A program made the position numbers and the translations under genes. The notes under the pieces were generated by a model, which saw only the letters and a list, made by a program, of their open reading frames with translations, was not told the DNA's origin and made no database searches. DNA of 48,245 nucleotides. Origin: Dehalococcoidia bacterium (lineage in GTDB: Bacteria > Chloroflexota > Dehalococcoidia > UBA2247 > RBG-13-53-26). Shown here in pieces: positions 1 through 48,245 of this stretch. The stretch spans positions 1-48,245 of the forward strand of contig JAFGCL010000066.1 in assembly GCA_016932645.1 (NCBI GenBank), in the 5' to 3' direction. Each line of letters opens with the position of its first letter. Positions within the stretch are counted from its first letter, which is position 1.

Positions 1-358
1 CTACGGCCAATATGATAGTGACCCAGCGGTTGATGAGAGACAGCCTAGTGAGCAGGTGCATTGTCTAGCCTCCTATGTGGTTGGCACAAGCATTGGAACG
101 CTGATGTGGGATTACTGCTGCGATGATGGAGACGTTCTGAGGACTGACAGCGCAGACGCTTGAGGTCGAACTATGCACGTGTTTCCAAAACAACTGAGTG
201 CCGATCTGGGGCCTGGCCAACTCCCGCCATATCTGCTGCCTTTGACCTTGGCGCCCTGGTATCAATTCTATAACAGGAAAGAGGCTGCGGTGTCAAATCA
301 TCCGGCGCACTCAGACTTATGCTTCACCCTAGCGGATGTCGGTTCATTCAGTGTGGAC

Positions 359-1315
359 TCAGATCAGCCGCATAACGATCTTTCCGAAGAGCGGGCCGAT
401 GAAGTAGCACATGAACGGCAGGAAGGCAGGTGTGAATCGCTGAGCCAGCGTCACCCTGTAGTCACCCAGGTAATCGCCGAAAGTCTTGTGCTGGTACTGC
501 AGCAGGAGTTGTGAATTCGACGTGTCGTAGTAGTCCAGGTAGAACGGCTGCTGCGTAAACTTGCGGGCCGGCGGCAGCGGCAACCTGAGGACCCCGAGAA
601 TGCCGCGTATCATGTCCTTGTAGAGCATCCTCCCTTTGGGGCCACCGCTGATGATCAGTGTATTCCCCTTGGCCGCTTCGAAGTTCACTATGGCGTTCAC
701 TATGGCCAGGGAGACCTCCTCCGGATGGCAGATCTCCAGCCTGTTGTTCAGCGGGATGCCATACAGGCGCCGGACGTCGGCCAACTCAAATACGGTGTAC
801 ATGGCTGCGGACAGGCGCAGTATCACATAGTCGACGCCGGACTCCCTAATCATGGTTTCGGCTTTGAACTTGGTCCGCCCGTAGACATCCTTGGGGTTAG
901 GGTGGTTCTTTTCCACGCTGATGGGCTCCGTCGCCGTTACGGTGGGGCCAAAGACGGCCACCGAAGATGTGAAAACAAAGGGGATATGCTTCCCGCTGGC
1001 TCTTATGGCATCAACCAGGGTCTGCGTGCCTCCGACGTTTACTTTCTCAGCCAAGCGCGGGTTGGCCTCAGTCACCGGAGGCAGAATACCTGCCATGTGA
1101 ACGACAGCATCGACGCCATCCATCGCCTGCTGCACAGAGCCGCCATCTGTAAGGTCTCCCCAGAACACATCTGCCTTCTTGCCCAGATCCCGGACGCTCT
1201 TGCGATTGCGCGGCGAGGGAAGATCAAACACCCTCACCCGGAAGCCCTTCTTCTGGAGCATCTTACAGACAGTAATGCCGAGCCTGCCGGCTCCACCGGT
1301 GACTAGTACGAGCAT
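359..1315 (-). CDS. NAD-dependent epimerase/dehydratase (extended SDR family)
   Basis: 318-aa ORF with the N-terminal Rossmann motif VLVTGGAGRLG and the catalytic YxxxK motif as YGRTK. The antisense ORFs over this span are low-complexity shadows. Confidence 0.85.
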   Translation of the reverse strand: MLVLVTGGAGRLGITVCKMLQKKGFRVRVFDLPSPRNRKSVRDLGKKADVFWGDLTDGGSVQQAMDGVDAVVHMAGILPPVTEANPRLAEKVNVGGTQTLVDAIRASGKHIPFVFTSSVAVFGPTVTATEPISVEKNHPNPKDVYGRTKFKAETMIRESGVDYVILRLSAAMYTVFELADVRRLYGIPLNNRLEICHPEEVSLAIVNAIVNFEAAKGNTLIISGGPKGRMLYKDMIRGILGVLRLPLPPARKFTQQPFYLDYYDTSNSQLLLQYQHKTFGDYLGDYRVTLAQRFTPAFLPFMCYFIGPLFGKIVMRLI

Positions 1316-1402
1316 TTCCCCCTCCTTGTCCAGAACTACTTCACACCGTCCAAACAGGCGATGTGACCACAGCAGTATCTTTTAGCTGCACAAACTATTT
1401 GC

Positions 1403-1431
1403 AGTATACCGATAGTGTGACTCATTGTCAA
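1403..1431 (-). promoter_or_regulatory. sigma70-type promoter candidate for the epimerase gene
   Basis: The minus strand reads TTGACA, a 17-nt spacer, then TATACT, about 85 nt upstream of the ATG at 1315. Read directly from the sequence. Confidence 0.45.
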
Positions 1432-1572
1432 TACAAACAGCGAGCGTCGGCAATCACGAATTCCTTTCATTTGATCCGCAGCTTCACAATGGTGCACTGC
1501 CGATGGCTTGAGGTAGGCTGTGAACCGACATTGCGGTACAATGTAGACCGCGCAGAAGCTTGGAGGTGACAG

Positions 1573-2304
1573 ATGTCATTCGTAATAACGGTATACGTGC
1601 CAACAGGTATAGTCATGGCCTCGGACAGCCGGCAGTCCATCACGATCGAGGGCAAGTCTCCTGATGGGAAGCCGATGCCGAAGATCGAGACGGTCAGTTC
1701 CGATTTCGTCTACAAGACCTATCTCCTAGCCAGGCAGAAAGTCGGCATCAACTCTTTCGGCGAAGCGCTTCTGGGGAAGATAACCACCGAGAGCCATATC
1801 AAACGCTTCTCCGAGGAAGTGCTGGATGATGATGACGACGTGACTACTATTCCGCGCAAGCTCATTGACTTCCTCAGACAGGATTTTCCACAGGCCGACT
1901 CGGCGTTCCACGTGGCGGGCTTCAAGAGGACGGGGAAGAAGAGCATCCCCTACGTATTCTTCTGCCATGTCGGCAAAGACAAGATCCAGAGACAAAACGT
2001 GGCCCCGGACACAGAGAACGTGGTCTATGGGGCGACGTGGGGTGGGCAGGCTGACATCATCGCCTCCCTGGTGCAGCCAACGCAGACACAGCCCAAACCG
2101 CCGATCATCTGGGATGCCATGACCATCCAGGATGCGGTGGATTTTGCCATCTATGCGGTGAGGACCACCATAGACACCATGCGATTCCAGGCCAGGCCCA
2201 AGAACGTCGGCGGTCCTGTGGATGTGCTTCTGGTCAGCGCAGACGAGCCACCACGTTGGATTCAGAGAAAGGAATACAAGGGCGAAATGGGAAGGTCAGT
2301 CTGA
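1573..2304 (+). CDS. hypothetical protein, proteasome-beta/HslV-like Ntn-hydrolase fold candidate
   Basis: 243-aa ORF with a GGAGG Shine-Dalgarno at 1562-1566, 6 nt before the ATG. The N-terminus MSFVITVYVPTGIVMASDSR aligns by eye with proteasome beta T1...G11-x5-D17-S-R, and a later VGGPVDVLLV resembles the C-terminal proteasome-fold strand. The coding call is solid. The fold assignment is inference. Confidence 0.6.
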   Translation: MSFVITVYVPTGIVMASDSRQSITIEGKSPDGKPMPKIETVSSDFVYKTYLLARQKVGINSFGEALLGKITTESHIKRFSEEVLDDDDDVTTIPRKLIDFLRQDFPQADSAFHVAGFKRTGKKSIPYVFFCHVGKDKIQRQNVAPDTENVVYGATWGGQADIIASLVQPTQTQPKPPIIWDAMTIQDAVDFAIYAVRTTIDTMRFQARPKNVGGPVDVLLVSADEPPRWIQRKEYKGEMGRSV

Positions 2305-2355
2305 ATTCGGTCCGGGGCGTGCCGGATGCATCGGGCCTGTGTTGAATGACTTCGG

Positions 2356-4443
2356 TCAATCGAGTGAGATGACGTTGCCGTAAGCGTCGTAGGCGTCGCT
2401 GCAGGTGAAGAGCAGTATCTGATTATCCTTGGCCAGTTGCTGTAGCAGTCCCATCATTCGCTTCAGTCTCTTCTCGTGGTAGTTGACAAAGGGATCATCC
2501 AGCAGCAGCGGTGGTTTCTTCCCTTCGGTCACAAGCCTGATCAGAGCGAACCTGGCTGAGATGTAGAACTGGTCCTGAGTGGCCCGACTGAGATCACGCA
2601 CGCTGACCTTCTCGCCGCTTTCCGCCGAGTACGTAGAGATGGACAGGTCCCTGTTATCGATCTCGACCCGGGAGTACCTGCCATCGGTAATGGTGGAGAT
2701 GTACCTCCCCAACTCACGATCAAGCACGCTGGCGGCTCTGGACACCGTCTGCGTATAGGCCTCATCCAGAGTCTCACGCGTGATATCGTAGACCCTTTTC
2801 TTCCGCTCCCAGAATTTGGCCTCCTGCTCCAGCCAATCCAACTCCTCGTCAACGGCAGCCAACCTTTCCGTGTCTACTTCAGTGGCTTCCAGGCCACCCT
2901 CCAGCCTGGCCCTGCTGCTATCGAGTTCGGCCTTTTGCTTCTGGAGTTGGTTCACACCAGTCTCCAATTCCTGCAGTTGGAGAGGATCCATCTTGAAACC
3001 GAGCAGTTCTTTGAGTTCTTTCTGCCTCGCGCTGATCTGCAAGTCCAAGTCCCTGTTCTCCAACTCGAAGGCAGACCAGGCGCGGTCTCCGGTGATGCCG
3101 CTGAGCTTGTGGGCTGTCTCGTTTCTCTTGTCAATCTGCCTGTCGCACTTGCCTAGCTGCCTGACGTACTCGTCGTAGTCCTGGAATCCAAACTGGCTCA
3201 GGGCATTCTGCAGCGCCCGCTCATTCTTACGTATCGTTACTTCGCCTTTGAGAAGGTTGGCCTGCGCTAACCGGACACGTCTGCGCCAAGCCAGCCGGCG
3301 GTCCAGAGCGTATGCCAGGAGAACAATCCCTACCACAGCCGCCGGGATGCCTGCCACATAAGCCTTGAAAAGGGGAATAACCACGACCCCGGCTACCAGC
3401 ATCGTCGTTCCCAGTAGGACGGGCCACACCAATGGTCTCTCCGTACTGACCGCTTCCAGGTCACTCTCCAGATGAGACTGCTGGATCCTGAGACGTTCGC
3501 CCTCCGTCCTGATATCCGAGACCAGGGCCCTCTTGTCTTCTGCATCGATGAAAGGGGCAAACTCCTTCAGTTCCTGGTCCATACGTTCCAGTTCCGTCCG
3601 CAGCTCCTTGGCTCTTCTGTAGTTGTCATACTGCCTCTTGCCCGCTTCTATGTCTGATTCCATCTCCAGCATCTTCTTGGCCTTCTGCAAGAGGGCTTCT
3701 GCGAGCGGAAGCCCGGTCTCTATCCGGGCCAACTGCTCTTTGACTGAGTTCAGCTTCTTTCGGTTCTCCATCACCAGCTTGACTTTGGCAGCCAGGTCCG
3801 CCTTCTGGCTTCTCAGACTGTTCGCCCGCTCGTTGATGCGCTGAAGGTGCCAATGAGGGCCCTTGGCTTCCTTGCGGGTTGTCTTGGAGAGCAACTTGGC
3901 CAGGATGGATCGCATATCCACCGCCCCCCCATTCCCGATAGAAGCCTGGAGTCTCTGGCTGATAGTGCCCAGAGCCCTCTGTTGTTCGCTCGGAGAAACC
4001 CCTTTGGGCACTATCTTGACCAACTCCTCCTGGCCGATGCACGCAGTGCTTTCGAAGAACACCTCAGAGGGACAACCGGTGAACTCAGCCATCTTGGCCG
4101 CTATGGCGCTCTTGTTGCTGGCAATCACGCGAGAAGACCTGGCGTCGACCATCTGACTTGACCTGGTCTTCAAGCTCTTCACCAACCGGAATGCGCCGGA
4201 ATCGTCCTCGAAGTCGAGTTCAATCTCCCATGGCTCTTCGGCTCCCCAACTCGTCAGGCCAACCACGTCCTCACGGCTGGTGTTGGGGTCTTGAAACAGA
4301 GCCTTGGTTATCGCCATGCGAAGTGACGACTTGCCCGACTCGTTGTCGCTGCCCTTTATGATGTTCAGTCCAGGAGAGAACTCAATGACGCGGCCGTCAT
4401 TGATGGCCCTGAACCTTCTTACTCGAATCCTTTTAAGTATCAC
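2356..4443 (-). CDS. SbcC/Rad50-like AAA ATPase with a central membrane hairpin (YhaN/SbcE-like)
   Basis: Walker A GSDNESGKSS near the N-terminus, long charged coiled-coil-like arms, and a C-terminal Walker B LLLLDDPF. Two adjacent hydrophobic helices (LVWPVLLGTTMLVAGVVVIPLF and IPAAVVGIVLLAYAL) sit in mid-protein. The start is placed at GTG 4443 rather than the track start 4527, because it forms a GTGA overlap with the upstream stop at 4440-4442. Confidence 0.8.
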   Translation of the reverse strand: MILKRIRVRRFRAINDGRVIEFSPGLNIIKGSDNESGKSSLRMAITKALFQDPNTSREDVVGLTSWGAEEPWEIELDFEDDSGAFRLVKSLKTRSSQMVDARSSRVIASNKSAIAAKMAEFTGCPSEVFFESTACIGQEELVKIVPKGVSPSEQQRALGTISQRLQASIGNGGAVDMRSILAKLLSKTTRKEAKGPHWHLQRINERANSLRSQKADLAAKVKLVMENRKKLNSVKEQLARIETGLPLAEALLQKAKKMLEMESDIEAGKRQYDNYRRAKELRTELERMDQELKEFAPFIDAEDKRALVSDIRTEGERLRIQQSHLESDLEAVSTERPLVWPVLLGTTMLVAGVVVIPLFKAYVAGIPAAVVGIVLLAYALDRRLAWRRRVRLAQANLLKGEVTIRKNERALQNALSQFGFQDYDEYVRQLGKCDRQIDKRNETAHKLSGITGDRAWSAFELENRDLDLQISARQKELKELLGFKMDPLQLQELETGVNQLQKQKAELDSSRARLEGGLEATEVDTERLAAVDEELDWLEQEAKFWERKKRVYDITRETLDEAYTQTVSRAASVLDRELGRYISTITDGRYSRVEIDNRDLSISTYSAESGEKVSVRDLSRATQDQFYISARFALIRLVTEGKKPPLLLDDPFVNYHEKRLKRMMGLLQQLAKDNQILLFTCSDAYDAYGNVISLD

Positions 4444-5561
4444 TCGATTACCTGCGGCCCCTTCTGAATCAAGGCGACTCCCAGCCTTAGGGCCTCTGCG
4501 TACATGCCCTTCTCGTCCGGAGAACACTTCGCCATTCTGGCTTCCATTGCCCTTATGAAACCCCCGGCAACCGTATCCTGAGGGTAGTCCTCTTTCGGAA
4601 CATCGTCGAGTCTCTCGGATGCACGGTCCAACACCCTGAGGCAGAAGAACCGCCCTCCCAGCTCTTCCTCGAGTTCGCGAGGATCAAGTGGGCGTTCTAG
4701 ATACGGTATCCCTTTCAGTATCACTTCCAGAATCAGGTTCGGGTCTGCTTTGGCTGAGATGATCTGGGCGATATCCTCGAGTGACTTAACCAACTCCAGG
4801 TTTATCGTCATCTGGTCAAAAACCCTGCTGCCGACCTGAATCTGCTGAACATCGACTTTGCCTGTGTCATGGATAGTGACCAAAGCCACACTGCCGGCAC
4901 CCTTCTGGTCCATGCTTATTGGTTCAGGGGAGCCGCAATAGAAAGCCTTGGTGGTCCCTTGACTGCAATCGCGGAACGAATGCCAGTGCCCGAGTGCCAG
5001 GTAGTCCAACCGCGACGCGCCTATCTCATTCTTGTCAACGACCATGGCTTCTTTGTCAGTCACACCATCCATCCTCAGCGAGCAGTGAGCCATGCCAACA
5101 TGAAGCCTGGAATCTGCGCAGAGGGAAAGGCCCTGAAGAGCGCTGGCGCCGACCAGTTTGCCATCGGAGGCTTTCCCGTAAACGGTCAGTTCCAGGTCTG
5201 CGTATGTCTGAGAGACTCGCTGGGGAGTGAGCACCGTCACGTTTGCAGGGAAGTCCACGAACCGATATATAGAGTCTTCGCTGTAGGCGTCATGCGTACC
5301 GGGCAAGACACACGCGCGGATACCGGCTGCCTGGAGCTTCTTGAATGAGGCCAGTACGGCGCGGACGGGTGTTCCCATAACGGCGTTGGTGTCGAACAGG
5401 TCCCCGGCGATCAGAAGGAGAGACACGTTCTGACGTGTGGCCAGGTTGATGATCTGTTCAAAGGTGGACAGCAACTGCCGGCGGTACTCGGGCCCCTTCT
5501 CACGCAGCGAAGGAAACTCATGGCCAAGATGAACGTCGGCCGTATGCAGTATCCTGATCAT
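4440..5561 (-). CDS. SbcD/Mre11-like metallophosphoesterase (DNA repair exonuclease, YhaO/SbcF-like)
   Basis: Calcineurin-like phosphoesterase motifs ILHTADVHLG, IAGDLFD, LPGTHD and GHWH. The start is trimmed to ATG 5561 (MIRILHTADVHLG). The 88-aa upstream extension in the ORF track is Arg/Pro-rich and runs into fabF. Confidence 0.85.
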   Translation of the reverse strand: MIRILHTADVHLGHEFPSLREKGPEYRRQLLSTFEQIINLATRQNVSLLLIAGDLFDTNAVMGTPVRAVLASFKKLQAAGIRACVLPGTHDAYSEDSIYRFVDFPANVTVLTPQRVSQTYADLELTVYGKASDGKLVGASALQGLSLCADSRLHVGMAHCSLRMDGVTDKEAMVVDKNEIGASRLDYLALGHWHSFRDCSQGTTKAFYCGSPEPISMDQKGAGSVALVTIHDTGKVDVQQIQVGSRVFDQMTINLELVKSLEDIAQIISAKADPNLILEVILKGIPYLERPLDPRELEEELGGRFFCLRVLDRASERLDDVPKEDYPQDTVAGGFIRAMEARMAKCSPDEKGMYAEALRLGVALIQKGPQVIE

Positions 5562-5704
5562 GCTGCTCCGTGCTTCAGGCCACCGGGCATGTGGTGAGTG
5601 GATGAGTAGCCGTAGTCTAGAAGAAAGCGGGCCAAGTGTCAATTCAAGCGGTTCCGGGCGGGTCGTTGCCGGAGGCGCCCGGGTCTCGCCGCTGGGGCTC
5701 GAAA

Positions 5705-6955
5705 TCACCCGCGATAGCGCCGGAAGACCAGCACGGAGTTGTGTCCGCCGAAGGCGAAGGAGTTGGACATCGCCGTATCCACCGTTGCTGTACGTGCCTG
5801 GTGCGGCACGTAGTCGAGATCGCACTCAGGGTCGGGATGGTCGAGGTTGATGGTGGGTGGGATCATGCCCTTGTCTATGACCAGGACGCATGTTGCCGCC
5901 TCGATGGCGCCGGTTGCCCCAAGGAGGTGGCCGGTCATCGATTTGGTACCTGAGACGGGGACGCGGCGGGCCTCAGACCCGAAGACACTCTTGATGGCCA
6001 GGGTCTCCACGCGGTCGTTAAGCAGGGTGGAAGTCCCGTGGGCATTTATGTAGTCGATATCGCCAGGGCCTAACTCTGCTCTTTCAAGGGCGCTCCGCAT
6101 GGCCCTGATGGCGCCATCACCTTCCGGAGACGGCTGGGTGAGGTGGAAGGCATCGTTTGTGGCGCTGTACGCCGCCAGTTCGGCTAGGATGTTGGCGCCG
6201 CGGCCTAGGGCATGATCGAGACTCTCCAGTACCAGCATACCGGCTCCCTCGCCCATCACGAATCCGTCGCGTCCCGCATCGAACGGGCGGCAGGCCTGCT
6301 GCGGGTTGTCGTTTCTGGTAGACAAGGCCCTGGCGGCACTGAAAGCCGCAATGGCAATCGGGCCGACTGGCGCTTCAGTTCCCCCGGCAACAGCAACGTC
6401 TGCCTCCTCGTGTCTTATCATCAGGTAGCCTTGACCGATCGCATCACTGCCACTCGAGCATGCAGATGAGACCGAGAAGTTCGGGCCCTTGAGGCCGAAC
6501 ATGAGGGCAATCTGCACGCCGGCGGCATCGCTGGTCATGGTCGGCGCCAGTATGGGGCTGATCTTCCTGGGCCCCTCCCTTTCGAGAACGTCCAGTTCAC
6601 GGCAGACGGAACGCAGCCCACAAACGCTGTTGCCAATGACCACGCCGGTTCGTTCGGCTGTTCCGTTCGCTGTCTTCAGTCCGCTCATGGTCATCGCCTC
6701 CATGCTGGCAACGACGGCGAACTGGGTGAACCTGTCCATTCTATGGGCTTCCCTGCGCGAGATGTACTGGCCAATGTCGAATCCCTTTACTTCTGCAGCG
6801 AATTTGACGGCAAAAGGCGCAGTATCGAAAGAGTCGATGTAGTCGATACCAGACCGGCCAGCAAGGAGTGATTGCCACGCTTCCGAGATCGAAAGGCCAA
6901 CAGGGGTAACGCCTCCAAGCCCCGTAACCACGACACGTTTCTTGCTGTTTAGCAC
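5705..6955 (-). CDS. fabF: beta-ketoacyl-ACP synthase II
   Basis: 416-aa ORF with the KAS II Cys-His-His triad contexts SSACSSGSDAIG, NAHGTST and MTGHLLGATG, and an N-terminal RVVVTGLG. Confidence 0.95.
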   Translation of the reverse strand: MLNSKKRVVVTGLGGVTPVGLSISEAWQSLLAGRSGIDYIDSFDTAPFAVKFAAEVKGFDIGQYISRREAHRMDRFTQFAVVASMEAMTMSGLKTANGTAERTGVVIGNSVCGLRSVCRELDVLEREGPRKISPILAPTMTSDAAGVQIALMFGLKGPNFSVSSACSSGSDAIGQGYLMIRHEEADVAVAGGTEAPVGPIAIAAFSAARALSTRNDNPQQACRPFDAGRDGFVMGEGAGMLVLESLDHALGRGANILAELAAYSATNDAFHLTQPSPEGDGAIRAMRSALERAELGPGDIDYINAHGTSTLLNDRVETLAIKSVFGSEARRVPVSGTKSMTGHLLGATGAIEAATCVLVIDKGMIPPTINLDHPDPECDLDYVPHQARTATVDTAMSNSFAFGGHNSVLVFRRYRG

Positions 6956-7458
6956 GTGGATTGCCTCCTCATCGGATACTGACAGTATACGAAAAACATC
7001 GAACGAGTACTATACGCCTGAGTGCATGTCCATTCTTCGCGCTCACAGAAACCCGAGAGAGCCCGCGAGGAAGCAGCGGCCTGTTGTTGGGTTCGCCCGG
7101 AGGGCACTGATGATGCATCGGTATACGATGTATGGTACAGCGAAAGCCCGTGCCGTGTAAAGGCAGCGATCGCGATGCTTTCGTAGAAATCCGACGGTCC
7201 CTGTGCAAGCATGGTCTGGTGGAAATGCCTAGAGGATGATCTGGAAGGATGCACAGAAACGCCGGAATGTTTGATCGAGAGATGCCACTGACATGGGCAT
7301 TGCCTGTGCCCGGCCGCTAGACGACCTGTGTCGTCTAGCCAGTCGTAAGAGGCGAGATGTCGGATACCTGCGGAGGTGAAGGCGACGCTGTCTGTACCGC
7401 GGAGCGGGGTGTATACTATGTCCTTGCGTCGTCGCGGGCAGAATTCGGGAGGTGCTGT

Positions 7459-8025
7459 ATGAAACGCATGGTTGAGAGTCAAGGTGCAGTGAACATGCTT
7501 CTGCTGTTCTTGGCAGTTGCTGTCATAACCGGGCTGTACTCAACTTTCCTTGCGCACGCTCTCTCAAATGATGTCGACCGACTGGAAGCGCAAGTCGCTG
7601 CCCTGGAAGACGGAGCGGCGAGCCAGAGCACCTCCGTGTCAAGTCTCACTGATAACGTCACCGCCCTGTCTGCCGAACTGGCTGGACTGACGGCTCCGAT
7701 TGCCCCCGCAGATTACGGTCCGTACGTGCTCGAAGTAACGTCGAACAGCGCCCGCGTATCGTTGTCTCTTGACGGTCTGGATAGAGTTGTCTTTGAGTGG
7801 GCTCTCGATGGCAGAAAGACGGCCTGGTGGGTCACCGATCCGTACGGGAACCAGTACGTCGATGGGTACAGCAGGATCTTCGACACCGGCGGCAGCGCTG
7901 CCTTTGTGGTTCCCGTACAGGGTGATTACAGCATATGGTTTACCAATGCGGATCCTCTGAGCAAGTGTATAGTGACCCTGTATGTCAGAGTGCATCGCGC
8001 TCCCTATGTGTCAGGAGGATCATAG
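7459..8025 (+). CDS. hypothetical membrane-anchored protein (N-terminal TM, coiled-coil segment, beta-rich C-terminal domain)
   Basis: The start is chosen at ATG 7459, preceded by GGGAGG at 7447-7452. A hydrophobic anchor LLLFLAVAVITGLYSTFLAHAL is followed by DRLEAQVAALE. No family recognised. Confidence 0.55.
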   Translation: MKRMVESQGAVNMLLLFLAVAVITGLYSTFLAHALSNDVDRLEAQVAALEDGAASQSTSVSSLTDNVTALSAELAGLTAPIAPADYGPYVLEVTSNSARVSLSLDGLDRVVFEWALDGRKTAWWVTDPYGNQYVDGYSRIFDTGGSAAFVVPVQGDYSIWFTNADPLSKCIVTLYVRVHRAPYVSGGS

Positions 8026-8171
8026 CATCGTTCAGACATGCCGTCTGTGGGATGGAGGACCATCGTGCTGCCAGAGACTAAAACCGCAGGTTGAAAGAAG
8101 GACCGTTGGTCATCCAAGGGGTGGTCGAGGTGTTCCCGGTCCGTCATCTTGACACTGCCCGTTGAGAGCAA

Positions 8172-9350
8172 GTGAGACTCGGCTATTACATCACACACTT
8201 CCCCTATGTGGGAGAGGGAACACCAAGCACGCATGATTATGCTTGCGGCGGAGCAGAGTGGGCTGCCTACCATCTGGCGGTCGAGATCGCGCAGAGAGGT
8301 CATGAAGTCAAGGTGTTCACGGCCTCCGCGGGTCATAAAGATGACATCGAATACCACCGTGGCGTGGCTGTGTATCGCTACGGCACCAGTTTCTCCGTCG
8401 AAAGCTCGAGCGTCTCTATGGGGATGCTTCGGAAGCCATCAGAGCACTCTCTGGATGTTGTCCACGCCCACTTCACAGTTCCGCCGGCCTCGTATGCGGC
8501 GTTGTGGCATGCCCGACGCAAGAAGACACCCCTGATTGTCACCTACCATAGTGAGCAGAGAGCAGGATACGGTAGCCTCGTTCGCAGAGTCGGGGCGATG
8601 GTCGACAATCTGCTCGTCAGGCACAGTCTGCTGCCTAACGCTACCTCCATCATCTCGCCATCTCAACACTATGTTGATGAATCGCCTTTCTTGAGGGAAC
8701 ACAAGCACAAAGTGGTGTCGATTCCGAACGGAGTGAACCTCGAGGATTTCGAGATACCTTATACCAAAGAGGAATGCAGGCAGAGACTGGGCCTCCCTGA
8801 AGATGCCAGGATAGTACTGTTCATGGGATCGCTATCACCTCAGAAGGCGCCGGATGTCCTGGTGAAGGCGTTACCTGCTGTCGTACAGAGTATTCCGAAT
8901 GTGATTCTGCTTGTCGTGGGAACAGGAGCAATGAGGCAGAAGCTTGAGCAGCTTGCCAGAGATCTGGACATATGCCGGTCGGTCACGTTTGCCGGACTGG
9001 CAGAGTACCGCTCTCGGTCACTATACTATAAGGCATCGGATGTCTTTGTCTTGCCCTCAATTGAAGAGACTTTTGGCATCGTGCTCCTGGAGGCTTCTGC
9101 GTCCTGTCTGCCCATGGTTGTCAGTGACTTGCCCACTTTCAGATGGATTATCAAGGACGGCTACAATGGTGTTGTGGTGAAGAAGGGAGATCAATCGGAT
9201 CTTGCCCGGGCATTGATTCGCCTGTTCAGTGATGACCAACTCAGAACGGGGCTGGGACAGAATGCTAGAGGACGAGTTGGGGACTACTCGTGGCCTGCAG
9301 TTGCCGAGGAGACTGAGAGACTCTATCTGGCTGTGCTGAAGGCATCGTGA
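8172..9350 (+). CDS. glycosyltransferase, GT-B fold (GT4-like)
   Basis: 392-aa ORF with a GTG start. The C-terminal donor-binding region LPSIEETFGIVLLEASASCLPMVVSD carries the E-x7-E type motif typical of GT4. Confidence 0.85.
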   Translation: MRLGYYITHFPYVGEGTPSTHDYACGGAEWAAYHLAVEIAQRGHEVKVFTASAGHKDDIEYHRGVAVYRYGTSFSVESSSVSMGMLRKPSEHSLDVVHAHFTVPPASYAALWHARRKKTPLIVTYHSEQRAGYGSLVRRVGAMVDNLLVRHSLLPNATSIISPSQHYVDESPFLREHKHKVVSIPNGVNLEDFEIPYTKEECRQRLGLPEDARIVLFMGSLSPQKAPDVLVKALPAVVQSIPNVILLVVGTGAMRQKLEQLARDLDICRSVTFAGLAEYRSRSLYYKASDVFVLPSIEETFGIVLLEASASCLPMVVSDLPTFRWIIKDGYNGVVVKKGDQSDLARALIRLFSDDQLRTGLGQNARGRVGDYSWPAVAEETERLYLAVLKAS

Positions 9351-9372
9351 ATCACCGCCGAGGCGTTTCGGA

Positions 9373-10377
9373 ATGAGAATATGTCTGATAGGGGAGTACT
9401 CAGGCCATCTTGACGAGGGGATGAGGAAACTGTCATCCCAGCTGGCTGAGGAGATGTCCAGAGAGCATGAAATCAAGGCTCTGGACATTGGAGATGTCTA
9501 TCACAGGCAGTTCTGGAAGGAAATCAGAACCTTCTCGCCCGAGATAGTTCACTACATACATGGGCCCTCCATCGCGAGCCTGGTGACGATGAAAGCGATA
9601 TCCTTGTGCAACAGGAAGGCGAAGACCGTGGTGTCTGCCACCCATCCCGACTTGCCCCGGCCTGTTAGAGGCCTCATACGGCTGCTCAAGCCCGACTTGA
9701 TCTTGACCCAGTCACATGACATAGAGCAGATGTTCATCAAGCACGGTTGTACAACTACCTTTCTGCCCACCGGGGTGGACACGGGCAAGTTCAGGCCAGT
9801 GTCGGCAGCTGCGAAGCATGAGTTGAGGAAGAAGTACGGAATAGACGAAGATGCATTCATAGTGCTTCATGTCGGATCAGTAAGGAAGGAACGCAACGTC
9901 TTGCTGCTCGGTGACATTCAAGAGAGTGGCCATCAAGTCGTCCTCATCGGAAGCGGCTCCACCGGCATCGAACAGGACGTGCTGCTCTATCTCAAGAAGC
10001 GCGGCTGCGTCGTTCGGACGGACTATTTTGAGAACGTGGAGGAGATATACGCTCTCTCTGACTGCTATGTCTTCCCTACCCAGAAGCGAATAGCCAGCAT
10101 AGAATCCCCTCTTTCTGTGCTGGAAGCCATGGCGTGTAACCTGCCGGTAGTAGCGACCCCGTTCGGGGCTCTTCCCAGGCTCTTCCAGCCTGGTGATGGT
10201 CTGTTCTTTGCTGAGAGCAAGCAGGATATCATGGACTCACTGAACAGCATCAGGAGCGGTGCAATTGAGGTCAACACGAGACAGAAGGTTGTGCGGTACG
10301 ATTGGGTCAAGGTGGTTTCTAGGCTTGAAGGCATATACGCCGACATTTGCAGTGGCAGGCAACCGGGTGCCGCATGA
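9373..10377 (+). CDS. glycosyltransferase, GT-B fold (GT1/GT4-like)
   Basis: 334-aa ORF with C-terminal SPLSVLEAMACNLPVVATPFG and GAGG about 9 nt upstream of the ATG. The stop overlaps the next start (ATGA at 10374-10377). Confidence 0.8.
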   Translation: MRICLIGEYSGHLDEGMRKLSSQLAEEMSREHEIKALDIGDVYHRQFWKEIRTFSPEIVHYIHGPSIASLVTMKAISLCNRKAKTVVSATHPDLPRPVRGLIRLLKPDLILTQSHDIEQMFIKHGCTTTFLPTGVDTGKFRPVSAAAKHELRKKYGIDEDAFIVLHVGSVRKERNVLLLGDIQESGHQVVLIGSGSTGIEQDVLLYLKKRGCVVRTDYFENVEEIYALSDCYVFPTQKRIASIESPLSVLEAMACNLPVVATPFGALPRLFQPGDGLFFAESKQDIMDSLNSIRSGAIEVNTRQKVVRYDWVKVVSRLEGIYADICSGRQPGAA

Positions 10378-11072
10378 GACGCAAGAAGAGCACGCTCATC
10401 TGCTTCACCGGAATCGATGGTTCCGGCAAGACTACACTCGCCAAAGCACTGGTGGGCCGCTTGGGAAGCGAGGGCATTCCGAGCCGCTACGTCTACGGCA
10501 GGCTTCAGCCAATCATGTTGTGGCCCGTCTTCCTGGTGGGGAGAAAGCTGTTTCTCCGCAAGAAGGACATGTACAAGGACTATGCCAGGTATTCTCAGGC
10601 CAAGAAGGGACTTCTTGATAACCGCGTACTCTCTGCGGTCTATGAATGCCTTGTGCTGTTTGACTACTTCTTTCAAATCACGATGAAGATCAGGTTGCCG
10701 CTGGCGATCGGCAGAGACATCGTCTGTGACCGGTATGTTTATGATACCGTGATCACCGATCTCGCTGTGGATCTGAACTATCCACAGTGGCGAATCGGTA
10801 AAGTGCTGGAGAGATACCTGTGGCTCTTCCCAAAACCAGACCTCGTCTTCCTCGTTGACGTGCCGGAGGGGATCGCCACTAAACGGAAAGATGATGTGCC
10901 ATCTGTCAAGTACCTTGAGGAGCGAAGGAGTCTTTACCTGCAGGTGGGGCGAGAACATGGAATGACAATCTTGGACGGCTCCAAAGGGCTCGACGAGCTC
11001 AAGCACGCCGTGCAAAGTGAAGCCATCAAGCATCTCTGCGATAATGATGGCGGTGATCCGGCCAGGGGATGA
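10374..11072 (+). CDS. dTMP-kinase-like P-loop protein with hydrophobic segments
   Basis: P-loop FTGIDGSGKTTLAKAL and the DRY-type motif CDRYVYDT of the thymidylate kinase family. Two hydrophobic stretches (LQPIMLWPVFLVG and VLSAVYECLVLFDYFFQI) lie between them. The start at ATG 10374 overlaps the preceding stop. Confidence 0.7.
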   Translation: MRRKKSTLICFTGIDGSGKTTLAKALVGRLGSEGIPSRYVYGRLQPIMLWPVFLVGRKLFLRKKDMYKDYARYSQAKKGLLDNRVLSAVYECLVLFDYFFQITMKIRLPLAIGRDIVCDRYVYDTVITDLAVDLNYPQWRIGKVLERYLWLFPKPDLVFLVDVPEGIATKRKDDVPSVKYLEERRSLYLQVGREHGMTILDGSKGLDELKHAVQSEAIKHLCDNDGGDPARG

Positions 11073-11106
11073 CAGAATTGGTGAGCGACAACCAGGGAAT
11101 TTCGAG

Positions 11107-12645
11107 ATGAGCAAGGTACTGGTGCTTGGCATAGACTCGTTGAGCCCCGCCCTGCTGTCCGAATTCGAGGGCGATCTGCCGAACTTCAGCAAATTGCGGA
11201 AGCTAAGTCCAGCCGTGAAGCTCAGTTCCATCTTTCCTCCCGACACCATACCTGCCTGGACCAGCATCTACACTGGCCTGAATCCGGCGAAGCACGGACT
11301 GATCTACGTCCAGGACGTGTTTGGGACTCAGCGGCAAGAGATAGTGAGCATAGACAACAGCATATTCGAGGGCAGGACCTTCTGGGACTATGCCAGCAGT
11401 TCCGGGAAGAGGACCTGCCTTGTGTTTCCGCACATGGCTTATCCCCCTTGGCCGGTCAACGGCGTCATGGTGGGCAGATCAACCACGGAATTACGCGTGC
11501 CCGGAGGGCCGAAGTGGGCGGCAAAGACCGAGATTCAGATATATCCTCAGGAGGCAACCGCGAAGCACCGGATACCCCCATTCATGACGACCGTGTTCGG
11601 CAACTACCCCGGGAGAAGGAAACTGGGTGAATACGCGAAGGACCTGTGGAAGGCCACTTCAGATGAGGCCGAATTTGGTCTGCGGATGTCTCGCGAGTCC
11701 GATTGGGACCTGTATTTCATGTACTTCTACCTTCTGGATAATATTCAGCACTTTTTCTGGAGATATCATGACGAGACTGACCCTAGATATCCTGGCGCAG
11801 GCCCCTACAAGAACATCATCAGGGACTCCTACCGCCTTTTCGACAGCATAGTGGGAGAATTCATGAATTCGAATCCCGAAGCAACGACGGTGGTCCTGAG
11901 CGATCACGGGCACGGCATGCGTCCTCCGAAGACGGTGAACATAAATGCCTTCCTTCAACAGAAGGGATACTTGGTGGTGAATGCCAAGCGGCAGAACCCC
12001 GCGGTGTACCTCATCGGCAGACTGAAGGCCATGTTGCTGGCCTTCGTTCATAGGCACGAACTGGACTACTGGCTACTCAGTCTGGCCACATCAAGACCAT
12101 TCGCTTCTATGAGCAAGAAAGTCTACGTGTCATCAGGGAGCATCGACATGCGAAAGTCGGTGGCCTTTCTGTCCTCTTTTGCAGGTGCGAAGTCATATTC
12201 ACATGGCGGAGTAGAGATAGCAGCGAACAACACGAGTGGAATGAGCTATGAGGAGATCCGCAGCCAACTGATCAAGGAACTGTTGGGACTAACTGAGCCA
12301 AGCACCGGCGAGAAGTTGATGTCATGGGTCCGCAGGCGTGAGGAATTGTACACCGGGCAGTATCTCTCTCGCTACCCTGACATAGTGTTCCAGTTGAAGG
12401 AGGGGTATGGCGCATACTGGGATGTGGACGCCCCTCTCATAGGTACGGCCTACGAACACAACATCGCCCCGGGAGGCCACAAGAAGGAGGCCGTGTTCCT
12501 CGTGTCAAAACTGGACGGCAGAACATGTGCCAGGACTGACATGACCCTGATGGACATCGCCCCGACCATTCTGGATCTTCTGGGCTTGGACACAGTGGTT
12601 CATCCGGAGTTTGACGGCTCAAGCATCGTGGAGAGGTCCGGCTGA
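11107..12645 (+). CDS. alkaline-phosphatase-superfamily enzyme (type I phosphodiesterase/nucleotide pyrophosphatase-like)
   Basis: N-terminal VLVLGIDSLSP (metal/nucleophile region) and VVLSDHGHGM (DHG metal motif). The start is trimmed to ATG 11107 (MSKVLVLG). Confidence 0.75.
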   Translation: MSKVLVLGIDSLSPALLSEFEGDLPNFSKLRKLSPAVKLSSIFPPDTIPAWTSIYTGLNPAKHGLIYVQDVFGTQRQEIVSIDNSIFEGRTFWDYASSSGKRTCLVFPHMAYPPWPVNGVMVGRSTTELRVPGGPKWAAKTEIQIYPQEATAKHRIPPFMTTVFGNYPGRRKLGEYAKDLWKATSDEAEFGLRMSRESDWDLYFMYFYLLDNIQHFFWRYHDETDPRYPGAGPYKNIIRDSYRLFDSIVGEFMNSNPEATTVVLSDHGHGMRPPKTVNINAFLQQKGYLVVNAKRQNPAVYLIGRLKAMLLAFVHRHELDYWLLSLATSRPFASMSKKVYVSSGSIDMRKSVAFLSSFAGAKSYSHGGVEIAANNTSGMSYEEIRSQLIKELLGLTEPSTGEKLMSWVRRREELYTGQYLSRYPDIVFQLKEGYGAYWDVDAPLIGTAYEHNIAPGGHKKEAVFLVSKLDGRTCARTDMTLMDIAPTILDLLGLDTVVHPEFDGSSIVERSG

Positions 12646-12697
12646 ACGAGCAAAGGACTTGCTTGATTCCCAGAGTGCGCATGTTTAGTGAAGAAGG

Positions 12698-13867
12698 ATG
12701 CCGCAACAGAATCACCGACTGAGGATATGTGCTTGCTTTTTCCCGTTCCCTGCAGAGGGGTCTCATGTGCACGTGGTCAGTGTGGTTGGGATACTCCGCG
12801 AGATCAGTGATAGGATATGCGTGATAAGCGGCAGAATGCCGGAAGGCGTCTCCATTGGAGAAGGAGTTCACCCCAGGACTCTGAGAATCACCACACACCT
12901 CAGAGCCTTCAGTCGGCCGGCGTGGCTATCCGCATTGAAGTGGGCGGTGAGCTATGCAACCGGGCAGATTGAGATGTCCTGCCAGGTAGCGAGGATGTCG
13001 CGGGAGTTCGACGTCGTGGTTTTCTACGAAGGCGCCCATCACTATGTGTTATCGATCATCGTGGCGAAGGTCTTGAGAAAGAAGATCGTCAAGTACTCCA
13101 CAGGACTGATGGCATTGGAAGGTTCCTACTCCAGACTCTCTTTTGACTACTGGGCTGGTTTCATGTTCAGAGTCTCTGAGAGGATATCTCACGCCCTTTC
13201 GGACCGCATTGTCGTACCTACCGGAGCGGACCCCGGGCGGATTGGAATGGACAAATACACCGGGAAGATCTCCACTGCTATGTACATGTTCGTCGCCGAC
13301 TCCTTCAGAGAGAAGAGGGATTGGCACGCGAGAGACAACGTTGTCGGCTATGTTGGCCGTCTGGTGGCGATAAAAGGGGTCATACAACTGGCTCAAGCCA
13401 TACCATTGATACTGAAGGCCAAGGGGGATCTGAGGTTCCTGATAGTGGGCGACGGGGTTCTCATGGGTGATATGAAGAAGTGTCTTCAAGAAGCCGGTTG
13501 CCTGGACAGGGTGACTTTTGTCGGTTGGGTGCCGAATGAGTCGATACCAGACTATCTGAATGAAATGAAGTTCCACATTCTGCCTTCACCATTCGAAGCT
13601 CCCGGCGCCATCAACCTTGAGGCGATGGCATGTGGTACGATTGCGATTGCGAACGGGGTTGGGGGAATTCTTGATATTATCATCGACAATCAAACCGGGT
13701 TCCTTGTCGATGGCAACGAGCCGCGCACAATAGCAGAGAAAGTAATCGAGGTGTGGGACTCCCCCGACCTTGAAAGGATTCGACATGACGCGGCTGATTT
13801 CGTAAGGCGGAGCTTCTCCAAGCAGAGCGTGGTCAACAGTTGGAGGCAGGCGCTAGAGGATCTGTAG
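12698..13867 (+). CDS. glycosyltransferase, GT-B fold (GT4-like)
   Basis: 389-aa ORF with VGYVGRLVAIKG and the C-terminal PSPFEAPGAINLEAMACGTIAIAN typical of GT4 family members. Confidence 0.8.
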   Translation: MPQQNHRLRICACFFPFPAEGSHVHVVSVVGILREISDRICVISGRMPEGVSIGEGVHPRTLRITTHLRAFSRPAWLSALKWAVSYATGQIEMSCQVARMSREFDVVVFYEGAHHYVLSIIVAKVLRKKIVKYSTGLMALEGSYSRLSFDYWAGFMFRVSERISHALSDRIVVPTGADPGRIGMDKYTGKISTAMYMFVADSFREKRDWHARDNVVGYVGRLVAIKGVIQLAQAIPLILKAKGDLRFLIVGDGVLMGDMKKCLQEAGCLDRVTFVGWVPNESIPDYLNEMKFHILPSPFEAPGAINLEAMACGTIAIANGVGGILDIIIDNQTGFLVDGNEPRTIAEKVIEVWDSPDLERIRHDAADFVRRSFSKQSVVNSWRQALEDL

Positions 13868-13929
13868 AAGGTGACCGGCAGGTTTCGCGGTCCGATATCG
13901 ATCGCTTCAATGATGAGGAGACGCGTTCT

Positions 13930-15279
13930 ATGAGACGGCAACTACTGGAACTCATCAGATGTCCCTATTGCGAAACGGGTCTCAGTGTTTCGGAGGTGTT
14001 CGAAGAGCAAGATGGAGAGGTTCTCAGAGGCTTGGTGAAGTGCGAATGCAGTGAGTTCGCCATCCTTGAAGGCATTCTGAACCTCAAGGCGGATCACGTG
14101 GCGGAGTACTTCAGAAGGCTGGTCAAGGAGGGGAGGCAGAGAGAGGCCTTGGGACTTTCCCTCGGAAGATATGCCGATACCCTGGCCGAGAGCGTATGCA
14201 GGGTTGCCACCGCTCTGGAGTCAAACGGAACGTACTACGGGGTCTTGGGCAAGACAATGCTGGGCTTGCTCAAGGCCAGGGCGAGACATGAGTACAAGAG
14301 ACGAACGAGCAAGGGGGCGACCTTCTACAGTCTGATGGGCGGTGGAGGGTATCAGACATACCTCAAGCATCGCTTCTCCTCTCCCACGTTTTGGTCACTG
14401 TATGCCTACGTACCGGTTCTGAAGCAGAAGAGAGAAAGGATCCTCGACCTGTGCTGTGGGACAGGACATGCGTCCTTTGTGATCTCCGCTTGTGTTGAGC
14501 CGCGGGAGTTGGTTTGCGCCGACAACATGTTTGGCAGCCTGTATGCCGCCAGGAAGTACTTCGCGCCTCAGGCTCAATTTGTCTGCCTTGATGCCAACTG
14601 TCCCTTGCCGTTCAGAGACGGCGTCTTCACGTCAGTTCTCATGCTGGACGCATTCCACCTCGTGCAGGCGCGTGCCTCGCTGGCCCACGAGATGGAGCGC
14701 ATACTCTCCGCACAGGGGCTGCTGCTCGTGCCGCACCTGCACAATTCCTTGAAGTACAATCCATCAGCGGGCAAACCACTGACCCCTTCGGGTTGGGCAG
14801 GGCTATTTCATCGTCTTGCGGTGAAGGGCATACCGGAAGCTGCCTTGGTTGAGGACTTCATGCTGAGAGACAGGCTGGATCTGACCAGGGATTATCCCGA
14901 AGATGAGATGGACTCCTCGGATGCAGTGCACCTGGTGGGAAGCGCGGACAGCACGCTCCTGAAAGTATTCGAGGAGGTGAGCAGAGAATTTCTATCCCAG
15001 AGACGGAACCCGGTCATCAACCCTACATACCAGATTGATCGCAGGCAAGGTGAGGTGATATTGAGGAGGCAGTTTCCCAGCGAGTCATTCAGGAAGGAGT
15101 ATCCCCTGGCAGAGAAGCACCTCCCTGAGGAGTGCTCCCTGAGCGGCGGACTGGCTGAGGTGGTAACTGGCACGAGTCTGAGTGCATCCATTGACCGTCT
15201 CTCCGAAGAGGATTCTCGCAAACTCGAGGATCTGATGAGGAAGTTCGTCGTGGTCAACGTTCCAGAAGGCTACTGCTGA
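13930..15279 (+). CDS. class I SAM-dependent methyltransferase with N-terminal Trm112-like zinc ribbon
   Basis: The start at ATG 13930 has GAGGAG about 10 nt upstream. The N-terminus has CPYC...CEC cysteine pairs followed by ILEGILNL, and the SAM motif I context is ILDLCCGTGH. Confidence 0.75.
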   Translation: MRRQLLELIRCPYCETGLSVSEVFEEQDGEVLRGLVKCECSEFAILEGILNLKADHVAEYFRRLVKEGRQREALGLSLGRYADTLAESVCRVATALESNGTYYGVLGKTMLGLLKARARHEYKRRTSKGATFYSLMGGGGYQTYLKHRFSSPTFWSLYAYVPVLKQKRERILDLCCGTGHASFVISACVEPRELVCADNMFGSLYAARKYFAPQAQFVCLDANCPLPFRDGVFTSVLMLDAFHLVQARASLAHEMERILSAQGLLLVPHLHNSLKYNPSAGKPLTPSGWAGLFHRLAVKGIPEAALVEDFMLRDRLDLTRDYPEDEMDSSDAVHLVGSADSTLLKVFEEVSREFLSQRRNPVINPTYQIDRRQGEVILRRQFPSESFRKEYPLAEKHLPEECSLSGGLAEVVTGTSLSASIDRLSEEDSRKLEDLMRKFVVVNVPEGYC

Positions 15280-15474
15280 ACCGTCTTCCGAGCGTCTCGA
15301 TCCTCAGGTGCCCGGAAGGTAAACGGCCGATTCCTGTGCATGCTGCTACCGGCGATGTCACCGCGGACAACGGACTATGTCCGTCAGATTCTGATAATGT
15401 GTGCTAATCGTACCAGATGCATCGCTGTGAAAGGCGGGTCAGGGTCATGCTCACGGAAGCAGAGCATTCTCACC

Positions 15475-15503
15475 TTGACAGGCACCATTCGCTATGCTAT
15501 AAA
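15475..15503 (+). promoter_or_regulatory. sigma70-type promoter (TTGACA-17 nt-TATAAA with TGc extended -10)
   Basis: TTGACA at 15475-15480, a 17-nt spacer, then TATAAA at 15498-15503 preceded by TGC. It lies about 27 nt upstream of the riboswitch aptamer. Confidence 0.55.
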
Positions 15504-15529
15504 TCCTCAGAACATATGGTTTGATCAAC

Positions 15530-15616
15530 GGGCGCATGGGGCAAACCCGCCGAAAGGCGGGGACGCAAAGCTACGAGTCTAACGCCGCGAAGGCCATGAC
15601 GGTTGAGCTGCCGCCT
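15530..15616 (+). promoter_or_regulatory. c-di-GMP-I (GEMM-I) riboswitch aptamer, copy 1
   Basis: GGGCGCAUGGGGCAAACCCGCCGAAAGGCGGGGACGCAAAGCUACGAGUCUAA... matches the remembered Vc2 GEMM-I core (GGGCAAACC, GAAA-capped hairpin, GGGACGCAAAGCC, CUAA receptor). P1 pairs GGGCG with CGCCU. A gapless 87-nt homologue (72/87 identical) lies at 39131-39217 on the minus strand. Confidence 0.8.
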
Positions 15617-15633
15617 TAGAGAGTCTATGTAAT

Positions 15634-15675
15634 GGATACTCTTTGGCCAGCGCCAGGGTGTATCCTATTTTTGTT
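15634..15675 (+). terminator. intrinsic terminator (riboswitch expression platform)
   Basis: GGAUACUCUUUGGC-CAGC-GCCAGGGUGUAUCC forms a hairpin by hand folding (14 positions, 1 mismatch, 2 G-U pairs). It is followed by UAUUUUUGUU, 25 nt before the GTG start at 15700. Confidence 0.6.
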
Positions 15676-15699
15676 GGAAGCAGCTGAACTGAGGCAGGA

Positions 15700-18261
15700 G
15701 TGAAGTTCGACAGAGCGAGCGTCAAGACCGGGAGAGGCAGGCTTGTGGCACTATTGACAGCCACTGCTTTGCTTATAACCATGATTCCTCTCTTGATGGC
15801 TCTCGTCGAAGACCATGATTCGGGTGACCAGTCAAATACGTCGCCACTGGTTCAGTTGACCCCGCATTTCCCGGTCGCTACAAACAGCCTGTTCTGCTCC
15901 ATCATGGCACCGGGATCAGACACGAACGAAGGCAGTCTGATCTGTGACTATGCCTGGTACAAGGATGGGGTGCTGCAGCCCCAGTTCACTGGCGATACTG
16001 TAGACGGTAGCTATACGGCCAAGGGGCAGACGTGGAGATGCATTGTCACTTTCAACAATGGTAGAGGCATATGCACAGGTTTCGATGAGGTTACCGTTGG
16101 CAACAGCCCGCCTACAGCCCCGGTGGCAGATGTGATCCCTGATATGGCATATGGCGGGGATGACCTCGTGTGCGCCATCAAGACCCCGAGCTTTGATGCG
16201 GACGGGGACGTCATAACCTATACGTATGCCTGGTACAAGGACGGCGTGCTGCAGCCCAATCTGACCGGCGACACTGTAGCCGCCAGCTACACGTCAAGGG
16301 GAGAGACTTGGAGATGCGCAGTCACTGCCAGCGATGCTGAAAGCGCTGTCGCAGGCAGCTTCGATGAGGTCAGCATACCCAGCGGAAACAATCCACCGAG
16401 CGCCCCGGTTGTTGCCATTTCCCCGGTACTCCCGACTTCCACGGACAGCCTGCTGTGCTCTCTGAAAGTAGAGAGCACAGACCTGGACGGGGACCCTGTG
16501 ACCTACACGTATGCCTGGTACAAGGACGGCGTTCTGCAGCCTCACTTGACTGGAAATACTGTCAAGGCCAGCTATACGGTCAGGGGAGAGACGTGGAAGT
16601 GCGTGGTCACCGTCAGCGATGGCCAGGGTGGCAGTGCTGGCGGCTTCTGTGAAGCCACCATCCACAACTGTCCTCCGTCGCCTCCACTGATTGCAATCTC
16701 CCCGGATGAGCCGCTCACGATAGACAACCTGGAGTGCTCCATCACGCTAGCCAGTTCAGATGCGGACGGGGATGCCATAAGCTACACCTATGCCTGGTAC
16801 AAAGACGGTATCCTGCAGCCTCAATTCACGGGCAGTTCGGTTGACTCGAGTTACACGTCCTTGTGGGAAACGTGGAAATGCGCCGTGACAGCCAGTGATG
16901 GTAGAGATAGCAGTGTTCGCACCGACGAAGTCAGCATCACCGGCGAGATGAAAGCGCTGTACGTGTGGTCCTGGAGTTGGCAGTTGTTCGACAAGGTGGC
17001 TGAAGGGCAGTACTTCCTTGATATCTGCAGCGAGGAAGGCATCAACACCGCCTTTGTCGCCGCGGGTGACAGCGATGTTCAGGATTTGATCCAGAACTCC
17101 CCGGCGAAGATCCGGAGATTCATTCAGGACGCGAACGCCAGTGGCGTCCGGGTCTACGCGCTGCTGGCCAGGATGGACTACGGGGTGGAGGCGGCATTGC
17201 AGCCCAGTGTGGAAGCCATACTGAAGTACAACCACGACAACCCTGACTGCAAGTTCGAGGGCATCCACTTCGACCTCGAGCCGCCCGGAGGCTCGTCGCT
17301 ATCCCAGCACGCGGCCTACCTGGCGGAATGCACCACCTTCTTCCAACATTTGAAGACGTGGTCCTATGATGGGGAGAATGTAGCCAGCCAGGATGTCGCC
17401 CTGGGCATGTTTGTCGACCCGAGGTGGAGCAGTTCTGCATGCGCGGCGAACTACAGCAGCCTGGTGAGGGGACTGGACTATATGGACATCGCGGCCTACC
17501 GTGCGCCTCCGGAGACCGGCATAGCCAGCGTACAGGGATGTGTTGATCTTACGGTGGCTGAGGGCAAGCCCTTTGACATTGCCCTGGAGACGGCGGAGTT
17601 CCCCTACAATAGCGATGGTGCTACCACCTACTACGAGGAGGGTAGGGCAGGGCTGGAGAACTGTATGTCGGTGATGAGGGAGTACTACAAGACCAACTAT
17701 GCGGATTATTGCCTGGGGTTCGCCATCCATCACTACGAGAACTCCATACAGGCATTGCATATCATCAAGTTAGTCCAGTGGCCGTCAGGAACATATGGCG
17801 TGGGGAGCAGTGTGTCGGCCACGGTGACGCTTCACCCGTCTGACTACTACTACTGGAGGGCGTACGGCGTGAAGCTGGAAGTGAGGGACAGTGCGGGCAC
17901 CATCTGGGTGATATCGAGGATCATCTGCATGCACTACTCCTCGAACACCAGGGAGGTGACACTGACGTGGACGGTCCCGTCGGCAGCGGCGAAGGGCAGT
18001 TGCGATGTGAGAGTAAGCCTCTGGGATGTGGACCTTCATGACGAAGGCCATTATTCCAAGCTATGGTACTCGGACTTCTCCTCAACGTACTATGGGGACT
18101 CTGCCGGCCAGAAGGCTGCACTTGAGGCGTATTCCATGGAGAGCCTCGCAGCCCTGACGTACCGACCGGCCGACCCGGCACAGGCCTTGACAGGCAAGAG
18201 AGACCCGTTCATCGAGCTGCAGAGCTCCGGCTGGAGTGAAGACCTGTTCAACGTTACCTAG
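15700..18261 (+). CDS. secreted/membrane-anchored repeat protein: 4 x ~93-aa Cys-pair/DxDGD repeats plus a ~440-aa C-terminal domain (paralogue of 35845..39057)
   Basis: 853-aa ORF with a GTG start and GAGG 5 nt upstream. A basic N-terminus is followed by the hydrophobic segment LVALLTATALLITMIPLLMAL. Four tandem units and a C-terminal region are clearly homologous to the 1070-aa protein (shared motifs GINT, FDLEP, DPRW, DSAGT-W, LTGKR). Confidence 0.9.
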   Translation: MKFDRASVKTGRGRLVALLTATALLITMIPLLMALVEDHDSGDQSNTSPLVQLTPHFPVATNSLFCSIMAPGSDTNEGSLICDYAWYKDGVLQPQFTGDTVDGSYTAKGQTWRCIVTFNNGRGICTGFDEVTVGNSPPTAPVADVIPDMAYGGDDLVCAIKTPSFDADGDVITYTYAWYKDGVLQPNLTGDTVAASYTSRGETWRCAVTASDAESAVAGSFDEVSIPSGNNPPSAPVVAISPVLPTSTDSLLCSLKVESTDLDGDPVTYTYAWYKDGVLQPHLTGNTVKASYTVRGETWKCVVTVSDGQGGSAGGFCEATIHNCPPSPPLIAISPDEPLTIDNLECSITLASSDADGDAISYTYAWYKDGILQPQFTGSSVDSSYTSLWETWKCAVTASDGRDSSVRTDEVSITGEMKALYVWSWSWQLFDKVAEGQYFLDICSEEGINTAFVAAGDSDVQDLIQNSPAKIRRFIQDANASGVRVYALLARMDYGVEAALQPSVEAILKYNHDNPDCKFEGIHFDLEPPGGSSLSQHAAYLAECTTFFQHLKTWSYDGENVASQDVALGMFVDPRWSSSACAANYSSLVRGLDYMDIAAYRAPPETGIASVQGCVDLTVAEGKPFDIALETAEFPYNSDGATTYYEEGRAGLENCMSVMREYYKTNYADYCLGFAIHHYENSIQALHIIKLVQWPSGTYGVGSSVSATVTLHPSDYYYWRAYGVKLEVRDSAGTIWVISRIICMHYSSNTREVTLTWTVPSAAAKGSCDVRVSLWDVDLHDEGHYSKLWYSDFSSTYYGDSAGQKAALEAYSMESLAALTYRPADPAQALTGKRDPFIELQSSGWSEDLFNVT
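15841..16947 (+). repeat. 4 tandem coding repeats (~280 bp / ~93 aa each)
   Basis: Repeat core L-x-C...(S)SD-x-DGD-x-(I/V)-(T/S)-YTYAWYKDG(V/I)LQP...TG-x-(T/S)V...SYT...(G/W)ETW(K/R)C-x-VT. The first unit is degenerate and lacks DxDGD. Confidence 0.9.
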
Positions 18262-18389
18262 TACAGACACACCGTCTTCGTGTCCCATACCATGCTACCC
18301 TCCCCAGTGGTCCTGTTTGCCGTATACTGATGTTCGTTGACCGACGAGGAGCAATGCACCGTGATGCTTAGGCATGAAGGTTCTGACCG

Positions 18390-19118
18390 ATGAGCAGGTT
18401 GGTCGTGACTACGAGCTGGGACGATGGCGGCAAAGAGGACCTCAGACTCAGTGAACTGCTGGCTGAGTACGGTATCAGGGGGACCTTCTACATTCCCAAG
18501 ACTCATCAGAAGGCTGAGCCTCTGCGGGAAGAAGAGATACTGGCCGTAGCGGAGAAACATGAGATCGGCGCCCATACTTTGGATCATGTTGACCTGACCG
18601 GCATTCCTGCGGAGCAGGCTCAGGCTGAGATTGCGGGCTCCAAGGCGTATTTGGAGGACATCCTGGGCAAGAGCGTCAGGATGTTCTGCTACCCCTATGG
18701 ACGATACAATGCCCGAACAAAGGAAATCGTGGCAAGCTGCGGATTCGCCGGAGCCAGGACTCTCAGGTACACCAAGCTGGGGACCGTAACTGACCCTTAT
18801 GAATTCGGTGTGACGCTTCACGCTTCAAACAGTTCACCTCGCACCACTCTCAGGATCTGGCGCGCTTATGGAACATCGCTCAGATCCCTGCTGGATTGGG
18901 AGAATCGGGCGAAGGCTCTCTTCCAACTGGCGCTGGCAGAAGGCGGTGTCTGGCACCTGTGGGGGCATTCCTGGGAGATCAACCGTGCGCATGAATGGGA
19001 CAAGCTGGAGAGGGTGCTGGACTGCGTCTCGAAGAGAGACGGGGTCCGCTACGCCACGAACTCCGAGGCCGTTGACATCTGCCTGGCCGAGACTGGGCAG
19101 GTTCCCCGCAGCCCCTGA
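18390..19118 (+). CDS. polysaccharide deacetylase (NodB homology domain, CE4-like)
   Basis: 242-aa ORF with TSWDDGG (Asp-Asp motif), GAHTLDH (H-x-x-x-H metal motif) and FCYPYGRYN. Confidence 0.85.
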   Translation: MSRLVVTTSWDDGGKEDLRLSELLAEYGIRGTFYIPKTHQKAEPLREEEILAVAEKHEIGAHTLDHVDLTGIPAEQAQAEIAGSKAYLEDILGKSVRMFCYPYGRYNARTKEIVASCGFAGARTLRYTKLGTVTDPYEFGVTLHASNSSPRTTLRIWRAYGTSLRSLLDWENRAKALFQLALAEGGVWHLWGHSWEINRAHEWDKLERVLDCVSKRDGVRYATNSEAVDICLAETGQVPRSP

Positions 19119-19195
19119 AACCCCGGTCGAATGGGTGCGGGACTCACCGGGTTCGTCCGCGCCATCGGTTAGACGTTGGATGGGGGTGTTGGGCA

Positions 19196-21097
19196 CTATC
19201 TGACAAGGTATGCATAAGCGCTGACTGTCCCGCAATCGTAGACCTGGGAGAACCCCTGTTCTTTGAGTACTTGCCGAGGGTCATAGTCGAGCTTGTAAAT
19301 CTCAGGCAAGTAGAAAGGCTTCTCCAGGATCTCCTGCCGAATGACAACCACCTGATCTCTACGATTGCTGAAGTCCTTGTTGATGAAGTCAGTGCTCAGG
19401 CTCTGCTTCACGCCGGCGGTCTTGGGCGGAGGAAAGACGTCGCTGTAGTAGCCGTCTGATGCGACATTGGCAGACCATGTATTGGCTATCGTGGTTGCTG
19501 CCCACAGTTCAGATTCTGTGTAGGCATACCGGACGGTGGTGTTCCTTGATGTGATCGGGTGATCCATGTTCGCCATCGGGCTAACGATCGAGATGAAGCT
19601 CAGCCCCCCAACAATGACTGCCAGAAGGGCGGCCTTCTGAAGGAGGTGGGCCCGTATGCCACCAATCATGAGGAGTCCTGCCCCAGCCGGGATGCCCAGC
19701 AAGAACACTGACATATACTGCCACCTGCTCGACAACACCCCAACTGACGCGGCCACGCTGAAGACCCCTATTGCCAGCAGGACAATCCCGCTGATGGCCA
19801 GGACGAAGCCGTGCCTGTTTCCGAATCTCCTGGAGAAGTAGGCGAGGCATCCCACGAAAGACAGCGCCCAGAAGACGGGCTCCGTGACAGTCCTAAGGAA
19901 GTACTCCCAGAACGGGATGGTGCTCATGTAATCCGCTGATTGCGGAAGGGTCTGCGTCCAGAAATCCGCCGCAAATCCGTAGGCTATCAGCTCCCTCAGG
20001 GTCGTGATCGGATGTGCTGCGCCCACCATCCATGAGAACAACATTGCTGCACTGAACAGGATGCCAACGCCCAAGGCCAAGGGGACTCTGAACTTCTCTT
20101 GGTAGACAATGAGATAGACGTGGTATCCCACCCATGACAGGGCTAGGAACAAGGCCATGCACGCTGCCACCATGGTATGTGTGATGATCAGGATGCCCAT
20201 GAGCAGCATTGCCAAGGCCATCAGGCGAGTCGGGCAGTCCCCTTTGTCTCTGATAAGGAGGTAGACGGAGGGCAGCATGAACACCAAGGCATAGGCGTTG
20301 GGCGACATCCACCAACCCCAGCGCAGGTAGAAGGCCGAGACCCCCACCAAGAGAGCTGCGAGCAGTCCAACCTTGACGCTGGAGATAGACCTGCCCAACA
20401 GGAAGAGGAAGGACAGCCCCACAACGGCGTACATGAGGCTGGCTGAGAGCATGGAGGCCATCTTGTAGTCCAGATCGGCCACCAGCATGGTCGTACCGGT
20501 CGTCAGATGCATGCCCGCGAACGTGGAATAGTACTCGCCCGTCGGTATGTGCTCCCCATCCAGCATTGCCTCGGTGAAGTCTGCGTGGTAGAAGGGATCC
20601 ATTCCCAGGAGGCTGGGGTACAGGACCATGCTGGACCAAATCAGGGCCAGCACCAGGAACACGATCTTCGCCACTGTGAAGTAGGCGTGGCCCTTCTCCG
20701 ATGGCAGCAGCACTACTTCCGCTGCCAGCACGGCACTGGCCAAGGCCACGCAGACAAAGAATGCCCCCGGTCGGCTGTACTGATCGGATCGCAGGGCCAT
20801 GGCTATCAATGCACAGGACATCAGGCTGAAGAACAAGATGTTCAGAAGCAGGTAGATTGACCGGCTGCCGCGCTGCTCTGTGACCGGTTGTGCCCTGAGC
20901 GCAGAGACGGCGCGCTTCTTCAGCACCAGATAGCCCAGACACGCAGCGAAAGCAAACCCTGCGAAGATGGGGTAGAACCGATTGGTCATAGTGATTGCCA
21001 GCCAAGCTGTCAACTCCAGCCCGGCAAACGCTCCAACGACAGCCAAGAGCGTGTCGATGTCTACCGCTATACGTCTCTCTGGCTTCTGTTCCATCAC
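19196..21097 (-). CDS. large polytopic membrane protein with C-terminal extracytoplasmic domain (candidate GT-C/polymerase-like; function unassigned)
   Basis: 633-aa ORF with more than 12 hydrophobic helices by eye and a ~120-aa soluble C-terminus. The same-strand alternative frame 19893..21113 is Arg/Gly/Pro-rich nonsense. The start may be ATG 21094 rather than GTG 21097. Confidence 0.75.
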   Translation of the reverse strand: MMEQKPERRIAVDIDTLLAVVGAFAGLELTAWLAITMTNRFYPIFAGFAFAACLGYLVLKKRAVSALRAQPVTEQRGSRSIYLLLNILFFSLMSCALIAMALRSDQYSRPGAFFVCVALASAVLAAEVVLLPSEKGHAYFTVAKIVFLVLALIWSSMVLYPSLLGMDPFYHADFTEAMLDGEHIPTGEYYSTFAGMHLTTGTTMLVADLDYKMASMLSASLMYAVVGLSFLFLLGRSISSVKVGLLAALLVGVSAFYLRWGWWMSPNAYALVFMLPSVYLLIRDKGDCPTRLMALAMLLMGILIITHTMVAACMALFLALSWVGYHVYLIVYQEKFRVPLALGVGILFSAAMLFSWMVGAAHPITTLRELIAYGFAADFWTQTLPQSADYMSTIPFWEYFLRTVTEPVFWALSFVGCLAYFSRRFGNRHGFVLAISGIVLLAIGVFSVAASVGVLSSRWQYMSVFLLGIPAGAGLLMIGGIRAHLLQKAALLAVIVGGLSFISIVSPMANMDHPITSRNTTVRYAYTESELWAATTIANTWSANVASDGYYSDVFPPPKTAGVKQSLSTDFINKDFSNRRDQVVVIRQEILEKPFYLPEIYKLDYDPRQVLKEQGFSQVYDCGTVSAYAYLVR

Positions 21098-21377
21098 TCA
21101 GTCCCAGCAACACAGGAGGCCGGCGAGAGGCCTGGCCGGCTTGGCGCGGGGTCAGGCGTCAGCAGCGGATCAAAGGCTGGCTGAGGCACTTTCTGCGTTG
21201 CCGTTTCCCTCTGTGGCAGCCAGGCGCGTGACTCCGGCACAACGCCAGTAATATACATCCTACACCCTGGGGATTCAATGCAACCGGTTTGCCGTATTCT
21301 CGACAGAGTGCGCTGAATCTGTAGTATGATATGCTCTGGCACACTAGCCACTGTAGCTGAAACGGCAGGCAGAGACA

Positions 21378-22829
21378 TTGAAGTGCATGTTGCTGAATCT
21401 ACCCAGCCCTCGTGGGCGCAACATATACAGGGGCTACGCCGGTGATTTCGGATTGGCAGGAACAATAGCAGACGAGACCTTGCTGCCAATCCACCTGGCA
21501 TATGGCGCTTCTGCTGCCAAGAGACAGGGTTGCGAGTACGATGTCGCAGACGCTCAGGTGCTGAGATACGGTTCTTCTCAAGCGGTGGATGTGGTGAGGA
21601 GAAGCACCCCCGATATTCTCGTGTCCTGGCTGGCGCTTCCCTCGCTCCATGATGATCTGGCGCTTCTGGACGAAATCAAGAGAGCGGTCCCTGGCGTCGT
21701 TGTGGTTGCTCTGGGGGCGGTATGCAATGTGATGCCAGAGGAGGTACTCCTCAAGAGCAATGTGGATATGGCGGTCTGCGGCTGGTATCCCCACTACAAT
21801 CTGATATCGCAGGCAATCCAGGTGCTGCGAAGCAGCGGACCGGGCCAGGCTGCATTTGACAAGATTGGTGGCGCCAGATACCTCAAACAGGGGCAGATGG
21901 TCCAGAGTCCCATTGAACCCTGTGAAGAGACCCTGGACGAGCTGGCATTGGACGTCTACCGCCAGCTCCCAATACAGAAGTATCTGAGAGATGTTCCGGA
22001 CATCAGGGGTTCGACAATCAAGTGCATTTCCATAGCCACCAGCACAGGTTGCCCGTATGCCTGCATGTATTGCCCCTATCCCATAGGGTATGGAAGGAAG
22101 GTAACTCACAAGTCCATCCCGCGCATACTTGATGAGTTAGAGTCCCTGAAGACCAACTTTGCTGTCACTGGGTTCTCTTTCAGAGACCAGCTCTTCACAC
22201 ACAACAAACAGAGGGTGGAAGACCTCTGCGATGAAATGGTCAGGCGAGACCTGAACGTCAAATGGCATGTTGAGGCACGTGCGGATGAGGTCACTGATGG
22301 ACTTCTGACGAAAATGAGACGGGCGGGCTGTTTCCGGATTCACTATGGCGTTGAAACGGGGTCGCCGGAAATGCTGCGGAAGACGGGGAAGCCGGGGTTG
22401 GAGATAGATATGGCAAAGAAGGCGTTCAAGATGACTAAGGAAATGGGTATTGCCACTACAGCACACATGATGCTGGGATTGCCGGGAGAGAACCAGGAGA
22501 CTCTGAAGATATCCCTTGATCTACTGTGCCAAATCAACCCGGATGTTGCCAGCCTGAATGTGACCACACCGTACCCGGGGACGAAGTTGTTTCGCATGGC
22601 AGACGAGAAAGGCTGGCTGTCAACCCGTGACTGGTCAAGATACACCAGCTTTGATGCTATCATGAGGACAGACGAGCTGACTACCGCTCAATTGTCGGAA
22701 GCCAGGAAGGTGATGAGGAGGAGATTCCGCAATTTCAAACTGCGGCACGACTCTGAGTATCGGAGGCTGTACTTGAAGGCCTTGCCGAAGGCTGTTCTTG
22801 GCCGTCTGGCGTCGCTCTTTCGGTCCTGA
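21378..22829 (+). CDS. radical SAM enzyme with N-terminal B12-binding-like domain
   Basis: CxxxCxxC cluster motif in TSTGCPYACMYCPYP, preceded by a ~200-aa Rossmann-like N-terminal domain as in class B radical SAM enzymes. The start is TTG 21378 or ATG 21387. Confidence 0.8.
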   Translation: MKCMLLNLPSPRGRNIYRGYAGDFGLAGTIADETLLPIHLAYGASAAKRQGCEYDVADAQVLRYGSSQAVDVVRRSTPDILVSWLALPSLHDDLALLDEIKRAVPGVVVVALGAVCNVMPEEVLLKSNVDMAVCGWYPHYNLISQAIQVLRSSGPGQAAFDKIGGARYLKQGQMVQSPIEPCEETLDELALDVYRQLPIQKYLRDVPDIRGSTIKCISIATSTGCPYACMYCPYPIGYGRKVTHKSIPRILDELESLKTNFAVTGFSFRDQLFTHNKQRVEDLCDEMVRRDLNVKWHVEARADEVTDGLLTKMRRAGCFRIHYGVETGSPEMLRKTGKPGLEIDMAKKAFKMTKEMGIATTAHMMLGLPGENQETLKISLDLLCQINPDVASLNVTTPYPGTKLFRMADEKGWLSTRDWSRYTSFDAIMRTDELTTAQLSEARKVMRRRFRNFKLRHDSEYRRLYLKALPKAVLGRLASLFRS

Positions 22830-22875
22830 GGGATGAAATGAAATCTGCTGGAATGGCTGTATTGGTGTCAGGAGC

Positions 22876-24099
22876 ATGAAAACTAGAGGCCTTGGCAAAG
22901 CCCTGTATGCGGCGAGACTATATCCTCGTTGGAGGAAGTGCCTCGGCTACAAGCCGCTATTGCTCAAGCTTCTGGTAACCAGCCGGTGCAATTCCCGCTG
23001 CATGCACTGCAACATATGGAGACTCACCAAGGAAAGACCTCAGGTAGTGAAAGATGAGCTATCCACGCAGCAGTGGACGGGCTTGCTGGGAGAGCTCTCT
23101 GAGATGGGGACTGAGGCGGTGTTCATCTCCGGAGGTGAACCCCTGCTTCGCAGAGACACAGTGGAGATAGTGAGGTTTGCCAAGAAGAAAGGCATGCATG
23201 TCGAAATGGTGACCAATGGGACATTGGTCACGGAAGACCTGGCCAAGGATCTGGTGTTATCAGGGATGGACATCATCGACTTCTCCCTCGATGGCCCTTC
23301 GTCGAAGATCCACGCGGAATTCCGGGGGGTAGACGGGGCTTGGGAGAGAACAACGAAAGGAATAGAACTGCTGAGTCAGGCCAGGAAGAAACTCGGTGTT
23401 CAGAAGCCGGTCATTCAGGTCAGTTACCCGGTGTCGACCATAACCCATCAGCATATCGAACAGGTTATCGGCCTCAAGGCGAGCTTGGGCTATGATACTC
23501 TGCATTTCAATCCGATCATAGGCAAGACACCGGGGGCTCGTTCCATCTTCATGAGTGACGAAGATCTTCGCAACCTTGAGTCACGGTTGGATTCAATTAC
23601 CGTCGCCTTCCAGAATGCTGGCATGTCGAGTTCACCTGTTTGGAACCTGGTCAGGATGTGCCGGAATGTGGAAGCCGCAAAGGGGGGAAAGTACGCTGAG
23701 TCGTTCATCAGGAAGGTCCTCTGCTTCGCTCCGTGGGAAGAGGTGACCGTCGATCCTTTCGGAAACGTCTACCCGTGTCCCTATGCTTGTCCATTTCAGA
23801 ACCTGTCGGAAGACCTGGAGCACTGCTTCTGGGGGACGGGCGATTTCAAGATGGGGAATGTCAAGAGTAATCGATTCAGCGAAATATGGGACGGCGACAG
23901 CTATCGGCGATTCCGGAAGAACCTGCAGAAGGTGCCCTCGCTCCCATTCTGTGCTTGGTGCTGCGAGGCCACTCTCAGAGACGCTGTCTTGACGGGGCTC
24001 TTCAAGGACCGATCACTGCTGTTCAAGATTGCTCTCTCCCGTTTGCGACACCGATCTGGAAGATCAGAACGGACGGAATGGGAGTTCCTTTACAACTAG
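22876..24099 (+). CDS. radical SAM enzyme with C-terminal SPASM-like Cys-rich domain
   Basis: CxxxCxxC motif in TSRCNSRCMHCNIW. C-terminal cysteines lie in CFAPWEEVTVDPFGNVYPCPYACPF and FCAWCCE, typical of SPASM/twitch auxiliary cluster domains. Confidence 0.85.
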   Translation: MKTRGLGKALYAARLYPRWRKCLGYKPLLLKLLVTSRCNSRCMHCNIWRLTKERPQVVKDELSTQQWTGLLGELSEMGTEAVFISGGEPLLRRDTVEIVRFAKKKGMHVEMVTNGTLVTEDLAKDLVLSGMDIIDFSLDGPSSKIHAEFRGVDGAWERTTKGIELLSQARKKLGVQKPVIQVSYPVSTITHQHIEQVIGLKASLGYDTLHFNPIIGKTPGARSIFMSDEDLRNLESRLDSITVAFQNAGMSSSPVWNLVRMCRNVEAAKGGKYAESFIRKVLCFAPWEEVTVDPFGNVYPCPYACPFQNLSEDLEHCFWGTGDFKMGNVKSNRFSEIWDGDSYRRFRKNLQKVPSLPFCAWCCEATLRDAVLTGLFKDRSLLFKIALSRLRHRSGRSERTEWEFLYN

Positions 24100-24129
24100 A
24101 TCGCTGATATATATACTTTGCTATCTGTG

Positions 24130-24148
24130 GCCAGTCTCAACTGGCTTT
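24130..24148 (+). terminator. weak intrinsic terminator candidate
   Basis: GCCAGT-ctca-ACTGGC (6-bp perfect stem) followed by TTT, 31 nt after the stop at 24099. The stem and T-run are both short. Confidence 0.3.
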
Positions 24149-24281
24149 GATGCTGAATATCACTGAACACCGGAATCTGGTAGATGGGATACTGCCATGG
24201 CGAAGAAGCACCTGATGAGAGGCTCTACTCACAAATAGGCAAGACATTGAGTACTGGCTCGGGGTAGTGTGAGGGATTGGC

Positions 24282-25043
24282 ATGCAGGTGGAATCGCAGA
24301 AAGACCGCATATGCGCTGGGGCCCCGTGTACCCTTGAACACGAGAAGACACTGGGCAAGAGGTTCCGCTTCATGAAGAAGAACGTGCTTCCTGCTGAAAG
24401 GCTCCTTGACATTGGTTGTGGATTTGGGTGCTACCATTTGGATGAGATAGCGAAGGAGGTTGTTGGGGTCGATATCTCGAGAGAGTATCTACACTTGGCT
24501 AGCCACAATGGCTTGGCTGCGATCCAGAGTAGCGCCGAGTCGCTGGCATTCAGGGATGGCGTTTTTGATGCAGTCACCTGCATAGAGACTATTGAGCACA
24601 TTCCAGATGACGAAAAGGCAATAAGAGAGATTTGGAGAGTACTGAGGCCCGGTGGGACTCTGGCCATCACTGGCCCGAACAGCATCTTTCCGTCGGAGAC
24701 CCACGTGATGGGTGGTAAAGGGGAGAAGTTGGGGATCTCACCGTTGCGTAGACTGAGGATTGTCCCACGCAGACTTAGGAAGACTGTCAAATTGGCTAGA
24801 GACTACAGACCGGTTGAAATGAAGAGGCTGCTGACTAGGAACGGTTTCCAAATCGCGAGGGTTGACTACTTGATGCCAACCTTTGATTTTGTAGGTGTTC
24901 CGTTCCTCGGCATTGTCGAGCGTATCTTGGCAATTGGCGAATGCCTACCAATCATTAGAACCTTTGGCATGACAATAGCGGTGAGCTGCAGAAAGAGAAT
25001 TCCCAGCACTGAGACCGATCCTCGGTCCAGAGACTCCAGATGA
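24282..25043 (+). CDS. class I SAM-dependent methyltransferase (type 11-like)
   Basis: Motif I LLDIGCGFGCY and a later FDAVTCIETIEHIPD. GAGGG lies 6 nt upstream of the ATG. Confidence 0.85.
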   Translation: MQVESQKDRICAGAPCTLEHEKTLGKRFRFMKKNVLPAERLLDIGCGFGCYHLDEIAKEVVGVDISREYLHLASHNGLAAIQSSAESLAFRDGVFDAVTCIETIEHIPDDEKAIREIWRVLRPGGTLAITGPNSIFPSETHVMGGKGEKLGISPLRRLRIVPRRLRKTVKLARDYRPVEMKRLLTRNGFQIARVDYLMPTFDFVGVPFLGIVERILAIGECLPIIRTFGMTIAVSCRKRIPSTETDPRSRDSR

Positions 25044-25248
25044 GAGGCGACCTCTCCCAATTGTCAGTTGCGCCTTGAATCTCAGTGGCAGATGCTGCCA
25101 ACCCTAGCTTGGGATCTCTCCCTGAGATGTTGAAGTCCTACCAAGGCTATCGCGGGCGCTCCATGTCGGTCATAGGCCAGTTGGTGCCCAATGAGTGCCA
25201 GCCATTGTGTGCTCCAATCAACGGCGCACGTGACTGACTCGGAACAAG

Positions 25249-26484
25249 CTAGTCTTTGCTCTCAGCCAGATCTCTCTCGACCTGGAGGTACTGGTCAACG
25301 ATGCCACTCCAATCGAATACCACAACGTCCTGCAGGTTATTCGACTCCATTCTTCTTCGGAGGTCCTCGTTTCGATGCAACTCCAGGATGGCTTGGGCAA
25401 TCTCATCAGGGTTGGTGTTCACGAGCAAGCCATTTCTCCCCTGTATCACAACATCTGGAATGCCTCCCACCTTGGTGGCCACGATCGGCTTGCCCAGAGC
25501 CATCGCTTCCAGGCACGCGAGTGCGAAGGCTTCTCCTCGTGAGGGCATTACCAGGACGTCCACGGAGTTGAGCAGTCTTCGATAGTCGTGTATCGGCAGG
25601 AAGCCGGAGAACGTGACATTCTCCTCTAACCCATACTGCTGCACCATTTTCCTGAGCAGGTGCTTCTTGGGAACGTCAAGTGCTATGTAGAGGTGTATGT
25701 TCGGGATCCTGCCCTTGAGAGTGGCCATAGCCGTGACCAGCAGGTCACCCCCCTTAACAAACTTGCTGCCTCCAGGGAAGAGCAATGTGAATTCACCCTT
25801 CACCTCGGATTTCTCTGAAGAGCCTCTTTGGATCTCTGCAATGTTGATACCGTTGCTGATGACCACTGACTTGCCTTCCAAGTTGATGCCCCGCTCCGCA
25901 TACTCGCGCAGCATCGAAGCACTCACTTCCGTCACCGCAGTTGCCTTTTCCAGAGCTTCTTTGAACTTCCTCTTTCTCCAAGCAGCCAGGGGAATCATGA
26001 GTGGATGCACCGGCACGACTCCTCCCAGATAGTGTTCGCCGTGAGGGGTGGTCAGCGTCGGAGTCTGCAAGTCACCGAGGCTGCAGACGAAGAGGACACC
26101 CTCTGACATATGGGAGTGAATGACATCGAATTCCTTGTCTGAGAGGAATTGCCTCACCTGGCGCCGAATCCTCTTCCAGTAGACCCGGGCAAGAGACTCC
26201 TGCAAATAGGCATAGAACAACAAGAGGGCCCGGTTATGCGGATCGCATTCCCTGGCTGATCTTGCCTTCGGAGCGACGATAGACTTGGCCAGCGCTGTTG
26301 GGTCATAGAGAGGGCCAATGTTGAATAGCTCGACGTTCTCAAGGGTGTCATAATAGTGGACAATCTCCTCGTTCAAGACAATGCTTACGCTGTGACCTTT
26401 GTCTCTCAGGTGCCGGGACAGTTCATAGACAACAGTTTCAGCTCCGCCCCACCCTTTGGATAGAACGACCTGGCATATTTTCAT
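25249..26484 (-). CDS. glycosyltransferase GT4-like (tandem paralogue A)
   Basis: 411 aa. N-terminal MKICQVVLSKGWGGAETVVYEL and C-terminal MPSRGEAFALACLEAMALGKPIVATKVGGIPD. Clear paralogue of the adjacent gene. The start overlaps the upstream stop (ATGA at 26481-26484). Confidence 0.85.
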   Translation of the reverse strand: MKICQVVLSKGWGGAETVVYELSRHLRDKGHSVSIVLNEEIVHYYDTLENVELFNIGPLYDPTALAKSIVAPKARSARECDPHNRALLLFYAYLQESLARVYWKRIRRQVRQFLSDKEFDVIHSHMSEGVLFVCSLGDLQTPTLTTPHGEHYLGGVVPVHPLMIPLAAWRKRKFKEALEKATAVTEVSASMLREYAERGINLEGKSVVISNGINIAEIQRGSSEKSEVKGEFTLLFPGGSKFVKGGDLLVTAMATLKGRIPNIHLYIALDVPKKHLLRKMVQQYGLEENVTFSGFLPIHDYRRLLNSVDVLVMPSRGEAFALACLEAMALGKPIVATKVGGIPDVVIQGRNGLLVNTNPDEIAQAILELHRNEDLRRRMESNNLQDVVVFDWSGIVDQYLQVERDLAESKD

Positions 26485-27722
26485 CCGCGCTGGCGCTCCA
26501 TTGACACCTCTCGGTAGACTCTCATGAACTCGTCAACGATGCGGCTCCAATCGTATTTCGTCACGTCCTGCAGGTTGTTCTGGCTCATCTCTGTTCTGAG
26601 GCCTTCGTCTCTATACAGACGCACAATGGCGCTGGCGATCTGATCAGGATCCGGTCTCACCAGGATGCCATTCCTGCCATCTCTGACTACCTCCGGAATG
26701 CCGCCCGCGCTCGAGGCGACTACCGGCTTGCCCAGAGCCATGGCCTCCAGGAACACTATCCCAAAAGCCTCATCCCTGGACGGCATGACCAACGCGTCTA
26801 CGGAGCTGAGGAGACGCCTATACTCGTCCTTATTGAGGAACCCCACAAAGCTGACGCTGTCGTCCAATCCCATGTCTGCTACCATTCTCCGGATTCGGTG
26901 GTCGTGGGGAACATCCCAGGCCACATAAAGGTGGAACTCCGGTATCTCTTTCCTCACCGCAGGCAGAGCCCTGACCACCAGGTCTCCGCCTTTGATGAAC
27001 TTTGCCCCGCCAGGGAAGAGCAGGTTGAATCTGCCTTTCAGCTTCAGTGCCGATCCCATGCTGCGCTGGATATCAGATAGATTCACCCCGTTGGGTATTA
27101 CCGCATATCGCCCCGCGAGTGAAGCCCCCTGTGCTTCCCATGCTGGCAACATGAAAGCGCTGGGCCCTATCACCTTGTCCATCTTCTGCAGCGCCTTCCG
27201 GAACTCCCTCGCCTTCCACTTTGCTATTGGACGCAGTAGTGGATGCACGGGTTCTGTGCCTCTCAGGTTGCCTTCGCCGGCAACCATGGCTATCGCCGCT
27301 ATTCTCAGTGTCTTGAGTTCATGAGCCATGCGGGACACGAGGGGAACCGAATCTTCGAGGATGGGGCTGACAATGTCCGTGTGGTCATTCGACAGCCATT
27401 GCACTACTTCGCGTCGAGTTTTCCTGAGGCACAGGCGGCGAGCGATCTCATCCAGGTAGGGAGAGGGCAGTGACAGTGCTCGCGACAGAAGGCTGCGTCC
27501 CCGACCGACCTTCAGGAGAAAAGAAAAGGCAGAGTCGGGTGGATACAATGCGCCGATGCTGAGCAGCCTGACACCCTCCAGATCAGAGTACTGCTCATAG
27601 GTCTCCCTGTTCAGCACTATGCTCACGCTTTCGCCCTTGGCACGAAGGTGGCGCGCCAGTTCGTAGACTGCCGTCTCCGCCCCTCCCCATTCACCTGAAA
27701 GGAGGACAAAGCAGATGTTCAT
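26481..27722 (-). CDS. glycosyltransferase GT4-like (tandem paralogue B)
   Basis: 413 aa. MNICFVLLSGEWGGAETAVYEL and MPSRDEAFGIVFLEAMALGKPVVASSAGGIPE. ATGA overlap with the upstream gene at 27719-27722. Confidence 0.85.
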   Translation of the reverse strand: MNICFVLLSGEWGGAETAVYELARHLRAKGESVSIVLNRETYEQYSDLEGVRLLSIGALYPPDSAFSFLLKVGRGRSLLSRALSLPSPYLDEIARRLCLRKTRREVVQWLSNDHTDIVSPILEDSVPLVSRMAHELKTLRIAAIAMVAGEGNLRGTEPVHPLLRPIAKWKAREFRKALQKMDKVIGPSAFMLPAWEAQGASLAGRYAVIPNGVNLSDIQRSMGSALKLKGRFNLLFPGGAKFIKGGDLVVRALPAVRKEIPEFHLYVAWDVPHDHRIRRMVADMGLDDSVSFVGFLNKDEYRRLLSSVDALVMPSRDEAFGIVFLEAMALGKPVVASSAGGIPEVVRDGRNGILVRPDPDQIASAIVRLYRDEGLRTEMSQNNLQDVTKYDWSRIVDEFMRVYREVSMERQRG

Positions 27723-28747
27723 GGCGACCTGCCAACCTTGCCCCTGTTTCGGCAGACGGATATGATGCGCTTCGGGTAGTACTTGGGGTCCTGTCTCCAG
27801 CTATATGCGAATACGGCCAGCTTGATGAACGCAGCCGGAACCTGAGTCCTCAAGCCGGAACTGAAACCCTGCCTCAGTAGAGCCTCCCGTATCCCTGGCT
27901 GATGCTCCCAGACGGCCTTCCACTGATTCCCCGCGTTGGCTACTGTCTCGAAGTCGACCTTGCGGCTCCTTGCGTACTCCAGGAACCTGTCCAGGTTTCT
28001 GATCATCGTTCCTCGCCGCTCGGGGCTCCAGGAGTGAAGGATCATCACCATGATCACCAGTGGCTGAAAGTGCCTCCGGATGTGGTACTGTTGAAAGACG
28101 AGCTTCATTATAGACAGGGGAGTGATGTCCGGTTCGAGCATGTTGCACCACAGTGTCGGGGCCGGCATACCTCTGGTTACCGGAATCTCGAGGATGTCCA
28201 GCCGTTCGTCACCATCATGGCTGACAACATCGTATCCTCTTGGGGAGGGATAGTAGGCGGATAGCGGCGGTATCCTTTGGTGCCCCTGGTGCCATCCCTC
28301 CGGCTCGTCGAGCGCACTGGCGACCGAGCTGTCAAATCTGAAGCCTCTCTCCGCGATAGCCTGAAGGGCCGCCGTGGACTGGCAGAGGCCCCCTCCTCTG
28401 AAGGATGCCGGTTCATGGTAGGGCTTCAGCAGATGCATTGACTCTTCAAGCTCTGTCCGGATCTGCTCAGTGGAGACATTCCTCAGTCCAACATCAAGGC
28501 TGTCCTTCCAATGAACGTGCAGGCCCACCTCGTCTCCTTGACGGCAATACTCTCGGAGCAGGTCTAGAGCTGCAGGCTCGCGGCAGAGTCTGGGTTCCAC
28601 GAACCAGGTGATGGGAGCCTTGTGTCTATTGCTTGTCTCCTTGATCAGCCCCAGGGATTCGACGCTGGAGTCCTCCACATCACAAGTGAGACAAAGAAGC
28701 ACCCTCCCGTTTGTCTTGTGCAAGTCGTTCACCATCTCCAGCGCCAT
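27719..28747 (-). CDS. polysaccharide deacetylase-like / glycoside hydrolase-deacetylase barrel protein (tentative)
   Basis: 342-aa ORF. The N-terminal LLCLTCDVEDS and downstream HVHW resemble deacetylase-superfamily motifs. The family assignment is weak. The coding call is supported by translational coupling. Confidence 0.55.
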   Translation of the reverse strand: MALEMVNDLHKTNGRVLLCLTCDVEDSSVESLGLIKETSNRHKAPITWFVEPRLCREPAALDLLREYCRQGDEVGLHVHWKDSLDVGLRNVSTEQIRTELEESMHLLKPYHEPASFRGGGLCQSTAALQAIAERGFRFDSSVASALDEPEGWHQGHQRIPPLSAYYPSPRGYDVVSHDGDERLDILEIPVTRGMPAPTLWCNMLEPDITPLSIMKLVFQQYHIRRHFQPLVIMVMILHSWSPERRGTMIRNLDRFLEYARSRKVDFETVANAGNQWKAVWEHQPGIREALLRQGFSSGLRTQVPAAFIKLAVFAYSWRQDPKYYPKRIISVCRNRGKVGRSP

Positions 28748-28759
28748 TTCCTCGTCTGT

Positions 28760-29821
28760 TCAGAACACATCCACATCGCCGGCGACGACATGCCATTCCT
28801 TGAGGTCCGATATTGTGCTTGGGTCGACATCGGAGGCAAGTGGCCTCGCCAGCAGACGAAGATGCTCTCCGCGCTTGAGGAATCCCTGCCTTTTGTACAA
28901 CGCACGATATGGACTGTCTTGCAGAATGCGACACAACACTATGTCCGGCCCCCGCTCCTTCAGATGGTCCAGGCCGGCCTGGATCAGACGTGATGCGGCC
29001 GCGGGTTTCTCCGGCGCGAACAGGTAGTCCACTATATATCCTCGCTTGATTGGCCCTTCTTCGAATCTCAGCACAATGAAACCCGCCACGTCACCCTGTG
29101 ACTCTCCGGCCAAGACCGAATACTCCCTGTCAGGGCAAGAGAGGTAGCGCCAGTTTAGGTAGCTGGAGTCCTTCCAGACGGCAATTGGGAAACGGTCCTT
29201 GACTGTCAGCCAGAGACGGTCGAAACGGTCATCAAATCTTGTGATTTTGGTGATGGCAAAGGGTTCAGGCTGTATTGGTCGGTCGCGGCTCTCTCTAAGC
29301 GCGAGAAGGAACTGGAGGCATTTGCCTCCGATCGAGGCGATATGAGCCGATCGGAGCCTGTGCTGTATCACGGCGCGAGGGTTGAGGACCTTGACGAGTT
29401 GCACCAATTCGCCCACGTAGTCCGAGCCAAGCTCCTTTACAGATACTGGAAGGGATTGCTCGTTGGGGAAATGGTACATCAGCTTGATGCCTTGGGCGCC
29501 GGCGAGGGCATAGCAGTCCTTCGCCAATGCAGCAAACATGCCTTGATGCCTGTAGTCGGGATGGACCATGGAATCAACTCTCTGAGCGCCCAGGACTCTA
29601 AGCCCCCGGAGATTCATCCAGGTGGGCAGCAGGGCACATTGCCCCACAATACCCTGGGAATCTTCAGCCACAACCGTGCACATCATCTTTGTCGCGTTAT
29701 CTACGTACTTCCACCTCCAGTGGCTGATGGGCTGTTTCTCATTGAATACCGCTTCGAACAAGCGGGCAATCGCGGCACCGTCATCCTTTGTGGCTGGCCT
29801 GCTTCGCCAACTGGCGGTCAT
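28760..29821 (-). CDS. GNAT-family N-acetyltransferase (two-lobed)
   Basis: Acetyl-CoA motif context HPDYRHQGMFAALAKD. The start is trimmed to ATG 29821 (MTASWRSRPATKDD), preceded by AGGAGG. Confidence 0.7.
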   Translation of the reverse strand: MTASWRSRPATKDDGAAIARLFEAVFNEKQPISHWRWKYVDNATKMMCTVVAEDSQGIVGQCALLPTWMNLRGLRVLGAQRVDSMVHPDYRHQGMFAALAKDCYALAGAQGIKLMYHFPNEQSLPVSVKELGSDYVGELVQLVKVLNPRAVIQHRLRSAHIASIGGKCLQFLLALRESRDRPIQPEPFAITKITRFDDRFDRLWLTVKDRFPIAVWKDSSYLNWRYLSCPDREYSVLAGESQGDVAGFIVLRFEEGPIKRGYIVDYLFAPEKPAAASRLIQAGLDHLKERGPDIVLCRILQDSPYRALYKRQGFLKRGEHLRLLARPLASDVDPSTISDLKEWHVVAGDVDVF

Positions 29822-29949
29822 GTTCCTCCTGACTTCCCATGGGTCATCTTGCCGGCACTCATGACGCATCCCATGTCCCGGAGGGGATGCCATGGCCAAT
29901 CATACACCCGCGCTGAAGTAGATGGCTGAAAAAGCTGATAGACTCATTG

Positions 29950-31479
29950 CTAGGGCTTGCGTCCCCCACCTGCCCGGCCAATCCGCGCCAGTCTCTCTCG
30001 GGCAGCCGTTAGAACACTACCTGCCATGCTCCACGCTGAACGCAAATCCTCACGCGTGTAGAATCGCAATGCGAACAGAAGAACGGGGTAGCCCAGCAAC
30101 GTCGTCGCCCGAAGCATACCTTCCAGTATTGCAGACTCGTTGGTGATATACAGGGACGCTACGTAGAGCGGGACGGCAGCGAGAAACGGCTTGGCGATTC
30201 TGAGGAAGTCGTACTGAATCGAACAGTATCTCCTTGAGACGAAGTACGATGCTATCGGCAGCACCAACATGGAGACGGCAGTAGTTATCGCGGCCCCCAT
30301 CATTCCATAACGAGGAATCAGAATGAAGTTCAGGGCTATGTTCACGACCGCGGCACTTCCCACCATGAGAGGTATGGTCGTTGTCTTCTTCTCCAGGTAG
30401 ATTCCTACCTGCAGGGCATATGAACATCCCAAGAACAAGTATGAAAGAGCCAGGAGCGGAACGACCTTGTACGCATCGTAGTATTCTGAGTCGCGGGCCA
30501 TGATATGGATGACATCCTCTGACAGGACAGATAACCCCAAGACGACAAACACCCCGGCAAACACAAGGTAGGTCAGAGTAGACGAGTAGATCTGCTTCGC
30601 GTTCTTTTCCTCCGAAACGCCGAGCATGAACGGCATCCAGGCCAGATTGAAAGGTGTCATTATGACAGCCTGGGCTATCCTGCCGAAACTGTAACCAAGG
30701 GAGTAAAGGCCGACGGCATCGGTGCCAACCGCAGGGTAATGCGACATAAACTGAAGGAAGTATCTGTCGGACGAGATCAGCACGAAGTCGGCCAGACTCG
30801 AAGGCACCATGGGAAGACCGAAACGCAGCATTTCATTCAGCTTCTTCATTGAGAATCTGAGCTTGGTTGTGATGGCGAGCCGGCCGACCAGCAAGATGTA
30901 CAGAACGGCCAAGCTGATGAGATCGGCCAGCACAATGCCGATCACGCCCTTCTTCAAGACCGTGAGGAAAGTAACCTTCAGCGCCACGCTGAGGCCAAGC
31001 TGAAACAGGGAAAACGCGACGTACTTCCCTGGCTCTTCTTTGGCCCTGAATACCACCATGGCGACGGTGACACCCGCATCGAAGAATATCGCCAGGAAAA
31101 CGATGAGGAAGCCAGAGGCATACTGGTGTGAGTGAAAGAAGACCGACGAGAGCACTCCACTCAAGGCGCCCAGTGTCAGACACATCACCAGCGTAACGAT
31201 GCCGAGAGAAATCAGGGCGGTGCTTATTACCTCTTCCTGCTCACCCTTTTCCTTGTATTGGAAGAAGAACCTGAGCAGCGCGTGGGGAACGATGCCCATG
31301 TAGGCGATGAATATGACGATAAGCTGTGTTGTGGTGAAGATCGACAGAACACCGTAGTCTTCGACTGACAACCAACTCGTGTAGAGAGGGATGAGAAAGA
31401 AGTTGACGAGGGGTACGCTCATCGTGCTGAGCCCGTACACGATGGAGTTCTTGGACAGGCGGAAGAGGTGTCTCTTCAT
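29950..31479 (-). CDS. Wzx-like oligosaccharide flippase (MOP/polysaccharide biosynthesis protein family)
   Basis: 509 aa with about 14 hydrophobic helices. The N-terminal NSIVYGLSTMSVPLVNFFLIPLYTSWLSVEDYGV is typical of Wzx/polysaccharide biosynthesis proteins. Confidence 0.8.
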   Translation of the reverse strand: MKRHLFRLSKNSIVYGLSTMSVPLVNFFLIPLYTSWLSVEDYGVLSIFTTTQLIVIFIAYMGIVPHALLRFFFQYKEKGEQEEVISTALISLGIVTLVMCLTLGALSGVLSSVFFHSHQYASGFLIVFLAIFFDAGVTVAMVVFRAKEEPGKYVAFSLFQLGLSVALKVTFLTVLKKGVIGIVLADLISLAVLYILLVGRLAITTKLRFSMKKLNEMLRFGLPMVPSSLADFVLISSDRYFLQFMSHYPAVGTDAVGLYSLGYSFGRIAQAVIMTPFNLAWMPFMLGVSEEKNAKQIYSSTLTYLVFAGVFVVLGLSVLSEDVIHIMARDSEYYDAYKVVPLLALSYLFLGCSYALQVGIYLEKKTTTIPLMVGSAAVVNIALNFILIPRYGMMGAAITTAVSMLVLPIASYFVSRRYCSIQYDFLRIAKPFLAAVPLYVASLYITNESAILEGMLRATTLLGYPVLLFALRFYTREDLRSAWSMAGSVLTAARERLARIGRAGGGRKP

Positions 31480-31740
31480 CTCAGAATCCTAGGGCATTGG
31501 CACCAGGCAGACGCCGCTTGTCTCCCGCAAACGCGCAGACTCTCCCCTGACGACTCATTCTCCCACTGGATTGCCAACACAGCAATCTGCTTGCATCTCA
31601 TGGGTCTTCGCCCGCTGCAGAGGCCACCATCGCTAGAACAAGTCGGACAGCGGGAGATCAACCAATCCCGTCCCACTATTCTTGACAGACCATCCAGCTT
31701 GTGTTCTACTCTGGACGAAAGACACCGCCGGAGAAGGGCA

Positions 31741-31968
31741 ATGACATCCACAGTAACTGGAGCGGGCTCGATTGCTGACCCAACCTTGGTGATTATATCC
31801 TCATTTGGTGTCGTCGCTGCCGTCCTGCTGTTGGCCCTCTTGATCATAAAGGAGCTCGCCTCTGCCAGTGGGGATCCCCGGCTCCAACTCATCGGACGTT
31901 ACCCGCATGTTGCCACGATCCCGTTGTTGTTGGTATTCGGCCTAACAGCAATCGCGGACCTCTTGTGA
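31741..31968 (+). CDS. small two-helix membrane protein (hypothetical)
   Basis: 75 aa counted from the internal ATG, with GGAGAAGGG just upstream. Two hydrophobic helices (LVIISSFGVVAAVLLLALLII and TIPLLLVFGLTAIADLL). No family recognised. Confidence 0.35.
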   Translation: MTSTVTGAGSIADPTLVIISSFGVVAAVLLLALLIIKELASASGDPRLQLIGRYPHVATIPLLLVFGLTAIADLL

Positions 31969-31972
31969 ATCC

Positions 31973-32671
31973 TCATCCGGGCAAGACAAAAGGAAACACG
32001 AGATACAAACATATATTGGCTATGCCGTGGGCCAGAGCTACTCCCAGGAGCGACCTCGTTCTCATCACCACCCAGCCAAAGAACAGCCCTGCCAGCAGGA
32101 CAAAGAGCCACTGCAACGGTGAATGATGGCCTAATTGGAGCAAGGAGAACACGACTGCGGTGTACACCAGACCCTGGGACCCCATTGCCTCGATAGAGCA
32201 GCGCTGCATCACTCCCCGGAAGAACAACTCCTCGACAAGACCTGTGGCTACGAGAAGAATGATACCAGGAATCAACACTTCACTCAGAGTCAGAGCGGAA
32301 ACCAGAGGTTCCGGCTTCAGAATATAGTATTCGGCCAGCCCGATGCCGATCCCCGTTAAAGCCACCAAACCTTGGAGCGCGGTCTTTCGAAACGACAGCC
32401 CGATTTCTGAAGGCGCCAACTCAAGGATTCTAATGGCGATCAGAGTGGCGATGAGCACAGGGATAGATGCTATGAGATACTGGTAGATAGGCGTGAACCG
32501 GGCTAGCGGCATGGCCAGAGTCAAAATCCTTATCATGGGTACAATGGCCAGGGCCAAGTAGAGCTTCCCGAAAGATCTGTTCGGCGCCAGGGAGCTGTGG
32601 ACTATGAGGGCCGAGAGGATGACGGCATGCAGGATGACTCCCGCCAGGGGGTCGACCAGAGTGGTGATCAA
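31973..32671 (-). CDS. CPBP family intramembrane glutamic endopeptidase (CAAX protease/Abi family)
   Basis: Signature motifs EELFFRG, LLQLGHH and ALAHGIAN in a polytopic 232-aa protein. Confidence 0.85.
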   Translation of the reverse strand: MITTLVDPLAGVILHAVILSALIVHSSLAPNRSFGKLYLALAIVPMIRILTLAMPLARFTPIYQYLIASIPVLIATLIAIRILELAPSEIGLSFRKTALQGLVALTGIGIGLAEYYILKPEPLVSALTLSEVLIPGIILLVATGLVEELFFRGVMQRCSIEAMGSQGLVYTAVVFSLLQLGHHSPLQWLFVLLAGLFFGWVVMRTRSLLGVALAHGIANICLYLVFPFVLPG

Positions 32672-32709
32672 CTCAGCCGCGGCAATGGCAATCAGATAAA
32701 GGACTGCTG

Positions 32710-33528
32710 CTACGATGTCGTCTCCTCCACGGTTATCGAGAGGTTGGCGGTACGGTACAACTCGGTGCCCCCGTCTTTATGTTTGTATAGCAGGAACTCA
32801 ATCTCCTGACGCCCCGACTTGGTGGGGACGATGGTGACCGTCTCGTCCCGTGCCTCCCCGTGAGTCAAAGTGAACCGTTCTTTCTCTTCCACCACTTCGC
32901 TGTCAACTCGCGCTTGAACATGGTAGGAGGTGCTCTCGTGCTCTTGACTCGCGATGTGCAAGGTCACCGTCAGTGGCTCTCCAATGGCCAGTCTCGTCGG
33001 GTAGTCTCCCGCTGCCGGTATGTAGAACTCGGTGAACTTCTCTCCCTGCCTGGGGACGGCCATGACGTAGACCAGGGCTCCTGTTCCCACCAGGATCGAC
33101 AGCACCAGAATGATCGAGAGGGCCTTCTCCAGCCGGTTCAGTTGGCTCCACTTGGAGGACTCAACCCGGGGCAGCACATGGAATCTCTCCTCTATTGGGA
33201 GCCTTCGCCGCAGCCAAATGGCAATGGCCGCTGCAACCAGGATGAAGATGGCAATCGATGCAGTGACAGTGTAGAGATTGATGCCCAGGGGGGTGTAGTT
33301 GAGAATCAGCCCTATTGCGATGACAACGGCGATGCTCGATGCGAAGCTCAAGGCCACCCTCTCCATGGGGTCGAGGCTGTCCTTCCTGGGAAAGACGGCG
33401 GCTATCAGAGTGTAGCCGGGAAAGAAGAGCAGGAACAGCAGTCCGAGAACAACCCGTATCCATCCAGTTGTAAGTAGGACGACTGGTATCAGGAGCAGCG
33501 TGAGAGCGACGATGAAGATCAGTCCCAT
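32710..33528 (-). CDS. DUF1616-like membrane protein
   Basis: The N-terminal block LFFPGYTLIAAVFPRKDSLDPMERVALSFASSIAVVIAIGLILNYTPLGI matches my memory of the mostly archaeal DUF1616 family. The C-terminal half is beta-rich and extracytoplasmic. Confidence 0.7.
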   Translation of the reverse strand: MGLIFIVALTLLLIPVVLLTTGWIRVVLGLLFLLFFPGYTLIAAVFPRKDSLDPMERVALSFASSIAVVIAIGLILNYTPLGINLYTVTASIAIFILVAAAIAIWLRRRLPIEERFHVLPRVESSKWSQLNRLEKALSIILVLSILVGTGALVYVMAVPRQGEKFTEFYIPAAGDYPTRLAIGEPLTVTLHIASQEHESTSYHVQARVDSEVVEEKERFTLTHGEARDETVTIVPTKSGRQEIEFLLYKHKDGGTELYRTANLSITVEETTS

Positions 33529-33571
33529 GTCAGTCTGGTGTCAGCAGGAACGCTCGGATCGACAGCATGCA

Positions 33572-33600
33572 ATTCTACTGTATAGCATGCCAAATGTGAA
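33572..33600 (-). promoter_or_regulatory. sigma70-type promoter candidate for the DUF1616/CPBP unit
   Basis: The minus strand reads TTCACA, a 17-nt spacer, then TAGAAT, about 44 nt upstream of the ATG at 33528. Confidence 0.35.
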
Positions 33601-33831
33601 ACAGCATTGCTCCAGACAATGGAGGATGCATCCAGTCGTCGGAGTCTGGACACAAGCGGGCGAGCACCAAGCGGTGGCTGTGATCGAAGGAATCAGCACC
33701 GCACCCGTCATGGTGGATCAAGTGAGCGTTTGCCGGGGAACGGCGGCTGACAGATGATGTCCCCTGTGCAAACCCGGGACCCTAGCCTTGAGTGACGGCT
33801 GCGCCTTGCTGCGGAGCGCCATTGTGATGCT

Positions 33832-34857
33832 TCAGGCTTGGTACCCTCTGGAACCACCGTGGACTATCTTCTGGCCCTGCTGCAGGACCTTCTCGGCAGA
33901 GAACTTCTCGGCGTAGCCAACGAAAGGATGAGCCAGCACCACGGCTATGCCACGACCGGAACCAAAGAAGCCGGGGGGCGGTGTCCCCAGATTGTCTTTC
34001 CACCATCCGGCGTCGTAGAACGCAGAGACCACAGCGATTGAGGCAGGCTCATGGCTGAAGAACCTGCAGCCCTCCTGCAGCTTCGGCCAGAGATACCGCA
34101 GACAGTCCCGCACCGAACTGACAAGATCGGCATCTTCAAACACCAAGACAATGGAGTCAGTGTCAATGTCTTTGAGTGTGTTCTCGAAATAGCCTTTCAC
34201 GAATCGACAAACGCTGACATCCCCCAGTCTCTCTACGTTCCGCTTCACGCCGTCCAGGCCACCCTCGCTGGTGAACTCTCCCTCCTCCCAGTGGTAATAG
34301 AGCATTTCGCGGGCGCTGTCGGCATTGATGTCATTCTCTTCGCCGGGCAGAGGAGCGGGCAGCCCTTCAAACGAGTCACAGACGAACAGCCTCCTGTTGG
34401 TTAAGGCGCAGGCCAAGGACAGACTGATCGTGGTGGCCCCATTGTAGCAACCGCACTCCACAACGTCGCCTTTGACAGATTTGGGTATCCGCAGGATCTC
34501 CTCTATTAGCACGAGATGCAGTTGCCACGATGTCAGAGACCTGACTCTCCTGCTGTTCCGAACGATCCTCCTGGCCAGCTTCAGTTTGGCCAGCCGGCCT
34601 ATGCCGTAGTCCTTTCCAGATTGATTTGCGGCAAACCTGAGAACCAGGAGTGAGTCATTGAGGAATGAGAACAGCCTAGCAGTGAGCCCGCGCTCGCCTG
34701 CGTAGATCTCCCATCCCTTCCAGTCGCTGGGTTCAGTACTCATCGCACCAGTCAATCCGCGTGGCAAGTATGGGTCTTGCTCTCGCCGCTTCTTGGAGTC
34801 GACTACACATGATCGGAGTGACGTCTTTGACCTGAGACATTCTACCAATTCCACCAC
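33832..34857 (-). CDS. TylF/MycF-like O-methyltransferase (class I SAM MTase)
   Basis: GDVVECGCYNGATTISLSLA and LFVCDSFEGLP are characteristic of the macrocin-O-methyltransferase (TylF) family. The start is uncertain (GTG 34857 or ATG 34743). Confidence 0.75.
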   Translation of the reverse strand: MVELVECLRSKTSLRSCVVDSKKRREQDPYLPRGLTGAMSTEPSDWKGWEIYAGERGLTARLFSFLNDSLLVLRFAANQSGKDYGIGRLAKLKLARRIVRNSRRVRSLTSWQLHLVLIEEILRIPKSVKGDVVECGCYNGATTISLSLACALTNRRLFVCDSFEGLPAPLPGEENDINADSAREMLYYHWEEGEFTSEGGLDGVKRNVERLGDVSVCRFVKGYFENTLKDIDTDSIVLVFEDADLVSSVRDCLRYLWPKLQEGCRFFSHEPASIAVVSAFYDAGWWKDNLGTPPPGFFGSGRGIAVVLAHPFVGYAEKFSAEKVLQQGQKIVHGGSRGYQA

Positions 34858-35022
34858 TGCCCCTCAATGCTATACTATTGCGATGGCTTGTTGGAGCGGT
34901 GGCGTCCGATCGAGCTGACAGAGCGGGCATTCACGAGAAGAGAAGTGAACCAACAGAGGACTCATGGATCCCTGTCAGAGAACAGGTTCCTATTGTGCCT
35001 GTACACTCTCTCGATCGCCTCA

Positions 35023-35622
35023 ATGCGGCAGTGGATTGTGCGCCGGCGGGCGATCGGGAAGGCTCGCACGCTGACCAGAAGACTGTCAAGCCAGAGCAAG
35101 CCGGTGCAACTGGAATTGGGTTCAACTACGCCCCGAGAGGGGTGGATCACCATCGATTTCGCCAGAGGCGCTGACCTGATTCTAGATCTCTCCAAACGGC
35201 TGCCGTTTCCGGATGGTTTGGTGGACAGACTCTACTCCTCGCACGCTCTGGACCATTTGTGCTACGAAGACGCTGTGGGCCTGCTCAAAGAGTCATACCG
35301 CATTCTCAAGGATGGTGGTACTCTCGACCTTTGTGTACCGGATGCCGCCTTCTACCTGAAAGCATACTGCGGCGGCCAGCCATTTGATGTCAAGAGATTC
35401 TGTGTCTATGAGTTCGCCCTGCACTACCATTCGAGAATAGATCTGGTGAACTACATAGCCTTCATGGGAGGGATGCACAAGTACATGTATGACAGGGAGA
35501 ACCTGGTGGCCCTGTTGAGGAGCATCGGGTTTCAAGAGGTGACGCTGAGGAGTTTCGACAGCGTGCTGGATCTGCAGCAACCTGACGACCATGAATGCAT
35601 CTACGCTCTGGCTGTGAAGTAG
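35023..35622 (+). CDS. small class I SAM-dependent methyltransferase (type 11-like)
   Basis: VQLELGSTTPREGWITIDF (degenerate motif I plus the GW-I-x-ID pattern), LYSSHALDHL and ILKDGGTLDL. The start is set at the internal ATG 35023. The track start 34867 would leave only 9 nt to the divergent gene. Confidence 0.65.
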   Translation: MRQWIVRRRAIGKARTLTRRLSSQSKPVQLELGSTTPREGWITIDFARGADLILDLSKRLPFPDGLVDRLYSSHALDHLCYEDAVGLLKESYRILKDGGTLDLCVPDAAFYLKAYCGGQPFDVKRFCVYEFALHYHSRIDLVNYIAFMGGMHKYMYDRENLVALLRSIGFQEVTLRSFDSVLDLQQPDDHECIYALAVK

Positions 35623-35749
35623 CGGAATTGCCCCTGCACCTATGCCATCCATGGACAGCGCGAACCCCTGTGCCTTCCCCCATCATCTCCATAGATGTGC
35701 CGGGGCCGACGCAGCCTCGACGCGAAGCCATCTGCACTCATGTCGGTCT

Positions 35750-35798
35750 CACAATAGAAAGAGGCCCCGAGTGCGGCTCGCCAGTCACTCGAGGCCTC
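35750..35798 (-). terminator. intrinsic terminator for the 1070-aa repeat protein gene
   Basis: Hairpin GAGGCC-c-CGAGTG / CACTCG-a-GGCCTC (12 bp plus 1 mismatch, 12-nt loop) at 35761-35798. On the minus strand it is followed by UUUCUAUUGU. It lies 46 nt after the stop. Confidence 0.5.
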
Positions 35799-35844
35799 CG
35801 TAGGAGTGGTCACGGATACCGGACCGGGACTTCGATTCGGAGCA

Positions 35845-38800
35845 CTATGTCAGTGTGATGCCTCCCTGCCAATCGGTGGCCTGCAGCATGAAGAATGTGC
35901 TGCGCTTTCCTGTGAGAGTACCATTGGGACCAGTCGTCGTTGCTGCCAGTTCGTCCATCGTCATGGCCAGCAATTGGCTCTGATACCCGGAATAGTTGCT
36001 GTAGTAGAGGATGTCGTAGTAGCTTTCGTTGTACCATCCTACTGCCCACATGGTAAGACGGACAGTGGCAGCGCCAGCGGCGACACCTTCCGGAACAGTC
36101 AGGCTGATAGTACGGTTGGTGGTCTGACCGTCGACGAGGTCGATGATCTGGTTGACCTTCCATACGGTACCGGCAGAGTCCTTCAGTTCCATCTGGATGC
36201 CGAAGACCCGGTGCGAGTAGCGGTCGGTGCGGCGGCGCGTCTGGTAGTTAATGGTCATCGTGTCGCCAGGCGCAAACGTACCGCTCGGCGATGAAGTCAC
36301 CGAGTCGATGTTGAACCAGTACACGAACCCGCCGGCATCGAAGTAGGTGGTATACCCGACGAAGTTGTCCGGGTAGTGCGCATTGTAGTAGTCTGCGTAG
36401 TCCTGCATGGCCTGTTCATATCCTTCGCGGCCCAGATTGAATCGAGAACCGTATGGATCGGAGGCTTCATAGGTCTTGGGCAATTCGTCGCAGGACAGAG
36501 TGCATGTGAAGTACCGGCCCTCATTGATGACTACCGCCAGAGCGTTGGCAGTGTAGGCCAGCGAGTAGTCAATACCATCGGCGTAGCTGCCGCCACCCCA
36601 CCGGTAGTGTTCTATCTCTACCACATCAAGCTGAGAGACAACCTGTGCCCATGCGGTAGCGCAAACAGCGCCGCCCCATCGAGGGTCACAGAACATGGCA
36701 ACAGTCAACTCCTGGCTGTCTATCGTCTCTGTACCGTCAACCGTGAAACCTCTCATGGTCTGCATTGTGGCGTAGACGCCTTCAAGGAACACACGGTGCT
36801 GCTCCGTCGTTGAGCCGCTTGAAGGCTCCAGGTCGAACTGCAGGCCAGTGAATCTCGCTGTCGGGTTATCCTTGTTCCAGTTCAGAACGGCGTCGAAGAA
36901 CTCATGCCAGGTATGGCCATCTGTGTCGTCATCCCACCCGGTATGGTTGCTGTTCCAGCAGGCCCAGACCTGGATGCCGGCAGCATTGAACGCGGCTATC
37001 CCTGTTGCCACGCTGGATTGTTCGTCACTGAGCTTGGCAAACACGGTGGCATCAACATTGATCTCCACGGTGTTAATGCCGAAGTCCTGGCAGCCCTTGA
37101 TGAGGTGAGCCCTGTCGGAGGTGTTGGTGAGGTAGCGCCAGGCCACCCCGTATGTGAGCAGGGAGTTGACATAACCTGGGTTCCTGGGGCCGGAGGCTGA
37201 GGATGCAGTGGTAACCTGGTCGTAACTGCTAGCACTGCCGCCGGAACCGTCCCTGGCAGTAACGACGCAACGCCAAGTCTGCCCTTCTCCTGTGTAGCCT
37301 GCGTCCACGGTATCGCCGGTCAACTCAGACTGCAGGACGCTGTTCTTGTACCAGGCGTAGGTGTAGGTTATGGCGTCCCCATCTGCGTCCGAGCTGGGGG
37401 TTGTGATAGAGCACAGCAGGTTGTCTGCTTCAACCGGATCGTCCGGCGTAACGTCTACTGCCGGAGCGGTCGGTGAACTGTTGTGGATGGTGACCTCATC
37501 AAATCCCTCGGCGATGGCGCCTGTGCCGTCGCTCGCGGTGAGGACGCACTTCCAGGTCTCCCCTTTGGTGGTGTAGCTGGAGCTGACAGTATTGCCGGTC
37601 AAGCCGGTCTGGAGAACGCCGTTCTTGTACCAGGCGTAGGTGTAGGTTATGGTGTCTCCGTCTGCGTCTGAACTCGGCACGTTCGCAGAGCACACCAGGT
37701 TGCTAGTGGTAACTGGCAGATCCGGAGTGATATCCGCCACGGGAGCAGTGGGCGTGCTATTGTAGATGGTGACGTCATCGAAGCTACCGGCGCTGCCGCC
37801 TGCCCCGTCAGTGACGGTGACGATGCACTCCCACAGCTCTCCTTTGGTGGTGTAGCTGGCATCTACGGTGTTGCTGGTCAGATGAGTCTGCACAACGCCG
37901 TTCTTGTACCAGAGATACGTGTATGTCAAAGCATCCCCGTCTTCATCAGAGCTGGGGACCACGATAGAACACAACAGACTGTCGACGGTGGTCGGCAGGT
38001 CCGGAGAAATGGCAACCACTGGAGCAGTTGGAGGGTTGTTGCTGCCGGATATGGTGACCTCGTCGAAACTACCGGCGCTGCCGCCTGCGGCATCGGCAAC
38101 GGTGACGACGCACTTCCATGCTTCTCCTCTGGCTGTGTAGCCGGAGTCAACTGTGTTCCCGGTCAAGTTGGTCTGCAGGGCATCATCCTTGTACCAGGCA
38201 TACGTGTAAGTCAGGGAATCCCCGTCCGGATCTGAGCTGGGGACCACGATAGAGCACAGCAGGCTATCTGTGGTTGCCGGCTGGTCTGGAGTGATGTCCA
38301 CCACCGGAGCCGTGGGCGGTTCATTCTGGACTGTAACCTCATCGAAGCCGGCGCTGCTGTCTGTGCCATCACTGGCTGTGACGAGGCATTTCCAGGTCTG
38401 CCCCTTGGCTGTGTAGCCGGCGTCTACGGCACTGCCGACGAACTGGGGTTGCAGGACCCCATCTTTGTACCAGGCGAAGGTGTAGGCTATGTTGTCTCCA
38501 TCGGCATCTGAACTTGTAGACGCAATCGAGCCCACCAGGCCGTCTCCGGAAACCGGCAACTCCGGGGCGATATCTACGACAGGAGCTGTCGGCGGGCTGT
38601 TCTGTATCGTAACCTCATCTGACTGGGTGGCAGTCCTGTTGCGGCTGCCCCTGCTGACGACCTTGGTGGTGACAACGCACTTCCAGGTTTCCCCCTTGGC
38701 TGTGTAGCTGGCGTCGATCGTATTACCGGTCAACCCGGTCTGCAGAACGCCGTTCTTGTACCAGGCATAGGAGGCCGTGGTTCGGGTACGGGAAGTTAAG

Positions 38801-39057
38801 GTGTTGTTGATGGAGCATATCAAGTCGTCGGTAGAAACGGGCCAGTTTGGCGTTATGTCCACTGCCGAGACTGTGGTTGTTTCCTTTTGTGTTTTAGCTG
38901 ACACCGCGTCAGGACTGGACGAGTCGCCTCCGCTGTAGACGACAAGGCCTATCGTAAGCGGGAGCAGCATCGCAACGACAAGCCCGAGGGCCAGAAGCCC
39001 AAGGGGCCGCCTGCTCTTCCGCTGACCTTCCCTTCGTACATTCGCATTGTGTTTCAT
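35845..39057 (-). CDS. secreted/membrane-anchored repeat protein: 6 x ~93-aa Cys-pair/DxDGD repeats plus a ~450-aa C-terminal domain (paralogue of 15700..18261)
   Basis: 1070-aa ORF with GGGAGG 7 nt upstream of the ATG. A basic N-terminus is followed by LGLLALGLVVAMLLPLTIGLVV. Six tandem units are followed by a C-terminal domain homologous to the 853-aa protein. Confidence 0.92.
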   Translation of the reverse strand: MKHNANVRREGQRKSRRPLGLLALGLVVAMLLPLTIGLVVYSGGDSSSPDAVSAKTQKETTTVSAVDITPNWPVSTDDLICSINNTLTSRTRTTASYAWYKNGVLQTGLTGNTIDASYTAKGETWKCVVTTKVVSRGSRNRTATQSDEVTIQNSPPTAPVVDIAPELPVSGDGLVGSIASTSSDADGDNIAYTFAWYKDGVLQPQFVGSAVDAGYTAKGQTWKCLVTASDGTDSSAGFDEVTVQNEPPTAPVVDITPDQPATTDSLLCSIVVPSSDPDGDSLTYTYAWYKDDALQTNLTGNTVDSGYTARGEAWKCVVTVADAAGGSAGSFDEVTISGSNNPPTAPVVAISPDLPTTVDSLLCSIVVPSSDEDGDALTYTYLWYKNGVVQTHLTSNTVDASYTTKGELWECIVTVTDGAGGSAGSFDDVTIYNSTPTAPVADITPDLPVTTSNLVCSANVPSSDADGDTITYTYAWYKNGVLQTGLTGNTVSSSYTTKGETWKCVLTASDGTGAIAEGFDEVTIHNSSPTAPAVDVTPDDPVEADNLLCSITTPSSDADGDAITYTYAWYKNSVLQSELTGDTVDAGYTGEGQTWRCVVTARDGSGGSASSYDQVTTASSASGPRNPGYVNSLLTYGVAWRYLTNTSDRAHLIKGCQDFGINTVEINVDATVFAKLSDEQSSVATGIAAFNAAGIQVWACWNSNHTGWDDDTDGHTWHEFFDAVLNWNKDNPTARFTGLQFDLEPSSGSTTEQHRVFLEGVYATMQTMRGFTVDGTETIDSQELTVAMFCDPRWGGAVCATAWAQVVSQLDVVEIEHYRWGGGSYADGIDYSLAYTANALAVVINEGRYFTCTLSCDELPKTYEASDPYGSRFNLGREGYEQAMQDYADYYNAHYPDNFVGYTTYFDAGGFVYWFNIDSVTSSPSGTFAPGDTMTINYQTRRRTDRYSHRVFGIQMELKDSAGTVWKVNQIIDLVDGQTTNRTISLTVPEGVAAGAATVRLTMWAVGWYNESYYDILYYSNYSGYQSQLLAMTMDELAATTTGPNGTLTGKRSTFFMLQATDWQGGITLT
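37210..38874 (-). repeat. 6 tandem coding repeats (~280 bp / 92-95 aa each)
   Basis: Linker (P/T/S)PTAP occurs at residues 155, 247, 342, 435 and 529. Consensus: PPTAPVVDI-PD-P...LLCSI..PSSD-DGD..TYTYAWYK(N/D)GVLQ..LTGNTVD..YT.KGETWKCVVT..DG.GGSAGSFDEVTI. The first unit is degenerate. Confidence 0.92.
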
Positions 39058-39071
39058 GATCTGACCTCCCC

Positions 39072-39114
39072 AAAAAAGAACTACTCTTTGGCGTCAGCCG
39101 CCAGAGAGTAGTTC
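39072..39114 (-). terminator. strong intrinsic terminator (riboswitch expression platform, copy 2)
   Basis: The minus strand reads GAACUACUCUCUGGCG-GCUGA-CGCCAAAGAGUAGUUC (16-position stem, 1 mismatch) followed by UUUUUU, then the GGGAGG Shine-Dalgarno and the AUG. Confidence 0.7.
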
Positions 39115-39130
39115 TCCCTACTTCTCTTGT

Positions 39131-39217
39131 AGGCGGCAGCCCGACCATCATCGCCTCTTCGGCCTTAGACTCGTGGCTTTGCGCCCCCGTCTTTCGGCGG
39201 GTTAGCCCTTTTCGCCC
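39131..39217 (-). promoter_or_regulatory. c-di-GMP-I (GEMM-I) riboswitch aptamer, copy 2
   Basis: The minus strand reads GGGCGAAAAGGGCUAACCCGCCGAAAGACGGGGGCGCAAAGCCACGAGUCUAAGGCCGAAGAGGCGAUGAUGGUCGGGCUGCCGCCU. It is 87 nt long, aligns without gaps to copy 1 (72/87 identical), and the second helix shows pairing-preserving substitutions. Confidence 0.75.
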
Positions 39218-39375
39218 TTATGCTGTTAAGTCTGGATCGATGTACCAGTGAAAGCTGTAGTGTTCCTGTTCTCTATCCCTGCAGTGTCTCCTCTCGGGCG
39301 GCAGCTCTGTATGCCAGGTCTGCCATTGCGGCCATCGGCCGCAGAACGAACTAGTGAGCCAAGCTCATGGACTTG

Positions 39376-39613
39376 TCACAGGAGTTCTTGCCATAGATCA
39401 CAGATGTGTCACAGAAGTGTGAGGTCATCTCACAGAATCTTGGCTGAAAACGTCCTTTGCGGTGAGGGTGGTGTGACCCTGGAGTATCCACGTTGCTGAC
39501 TCTCTCTGCTATATGGGGAGGTGCTGTAGTCGTACTAGTCTTGCTTTATCCTCTGCAAAGCCTATCACAGTGGCCTCACAACTGTGTCTCAGAGGGGGCA
39601 GTTGCCGTCACAG
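39376..39613. promoter_or_regulatory. cluster of TCACAG motifs including a TGTGA-N7-TCACA palindrome (candidate transcription-factor binding array)
   Basis: Exact TCACAG on the plus strand at 39376, 39398, 39409, 39430, 39565 and 39608, plus TCACAA at 39576. Start-to-start spacings within the sub-clusters are 22, 11, 21 and 11, 32 nt. A palindrome TGTGA(39418-39422)-N7-TCACA(39430-39434) is present. Confidence 0.3.
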
Positions 39614-39981
39614 ACTTTTCCTTTGTATGGGAGTCATGCGCTGGACGTTTGGTTCTGGCGAGGGTTATGCGACTTGGATGGCGACACTGCTGTGCATCGC
39701 ATTGCGGTCAGCCATGGAGGCGAATGGGACCCCGGCGAGGGCGTTGATCTGCCTCTCGATCAAGTGGGGGCAGCGGCCCCACCGGTATCTCGTGCAATCT
39801 CCCCTGCTGCTATCTACAGGGGAACCGGAGTGCAATCATCTGTTCAAGGCCGGAGGTCATTCATCTCCGGCGGAAGGCGACCTTGCAGCCCGCACGTGAA
39901 GTGGAGGCGAATGCCCCGTGGGTCCAGGACATCTGATATGCTATATGGCGGATTTCCAGTGTAACGGGAGGTATTTCGGAC

Positions 39982-41247
39982 ATGGATACCGTGCACGTTC
40001 TATATCTGGTTCTGGCTCTGACATGCGTGATGGCGTCTGCGTTCTTCTCCAGTTCAGAGACTGCTTTCATATCCCTGCAGAAGATCAGGGTGAAGCACAT
40101 GGAGAGTCAAGGGGAGGAGAAAGCGAGCAGAATAGCCAAGCTACTAGAGAGGCCGGAGAAGTTCATCACCACCGTTCTGCTGGGCAATAACTTCGTCAAC
40201 ACGGCCGCGGCGGCTCTGGGTACGGCAGTCGTCCTGTCTTTGTGGACAGGCAGTGAAGAGGTAGCTGTCCTGCTTTCAACGTTGATTGTGACCGTCGTCC
40301 TTCTTGTAGTCGGTGAGGTCATGCCCAAGATTGCCGCGGCACAGCATAGCGAGAGAGTAGCTCTGCTATTTGTAACGCCGGTTTCATTTCTCTCCCGGGT
40401 ATTGGCTCCAGCCACGGCAGTCCTGGGTTGGATCGGCACCAGCTTCAGCAAGCTGATAGGAGGAACGCCGACACGGAGAACTCTGGTCACAGAGGAAGAG
40501 ATACGCACCATGATCATCGTGGGCAGGGATGAGGGCGTGGTGGCTGAGGCTGAGGCCAAGATGCTGGACAAGGTATTCGAATTCGGCGACGCGCCGGTTC
40601 GGGAGGCGATGATACCGAGACCGGACGTGGTCTGGGTGGAGAAAGGAACTGCGCTGGCGGATTTCCTGACGGTCTATTCGGATCATCCCCACACCCGTTT
40701 CCCCGTATACGAAGACAGTCCAGACAACGCAGTAGGCGTACTTTCGATTAAAGACGTGCTCTTGGCCCAAACGAAGGGCGAAGCTGATGGGAACACCCCC
40801 ATCGACAAGTTGACTCGACCGATTGTCTTCACCCCTGAAACGAAGCACATAGGCAGCTTATTCAGAGAAATGCAGGCTGGCGGCAACCAGATGGCAGTGG
40901 TGGTTGATGAGTACGGTGGCATTGCCGGCATAGTGACTCTGAGAGAACTGCTGGCGCAGTTGGTTGGACGCTTCGGCGATGAATTCGCCAGGGAGTCCCA
41001 GGAGTTCCAGGCTATTGACGAGCATACCTATGAGATAGATGGGAGTATGCGCGTTGAGGAAGTGAATGAGGAAATGGGGATGAACTTGCCGACCGGGGAC
41101 TACGAGACCATAGCGGGCTTGGTGTTGAACCGGCTGGGACATCTGCCGAAGGAGGGAGAGCAATTCAGGTACCACGATCTGAAGTTCACGGTCAAGGAAA
41201 TGAGGAACCTGAGAATTGAGAAGCTCCGTATCACCAGGGAACGGTAA
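39982..41247 (+). CDS. CNNM/CorC-type transporter (DUF21 - CBS pair - CorC_HlyC; hemolysin family protein)
   Basis: 421 aa. The N-terminal four-helix DUF21-like region contains SSSETAF. It is followed by a CBS pair (VREAMIPRPDV..., LSIKDVL) and a C-terminal CorC/HlyC-like domain (GDYETIAGLVLNRLGHLPKEGE). GGGAGG lies 9 nt upstream of the ATG. Confidence 0.9.
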   Translation: MDTVHVLYLVLALTCVMASAFFSSSETAFISLQKIRVKHMESQGEEKASRIAKLLERPEKFITTVLLGNNFVNTAAAALGTAVVLSLWTGSEEVAVLLSTLIVTVVLLVVGEVMPKIAAAQHSERVALLFVTPVSFLSRVLAPATAVLGWIGTSFSKLIGGTPTRRTLVTEEEIRTMIIVGRDEGVVAEAEAKMLDKVFEFGDAPVREAMIPRPDVVWVEKGTALADFLTVYSDHPHTRFPVYEDSPDNAVGVLSIKDVLLAQTKGEADGNTPIDKLTRPIVFTPETKHIGSLFREMQAGGNQMAVVVDEYGGIAGIVTLRELLAQLVGRFGDEFARESQEFQAIDEHTYEIDGSMRVEEVNEEMGMNLPTGDYETIAGLVLNRLGHLPKEGEQFRYHDLKFTVKEMRNLRIEKLRITRER

Positions 41248-41286
41248 TAGCGACGTGCTCTTGCCGGATTCTCATCTAGCCGTTGC

Positions 41287-42102
41287 TCATGTCGGAGGCG
41301 CTCCAAGTGCCTGAATCAACCGTTGCAGGAACTCCGCCACCTCTGTCGGAGACCTGAGGAAGTAATGGGCCGCCGTAGTGCGACCGGGCTCTCCAACGTA
41401 GATGGAAACCCCCTCATGCGTGTTCACCACCTTGAACCCGCCTTCATCCGTCAGGTCATCTCCGAGGAATATGGCCAGACTGGCGTTGCCGCCCGTGGAC
41501 GAGATCCAACCGCTCATCAGCAGGACGATGGCATCTTCCTTGTCCCAAAGCACACCCGGTCGTATCTCGTAGACCTTCTTACCTTCGGTGGTTCTGATCT
41601 TGCCCTCGGAGCGGAGCCTGCTGACAGTCTCTTCGCAGATTCTCTTCAGTTCATCCACCCTGTCTTCTCTGACCAGTCGGTAGTGGACCGTCAGCGTGAT
41701 CCCCTTGTCTTCGACCAGAGCCCCCTCAAAGCCGGCCAGAACCTCACTCAGACTCGAGTGCAGGCGGCGGATAACAGGTCTTAGAGACTCTGCCGGAGGA
41801 TAGACGAACTTGAGCCATGGCCCCTCTATTTCTATTCCATGGTTTCCGGCATAGGTTACTCCACGTATTCCCACTCTGTTCCTGATGTCACTGAGAGCCC
41901 TCCCGCTGACCACCGCCACACCCACTCGTTCATGGGACACAAGTGCCTCTACTGCCCGCCTGGTGTCTTCTGGAAGCGCGGCCTCTCCCGGCCTGCCCAC
42001 AATGGGTGACAGAGTACCATCGAAGTCAGTCAGGAGCAGGATCTGCCTAGCCGTCTTGATGCGCTCCCCGATCCCTTGCCACGCGGAGAAGAGGTGCTCC
42101 AT
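41287..42102 (-). CDS. otsB: trehalose-6-phosphate phosphatase (HAD superfamily)
   Basis: HAD motif I LLTDFDGTL, then VVSGR and GDDLTDE, placed 2 nt downstream of otsA. Confidence 0.85.
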   Translation of the reverse strand: MEHLFSAWQGIGERIKTARQILLLTDFDGTLSPIVGRPGEAALPEDTRRAVEALVSHERVGVAVVSGRALSDIRNRVGIRGVTYAGNHGIEIEGPWLKFVYPPAESLRPVIRRLHSSLSEVLAGFEGALVEDKGITLTVHYRLVREDRVDELKRICEETVSRLRSEGKIRTTEGKKVYEIRPGVLWDKEDAIVLLMSGWISSTGGNASLAIFLGDDLTDEGGFKVVNTHEGVSIYVGEPGRTTAAHYFLRSPTEVAEFLQRLIQALGAPPT

Positions 42103-42104
42103 TC

Positions 42105-43640
42105 TTACCCTCCGAACTCGAGCTTCACCATCTCAGTCACGATGTCAGCAGCCCACTTGTAGACATTGTTCTCCTCGACCACTGCCCGCATCCGGCGCAT
42201 GCGACGCTGCCTTTCTGCCAGCGGCATCTCCAGGGCCTCCTTCATCGCTGCGGCGAAATGGTCAGTGGCATAGGGATTCACCATAACAGCGTCACTCAGT
42301 TCCCGGGCGGCTCCCGTGAACTGGCTGAGGAGCAGAACCTTGTCCTCGTCAAAGGCGCTGGCCACGAACTCCTTGGCTACCAGGTTCATGCCATCATGGA
42401 GAGAGCTGACTACGGCGAAGTCGGCCAGGCGCCGCAGTGCCATTACCGTCAGGGGTGAGAGAGGCCCCCGAAGATCGATAATTGGCTTCCAGCGATCCGA
42501 TTCGTACTTCCAGTTGATCTTATCAATTAGGCTATCGATCTCGTCATTGATTCTCCTGTAGGCCGGGACATGGACGCGGCTGGGCACACCGGTCTGTATG
42601 AATACGACACGGTTCCGGTAGTCAGGATATCGCTCCAGAAACCGCTCAACGGCCCGAAGCCTGTCCGGTATACCCTTGGTGTAGTCGATCCTGTCCAACC
42701 CCATGCCGACGAACCTGTCCTTCAGTTCCAGGCTCTTCGTGAGCCTCGCCATCTCGGCTTCCACTTCCGCCCCCCGAGCCCTCCGAGATACGTCCTCGAA
42801 GTCTACACTGATGGGGAAGGGACGAATAGCAGTCTTCTCGCCTCCGTGCGTTGCCTCATACCTGTCACGGTCCACCCTGGCCTCGATGGTTCGATCAAGG
42901 GTATCCAGGAAGTTGTTGCAGTGGTATCGGAGATGGAAGCCCAGGAGATGGTTGCCCAGCAGCCCTTTCAAGATGTCCTCCTGCCAGGGACAAACCCGGA
43001 AGGCCTCCGGGTTAGGCCATGGAATATGCCAGAACTGCGCAATGATGAGGTTGGGGTTCGCCTCGCGCAGCAAGCGCGGCAGGAGCGTGAGATGGTAGTC
43101 CTGGACAAAGACGAAGGCCTTGCTGTCGCCCACCTCCTCGAGCACAACCTGGGCAAAGCGCTCGTTGACTGCTCTGTAGGTATTCCATTCGGCTTCTTTG
43201 AAAGTCGGCCGGGTGTAGGCTATATGGCACAGCGGCCAGAGCGCATCGTTGGAGAAGCCATAGTAGTAGCCATCCTCCTCTTCTTTGGTAAGCCAGACCC
43301 GCCTGAGAGTGTAGCTTGGGTCATCCGGTGGCACCTGAACGCGATCACTTTCGTCTACGGTCTCCCTATCGGCATTCCCACTGCCATGGGCTATCCAGGT
43401 ACCTCCGCACGCTCGCATGATAGGATCAAGCGCCGTGGTCAAGCCGCTGGGAGGCATGTCACACTGGATGGCGCCGGAGACACGGCTGTGAACATACGGC
43501 TCCCGATTGGAAACCACCAGAAGGAGGTGGTCCCCCAGTCTATCCCATACCAGCTGGCGTATACCATCACGCGTCCACATCCTGCAACCTCCTTCAGCCC
43601 ACACGGCATGCCAGAACCGCACGAAGGCGGAGCGGCTCAA
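42105..43640 (-). CDS. otsA: alpha,alpha-trehalose-phosphate synthase (GT20)
   Basis: GT20 signatures [19 protein letters not shown] and [13 protein letters not shown]. The start could alternatively be ATG 43580. Confidence 0.9.
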
Positions 43641-43655
43641 GTCTTGGCGAACTGA

Positions 43656-44873
43656 CTACAGATTAATCATGTCCTCATTGTGATCGAGCGCTATGAACAG
43701 CAGCAGGTAGTCCCGAATGTGGCGGGTCAGCAGGAAGTTCTGCCTCACATGCTCTTTCCCGTTCTCTCCCAGCGAGCGTGCAAATTCCGGATTACTGAGA
43801 AGCTGCCGGAGGGCATAGGCAGTTCCTTCGACATCGTGGGACAGCAACCCCGTGATCTTATGCTTCACCTGGAGGGGAATTCCGCCTACTGCCGAGGCCA
43901 CTACGGGTTTCGCCTTCCACAGGGCTTCGCTCACCGTGAGAGCGAAGCCCTCTTTCAGAGACTTCTGCACAATAATAGTGGATGCTCTTTGGAGGGCATT
44001 GATCTCGATGTCGGTCCTTGCCTGTCCCGATATGATGTAGATGTCACGATTGCCGCCTGCTCTCTCCTTCACTTCGGCCAAAACCTTCTCCCCCTCGGGG
44101 TCATCCGCAGCGCCGCCACCTACCAGGACCAGCGTCGCGTCAATGTGCTTCCTAACCAACTCAAAGGCCCTGATGACGCCCACCGGGTCTTTCATGTAGT
44201 CAAAACGGGAGACCTGAGTGATGATGGGTTTGTCCTGTGGGATGCCGAAGTTCCTCATCGTGGCGTCAATTATGTCCCGAGGGAGTTCCCTATTCTTGTC
44301 GCTGAGCGGGTCGATGGAGGGCGAGATGAGAAACTGCCGGATGGGGAGAGGCCCTGAGAAAGCCGGGGCGGAGAAGACGGCAGCGTCGTAACGCACTATG
44401 AATTGTTTCAAGAACTGCCACACCACCTCGTCCGGCCTTGAGACGTCTATGTGACAGCGCCATATCCACTTCTTACCCATCTGCGTCTTTTGCTCAACCA
44501 GCGCTGCCGGTTGAGGGTCGTGGATGAAGAGGATGTCCCCATAGAGATCCATCTCCTTCAGGTTCCCGCGGTTCGTCTCCATGTAGACCGCCAGGTCCTG
44601 CTCCGAAATGGCCTCCTTTCGCCCGTGCAGCGCGTTGTGGAACTTCTTCGTTACCTGAAAGAAGTCGGGGTTGCCCTTGATGACGTTCCAGCGGGCATCG
44701 ACGCCCAGATCCTGCAGCAGCGGTATCATTCGGTTCAGGATCTCGGCTACTCCACCCCCGACGGACGTGGAATTGATGTTCTGAATGATCTTGCCAGACA
44801 GCTTGGAACCAAGGAGCCTCAACTCCTCTATAGAACTCCGGCCCACGATAGGCTCGTAGTCAGTTATCCTCAC
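43656..44873 (-). CDS. GT4-type glycosyltransferase, TreT-like / trehalose-synthase-complex GT-like
   Basis: N-terminal NSTSVGGGVAEILNRMIPLLQDLGVDARWNVIKG...FFQVTKKFHNALHG resembles archaeal TreT-type enzymes from memory. The C-terminal QKSLKEGFALTVSEALWKAKPVVAS is GT4-like. The GTG start overlaps the msc stop (GTGA). Confidence 0.75.
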   Translation of the reverse strand: MRITDYEPIVGRSSIEELRLLGSKLSGKIIQNINSTSVGGGVAEILNRMIPLLQDLGVDARWNVIKGNPDFFQVTKKFHNALHGRKEAISEQDLAVYMETNRGNLKEMDLYGDILFIHDPQPAALVEQKTQMGKKWIWRCHIDVSRPDEVVWQFLKQFIVRYDAAVFSAPAFSGPLPIRQFLISPSIDPLSDKNRELPRDIIDATMRNFGIPQDKPIITQVSRFDYMKDPVGVIRAFELVRKHIDATLVLVGGGAADDPEGEKVLAEVKERAGGNRDIYIISGQARTDIEINALQRASTIIVQKSLKEGFALTVSEALWKAKPVVASAVGGIPLQVKHKITGLLSHDVEGTAYALRQLLSNPEFARSLGENGKEHVRQNFLLTRHIRDYLLLFIALDHNEDMINL

Positions 44874-46201
44874 CCGATCTCCTTTTCTACTATCCTTATC
44901 AGCGATGCTCTCAGGCCCTCCAACGTGTATGTGTAGGGGTCAAGATCAGAGATCTTGCGTGCCAATTCGTTCTCGCCCAAGCTGTCTGCCAGCCAGGACG
45001 AGAAATCATTCGTGCCCCTTCCCAGCCTCAGTCTCGACTCAAATACATGGAAGTAGAGGGATCCTGCGCTGAGATTCCTGAGAGCGTCCAGAAACTCCCG
45101 TATGTCGTTGGCGGTGTATGGCGTTGGCACGATCACGCTGATGGACTTCACGAAGTGGAACTCGTCTCCCTCCGCCGCTTCCCGCAGGCCGTCTCCGCGG
45201 GCAAGATAGTCCTCCACTATGCTGATGTGCCTGTCCCGCAAAGCCTGGAGAGTCGCGAAATCATAAGTGTCCACGCTGGCCAACCGCTCCGCGAGGACTT
45301 CATCGCCCAGTGCCTCATCCACCCATATCGCGAAGTCGTTCGAGGGCTGTGGTGTGAGATAATGGTGCTCTTCCAGGAAGTGGTGAGTGTGATAGTAGAC
45401 AACTGAGTCTGGCACGGTCTTCAGGATGTCGACAAACTCCCTCAGATTCCTGGCCTTGAGTCCCGTTAGCTCCTTGAGATGAGACCTGTCATGGAAACGA
45501 AATGGCTCCCTTGCCTTTTTGGTCGGACGCCCGAGATTGACTACGGTCGACCGAGCCAGCTTTCTGTTGGGAATAATGATGACACCCCCGCTTGGGCCCT
45601 TGACAATGGTACTCCGCCAGGTTATCTGGTTAACGTAGCCTTCTTCGCCGGTTTCGGTCAGCTTGATGAAGTCGCCGACGCTGTAATGGCGCGAGGTGCC
45701 TAGCTGGAGTGCAGCCACCAGATCAGGACCCACATCCCTTGCCACGAGCAAGGCGAGCAGGGTGAGAATGCCGGCAGCCAGAAGAATGGCGGTAATAGGC
45801 GCCCCCCATATTTCCAGAAGCGTCAACACCGTTATCAGGATGATGACGATCCTGGCAAGCTGCCAGACCACCTTGCTGGCCTGTTCAGATGCCTTCAGGT
45901 GCGCTCCCCATAGCCTGATGAGCCTGCCCACCATGCTGAGCAGGCAGAGAGCAAGGGAAAGTGCAAAGAGCGTCCACAATCCCTTATCCGTGGGCACTTC
46001 CCACTCGGACGGGATTCTAGAGACGGCCACCGCCAGCCACGCGGCGACAGTGAGCGCCCAGATTACTGACGGAATGCTTGTCGTCTGGCGGAGTATCTCA
46101 AACCCACCCCAACCCGTCTCCTTGGACCACTTCTGCAGCCATGACCGAGTCAACTGCCTCAGCCACAAGCCGGCGACCAGAACACAAATGCCTACCACCA
46201 C
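44870..46201 (-). CDS. MscS-family mechanosensitive channel fused to a tandem-duplicated C-terminal domain
   Basis: TM helices are followed by the MscS beta-domain VGDFIKLTETGEEGYVNQITWRSTIVKGPSGGVIIIPNRKL. Two ~100-aa mutually similar units follow (see findings). Confidence 0.8.
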   Translation of the reverse strand: MVVGICVLVAGLWLRQLTRSWLQKWSKETGWGGFEILRQTTSIPSVIWALTVAAWLAVAVSRIPSEWEVPTDKGLWTLFALSLALCLLSMVGRLIRLWGAHLKASEQASKVVWQLARIVIILITVLTLLEIWGAPITAILLAAGILTLLALLVARDVGPDLVAALQLGTSRHYSVGDFIKLTETGEEGYVNQITWRSTIVKGPSGGVIIIPNRKLARSTVVNLGRPTKKAREPFRFHDRSHLKELTGLKARNLREFVDILKTVPDSVVYYHTHHFLEEHHYLTPQPSNDFAIWVDEALGDEVLAERLASVDTYDFATLQALRDRHISIVEDYLARGDGLREAAEGDEFHFVKSISVIVPTPYTANDIREFLDALRNLSAGSLYFHVFESRLRLGRGTNDFSSWLADSLGENELARKISDLDPYTYTLEGLRASLIRIVEKEIG

Positions 46202-46281
46202 TGGAACAACAACGTCGCTCCAGTGGTCACTCAGCCAGTCGATGGTGACTCTCCTTCGTTTGACCTGTCATGGCTTCAGGC

Positions 46282-47907
46282 CTACTTCGCTCCACCGTGC
46301 TTGCCTGAACCTATCACTGATGCCATGATATCGCTGCTCGTTATGGACCCCAGCAGTTCTCCGGTGGCCTTGTCCACTACTGGGACAATGGTCATGTTTC
46401 CATCTGCCATGCGCCTCGTGACATCATCCAGAAGCTCGTCAGGCGAAGCCACGATTGGCTCCAACTCCAGCAACTCATCGATAGTGATGGTTCCCCAGCG
46501 CTCCTTATTGATGTGACGTATGTCTTTCAGATACAGGACGCCGGCGAGTGTCTTGGGGTCTTTCGTCACGACGTAGTCTGTCTGGTCCGAAGACGCCCAC
46601 AGGTCGACGAACTTCTGGACGGTGATGCCCGAATTGGGGAACTGTCGGCCACGGTCCATTATATCTTGCACGGTCTTATTATCCAAAGCGTACCTGGCAA
46701 ACGAAGGCACTACGAACTTGGGCAGCTTGGGTGTCCCTTCGGCGGCAACGTGTTCAGCCCGGCCAATAGCACGGCCCAGCACCGGGGGCACTATCAGCAG
46801 GAAGCAGATCATTATCAGCACCAGCAGCGAGAAGAGCTCTTGAGAGATGGCTTCCATGTTCAGCATGACCACCAGCAGAGCGATTTCCACGACCCCTTTC
46901 CCCATCATGCCGGAGGCAATGGCCAGTGGCTGTGTCAGGCGGGCCACTATCACCCCTACCAAAGTGCCCATGAACTTGCCGAGGACTGCCGCCAGGACCA
47001 CAGCTACTATCCACCAGGCTGGGAGGAACCTGAACGAGGAATCCAAGTAGATGCCGGCTGAAGCGAAGAACAAAGGTATGAAGAGGCCGTAGGCCAGCCC
47101 GCGCACCCCAGGCAGGATCTCAGTGCGCAAGCGATGCGGGAGGCCGGACAGAGACACACCGAGCAGAAGGGCGCCGAGCGAGCCGTGTATCCCGATCTTG
47201 TCTACCAGTCCCACGGTCAACAGCAGTCCGCCTGTAATCAACCCCATGGCTAGTTGAGGTGCGTCTATGATGCGACGCAGCCGGGCCACGAGGGGAGGGA
47301 AGACCTTGGATGCCAGTAACCACGCGACAACGGCAAATCCCGCGATCTCTGCAAGCAAGATCGGCACTGTCCACGGGGTGAAAGAGCCTTCCTCTGCTAT
47401 GGTTCTGATCGAGAAGGAGACCACCAGCAGTCCGATGATCTCCAATATGACGACGGTGGTGAATATCTCCAGGCCTAAGGGTTCTCTGAGGCGCCCCAGA
47501 TCGCTGAGGACCTTGGCTACCACACCAAGGCTGGAGAGGGCCAGTATCCCGGAAATCGCAATGGAGTTGACCATAGGCTGTTCCAGGACGCCCAGCGTGA
47601 CTGCGAAGGCGAAACCGAACGACACCAGGAAAGCCACTGTTCCGGCCAGGAAGAACCTGCCTCTGATAGTAGCAGCCAGACCAGAGACATCCATTTCCTC
47701 CACACCGATGAGGAAGAAGAGGAAGACCACGCCGATGCCGAAGAAGAGCCTGAGTTCTTCGGTAGCTTCCACCCAGCCCAAGACCGGACCCAATATGATG
47801 CCTGCTGCCACATAAGCGACGAGAGAACTCTGCCGCAACCGCGTGGCCACGCCTTCCAGAAGCTTGGCGATGATTAGAAGCAGACCAAGTGATACAAGCA
47901 GTTCCAT
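46282..47907 (-). CDS. cation:proton antiporter (CPA1/CPA2 Na+/H+ exchanger family) with C-terminal CBS pair
   Basis: 541 aa. N-terminal LLIIAKLLEGVATRLRQSSLVAYVAAGIILGP is typical of Kef/NhaP-type exchangers, with about 12 helices. The C-terminal VQDIMD...VVTKD...GVLYLKDI and IVPVVDKATGELLGSITSSDIM are CBS motifs. Confidence 0.88.
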   Translation of the reverse strand: MELLVSLGLLLIIAKLLEGVATRLRQSSLVAYVAAGIILGPVLGWVEATEELRLFFGIGVVFLFFLIGVEEMDVSGLAATIRGRFFLAGTVAFLVSFGFAFAVTLGVLEQPMVNSIAISGILALSSLGVVAKVLSDLGRLREPLGLEIFTTVVILEIIGLLVVSFSIRTIAEEGSFTPWTVPILLAEIAGFAVVAWLLASKVFPPLVARLRRIIDAPQLAMGLITGGLLLTVGLVDKIGIHGSLGALLLGVSLSGLPHRLRTEILPGVRGLAYGLFIPLFFASAGIYLDSSFRFLPAWWIVAVVLAAVLGKFMGTLVGVIVARLTQPLAIASGMMGKGVVEIALLVVMLNMEAISQELFSLLVLIMICFLLIVPPVLGRAIGRAEHVAAEGTPKLPKFVVPSFARYALDNKTVQDIMDRGRQFPNSGITVQKFVDLWASSDQTDYVVTKDPKTLAGVLYLKDIRHINKERWGTITIDELLELEPIVASPDELLDDVTRRMADGNMTIVPVVDKATGELLGSITSSDIMASVIGSGKHGGAK

Positions 47908-48104
47908 TTGAGAGTGCGATTCCTCCGGAAAGTCTGGCTTCCGGGTATGACCTAATCAGATTATGTCAGAGCGACGCGCGATAGGCAATGGTCTGTGCTT
48001 CTGAGAAGAAGAAACCGACATGATGCACTGCCGAGTCTGGCCCGGATAGTATGCGGGGCCCGCGCGCTGGAGAGGACTGCACCTTGGCCACGTAGCAGTC
48101 GCTG

Positions 48105-48245
48105 CTATGCGCCGCGAACCTTCTCACGAGGTCCGACCATCAAGATGGGGATAGTGCTGGCCCTGAATACTTTGTCGGCCACGCTGCCCAGAGCCCAGCG
48201 GCCAAGTCCGGAGCGGCCATGGCTGGCCATGACAATGATCTCACA
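48105..48245 (-). CDS. universal stress protein (UspA family), C-terminal fragment truncated by the window edge
   Basis: Manual translation of the minus strand gives CEIIVMASHGRSGLGRWALGSVADKVFRASTIPILMVGPREKVRGA* (stop at 48105-48107), matching the Usp ATP-binding C-terminal motif (G-x-H-G-R-S-G...GSV). It is absent from the ORF track because it is partial. Confidence 0.6.
   Translation of the reverse strand, partial: CEIIVMASHGRSGLGRWALGSVADKVFRASTIPILMVGPREKVRGA

Follow-up and report, generated by a model that had tools for sequence, protein, structure and literature searches.

Organization of the locus

The window, as we call the whole 48,245-nt stretch of Dehalococcoidia DNA analysed here, carries an aptamer 84 nt upstream of the GTG start codon of a gene for an 853-aa protein, on the same strand, in the 5' leader of the coding strand. 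A second leader of the same kind lies on the opposite strand, in front of a gene for a 1070-aa protein. The features of both regions, with the evidence for each, are as follows.

15475-15503, plus strand: sigma-70-type promoter (sequence, window-wide uniqueness, conservation in the orthologous loci L010 and L011)
15530-15616, plus strand: c-di-GMP-I (GEMM-I) aptamer (cmscan, Vc2 alignment, RNAalifold, constrained folding)
15607-15651, plus strand: predicted antiterminator hairpin (folding, -18.3 kcal/mol)
15634-15675, plus strand: intrinsic terminator (13-bp stem at 15634-15665 with one U.U mismatch, loop CAGC, tail UAUUUUUGUU at 15666-15675)
15691-15702, plus strand: RBS GAGG (15691-15694) and GTG start codon (15700) (sequence, ORF list)
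15700-18261, plus strand: first gene under predicted control, 853 aa (translation, Pfam, AF2, Foldseek, conserved columns)
18390-19118, plus strand: polysaccharide deacetylase gene (PF01522, Pfam E = 6e-23)
35845-39057, minus strand: second gene under predicted control, 1070 aa (BLASTP; Pfam PKD_4, E = 1.2e-10)
39072-39137, minus strand: second expression platform (sequence, folding)
39131-39216, minus strand: second c-di-GMP-I aptamer (cmscan, 66.4 bits, E = 1.3e-13; RF03167, model positions 1-80 of 80)

The promoter of the first leader consists of a -35 hexamer TTGACA (15475-15480), a 17-nt spacer and an extended -10 element TGcTATAAA (15495-15503), and we infer a transcription start near 15510. 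The pattern TTGACA-N16-18-TATAAW occurs once in the 48-kb window when both strands are searched, and in 0 of 100 shuffled sequences. A TTGACA-17/18-TGcTATAAA promoter is retained in all three leaders of the 15k type (the window copy, L010 and L011); the two orthologues keep both hexamers and the TG, while the spacer diverges in sequence and length. The near-consensus promoter recognized in the initial annotation is thus unique in the window and conserved despite a divergent spacer, and the aptamer, the terminator and the GAGG plus GTG also lie where that annotation had placed them. In the orthologues, GAGG-N5-GTG occupies the same place. Simple promoter and terminator scans were empty at both leaders, which reflects the rules of the scanners and not missing elements: the promoter scan demands a T at the last -10 position and overlooked the 15475-15503 promoter, and the terminator scan tolerates no stem mismatch and overlooked both terminators, each of which has an internal mismatch in its stem. 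We took an ORF at 15340-15582 as spurious; it covers parts of the promoter and aptamer region.

No terminator-like site was found in the 128-nt gap between the 853-aa gene and the deacetylase gene, and the order of the two genes is kept in L010 and L011; the deacetylase gene is possibly co-transcribed with the 853-aa gene. According to Pfam, the surrounding genes encode GT4 glycosyltransferases, a Wzx-type flippase, a deacetylase, and methyltransferases. Judged from this gene content, both controlled genes sit in a surface-polysaccharide biosynthesis cluster. GGDEF, EAL, HD-GYP, and PilZ domains were detected neither by Pfam in about 39 of the longest ORFs of the window nor by a motif scan, and the earlier statement that the window holds no GGDEF, EAL or HD-GYP gene was reproduced by both methods. 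The contig is thus without a visible enzyme that makes or degrades c-di-GMP, an observation that runs counter to a c-di-GMP reading of the leaders.

Family and fold of the aptamer

The cmscan match at 15531-15616 (plus strand) spans model positions 1-80 of 80 and reaches 63.6 bits, above the gathering score of 59 (whole-window E = 8e-13). The top model, from Rfam clan CL00126, is RF03167, named 'c-di-GMP-I-GGC'. In gathering mode, one more model of the clan exceeded its own threshold at each of the two sites, presumably RF01051 (gathering score 35). A covariance-model search had been named beforehand as the check on the class-I c-di-GMP aptamer claim, and the claim is upheld by a score above the gathering threshold (of RF03167), by the full length of the match and by canonical ligand-contact bases.

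In the predicted fold, P1 pairs GGCG (15531-15534) with CGCC (15612-15615) and is extended by a G15530.U15616 wobble, so that the GGGCG/CGCCU pairing proposed earlier is correct with a wobble as its outermost pair. A GAAA-capped hairpin is formed at 15546-15561, with closing pairs G15541-C15566 and C15542-G15565, and P3 corresponds to 15569-15609. Besides the GAAA-capped hairpin, the aptamer contains ACGCAAAGC and UCUAA/AUGA receptor-like elements; the GAAA loop and the UCUAA...AUGA elements are conserved in the alignment of leaders, and their tertiary docking is predicted. RNAalifold applied to eight sequences, including Vc2, gave a consensus three-helix fold of 25 pairs, nine of which show compensatory changes, and the same three-helix architecture was obtained when P1 was forced in folding. 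By these sequence criteria, the window RNA belongs to the c-di-GMP-I aptamer family, and the compensatory changes support its fold. The class is a known and thoroughly described one, and a routine Rfam scan picks up this copy.

The aptamer is kept, at full length and above curated thresholds, at four metagenomic orthologous loci. The two orthologues of the 39k type (L012 and L013) score 67.1 and 74.6 bits, and the RF03167 scores of all copies range from 62 to 75 bits, the gathering score being 59. A pattern scan of metagenomes for further leaders returned three loci only, including L013 and L065. No riboswitch was found at L014, L078, and L079, whose proteins are more remotely related to the C-terminal domain found in the controlled proteins, so the association between riboswitch and protein is lineage-specific and not family-wide.

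The twin leader

The second aptamer lies 23 kb from the first and is absent from the initial annotation. Its leader (39216-39072, minus strand) has the same architecture and would control the 1070-aa paralogue. In the second antiterminator (39137-39097; -22.9 kcal/mol, z = -3.3), the P1 3' strand is part of a GCCGCC segment that pairs with GGCGGC. The second terminator (39115-39077; -25.5 kcal/mol, z = -4.75) is followed by a U6 tract (to 39072) that runs into the RBS, with GGAGG at 39069-39065 and an ATG start codon at 39057.

Ligand of the aptamers

We aligned the aptamers with Vc2 through the common model and found that G20, C44, A47, G83, and C92 of Vc2 correspond to G15540, C15564, A15567, G15602, and C15611, respectively. 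The same five bases are present in the 39k copy and in the four orthologues. C44-G83 is, as we take it, the Vc2 numbering of the inter-helical pair. Ligand contacts in Vc2 are made by G20, A47, and C92 (PMC4744006, PMC5888326), and an inter-helical Watson-Crick pair is conserved in the c-di-GMP-I aptamer (PMC4744006).

Both window copies and the four orthologues have RF03167 as their top-scoring family, which would favor another ligand, either the 3',3'-cGAMP sensed by the GEMM-Ib riboswitches of Geobacter or the ligand of the 'c-di-GMP-I-GGC' class. We assume that 'GGC' in this name refers to the bases at positions 20, 47, and 92, and the RF03167 consensus ACGC-G-AA agrees with this reading. 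However, the six window and orthologue sequences have ACGC-A-AA; at the A47 column the cmscan match line against RF03167 is blank, and the conserved G47 of the variant is replaced by A in six of six sequences. We also checked the label by scanning Vc2 plus 16 Firmicute and Chloroflexota loci. Vc2, a proven c-di-GMP binder, likewise matched RF03167 best (69.5 bits), and Firmicute aptamers with the same core were split arbitrarily between RF01051 and RF03167. Because Vc2 and ordinary Firmicute aptamers receive the same label, RF03167 is not diagnostic of the ligand, and in annotation the best-clan-match label 'c-di-GMP-I-GGC' of Rfam 15 must not be taken to mean 'variant ligand'. Another ligand would also fit the lack of c-di-GMP enzymes in the window and the known retuning by single bases, in which G20A leads to cGAMP and G20A/C92U to c-di-AMP (PMC7288161), but the equivalent of position 20 is G in all eight aligned sequences, and the A of 3',3'-cGAMP sensors is absent. 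We regard a different ligand as quite unlikely, and from the conserved contact bases we infer that the ligand is c-di-GMP.

Expression platform and predicted sign of the switch

The terminator stem at 15634-15665 reads GGAUAC-U-CUUUGGC, loop CAGC, GCCAGGG-U-GUAUCC. The terminator (15634-15675) folds with -19.1 kcal/mol (z = -3.8), and none of 200 shuffled sequences was equally stable; its terminating activity is predicted. Among the orthologues and paralogous leaders, the terminator stems differ by lineage yet stay complementary (CUAC/GUAG, CUGC/GCAG, UCAC/GUGA), although the six leaders represent two paralogue groups from closely related organisms, which limits independent covariation of the platform. 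The intrinsic terminator of the initial annotation is therefore borne out by its stable fold, its U-rich tail, and the complementary stems of the orthologues.

The alternative hairpin uses the 3' end of the aptamer. Its base is formed by GGC-CAGC (15645-15651) together with GCUG (15607-15610) and GCC (15613-15615, from the P1 3' strand); in its interior, AGAG (15618-15621) pairs with CUCU (15639-15642), and an apical stem lies within 15623-15637. This antiterminator (z = -3.6; 0 of 200 shuffles equally stable) is mutually exclusive both with P1 and with the terminator. When the transcript is cut within the terminator loop, the minimum-energy fold is the antiterminator, formed by the P1 3' strand and the 5' half of the terminator, in all six leaders, and it beats the P1-forced state by 1.2-6.4 kcal/mol, a margin that, by our reckoning, ligand binding in the nanomolar range could overcome. 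Forcing P1 allows the aptamer and the terminator to form together, and the terminator is then predicted in six of six leaders. The antiterminator complementarity is above that of shuffles in four of the six leaders (reached by 0 to 8 of 500), whereas about 10% of the shuffles match it in L011 and L013. In the full-length RNA, the terminator prevails at equilibrium in both states, and the inner part of the antiterminator hairpin is still permitted by a closed P1. The RBS is not sequestered by any conserved structure. The minimum-energy fold at full length also contains a long-range pairing between the aptamer 3' end and GCAGCU (15680-15685); this pairing is missing in the 39k-type leaders and was dropped.

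Because the sole conserved alternative pairing that uses aptamer nucleotides competes with both P1 and the terminator, the folding of truncated transcripts predicts a transcriptional OFF switch. In the absence of ligand, GCUG..GCC at the aptamer 3' end would capture GGC-CAGC, and the resulting antiterminator would permit read-through into the 853-aa gene and probably into the deacetylase gene as well. Upon binding of c-di-GMP, P1 and the ligand pocket would be locked and the base of the antiterminator blocked; the terminator would then form and transcription would halt upstream of the RBS. At high c-di-GMP, the cell would thus make less of a surface enzyme that putatively cleaves or remodels glycans. 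Given the twin leader, both riboswitches most likely switch off related surface proteins at a high level of the second messenger.

Many c-di-GMP-I riboswitches in front of adhesin, pilus, and matrix genes are ON switches. That c-di-GMP more often turns matrix and adhesin genes ON is a counterpoint to an OFF assignment. The initial annotation, which named adhesin, pilus and matrix genes as common targets of GEMM-I riboswitches, gave no sign, and the ON logic usual for such genes is contradicted by the platform prediction. With the same aptamer and ligand, an ON switch would have c-di-GMP block termination or free the RBS, so that the surface protein is induced; in principle, the inner AGAG..:..CUCU hairpin, which is compatible with a closed P1 and overlaps the 5' half of the terminator, might serve as a ligand-state antiterminator. 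However, the terminator stem lies wholly 3' of the aptamer with no common strand, the conserved alternative pairing is that of an OFF arrangement, termination is predicted in six of six leaders with P1 forced, and no conserved structure hides the RBS. We therefore consider an ON switch unlikely.

Architecture alone can mislead, because Bc1, a c-di-GMP-I riboswitch with clear terminators, is unresponsive to c-di-GMP in vitro and in vivo (PMC11218506). The window leaders might by analogy be relics, in which a recognizable aptamer exerts no control and the terminator is a constitutive attenuator; Bc1 of Bacillus thuringiensis binds c-di-GMP without regulating its downstream genes (PMC11218506), and the terminator is present in every full-length equilibrium fold. 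Against such a regulatory dead end, the aptamer, all ligand-contact bases, the antiterminator complementarity, and the terminator are kept in two paralogous copies and four orthologues, even though the spacers and loops that flank them have diverged and a 19-nt duplication has arisen in one leader. Retention of these elements amid diverging spacers and loops argues for purifying selection on the whole switch and makes a relic very improbable. Overall, we assign a probability of roughly two in three to the complete explanation, namely a c-di-GMP-I leader with an antiterminator that competes with P1, acting as an OFF switch, with a twin on the paralogue and glycan-acting surface proteins as products.

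Proteins under predicted control

The 853-aa protein has an N-terminal signal anchor followed by four PKD/Ig-like repeats of ~92 aa (aa ~47-414), each containing YAWYKDG(V/I)LQP; its Pfam PKD_4 and Ig_2 matches are sub-threshold. The remainder (aa 415-853) is predicted to be a TIM barrel plus a beta-sandwich (AF2 pLDDT 93.6). The product had been described as a giant repeat protein. At 853 aa, 'giant' is overstated, and 'repeat protein' applies to aa ~47-414 but not to the non-repeat, enzyme-like aa 415-853. The 1070-aa protein shares 40% identity with it over 830 aa (BLASTP, E = 0); its C-terminal domain is the same, and its PKD-like repeats are more numerous. From their sequences, both products are paralogous surface proteins, membrane-anchored or secreted. 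The product P0004 of the same MAG is a third paralogue.

The C-terminal domain had no sequence match in Pfam or the PDB and no Pfam GH18 match. In Foldseek searches, its best matches were glycoside-hydrolase barrels of families GH18, GH3, GH84, and GH99, with a target-normalised TM of only about 0.5 for the GH18 and GH99 matches; GH18 comprises chitinases and ENGases, and GH3, GH84, and GH99 appear alongside it. A conserved FxGIxxDxEP motif, to which D525 and E527 belong, is found in the barrel. In GH18, a (beta/alpha)8 barrel bears the catalytic motif DxxDxDxE where strand 4 ends; the FEGIHFDLEP of the present barrel retains D-x-E, but the first two Asp residues are absent. The domain thus resembles glycoside hydrolases at the level of the predicted fold, and we regard it as a putative enzyme. 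Its family has no Pfam model, and a search of 1.8 billion representative proteins yielded 145 relatives. A search of the genome collection with the 853-aa protein gave distant repeat-domain matches only, with no orthologue in the GTDB representatives.

Comparison with known riboswitches

The window aptamers share with Vc2 of Vibrio cholerae the three-helix fold, the GAAA tetraloop, a UCUAA/AUGA-type receptor, identical bases at G20, C44, A47, G83, and C92, and RF03167 as the best model (69.5 bits for Vc2, 63.6-66.4 bits here). Vc2 has been crystallized (3IRW/3MXH). Sequence identity outside the core is about 60%, the 15k copy has G at position 18, where Vc2 and the 39k copy have A, and the P3 apical loop of Vc2 is unlike those of the window copies. 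The latter have a clear intrinsic terminator and an antiterminator 3' of the aptamer, Vc2 being compared by its aptamer alone. While the host of Vc2 is a gammaproteobacterium, that of the window is a Dehalococcoidia (Chloroflexota) MAG.

The pattern of the window aptamer core matched 58 loci, nearly all in Bacillota. Cd1, upstream of the flagellar operon of Clostridioides difficile, is a terminator-based c-di-GMP-I OFF switch. In Cd1 and in Bc1, a switch from the Bacillus cereus group (PMC11218506), as in the window, a rho-independent terminator lies 3' of the aptamer and the ligand is predicted to favor termination. These Firmicute switches control flagellar and other genes, whereas those of the window are predicted to act on genes for hydrolase-like surface proteins with PKD repeats. 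The terminator of Bc1 is a dual one, in contrast to the single terminator and P1-invading antiterminator found here. The 3',3'-cGAMP riboswitches of Geobacter (GEMM-Ib, PDB 4YAZ; PMC7288161) share the overall fold and the Rfam clan but have A at the equivalent of Vc2 G20, where all six sequences here have G. As for the candidate c-di-GMP-I-GGC variants of RF03167, that model is the best for all copies, but the distinguishing G47 is absent, every copy having A.

Biological significance

In a literature search, we found no paper connecting Dehalococcoidia with c-di-GMP riboswitches. The two leaders place two paralogous surface proteins, and probably a deacetylase as well, under predicted direct control by a second messenger in an uncultured Dehalococcoidia bacterium. 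They also offer a testable sign, with expression predicted to be off at high c-di-GMP, and provide a way into the function of a hydrolase-like domain family that lacks annotation. The arrangement hints that c-di-GMP governs remodelling of the envelope and exopolysaccharide in this lineage. More tentatively, and as an idea that we would not yet favor, the twin riboswitches may control a c-di-GMP-repressed pair from an undescribed glycoside hydrolase-like family, characterized by PKD repeats, a TIM barrel with D-x-E and a beta-sandwich, that trims or releases the polysaccharide made by the cluster. If this is true, the locus would represent an RNA-controlled module for matrix remodelling or dispersal in Dehalococcoidia.

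Two c-di-GMP-I aptamers in the window

The initial annotation described a promoter, an aptamer, an intrinsic terminator and GAGG plus GTG ahead of the 853-aa gene, and all of these elements were present where it had placed them. A second riboswitch on the opposite strand had been missed. The window itself is an entire contig of 48,245 nt from a metagenome-assembled Dehalococcoidia genome.

TTGACA 15475-15480, 17-nt spacer, TGcTATAAA 15495-15503, + strand: promoter (sequence)
15530-15616, + strand: aptamer segment, 87 nt structured
15634-15665, then UAUUUUUGUU, + strand: terminator with long hairpin (sequence and folding)
GAGG 15691-15694 and GTG start 15700, + strand: start of the 853-codon ORF (sequence)
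39131-39216, - strand: aptamer of the second riboswitch (platform to 39072, gene 35845-39057), with the same antiterminator/terminator design as the first copy

In a cmscan search of Rfam 15, the covariance-model check of the claimed c-di-GMP-I aptamer returned a complete match at 15531-15616 (+) with 63.6 bits against a gathering score of 59 (E 8e-13), and the second aptamer at 39131-39216 (-) scored 66.4 bits (E 1.3e-13). The top model for both was RF03167 (c-di-GMP-I-GGC), not RF01051 (c-di-GMP-I); of their clan, CL00126, the output retains only the top-scoring member. At each site, gathering mode counted one more match from the clan, displayed without its model name, that exceeded its own threshold, and we infer that it is RF01051 (gathering score 35).

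Alignment of the window and the Vibrio cholerae aptamer Vc2 to a common model equated G15540, C15564, A15567, G15602 and C15611 with G20, C44, A47, G83 and C92 of Vc2, of which C44 and G83 form the inter-helical pair. In Vc2, the ligand is contacted by G20, A47 and C92 (PMC4744006, PMC5888326), and an inter-helical Watson-Crick pair is conserved (PMC4744006). Because the equivalents of G20, A47 and C92 match these documented contacts, the window aptamers bear the canonical c-di-GMP signature. Acceptance of cGAMP by this fold arises from a G20A change (PMC7288161); position 20 is G here, which rules out cGAMP-type membership. Likewise, the A47 position is A, which rules out the GGC variant. Judged by sequence, both copies carry all testable defining features of the c-di-GMP-I (GEMM-I) class and belong to it.

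The GGC label has no bearing on the ligand, because the natural Vc2 aptamer (L073 5061-5147 (-)), a c-di-GMP binder with a characterised structure, received the same label in the same scan (69.5 bits), loci sharing the window's aptamer core were split between the two models, and the G of the RF03167 consensus (ACGC-G-AA) is A in both window copies and all orthologues (ACGC-A-AA), a column left unmatched in cmscan. The core occurred at 58 genome loci, nearly all from Bacillota plus one from Anaerolineales and one from another Dehalococcoidia; the 16 that were scanned scored best with either RF01051 (69-94 bits) or RF03167 (63-76 bits). Since RF03167 was the best Rfam 15 model for Vc2 and several ordinary Firmicute aptamers (among L015-L072), although these have A at position 47, labels taken from the best clan member over-call the variant family.

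Conservation of the leaders

The pattern TTGACA-N16-18-TATAAW occurred once in the window and in none of 100 shuffles, and the 15634-15665 hairpin (-19.1 kcal/mol, z = -3.8) was matched in stability by none of 200 shuffles. Simple scans for promoters and terminators missed both elements of this leader because their rules exclude a -10 hexamer ending in A and a stem with an internal U.U mismatch. By protein search, close orthologues of the 853-aa and 1070-aa proteins were found in metagenomes, and each contig had an aptamer ahead of the gene (853-aa type: L010, 62.2 bits, and L011, 63.1 bits; 1070-aa type: L012, 67.1 bits, and L013, 74.6 bits). In the leader alignment, the -35 hexamer, TG and -10 hexamer were invariant across the three loci of the 853-aa type, with a spacer varying in sequence and length, and the terminator stems had lineage-specific sequences with complementarity kept (CUAC/GUAG, CUGC/GCAG, UCAC/GUGA). 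An independently computed RNAalifold consensus (n = 8: the six leaders, another Dehalococcoidia and Vc2) recovered P1, the GAAA-capped hairpin and P3, with compensatory double changes in 9 of 25 pairs. The L013 leader has a tandem duplication of ~19 nt (GCATGGTCTCCTCAGGGGT, twice) at ~875-915 between aptamer and terminator, with the antiterminator and terminator pairings kept.

A predicted OFF switch

The terminator stem lies wholly 3' of the aptamer. To mimic nascent RNA, the six leaders were folded with a cut inside the terminator loop, before the terminator 3' half exists. In all six, the minimum-energy fold paired the aptamer 3' end with the terminator's upper 5' half, GGC(G).CAGC. The aptamer contributes GCUG plus GCC or CGCC, which lie on either side of the C92 equivalent and comprise the final P3 pairs and the 3' strand of P1; linker AGAG... 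also paired with ...CUCU.

15607-15651, + strand: antiterminator of the first copy, -18.3 kcal/mol, z = -3.6
39137-39097, - strand: antiterminator of the second copy, -22.9 kcal/mol, z = -3.3

This fold was 1.2-6.4 kcal/mol more stable than the P1-forced fold of the same transcript, a margin that, by our own estimate, tight ligand binding could override. When P1 was forced, aptamer and terminator formed together. The arrangement is most likely a transcriptional OFF switch, by an argument that is thermodynamic in kind: ligand binding would hold P1, the antiterminator would lose its base, and the terminator would form and stop transcription ahead of the RBS. Terminator-based OFF switches are known from Firmicutes, and the mechanism predicted here agrees with theirs. 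The inner part of the antiterminator could form in both states, and in two of the six leaders, which represent only two paralogue groups from closely related organisms, the antiterminator did not outdo about 10% of shuffles. A neat layout of aptamer and terminator can also fail to respond, as for Bc1 of Bacillus thuringiensis (PMC11218506).

For the second leader's promoter, a sigma-70 consensus was not found. About seven CTGTGA motifs cluster upstream at ~39380-39620 (-) and may form an array of transcription-factor sites serving this promoter; the cluster includes a palindrome at ~39418-39434 (TGTGA-gatgacc-TCACA) that resembles a CRP/FNR-type site apart from its 7-nt spacer. GAGCTGCCGCC at 39297-39307 (-), some 80 nt upstream of the second copy, and then CGAGAGGAGA in the next ~12 nt repeat the aptamer 3' end and linker start, and may be what is left of an earlier tandem aptamer; no further aptamer was detectable upstream of this copy at E <= 10.

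The putatively controlled proteins

The 853-aa product has an identical NCBI entry, 'MAG: hypothetical protein JW753_03975 [Dehalococcoidia bacterium]'. It had been called a giant secreted repeat protein. Repeats are present (four of ~92 aa, with sub-threshold PKD and Ig matches), and a basic then hydrophobic N-terminus forms a signal anchor or signal peptide; 853 aa is not giant, and a 439-aa C-terminal region lies beside the repeats. The 1070-aa protein, which shares 40% identity with it over 830 residues, is its paralogue and has a larger number of repeats.

16942-18258, + strand (aa 415-853), and 35848-37176, - strand: C-terminal domain, small family without a Pfam model

The C-terminal region had no Pfam or PDB sequence match, and an exhaustive HMMER search of 1.8 billion representative proteins gave 145 relatives, whose alignment conserves FDGIxxDxEP, MxYRD and IGxET. 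The FxGIxxDxEP motif is reminiscent of GH18. Of ten short relatives, nine had no Pfam match and one a sub-threshold match to ExbD only; none was assigned to a glycoside-hydrolase family or any other relevant one. With the relatives' alignment, AlphaFold2 predicted with confidence a (beta/alpha)8 barrel and a beta-sandwich (pLDDT 93.6, pTM 0.91), and its best PDB structural matches were glycoside-hydrolase barrels (among them GH18 chitinases, endo-beta-N-acetylglucosaminidases, GH3, GH84 and GH99), a fold-level likeness only, with target-normalised TM of about 0.5 for GH18 and GH99. At the loci scanned, more distant relatives had no riboswitch; riboswitch control is therefore specific to this lineage. 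One of the relatives, P0121 at locus L078, is surrounded by small, closely spaced ORFs of phage-like appearance.

Genomic context

The genes for the 853-aa and 1070-aa proteins fall within or on the border of a polysaccharide-biosynthesis cluster at about 8-35 kb of the window, which also has several methyltransferases.

~8170-35620: large surface-polysaccharide gene cluster
8172-9350, 9373-10377, 12698-13867, 25249-26484, 26481-27722: five GT4 glycosyltransferases
18390-19118: polysaccharide deacetylase
21378-22829, 22876-24099: B12/radical-SAM and SPASM radical-SAM enzymes
28760-29899: GNAT
29950-31479: Wzx-type flippase
32710-33528: DUF1616

The deacetylase gene begins 128 nt 3' of the 853-aa gene, an order kept in orthologous contigs, and the gap contains no terminator-like site. 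As initially noted, no GGDEF, EAL or HD-GYP gene was found in the window, one contig of the organism, nor was PilZ, in a motif scan and in Pfam scans that covered some 39 of its longest ORFs. Trehalose genes at 41287-44873 (-) (trehalose-phosphatase, GT20 trehalose-6-phosphate synthase and TreT-like synthase) have behind them genes for a mechanosensitive-channel/DUF5752 protein and for a CBS-domain Na+/H+ exchanger; this order points to an osmoadaptation block with no connection to the riboswitch.

In another Dehalococcoidia MAG (L065 7024-7112 (-) / L075 9230-9380 (+)), a GT2 glycosyltransferase gene is preceded by a GEMM-I aptamer that comes with a TTGACA-17-TATCAT promoter and a terminator-like hairpin, and tandem aptamers occur in an Anaerolineales MAG (L037); the GEMM-I class therefore recurs in Chloroflexota beside glycan genes. 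In the literature searched, no paper linking Dehalococcoidia and c-di-GMP riboswitches was found. The class itself is known, and a routine Rfam scan would annotate the window's riboswitch; what is new is limited to the taxon, the pairing of two copies and the hydrolase-like targets that lack annotation. The initial interpretation is supported, with corrections to protein size and nature, the sign of regulation and the missed second copy. The 853-aa product would be an enzyme anchored at the surface, acting to cleave or remodel glycan, and would be made when c-di-GMP is low.

Follow-up and report, generated by a model that had tools for sequence, protein, structure and literature searches.

The window analyzed here, a 48,245-nucleotide contig of a Dehalococcoidia metagenome-assembled genome, holds two old, diverged and inverted copies of one regulatory unit in a single locus, each made up of a c-di-GMP-type riboswitch, an intrinsic terminator and a gene for a predicted exported repeat protein with a C-terminal barrel, and both lying within a surface-sugar gene cluster. 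The riboswitch type is already known; its setting is new. We propose, with a probability of roughly 0.6, that these are class-I c-di-GMP OFF riboswitches acting through termination, and that they control anchored, glycosidase-like proteins that may trim the glycan of the surrounding cluster. The elements of the two units are as follows.

15475..15503, plus strand: unit 1 promoter, sigma-70-type, TTGACA-N17-TATAAA, read from the sequence
15531..15616, plus strand: unit 1 aptamer, c-di-GMP-I clan; RF03167 63.6 bits, own model R1 85.9 bits
15607..15651, plus strand: predicted unit 1 anti-terminator, GCUGCCGCC (aptamer 3' end) with the terminator 5' arm and loop; -18.3 kcal/mol (ViennaRNA)
15634..15673, plus strand: unit 1 intrinsic terminator, GGAUACUCUUUGGC-CAGC-GCCAGGGUGUAUCC then UAUUUUUG U tract; folding -19.1 kcal/mol
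15700..18261, plus strand: unit 1 gene (ORF), 853 aa, MBN2098736.1, JW753_03975
39131..39216, minus strand: unit 2 aptamer, c-di-GMP-I clan; RF03167 66.4 bits, R1 83 bits
39097..39137, minus strand: predicted unit 2 anti-terminator, P1 3' strand GCCGCC with GGCGGC, and AGAGAAGUAG with CUACUCUCU; -22.9 kcal/mol (ViennaRNA)
39072..39114, minus strand: unit 2 intrinsic terminator, GAACUACUCUCUGGCG-GCUGA-CGCCAAAGAGUAGUUC then UUUUUU; folding -28.8 to -33.2 kcal/mol
35845..39057, minus strand: unit 2 gene (ORF), 1070-aa paralogue with the same C-terminal module
35753..35799, minus strand: terminator after the unit 2 stop codon, GGAGGCCUCGAGUG...CACUCGGGGCCUC then UUUCUAUU, read from the sequence

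An earlier note on this DNA had described the whole unit as duplicated and inverted, and the evidence bears this out. Recomputing the gap-free alignment of the two aptamers returned the same 72/87 identical positions, the motif ACUCU(U/C)UGGC is common to both leader terminators, and the two proteins, 40% identical across 830 aa, align as paralogues both in the repeats and in the C-terminal 440 aa. Because aptamers, expression-platform layout and proteins are all homologous, the duplication, with inversion, took in regulatory and coding parts alike; identity between the inverted arms is 70-81%. A third paralogue, JW753_00115, is encoded on another contig of the same genome. The presence of two diverged copies, inverted to each other within a single locus, and of a third protein paralogue elsewhere sets this system apart from known c-di-GMP-I riboswitches, as do its Dehalococcoidia host, its apparently undescribed family of target barrels and a best covariance model, RF03167, that is obtained despite a canonical binding pocket.

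The identification of both aptamers withstood covariance-model searches: each is complete, covers the full RF03167 (c-di-GMP-I-GGC) model in Rfam with an E-value of ~1e-13, and exceeds the gathering score of 59, by a margin of only 4-7 bits. Another clan member also scored above its own gathering score, masked by clan competition, and no other RNA family matched anywhere in the window. As in c-di-GMP-I (GEMM-I) riboswitches such as Vc2 of Vibrio cholerae, the aptamers have three helices and a GAAA tetraloop with its receptor (CUAA/AUG in the unit 1 aptamer) and carry, assigned by spacing, G, A and C at positions 20, 47 and 92, the ligand contacts of Vc2 (PMC4744006, PMC11218506). P2 and P2b covary in a 20-sequence alignment, in which paired cells make up 88.6% of the total, compared with 25-38% in a control with the 3' partners slid. 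Since the canonical G20/A47/C92 pocket is kept in both aptamers, their ligand is probably c-di-GMP, as the earlier note had assumed, and in agreement with this the closest aptamer relatives (L004, L008) sit 5' of HD_5 (HD-GYP-type) genes. Within the window itself there is no diguanylate cyclase or phosphodiesterase gene.

For the direction of control, on which the earlier note was silent, the leaders predict repression by c-di-GMP. The promoter reported for unit 1 is present and both its hexamers are conserved in two relatives (L060 and L062), with a variable spacer; a consensus scanner did not list it, owing to the A that ends its -10 hexamer, and a simple terminator scanner overlooked both leader terminators. 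These are self-contained hairpins 3' of the aptamers that need no aptamer nucleotides. The switch elements of the unit 1 leader are likewise conserved in the two relatives, where a G-to-A change converts a U-G to a U-A pair, so that the terminator stem is kept. In unit 1 the anti-terminator is the minimum free energy (MFE) structure of the transcript lacking the terminator 3' arm, and in unit 2 P1 is unpaired in the MFE structure prior to that arm. In both units, despite their differing sequences, the MFE structure at this stage contains an anti-terminator involving the P1 3' strand, and this shared use of the P1 3' strand predicts OFF switches, high c-di-GMP probably leading to termination with both genes off. 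This direction is derived from thermodynamic folding only and, as the full-length leaders favour the terminator at equilibrium, control would have to be kinetic. Without ligand, the P1 3' strand would pair with the terminator 5' arm and the resulting anti-terminator would let RNA polymerase read through; c-di-GMP would lock P1, and the terminator would form instead. Ligand-free anti-termination and ligand-bound termination together would place the genes ON at low and OFF at high c-di-GMP. A close precedent is Bc1 of Bacillus thuringiensis, a transcription-terminating OFF example of c-di-GMP-I (PMC11218506), with which the window leaders share an intrinsic terminator as expression platform and a position 5' of cell-surface genes.

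Two other readings of the RNA elements deserve consideration. That the aptamers, as members of c-di-GMP-I-GGC or some other variant, recognize a ligand other than c-di-GMP, for instance c-AMP-GMP or an unknown signal, we regard as very improbable. RF03167 does outscore RF01051 for the window aptamers and their L060 and L062 orthologues, P1 and P1a are nearly identical to its consensus, and to our knowledge no ligand has been established for this variant. Its consensus GACGCGAAgC, however, has a G at the A47-equivalent position, where both window aptamers carry A (GACGCAAAGC, GGCGCAAAGC), so that the signature apparently defining the variant is missing from them. Position 20, moreover, is G, whereas c-AMP-GMP variants, which differ in a single pocket nucleotide, have A there; the RF03167 threshold is only narrowly exceeded; and A47 aptamers of Clostridia and Bacillota genomes, including the two that precede HD-GYP-type genes, are likewise assigned to RF03167, which indicates that the assignment reflects sequence lineage and not the pocket. 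An ON function, with the two proteins as adhesin-like surface products induced at high c-di-GMP, appears unlikely. In its favour, high c-di-GMP is usually tied physiologically to surface adhesin and matrix production, PKD/Ig-like repeats are common in adhesins, and Bc2 of B. thuringiensis, 5' of the gene for the collagen adhesion protein Cap, is reported to be c-di-GMP-induced (PMC4933901). Bc2/Cap and the tandem c-di-GMP-II riboswitches that precede putative surface-anchor genes in Firmicutes (PMC9481103) resemble the window units in placing a cyclic-dinucleotide riboswitch directly 5' of a large, exported surface protein with repeats, but the Firmicutes cargo consists of collagen-binding or COG4932-type adhesins and that of the window of a glycosidase-like barrel, and the logic predicted for the window is repression where Bc2 responds by induction. 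In both leaders, furthermore, the terminator arm that pairs with the P1 3' strand is the 5' and not the 3' one, an OFF-switch arrangement; the terminators need no aptamer nucleotides; and we found no alternative pairing through which a ligand-bound aptamer would disrupt them.

The genes surrounding the two units are these.

8172..15279, plus strand: left of unit 1, GT4, GT4, AlkP-type phosphodiesterase, GT4, methyltransferase (Pfam)
18390..19118, plus strand: CE4 polysaccharide deacetylase (Pfam Polysacc_deac_1, 81.6 bits)
19196..35622, unstranded: between the units, 633-aa polytopic protein, B12-radical-SAM enzyme, SPASM radical-SAM enzyme, methyltransferase, two GT4s (Pfam, NCBIfam)
19196..35622, unstranded: also between the units, weak CE4-like protein, GNAT, Wzx-type flippase, CPBP, DUF1616, TylF-type methyltransferase, methyltransferase (Pfam, NCBIfam)

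The enclosed genes are those the earlier note listed, except that its second deacetylase-like protein has only a sub-threshold Polysacc_deac_1 match. Its view that the units bracket the glycan genes does not hold, as the cluster reaches 7 kb left of unit 1. Riboswitch control of the enclosed biosynthesis genes is likewise unsupported: the 128-nt gap between unit 1 and the CE4 gene has no clear terminator, so at most this deacetylase is possibly co-transcribed with unit 1, and the terminator past its stop codon makes unit 2 monocistronic. The two relatives conserve unit 1, its riboswitch and its neighbours at 84-86% nucleotide and 85% protein identity to the window, in the order GT4, methyltransferase, riboswitch, repeat protein, CE4, polytopic protein and two radical-SAM enzymes (the GT4 and methyltransferase directly 5' of the riboswitch being also found in L060), with changed downstream content in which a GT2 replaces a methyltransferase. 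This conservation does not extend to the right junction: in relatives that match the right flank at 94-96% identity, neither unit 2 nor the glycan cluster is present there. An orthologue of the unit 2 protein (P0005, 76% identical) occurs in an ENA metagenome. The tie between repeat protein and riboswitch holds, similarly, for unit 1 in the two relatives, but more distant homologues have no riboswitch.

Both proteins begin with basic and hydrophobic segments, from which they are predicted to be exported and membrane-anchored. Behind this anchor, the unit 1 protein has four and the unit 2 protein six PKD-like repeats, matched by PKD_4, Ig_2 and Sde0182_C in Pfam, then a (beta/alpha)8 barrel and a beta-sandwich, followed in unit 1 by a C-terminal beta segment. 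The barrel matched no Pfam, NCBIfam or PHROG family. An AlphaFold2 model built with 31 sequences (pLDDT 93.6, pTM 0.90) shows an eight-stranded beta/alpha barrel followed by the beta-sandwich, and its best Foldseek matches are glycoside hydrolases, headed by the GH18 endo-beta-N-acetylglucosaminidase 6kpl (E 1e-6) and followed by GH3, GH18 chitinase, GH5, GH27 and GH2, at TM-scores to solved structures of at most 0.49. Profile searches against PDB sequences retrieved a 'Putative GH97 from Cellulomonas fimi' (E 2.5e-9) and aligned the segment GIhfDiEP with the D-x-E motif of a GH18 chitinase (E 0.05). Across 31 homologues there is almost no variation at N96, D110, E112, Q149, D178, Y185 and E218, and D110 and E112 after beta4, with E215 and E218 after beta7, are candidate catalytic residues. 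Like GH18 chitinases and endo-beta-N-acetylglucosaminidases, the barrel has a D-x-E at the end of beta4 that aligns with the catalytic motif and a conserved Tyr after beta6; unlike them, it has no Pfam Glyco_hydro_18 match and retains only the last D-x-E of DxxDxDxE, and the Glu conserved behind its beta7 is just as compatible with clan GH-A. We infer a glycoside-hydrolase-like barrel of a previously undescribed family, the glycosidase assignment being made by fold only, which accords with the surface-displayed, GH-like proteins envisaged earlier. TIM barrels host many chemistries.

Whether these proteins act on the local glycan is a separate matter. They might be independent surface-protein genes in a variable glycan region, neither acting nor depending on that glycan; this is possible, if on balance somewhat unlikely. 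The extension of the cluster past unit 1, the different right junction in close relatives, the paralogue on a separate contig, the terminator of unit 2 and the occurrence of homologous barrels in other, unrelated settings, among them a virus-like element and chromosomes of Firmicutes, all speak for it. Against it, unit 1 has kept its position in two ~85%-identical relatives despite their changed downstream content, the CE4 deacetylase is always next after it, and the barrel has the architecture of a carbohydrate-active enzyme. A further possibility, that the barrel only binds glycan or has a structural role without being catalytic, in proteins that form part of the cell envelope or S-layer, is in our view also improbable. 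Their large, repeat-rich and anchored form and the lack of a hydrolase family match by sequence would suit such a role, as would the biology of the Dehalococcoidia, a group usually described as having no typical peptidoglycan wall. The ends of beta4 and beta7 nevertheless carry acidic residues that hardly vary across 31 homologues sharing, apart from one close paralogue, no more than 22-35% identity, a conservation typical of active enzymes.

Our preferred reading, c-di-GMP-repressed glycosidase-like surface proteins, recalls the matrix-glycan hydrolase and deacetylase systems of biofilms, such as PelA, PgaB and dispersin B, in placing an extracellular hydrolase-like barrel beside a CE4 deacetylase in an exopolysaccharide cluster, with a plausible tie to c-di-GMP-controlled lifestyle switching. 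It differs from them in having no sequence or family relation to GH166, GH153 or GH20, in an activity that is predicted only, and in control by riboswitches instead of protein effectors. The four or six PKD-like repeats would form a stalk displaying the barrel and, in the most speculative step, the barrel proteins and the CE4 deacetylase would trim or degrade an envelope or matrix glycan of the Wzx-type cluster. If such trimming takes place, a drop in c-di-GMP would set off remodelling of the glycan, or dispersal.

The two leaders that the earlier note had read as c-di-GMP riboswitches both contain full-length aptamers of the c-di-GMP-I riboswitch clan (Rfam CL00126) scoring above the gathering threshold. 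Both pass the covariance-model search whose failure the earlier note had named as grounds for giving up its proposal, with RF03167 (gathering score 59) as the best-matching family. Two weaker overlapping clan matches were suppressed in Rfam gathering mode, which implies that for each aptamer a second clan family also reached its threshold, and a permissive Rfam scan of the window returned no RNA match besides these two aptamers. Recomputing their alignment gave the figure originally reported, 72 of 87 positions identical without gaps. The elements of the two units (unit 1, with promoter, aptamer, terminator and gene; unit 2, with aptamer, terminator and a paralogous gene) and of their surroundings are as follows.

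8172-15279, glycan genes left of unit 1: three GT4s, an AlkP-type enzyme and a methyltransferase
15531-15616, plus strand, unit 1 aptamer: RF03167 (c-di-GMP-I-GGC), 63.6 bits, model positions 1-80
15634-15673, plus strand, unit 1 terminator: hairpin and U tract
15700-18261, plus strand, unit 1 protein gene: MBN2098736.1 (JW753_03975), 853 aa
35753-35799, terminator directly after unit 2, with a convergent gene next
35845-39057, minus strand, unit 2 protein gene: 1070 aa
39072-39114, minus strand, unit 2 terminator: hairpin and U tract
39131-39216, minus strand, unit 2 aptamer: RF03167, 66.4 bits, model positions 1-80
41287-47907, osmoadaptation block: trehalose-phosphatase, GT20 trehalose-6-phosphate synthase, TreT-like synthase, MscS-DUF5752 fusion and Na+/H+ exchanger with CBS domain

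In the Vc2 riboswitch, c-di-GMP is contacted by G20, A47 and C92 (PMC4744006, PMC11218506). Equivalents of these nucleotides were placed by two landmarks, the 27-nt distance from G20 to A47, which is invariant, and the junction preceding the P1 3′ strand; they are G, A and C in both unit aptamers. The GAAA tetraloop of the first hairpin is likewise invariant, and its receptor, UCUAA(C/G) with (C/G)AUGA, is found in both. Assignment to RF03167 could be taken to indicate a variant pocket, since we read the ‘GGC’ of the family, from the Rfam consensus lines and its name, as G20/G47/C92. At the A47 equivalent, however, the RF03167 consensus has G (GACGCGAAgC), whereas both window aptamers have A (GACGCAAAGC, GGCGCAAAGC), as do the orthologous aptamers on two metagenome contigs (L060 and L062), and the GGC-variant pocket is therefore unlikely. 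The c-AMP-GMP riboswitch (GEMM-Ib), in which we take A to replace G at position 20, is unlikely as well, because the position-20 equivalent is G in both aptamers. A key pocket nucleotide is changed in c-AMP-GMP riboswitches (PMC9481103).

A control set retrieved with an aptamer-core DNA pattern comprised 35 aptamers, mostly from Gemmatimonadota with a few from Clostridia and Bacillota. The Gemmatimonadota aptamers were assigned to RF01051, and those most closely resembling the unit aptamers, from Clostridia and Bacillota genomes, have A47 and yet match RF03167 at 60-64 bits. Two RF03167-assigned aptamers with A47 from Clostridia/Bacillota MAGs (L004 2846-2943 and L008 2576-2668) lie upstream of HD_5 (HD-GYP-type) genes, a kind of gene expected under c-di-GMP control. 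Given their canonical A47, RF03167 matches just above threshold may often be ordinary c-di-GMP-I aptamers, and a best match to RF03167 does not by itself amount to a variant binding pocket. A 20-sequence alignment supports the structure: it has 88.6% of its cells paired, slid controls have 25-38%, and P2 and P2b show compensatory changes. We conclude, on the evidence of sequence, that both should be regarded as ordinary c-di-GMP-I aptamers of a lineage whose sequence happens to fall near the RF03167 seed; c-di-GMP, the ligand originally proposed, stands as the predicted ligand on the canonical pocket.

Downstream of each aptamer lies a terminator that folds as a self-contained hairpin and carries the ACUCU(U/C)UGGC motif already reported as common to both; a simple consensus scanner missed the two hairpins because their stems are bulged. 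When either leader is folded to just before the terminator 3′ arm, the minimum free energy (MFE) structure contains a long imperfect hairpin formed between the aptamer 3′ end and the 5′ arm of the terminator. The aptamer-side strand of this anti-terminator is GCUGCCGCC in unit 1 and the P1 strand GCCGCC in unit 2, an upstream AGAG pairs additionally with CUCU, and the computed energies are -18.3 (unit 1) and -22.9 kcal/mol (unit 2). In these pre-terminator folds the P1 5′ strand of unit 2 is unpaired, while in unit 1 the P1 register is shifted and the C92 equivalent is buried. Deleting the P1 3′ strand turns the MFE structure into the terminator. By folding, both units thus have the layout of an OFF riboswitch, with a stand-alone terminator and an anti-terminator for which the P1 3′ strand is required. 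Ligand-stabilised P1 would block the anti-terminator and let the terminator form, and c-di-GMP would thereby repress. We assign a probability of about 0.65 to this classical OFF-switch layout with repression by c-di-GMP as predicted from the folds; that the same architecture is built from different sequences in the two units argues for selection.

The proteins encoded downstream are paralogous: 830 residues align at 40% identity, rising to as much as 59% in the repeats. Each repeat is about 93 aa long, and there are four in unit 1 and six in unit 2. Aptamers, terminators and proteins are all homologous between the units, and the proposal that regulator and gene were duplicated together stands. 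Nucleotide identity between the inverted arms is 70-81%, which points to an old duplication and not to a recombination-active inverted repeat. The possibility that the units form the ends of an invertible segment was rejected on this arm identity and on the lack of a recombinase among the scanned ORFs. A third paralogue, P0001 (MBN2097977.1, JW753_00115), is encoded on another contig of the same MAG; it has 683 aa and two repeats and is 70% identical to the unit 1 protein overall and 79% in the C-terminal module.

Conservation of the units was assessed in related sequences. A Logan assembly contig (SRR13394437) is 100% identical to window 17316-34099. The cluster is 84-86% identical at the nucleotide level in L060 (JGI) and L062 (ENA), where the order of the window is kept (GT4, methyltransferase, riboswitch, repeat protein, the polysaccharide deacetylase CE4, polytopic protein and two radical-SAM enzymes). 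Their repeat protein has four repeats and 85% identity, and their aptamer is found both by Rfam and by our own covariance model (R1). The promoter hexamers, anti-terminator and terminator are conserved, one substitution leaving the stem paired. Farther downstream these contigs carry a GT2 where the window has a methyltransferase; parts of the cluster thus vary more than unit 1, which was retained while downstream content changed. The expectation that relatives keep riboswitch and repeat protein with the same genes accordingly holds for unit 1 in L060 and L062 and fails for distant homologues: single-protein pattern scans of genome contigs found no homologue, and the matches of profile scans were limited to Firmicutes relatives of 21-25% identity and to five weak loci in metagenomes, none with an aptamer. 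Two barrel copies of ~80% identity (L002 2569-3856 and L003 318-1604), either pseudogenes or error-rich assemblies, have several frameshifts and lack repeats, and are therefore uninformative on regulation.

For unit 2, an orthologue (P0005) with 76% identity was found on an ENA contig. Loci L067-L070 are 94-96% identical to window 39867-48245, with a sharp intergenic break at 39867, 115 bp upstream of the CNNM gene (39982). Beyond it come genes unrelated to those of the window, for a beta-propeller protein, a HAD hydrolase and an ECF sigma factor, and no aptamer. The junction between the cluster and its right flank is therefore strain-variable; the cluster with unit 2 was probably inserted or rearranged in some strains, although an assembly join at this point is also possible. 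As for island boundary marks, neither a tRNA gene nor a G+C shift was seen. To the right of unit 2 come a CNNM/CorC transporter and then the trehalose genes, the osmoadaptation block of this flank being 94-96% conserved in relatives.

The genes reported between the units were confirmed for CE4 (18390-19118, plus strand), the 633-aa polytopic protein, the B12-radical-SAM and SPASM radical-SAM enzymes, three methyltransferases, two GT4s, the GNAT, the flippase, the CPBP and the DUF1616 protein. The gene for the ‘second deacetylase’ (342 aa) is present, its deacetylase match being sub-threshold only. The glycan genes at 8172-15279 place unit 1 inside the cluster and only unit 2 at an edge, and the claim that the units bracket the glycan genes is hence not established, nor is that of one functional module. 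No terminator was seen in the gap between unit 1 and CE4. On Wzx/Wzy criteria, a Wzx-type flippase (Polysacc_synt) and five GT4s were found, no initiating phosphoglycosyl transferase was recognised in the window, and the 633-aa polytopic protein, which has no family match, may or may not be a polymerase. This protein (19196-21097) is kept in all four relatives covering its position (L059-L062) and is a candidate polymerase or oligosaccharyl-transferase-like component. The B12-binding and SPASM radical-SAM genes lie side by side (21378-24099) and are kept in all relatives; the best match of the former is the AprD4 diol-dehydratase family, far below threshold, and the pair may point to unusual tailoring of sugars, by deoxygenation or C-methylation. 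The DUF1616 protein (32710-33528), of what we take to be a mainly archaeal family, was checked in L059, which is 100% identical to the window.

At the N terminus of both repeat proteins a basic stretch precedes a hydrophobic one. Their repeats give weak to moderate matches to PKD_4, Ig_2 and Sde0182_C; for PKD (PF18911; gathering 27) the whole-protein score is 41.8 bits in unit 2 and 25.5 bits in unit 1, and no single stretch passes. L001 (1925-4513) encodes a fusion of repeats of this PKD-like type with a calcineurin-like phosphoesterase and a right-handed beta-helix. The fusion gene lies next to a barrel homologue (P0003), and the 314-bp upstream gap contains no aptamer; PKD-like repeats may more generally serve as stalks that display extracellular enzymes in the group.

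Single-sequence and two-sequence searches with the C-terminal 440 residues, the module, gave no match in Pfam, NCBIfam, PHROGs or the PDB. An exhaustive profile search with a limit of E 0.001 recovered 566 cluster representatives, 40 of them at E up to 1e-30; some are archaeal and one belongs to a virus-like element. Ten distant single-domain members (~300 aa) had no significant Pfam match. A first structure model from four sequences (pLDDT 59.5), with generic TIM-barrel matches only, was superseded by an AlphaFold2 model from a 31-sequence alignment (pLDDT 93.6, pTM 0.90), which predicts a (beta/alpha)8 barrel (module residues 1-262), a beta-sandwich (274-363) and a C-terminal beta segment. 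Foldseek against the PDB ranked the GH18 endo-beta-N-acetylglucosaminidase 6kpl best (E 1e-6, TM 0.49), followed in order by GH3, GH18 chitinase, GH5, GH27 and GH2; against BFVD, the best matches were uncharacterised viral proteins (TM 0.65-0.69). The profile matched 10yv_A, ‘Putative GH97 from Cellulomonas fimi’, over beta5-beta8 (E 2.5e-9), and aligned GIhfDiEP with the D-x-E motif of a GH18 chitinase (E 0.05). Membership in GH18 is not supported, as there is no Pfam Glyco_hydro_18 match and only D110-x-E112 of DxxDxDxE is conserved.

Near-invariant module residues are N96, D110, E112, Q149, D178, Y185 and E218, and the conserved acids E112, E218 and E215 occur in 29, 26 and 20 of the 31 homologues, respectively. 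By alignment and model, D110 and E112 lie where beta4 ends and E215 and E218 where beta7 ends. Clan GH-A (the 4/7 superfamily), whose (beta/alpha)8 barrels have catalytic glutamates at the ends of beta4 and beta7, is a possible affiliation. The GH-like predicted fold, the profile matches and the near-invariant acids together make a carbohydrate-active enzyme the best reading of the module. The surface-displayed, glycosidase-like cargo put forward originally is likewise upheld as a prediction by the N-terminal hydrophobic segment and the GH-like barrel fold. A distant barrel-plus-sandwich homologue of 971 aa (P0008; E 4e-96; L073 10001-12916, L074 499-3414), which has no riboswitch, sits in a one-directional array of ~35 mostly family-less ORFs, with an integrase and Laminin_G_3 proteins resembling virion structural proteins. 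This array resembles the structural region of a virus or prophage, and the barrel may on that account also serve on virions as a glycan-binding or depolymerase module.

Overall, the observation in the earlier note is confirmed; of its interpretation, co-duplication stands, as do the predicted ligand c-di-GMP and a predicted glycosidase-like surface cargo, and bracketing and a single functional module are not established. The riboswitch mechanism itself is textbook, and c-di-GMP-I riboswitches upstream of surface-protein genes are of a known kind, seen here in an under-studied lineage; what is new is the predicted repression by c-di-GMP, the canonical pocket despite RF03167, the third paralogue and a high-confidence predicted fold for an unannotated family. 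To our knowledge, Dehalococcoidia are wall-less and hard to culture, and their c-di-GMP signalling is essentially unstudied; a full-text literature search found no paper joining c-di-GMP, riboswitch and Dehalococcoidia. The locus offers a concrete regulatory handle on that signalling and ties an uncharacterised barrel family, for which Pfam has no model, to a physiological cue. A broader scenario, which we consider rather unlikely, is that the barrel founds a new GH family spanning Chloroflexota, archaea and viruses, and that a fall in c-di-GMP would let the riboswitch turn on two or three such enzymes and the deacetylase, giving RNA-controlled ‘dispersal’ or envelope remodelling of the glycan encoded by the surrounding genes. 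If the OFF logic and glycanase activity are true, this would be a compact, RNA-only second-messenger control of matrix or envelope turnover.

Follow-up and report, generated by a model that had tools for sequence, protein, structure and literature searches.

The 48,245-nt stretch of Dehalococcoidia DNA that we analyzed (the window) had been read, in an initial annotation, as carrying two GEMM-I aptamers, of which the second, copy 2, departs from the class consensus at several conserved positions; the question raised by this locus is whether such an aptamer still senses c-di-GMP and, if so, in which direction it would switch the gene behind it. A scan of the full window with Rfam covariance models found two aptamers of clan CL00126 and no more, namely copy 2 at 39216..39131 (-), with 66.4 bits (E 1.3e-13), and copy 1 at 15531..15616 (+), with 63.6 bits, which bears out the claim of a second GEMM-I copy. 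Both exceed the curated gathering score (a threshold of 59 for RF03167), and a second, lower-scoring member of the clan passes on both as well. Moreover, a covariance model (R1) that we built from seven related aptamers matched only the same two aptamers in the window, at 108.7 bits for copy 2 and 107.7 bits for copy 1. Each aptamer sits in a 5' leader, shares its strand with the gene that follows, and ends 74 nt before the ATG at 39057 (-) in copy 2 and 84 nt before the GTG at 15700 (+) in copy 1. The features of both leaders are collected in Table 1.

Table 1. Positions of the aptamers, expression platforms, and genes of the two leaders, numbered along the window.
Feature	Position	Strand	Evidence or detail
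Copy 2 aptamer (class-I c-di-GMP riboswitch, type 1, GNRA tetraloop)	39131..39217	-	cmscan, R1
Copy 2 P1	39216-39213 with 39135-39132, plus G39217·U39131	-
Copy 2 ligand-recognition bases	G20 = 39207, A47 = 39180, C92 = 39136	-
Copy 2 P2 hairpin	39186..39201	-	CCCGCC-GAAA-GACGGG, C39197·A39190 mismatch; direct reading
Copy 2 P3 helix and distal GCC/GGC hairpin (tetraloop-receptor arm)	39138..39178	-
Copy 2 antiterminator hairpin	39097..39137	-	MFE -21.7 kcal/mol, z -5.15, shuffles as good 0/200
Copy 2 antiterminator, outer pairing	39137-39132 with 39102-39097	-	GCCGCC (G91, C92, P1 3' strand) with GGCGGC
Copy 2 antiterminator, inner pairing	39127-39118 with 39111-39103	-	AGAG(A)AGUAG = AGAGAAGUAG with CUACUCUCU
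Copy 2 platform, order of segments	CUACUCUCUGGCGGC at 39111-39097	-	GCCGCC, linker UACA, AGAGAAGUAG, loop GGGAGAA, CUACUCUCUGGCGGC
Copy 2 intrinsic terminator	39072..39114	-	-26.8 kcal/mol, z -7.6
Copy 2 terminator stem, loop, and U6	39114-39099 with 39093-39078; U6 39077-39072	-	16 pairs, one C·A mismatch; loop GCUGA
Copy 2 Shine-Dalgarno and start codon	39055..39071	-	GGGGAGG 39071-39065, ATG 39057-39055; direct reading; conserved in L001, L002
Copy 2-regulated gene, 1070 aa	35845..39057	-	Translation; Pfam PKD_4 1.2e-10
Copy 1 promoter, likely sigma-70-type	15475..15503	+	TTGACA, 17 nt, TATAAA; direct reading
Copy 1 aptamer	15530..15616	+	cmscan, R1
Copy 1 P1	15531-15534 with 15612-15615	+
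Copy 1 expression platform	15613..15675	+	Antiterminator 15613-15647
Copy 1 terminator stem and U-rich tract	15634-15647 with 15652-15665; tract 15666-15675	+	-19.1 kcal/mol, z -4.2
Copy 1-regulated gene, 853 aa	15700..18261	+	Same architecture as the 1070-aa protein, four repeats
Polysaccharide deacetylase gene, after the 853-aa gene	18390-19118

For comparison, four syntenic loci from metagenomes (L001 to L004) were located through homologs of the proteins encoded behind the two aptamers; a lineage-specific pattern scan of metagenome contigs returned three loci only, one of them identical to L002, and the ortholog set accordingly stands at four. A pattern scan of genomes gave 78 loci, mostly from Bacillota, with few from Chloroflexota and one from a Chitinophagales MAG; none of the 78 is a close relative of the window, and they were used for family-level statistics only. 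Two further loci (L005 and L006), which encode distant homologs of the repeat proteins with beta-helix heads, had no riboswitch. Across a clade alignment of seven sequences, the 25-pair aptamer structure is paired in 96.6% of cells, as against 21-45% in slid controls, and two of the 25 pairs are changed on both sides. Within it, the 10 + 3 pairs of P3 are 100% paired in the seven sequences, with a two-sided change in one pair and one-sided changes in four. The pairing-preserving differences that had been noted between the two copies in this helix are confirmed at column pairs 44/81 (C-G vs U-A), 47/79 (G-C vs G-U), and 49/75 (G-U vs G-C). Copy 2 is a genuine class-I (GEMM-I) c-di-GMP aptamer and an ordinary member of this known class.

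The three bases that are key for c-di-GMP recognition in Vc2, namely G20, A47, and C92 (PMC11218506), are the same canonical bases in copy 1 and copy 2, with the Vc2 A47 equivalence assigned by position count. The top Rfam label for both copies, as well as for all of the orthologs, is RF03167 ("c-di-GMP-I-GGC"), and their likeness to RF03167 aptamers extends beyond the best covariance score to very similar P2 and P3 sequences. The name 'GGC' reportedly stands, in the work of Weinberg et al. of 2017, for G20/G47/C92, a reading for which we also used the RF03167 model consensus. Unlike that variant, the window copies hold the parental G20/A47/C92 combination; in the cmscan alignment, their CGC-A-AAG mismatches the conserved G of the model (CGC-G-AAG), and membership in the GGC variant was rejected on this base. 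The cGAMP-selective GEMM-Ib type was likewise rejected because both copies have a G at the Vc2 G20 position, as the initial annotation had correctly argued; among 104 related aptamers, this position is G in 100 and A in 4. Further, RF03167 is also the top label for aptamers that bear CGCAAAGC (for example, L008, L015, L034, and L075), a segment that was forced by the search pattern that fetched those loci, and siblings with the same bases are labeled RF01051. Since the CGCAAAGC loci split between RF01051 and RF03167, the label does not track that base. With A47, G20, and C92 kept and the label not discriminating, both copies are read as ordinary parental-type c-di-GMP sensors. The "GGC variant" label of Rfam is given to aptamers that keep the parental A47, and should by itself not be taken as evidence of altered specificity.

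Direct reading of the minus strand found every sequence detail that had been described for copy 2: GGG is kept before CUAACC, GGGCUAACC is present and places a U (U23) at 39204, GCAAAGCC is retained and includes A47, a G (G43, at 39184) replaces the A before CGCAAAG, and the GAAA-capped P2 contains a C·A mismatch. U23 and G43 are unusual bases of the internal loop that flanks P2, whereas copy 1 has the canonical AAA/GAC loop and a perfect P2. Of the 104 related aptamers, only copy 2 and L001 have U23, each together with G43, whereas G43 itself occurs in 6 and the C·A pair in 7. At the site of this mismatch, P2 has C-G in copy 1, U-A in L002, G-C in L085, and C·A in four of the seven clade sequences; judged from these sequences, the site behaves as a pair passing through a tolerated intermediate. 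All three deviations lie outside the ligand contacts.

Two other readings of copy 2 have to be weighed against these observations. That copy 2, or both copies, might have an altered ligand specificity, as a c-di-GMP-I-GGC or other variant with a ligand other than c-di-GMP, would be in line with the clan-wide best score of RF03167 on both copies and all orthologs and with the rarity of U23 and G43; we nevertheless regard it as quite improbable, because the conserved G of the variant is an A in both copies, because G20 and C92 are canonical, because the RF03167 label also falls on CGCAAAGC-carrying aptamers, and because the lower-scoring clan member also passes its threshold on both. More improbable still is that copy 2 is a decaying, non-functional duplicate, with its deviations as the first signs of loss. 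Such a fate would fit three departures from consensus in one arm of the aptamer, and non-functional class-I copies are known in C. difficile (PMC6366702). However, U23, G43, and the C·A pair are all kept in L001, a locus of a different metagenome with flanking DNA that matches the window at only ∼85% identity, and this argues against decay. The aptamer is also conserved far better than the upstream leader; L002 combines a consensus AAA/GAC loop with a C·A turned into U-A, so that the P2 pair is maintained; and copy 2 scores higher in the Rfam scan than copy 1.

Behind the aptamer, both leaders contain an intrinsic terminator, preceded by a segment that can pair instead with its 5' arm. The terminator lies downstream of the aptamer without overlapping it in both copies, its stem starting 17 nt (copy 2) and 18 nt (copy 1) after P1, or 15 and 17 nt, respectively, in an automated terminator finder that allows a slightly longer stem base; since the terminator is outside the aptamer, a direct ON design was rejected. 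In both leaders, as in the orthologs, the 3' strand of P1 is an exact complement of the sequence atop the terminator 5' arm. The copy 1 antiterminator has an energy of -13.8 kcal/mol (z -3.6), with 0/200 shuffles as good. The antiterminator pairings proposed in the initial annotation are the MFE folds of the relevant segments in both copies; for copy 1, the pairing as such stood, covering 11/14 bases of the terminator 5' arm, whereas the exact register did not, the computed one pairing AGAG with CUCU and adding an inner helix, GUCUAU:AUGGAU. The antiterminator overlaps the aptamer by only 4-6 nt, and its remaining part (9 bp and a bulge) forms irrespective of ligand. The copy 2 Shine-Dalgarno is not sequestered by the terminator.

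A consensus promoter and terminator scanner reported nothing at either leader; it missed both terminators because of one internal mismatch per stem, and energy folding was therefore used instead. It also passed over the likely copy 1 promoter, which it rejected for no other reason than an A as the final base of the -10 hexamer; both hexamers are invariant in L003 and L004, and the copy 1 transcript likely starts ∼15-20 nt before the aptamer. Two other candidate pairings were set aside: copy 1 AGCUGC with a downstream GCAGCU is not kept in L003 and L004, and the copy 2 aptamer 3' region with the Shine-Dalgarno region is too weak to weigh.

The minimum-energy fold of the whole leader is uninformative, because the aptamer misfolds in it; we therefore folded every transcript length twice, once unconstrained and once with P1 enforced as a mimic of the bound ligand. 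In the unconstrained series, five of the six leaders (those of copy 2, copy 1, L001, L003, and L004) exchange P1 for the antiterminator immediately upon emergence of GGC(G) in the terminator 5' arm, and in these five the antiterminator stays the MFE state until almost the whole terminator 3' arm is transcribed; for copy 2, this spans transcripts of 128-145 nt. With P1 enforced, the terminator nucleates immediately at GGCG/CGCC and then grows. In four leaders, the ligand-free MFE at an intermediate length is a partner swap, in which P1 5' GGCG pairs with the terminator 3' CGCC and P1 3' CGCC pairs with the terminator 5' GGCG, and the P1 pair probability there is ≤0.007. Heuristic estimates place the barrier from antiterminator to terminator at 14.7-16.1 kcal/mol in the free state and at 3.3-7.5 kcal/mol with P1 locked, a difference of 8-12 kcal/mol. 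Computed folding, which had been named beforehand as a check capable of overturning the antiterminator, supports its pairing. The thermodynamic MFE of the full-length leader is always the terminator, and the switch must consequently depend on kinetics, which are approximated here.

These alternative pairings are present in the leader, and the mechanism that they suggest is as follows. Four segments, namely GGCG (P1 5'), CGCC (P1 3'), GGCG (top of the terminator 5' arm), and CGCC (terminator 3' arm), would allow two mutually exclusive pairings. Without ligand, P1 would be weak, and its 3' strand (with C92 and the preceding G), together with AGAGAAGUAG, would capture the new terminator 5' arm to form the antiterminator; the freed P1 5' strand could then capture the terminator 3' CGCC, RNA polymerase would pass the U-tract, and the gene would be transcribed. 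With c-di-GMP bound, P1 and C92 would be locked and the GGCG atop the terminator 5' arm would be free, such that the terminator could nucleate there, displace the remaining short hairpin by branch migration, and end transcription 15 nt upstream of the start codon.

All of the orthologous leaders (4/4) keep the aptamer, the antiterminator potential, the terminator, and the U-tract. L003 and L004 are nearly identical to copy 1, with a nearly invariant platform. In the L001 terminator, two pairs differ from copy 2 by double compensatory changes, and one mismatch is repaired; the two substitutions in its shared strand (A>G and C>U) keep the antiterminator through G·U pairs and are compensated in the terminator 3' arm. 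In L002, the base of the terminator stem has been re-made (alignment A1), and L002, like the identical L087, carries a 35-nt tandem duplication in the antiterminator loop, the UCUCCU copies of which can pair with the purine tract; here the antiterminator is the MFE of the isolated segment and, in the prefix simulation, is the MFE only intermittently. Among these few orthologs, the antiterminator showed no double-sided covariation, its changes being one-sided and wobble-compatible. A conserved region with TCTGTGA repeats also lies upstream.

At the level of the family, there is an enrichment of complementarity of the aptamer 3' end to the terminator 5' arm, which reaches p ≤ 0.05 against shuffles in 20/77 terminator-bearing related leaders, and pairing is better in natural aptamer/terminator combinations than in permuted ones (Wilcoxon p = 0.003). 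Changes in the P1 3' sequence go along with changes at the terminator apex in other lineages, as for UUGCCGAAAA with UUUUGGCAA in L085.

Polarity cannot be extrapolated from the class, because its members include an ON switch (Bc2) as well as one that gives no response in vivo (Bc1). The closest characterized counterpart is Cd1 (Cdi-1-3, upstream of flgB in Clostridioides difficile), an OFF switch by experiment, in which an antiterminator competes with an aptamer and a terminator that are compatible with each other, and in which termination is promoted by c-di-GMP (PMC9262584). Like Cd1, the copies described here place a class-I aptamer before a non-overlapping intrinsic terminator and build, in silico, an antiterminator from the aptamer-closing 3' strand and terminator strands (the P-A-T-H scheme). 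Unlike Cd1, they belong to the phylum Chloroflexota and precede genes for surface enzyme-like proteins rather than flagella; their platform is much shorter, with an antiterminator that starts inside the aptamer and a terminator that ends 15 nt before the start codon, and pairing partners can be swapped cleanly by virtue of the four-fold GGCG/CGCC repeat. In C. difficile, every functional class-I switch is OFF (7/7), whereas Bc2 is ON and promotes read-through, and Vc1 and Vc2 do not act through termination (PMC6366702). Bc1 and Bc2 (Bacillus cereus group) and Vc1 and Vc2 (Vibrio cholerae) share with the window copies the aptamer class and the GNRA tetraloop with its receptor (PMC11218506).

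The OFF-switch reading of the initial annotation thus gains in silico support from prefix folding, refolding barriers, and a Cd1-like layout. Set against it is the view that c-di-GMP is bound by the aptamer but the response does not follow the predicted direction, the leader being a constitutive attenuator (locked OFF) or being controlled at another layer, by a protein factor or in translation. That view could draw on the terminator as the invariable full-length MFE, on the independence of most of the antiterminator from the aptamer, on the decoy pairings offered by the L002 insert, which would leave the terminator arm free, and on the upstream TCTGTGA repeats, which hint at additional, protein-level control; moreover, Bc1, with a long platform and two strong terminators, does not respond to c-di-GMP in vivo (PMC11218506). 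We consider it unlikely, given a P1 3' strand that exactly complements the upper end of the terminator 5' arm in the two paralogous leaders as well as the orthologs, the 8-12 kcal/mol that separates the refolding barriers, and the enrichment of the same design across the aptamer subfamily. Copy 2 is probably a functional class-I c-di-GMP riboswitch and, on computed energetics from which we infer its polarity, a transcriptional OFF switch like copy 1.

The two regulated proteins are paralogs (40% identical). The 1070-aa protein combines an N-terminal membrane anchor and six PKD/Ig-like repeats with a C-terminal part that is predicted to form a TIM barrel (glycoside-hydrolase-like) and a beta-sandwich. 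Sequence searches of Pfam and the PDB with the C-terminal domains gave nothing significant. In an AlphaFold2 model (pLDDT 78.5), residues 415-853 of the copy 1 protein form an eight-stranded beta/alpha barrel and a beta-sandwich; the model covers the copy 1 protein only, and the fold of the copy 2 protein is assigned by paralogy, its C-terminal part aligning to that of the copy 1 protein at 30% identity. The best structural neighbors are glycoside hydrolases (GH18 chitinases, SleL, and GH84), with low TM-scores of 0.32-0.37 that limit the support to the level of the fold; at that level, the model and the fold search agree with the earlier 'GH-like' description of these proteins. An invariant FDLEP lies at the end of strand 4 of the barrel, which we take to be the position where GH18-type enzymes carry D-x-E. 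The C-terminal part of the copy 1 protein shares 79% identity with a protein from a Dehalococcoidia MAG. The named homologs of FabF, moreover, come without exception from Chloroflexota or Dehalococcoidia.

The polysaccharide locus of the window (∼8-39 kb) contains GT4 glycosyltransferases, a flippase, methyl- and acetyltransferases, radical-SAM enzymes, and a deacetylase. OFF control of the two regulated proteins would be consistent with matrix turnover at low c-di-GMP, in which they might act as dispersal factors. The same physiological logic is found in the class-I OFF switch of zmpI (PPEP-1) of C. difficile, through which an extracellular enzyme that undoes adhesion is made only at low c-di-GMP (PMC6366702). 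Unlike zmpI, the cargo of which is a secreted metalloprotease that cleaves adhesins, the cargo here would be a membrane-anchored PKD-repeat protein with a predicted glycoside-hydrolase-like TIM barrel, encoded in a polysaccharide locus.

A more speculative proposal, which we hold to be possible but doubtful as a whole, is that the two switches form a graded, RNA-level 'matrix remodelling' module in uncultured Dehalococcoidia-like Chloroflexota, in which two paralogous, membrane-anchored GH18-like hydrolases, encoded on either side of a polysaccharide biosynthesis locus, would be produced only upon a fall in c-di-GMP. U23, G43, and the C·A pair, together with the much stronger antiterminator and terminator of copy 2, might then set a c-di-GMP threshold unlike that of copy 1, and the GGCG/CGCC/GGCG/CGCC swap might represent a compact variant of the Cd1 design. 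These results leave the current understanding of riboswitch mechanism unchanged. To our knowledge, almost all characterized class-I c-di-GMP OFF switches come from Bacillota, and the c-di-GMP biology of Chloroflexota is, as far as we know, essentially unstudied; if the reading of copy 2 is true, this locus would provide a well-resolved class-I c-di-GMP OFF switch outside Bacillota. It would also link low c-di-GMP to the expression of surface glycoside-hydrolase-like proteins within a polysaccharide locus and thereby offer a testable route to matrix turnover or dispersal.

Upstream of the copy 2 c-di-GMP-I aptamer, ~450 nt of non-coding DNA (window 39217-39700, read on the minus strand) is conserved in the orthologous loci L001 and L002. 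Within it, CTGTGA-type direct repeats are set at start spacings of 11 and 21 nt, which corresponds to roughly helical phasing, and the same conserved region (39217-39700) contains no convincing sigma-70 promoter. Across the whole window, the CTGTGA-type motif occurs 12 times versus 9.6 expected, i.e., not above chance, and it stands out solely as a local cluster upstream of copy 2. The repeats may serve as an array of binding sites for a transcription factor, or the region may hold a promoter of an unusual type.

Downstream of the aptamer, the antiterminator loop of one ortholog (L002, and the identical leader L087) holds a 35-nt tandem duplication, GCAUGGUCUCCUCAGGG x2, each copy of which carries a UCUCCU complementary to the purine tract, which lies 3' of the aptamer and can pair with the 5' arm of the terminator. 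The duplication may retune or disable the switch.

Positions of the features discussed (window, the whole Dehalococcoidia stretch; L numbers, related loci)
Feature	Locus	Position	Strand	Remark
TCTGTGA	window	39398-39404, 39409-39415, 39430-39436, 39608-39614	-	upstream of copy 2
35-nt tandem duplication	L002; L087	872-920 (approx.); 1876-1909		two independent metagenomes
G20-type + A20 aptamers	L017	1737-1824 + 1885-1977
G20-type + A20 aptamers	L077	2114-2203 + 2296-2386
G20-type + A20 aptamers	L073	3857-3947 + 4018-4105
Same-strand class-I aptamer tandems	L011, L012, L027, L033, L037, L038, L040, L043, L052, L071, L074, L079
DUF1616, TreT-type and mechanosensitive-channel/DUF5752 genes	window	32710-33528, 43656-46201	-
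OtsA + OtsB	window	41287-43640
Large SRP RNA	L005	6934-7197
C-terminal half, copy 1 protein	window	16942-18258	+
C-terminal half, copy 2 protein	window	35848-37191	-

Same-strand tandems of class-I aptamers are found in many related Bacillota and Chloroflexota loci, with start-to-start spacings of 120-240 nt in most; L027 (~460 nt) and L043 (~700 nt) are more widely spaced. The window copies differ from these tandem loci in that they lie on opposite strands, with 23.5 kb between them. Three Bacillota MAG loci (L017, L077, and L073) pair a G20-type aptamer with an A20 aptamer, with <200 nt between the two; A at position 20 (Vc2 numbering) is the base typical of cGAMP-selective GEMM-Ib, and these pairs may be tandem sensors of two different cyclic dinucleotides. 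In the Rfam results for L007-L075 and the window, many aptamers with the parental A47 have the RF03167 "GGC variant" model as the winner within the clan. The win appears to rest on E-value, even where sibling aptamers score higher bits with RF01051, and the RF03167 label by itself should not count as evidence of a variant aptamer.

The polysaccharide locus is adjoined by genes for a DUF1616 membrane protein, a TreT-type trehalose synthase, and a mechanosensitive-channel/DUF5752 fusion, which, together with OtsA and OtsB, form an osmoprotection cluster next to the copy 2 leader. In L005, the riboswitch-less repeat-protein homolog is followed directly downstream by a bacterial large SRP RNA (195 bits), which bears no relation to the riboswitch finding.

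Pfam and PDB sequence searches returned no match to the C-terminal half of either regulated protein. The C-terminal part of the copy 1 protein, modeled from an alignment that took in its copy 2 counterpart and six homologs, is predicted to fold as a TIM barrel and a beta-sandwich, and the solved structures nearest to this model are GH18, SleL, and GH84 hydrolases. All 8 sequences of the alignment carry the same FDLEP motif. These C-terminal parts may represent an undescribed glycoside-hydrolase-like family tied to the polysaccharide locus.
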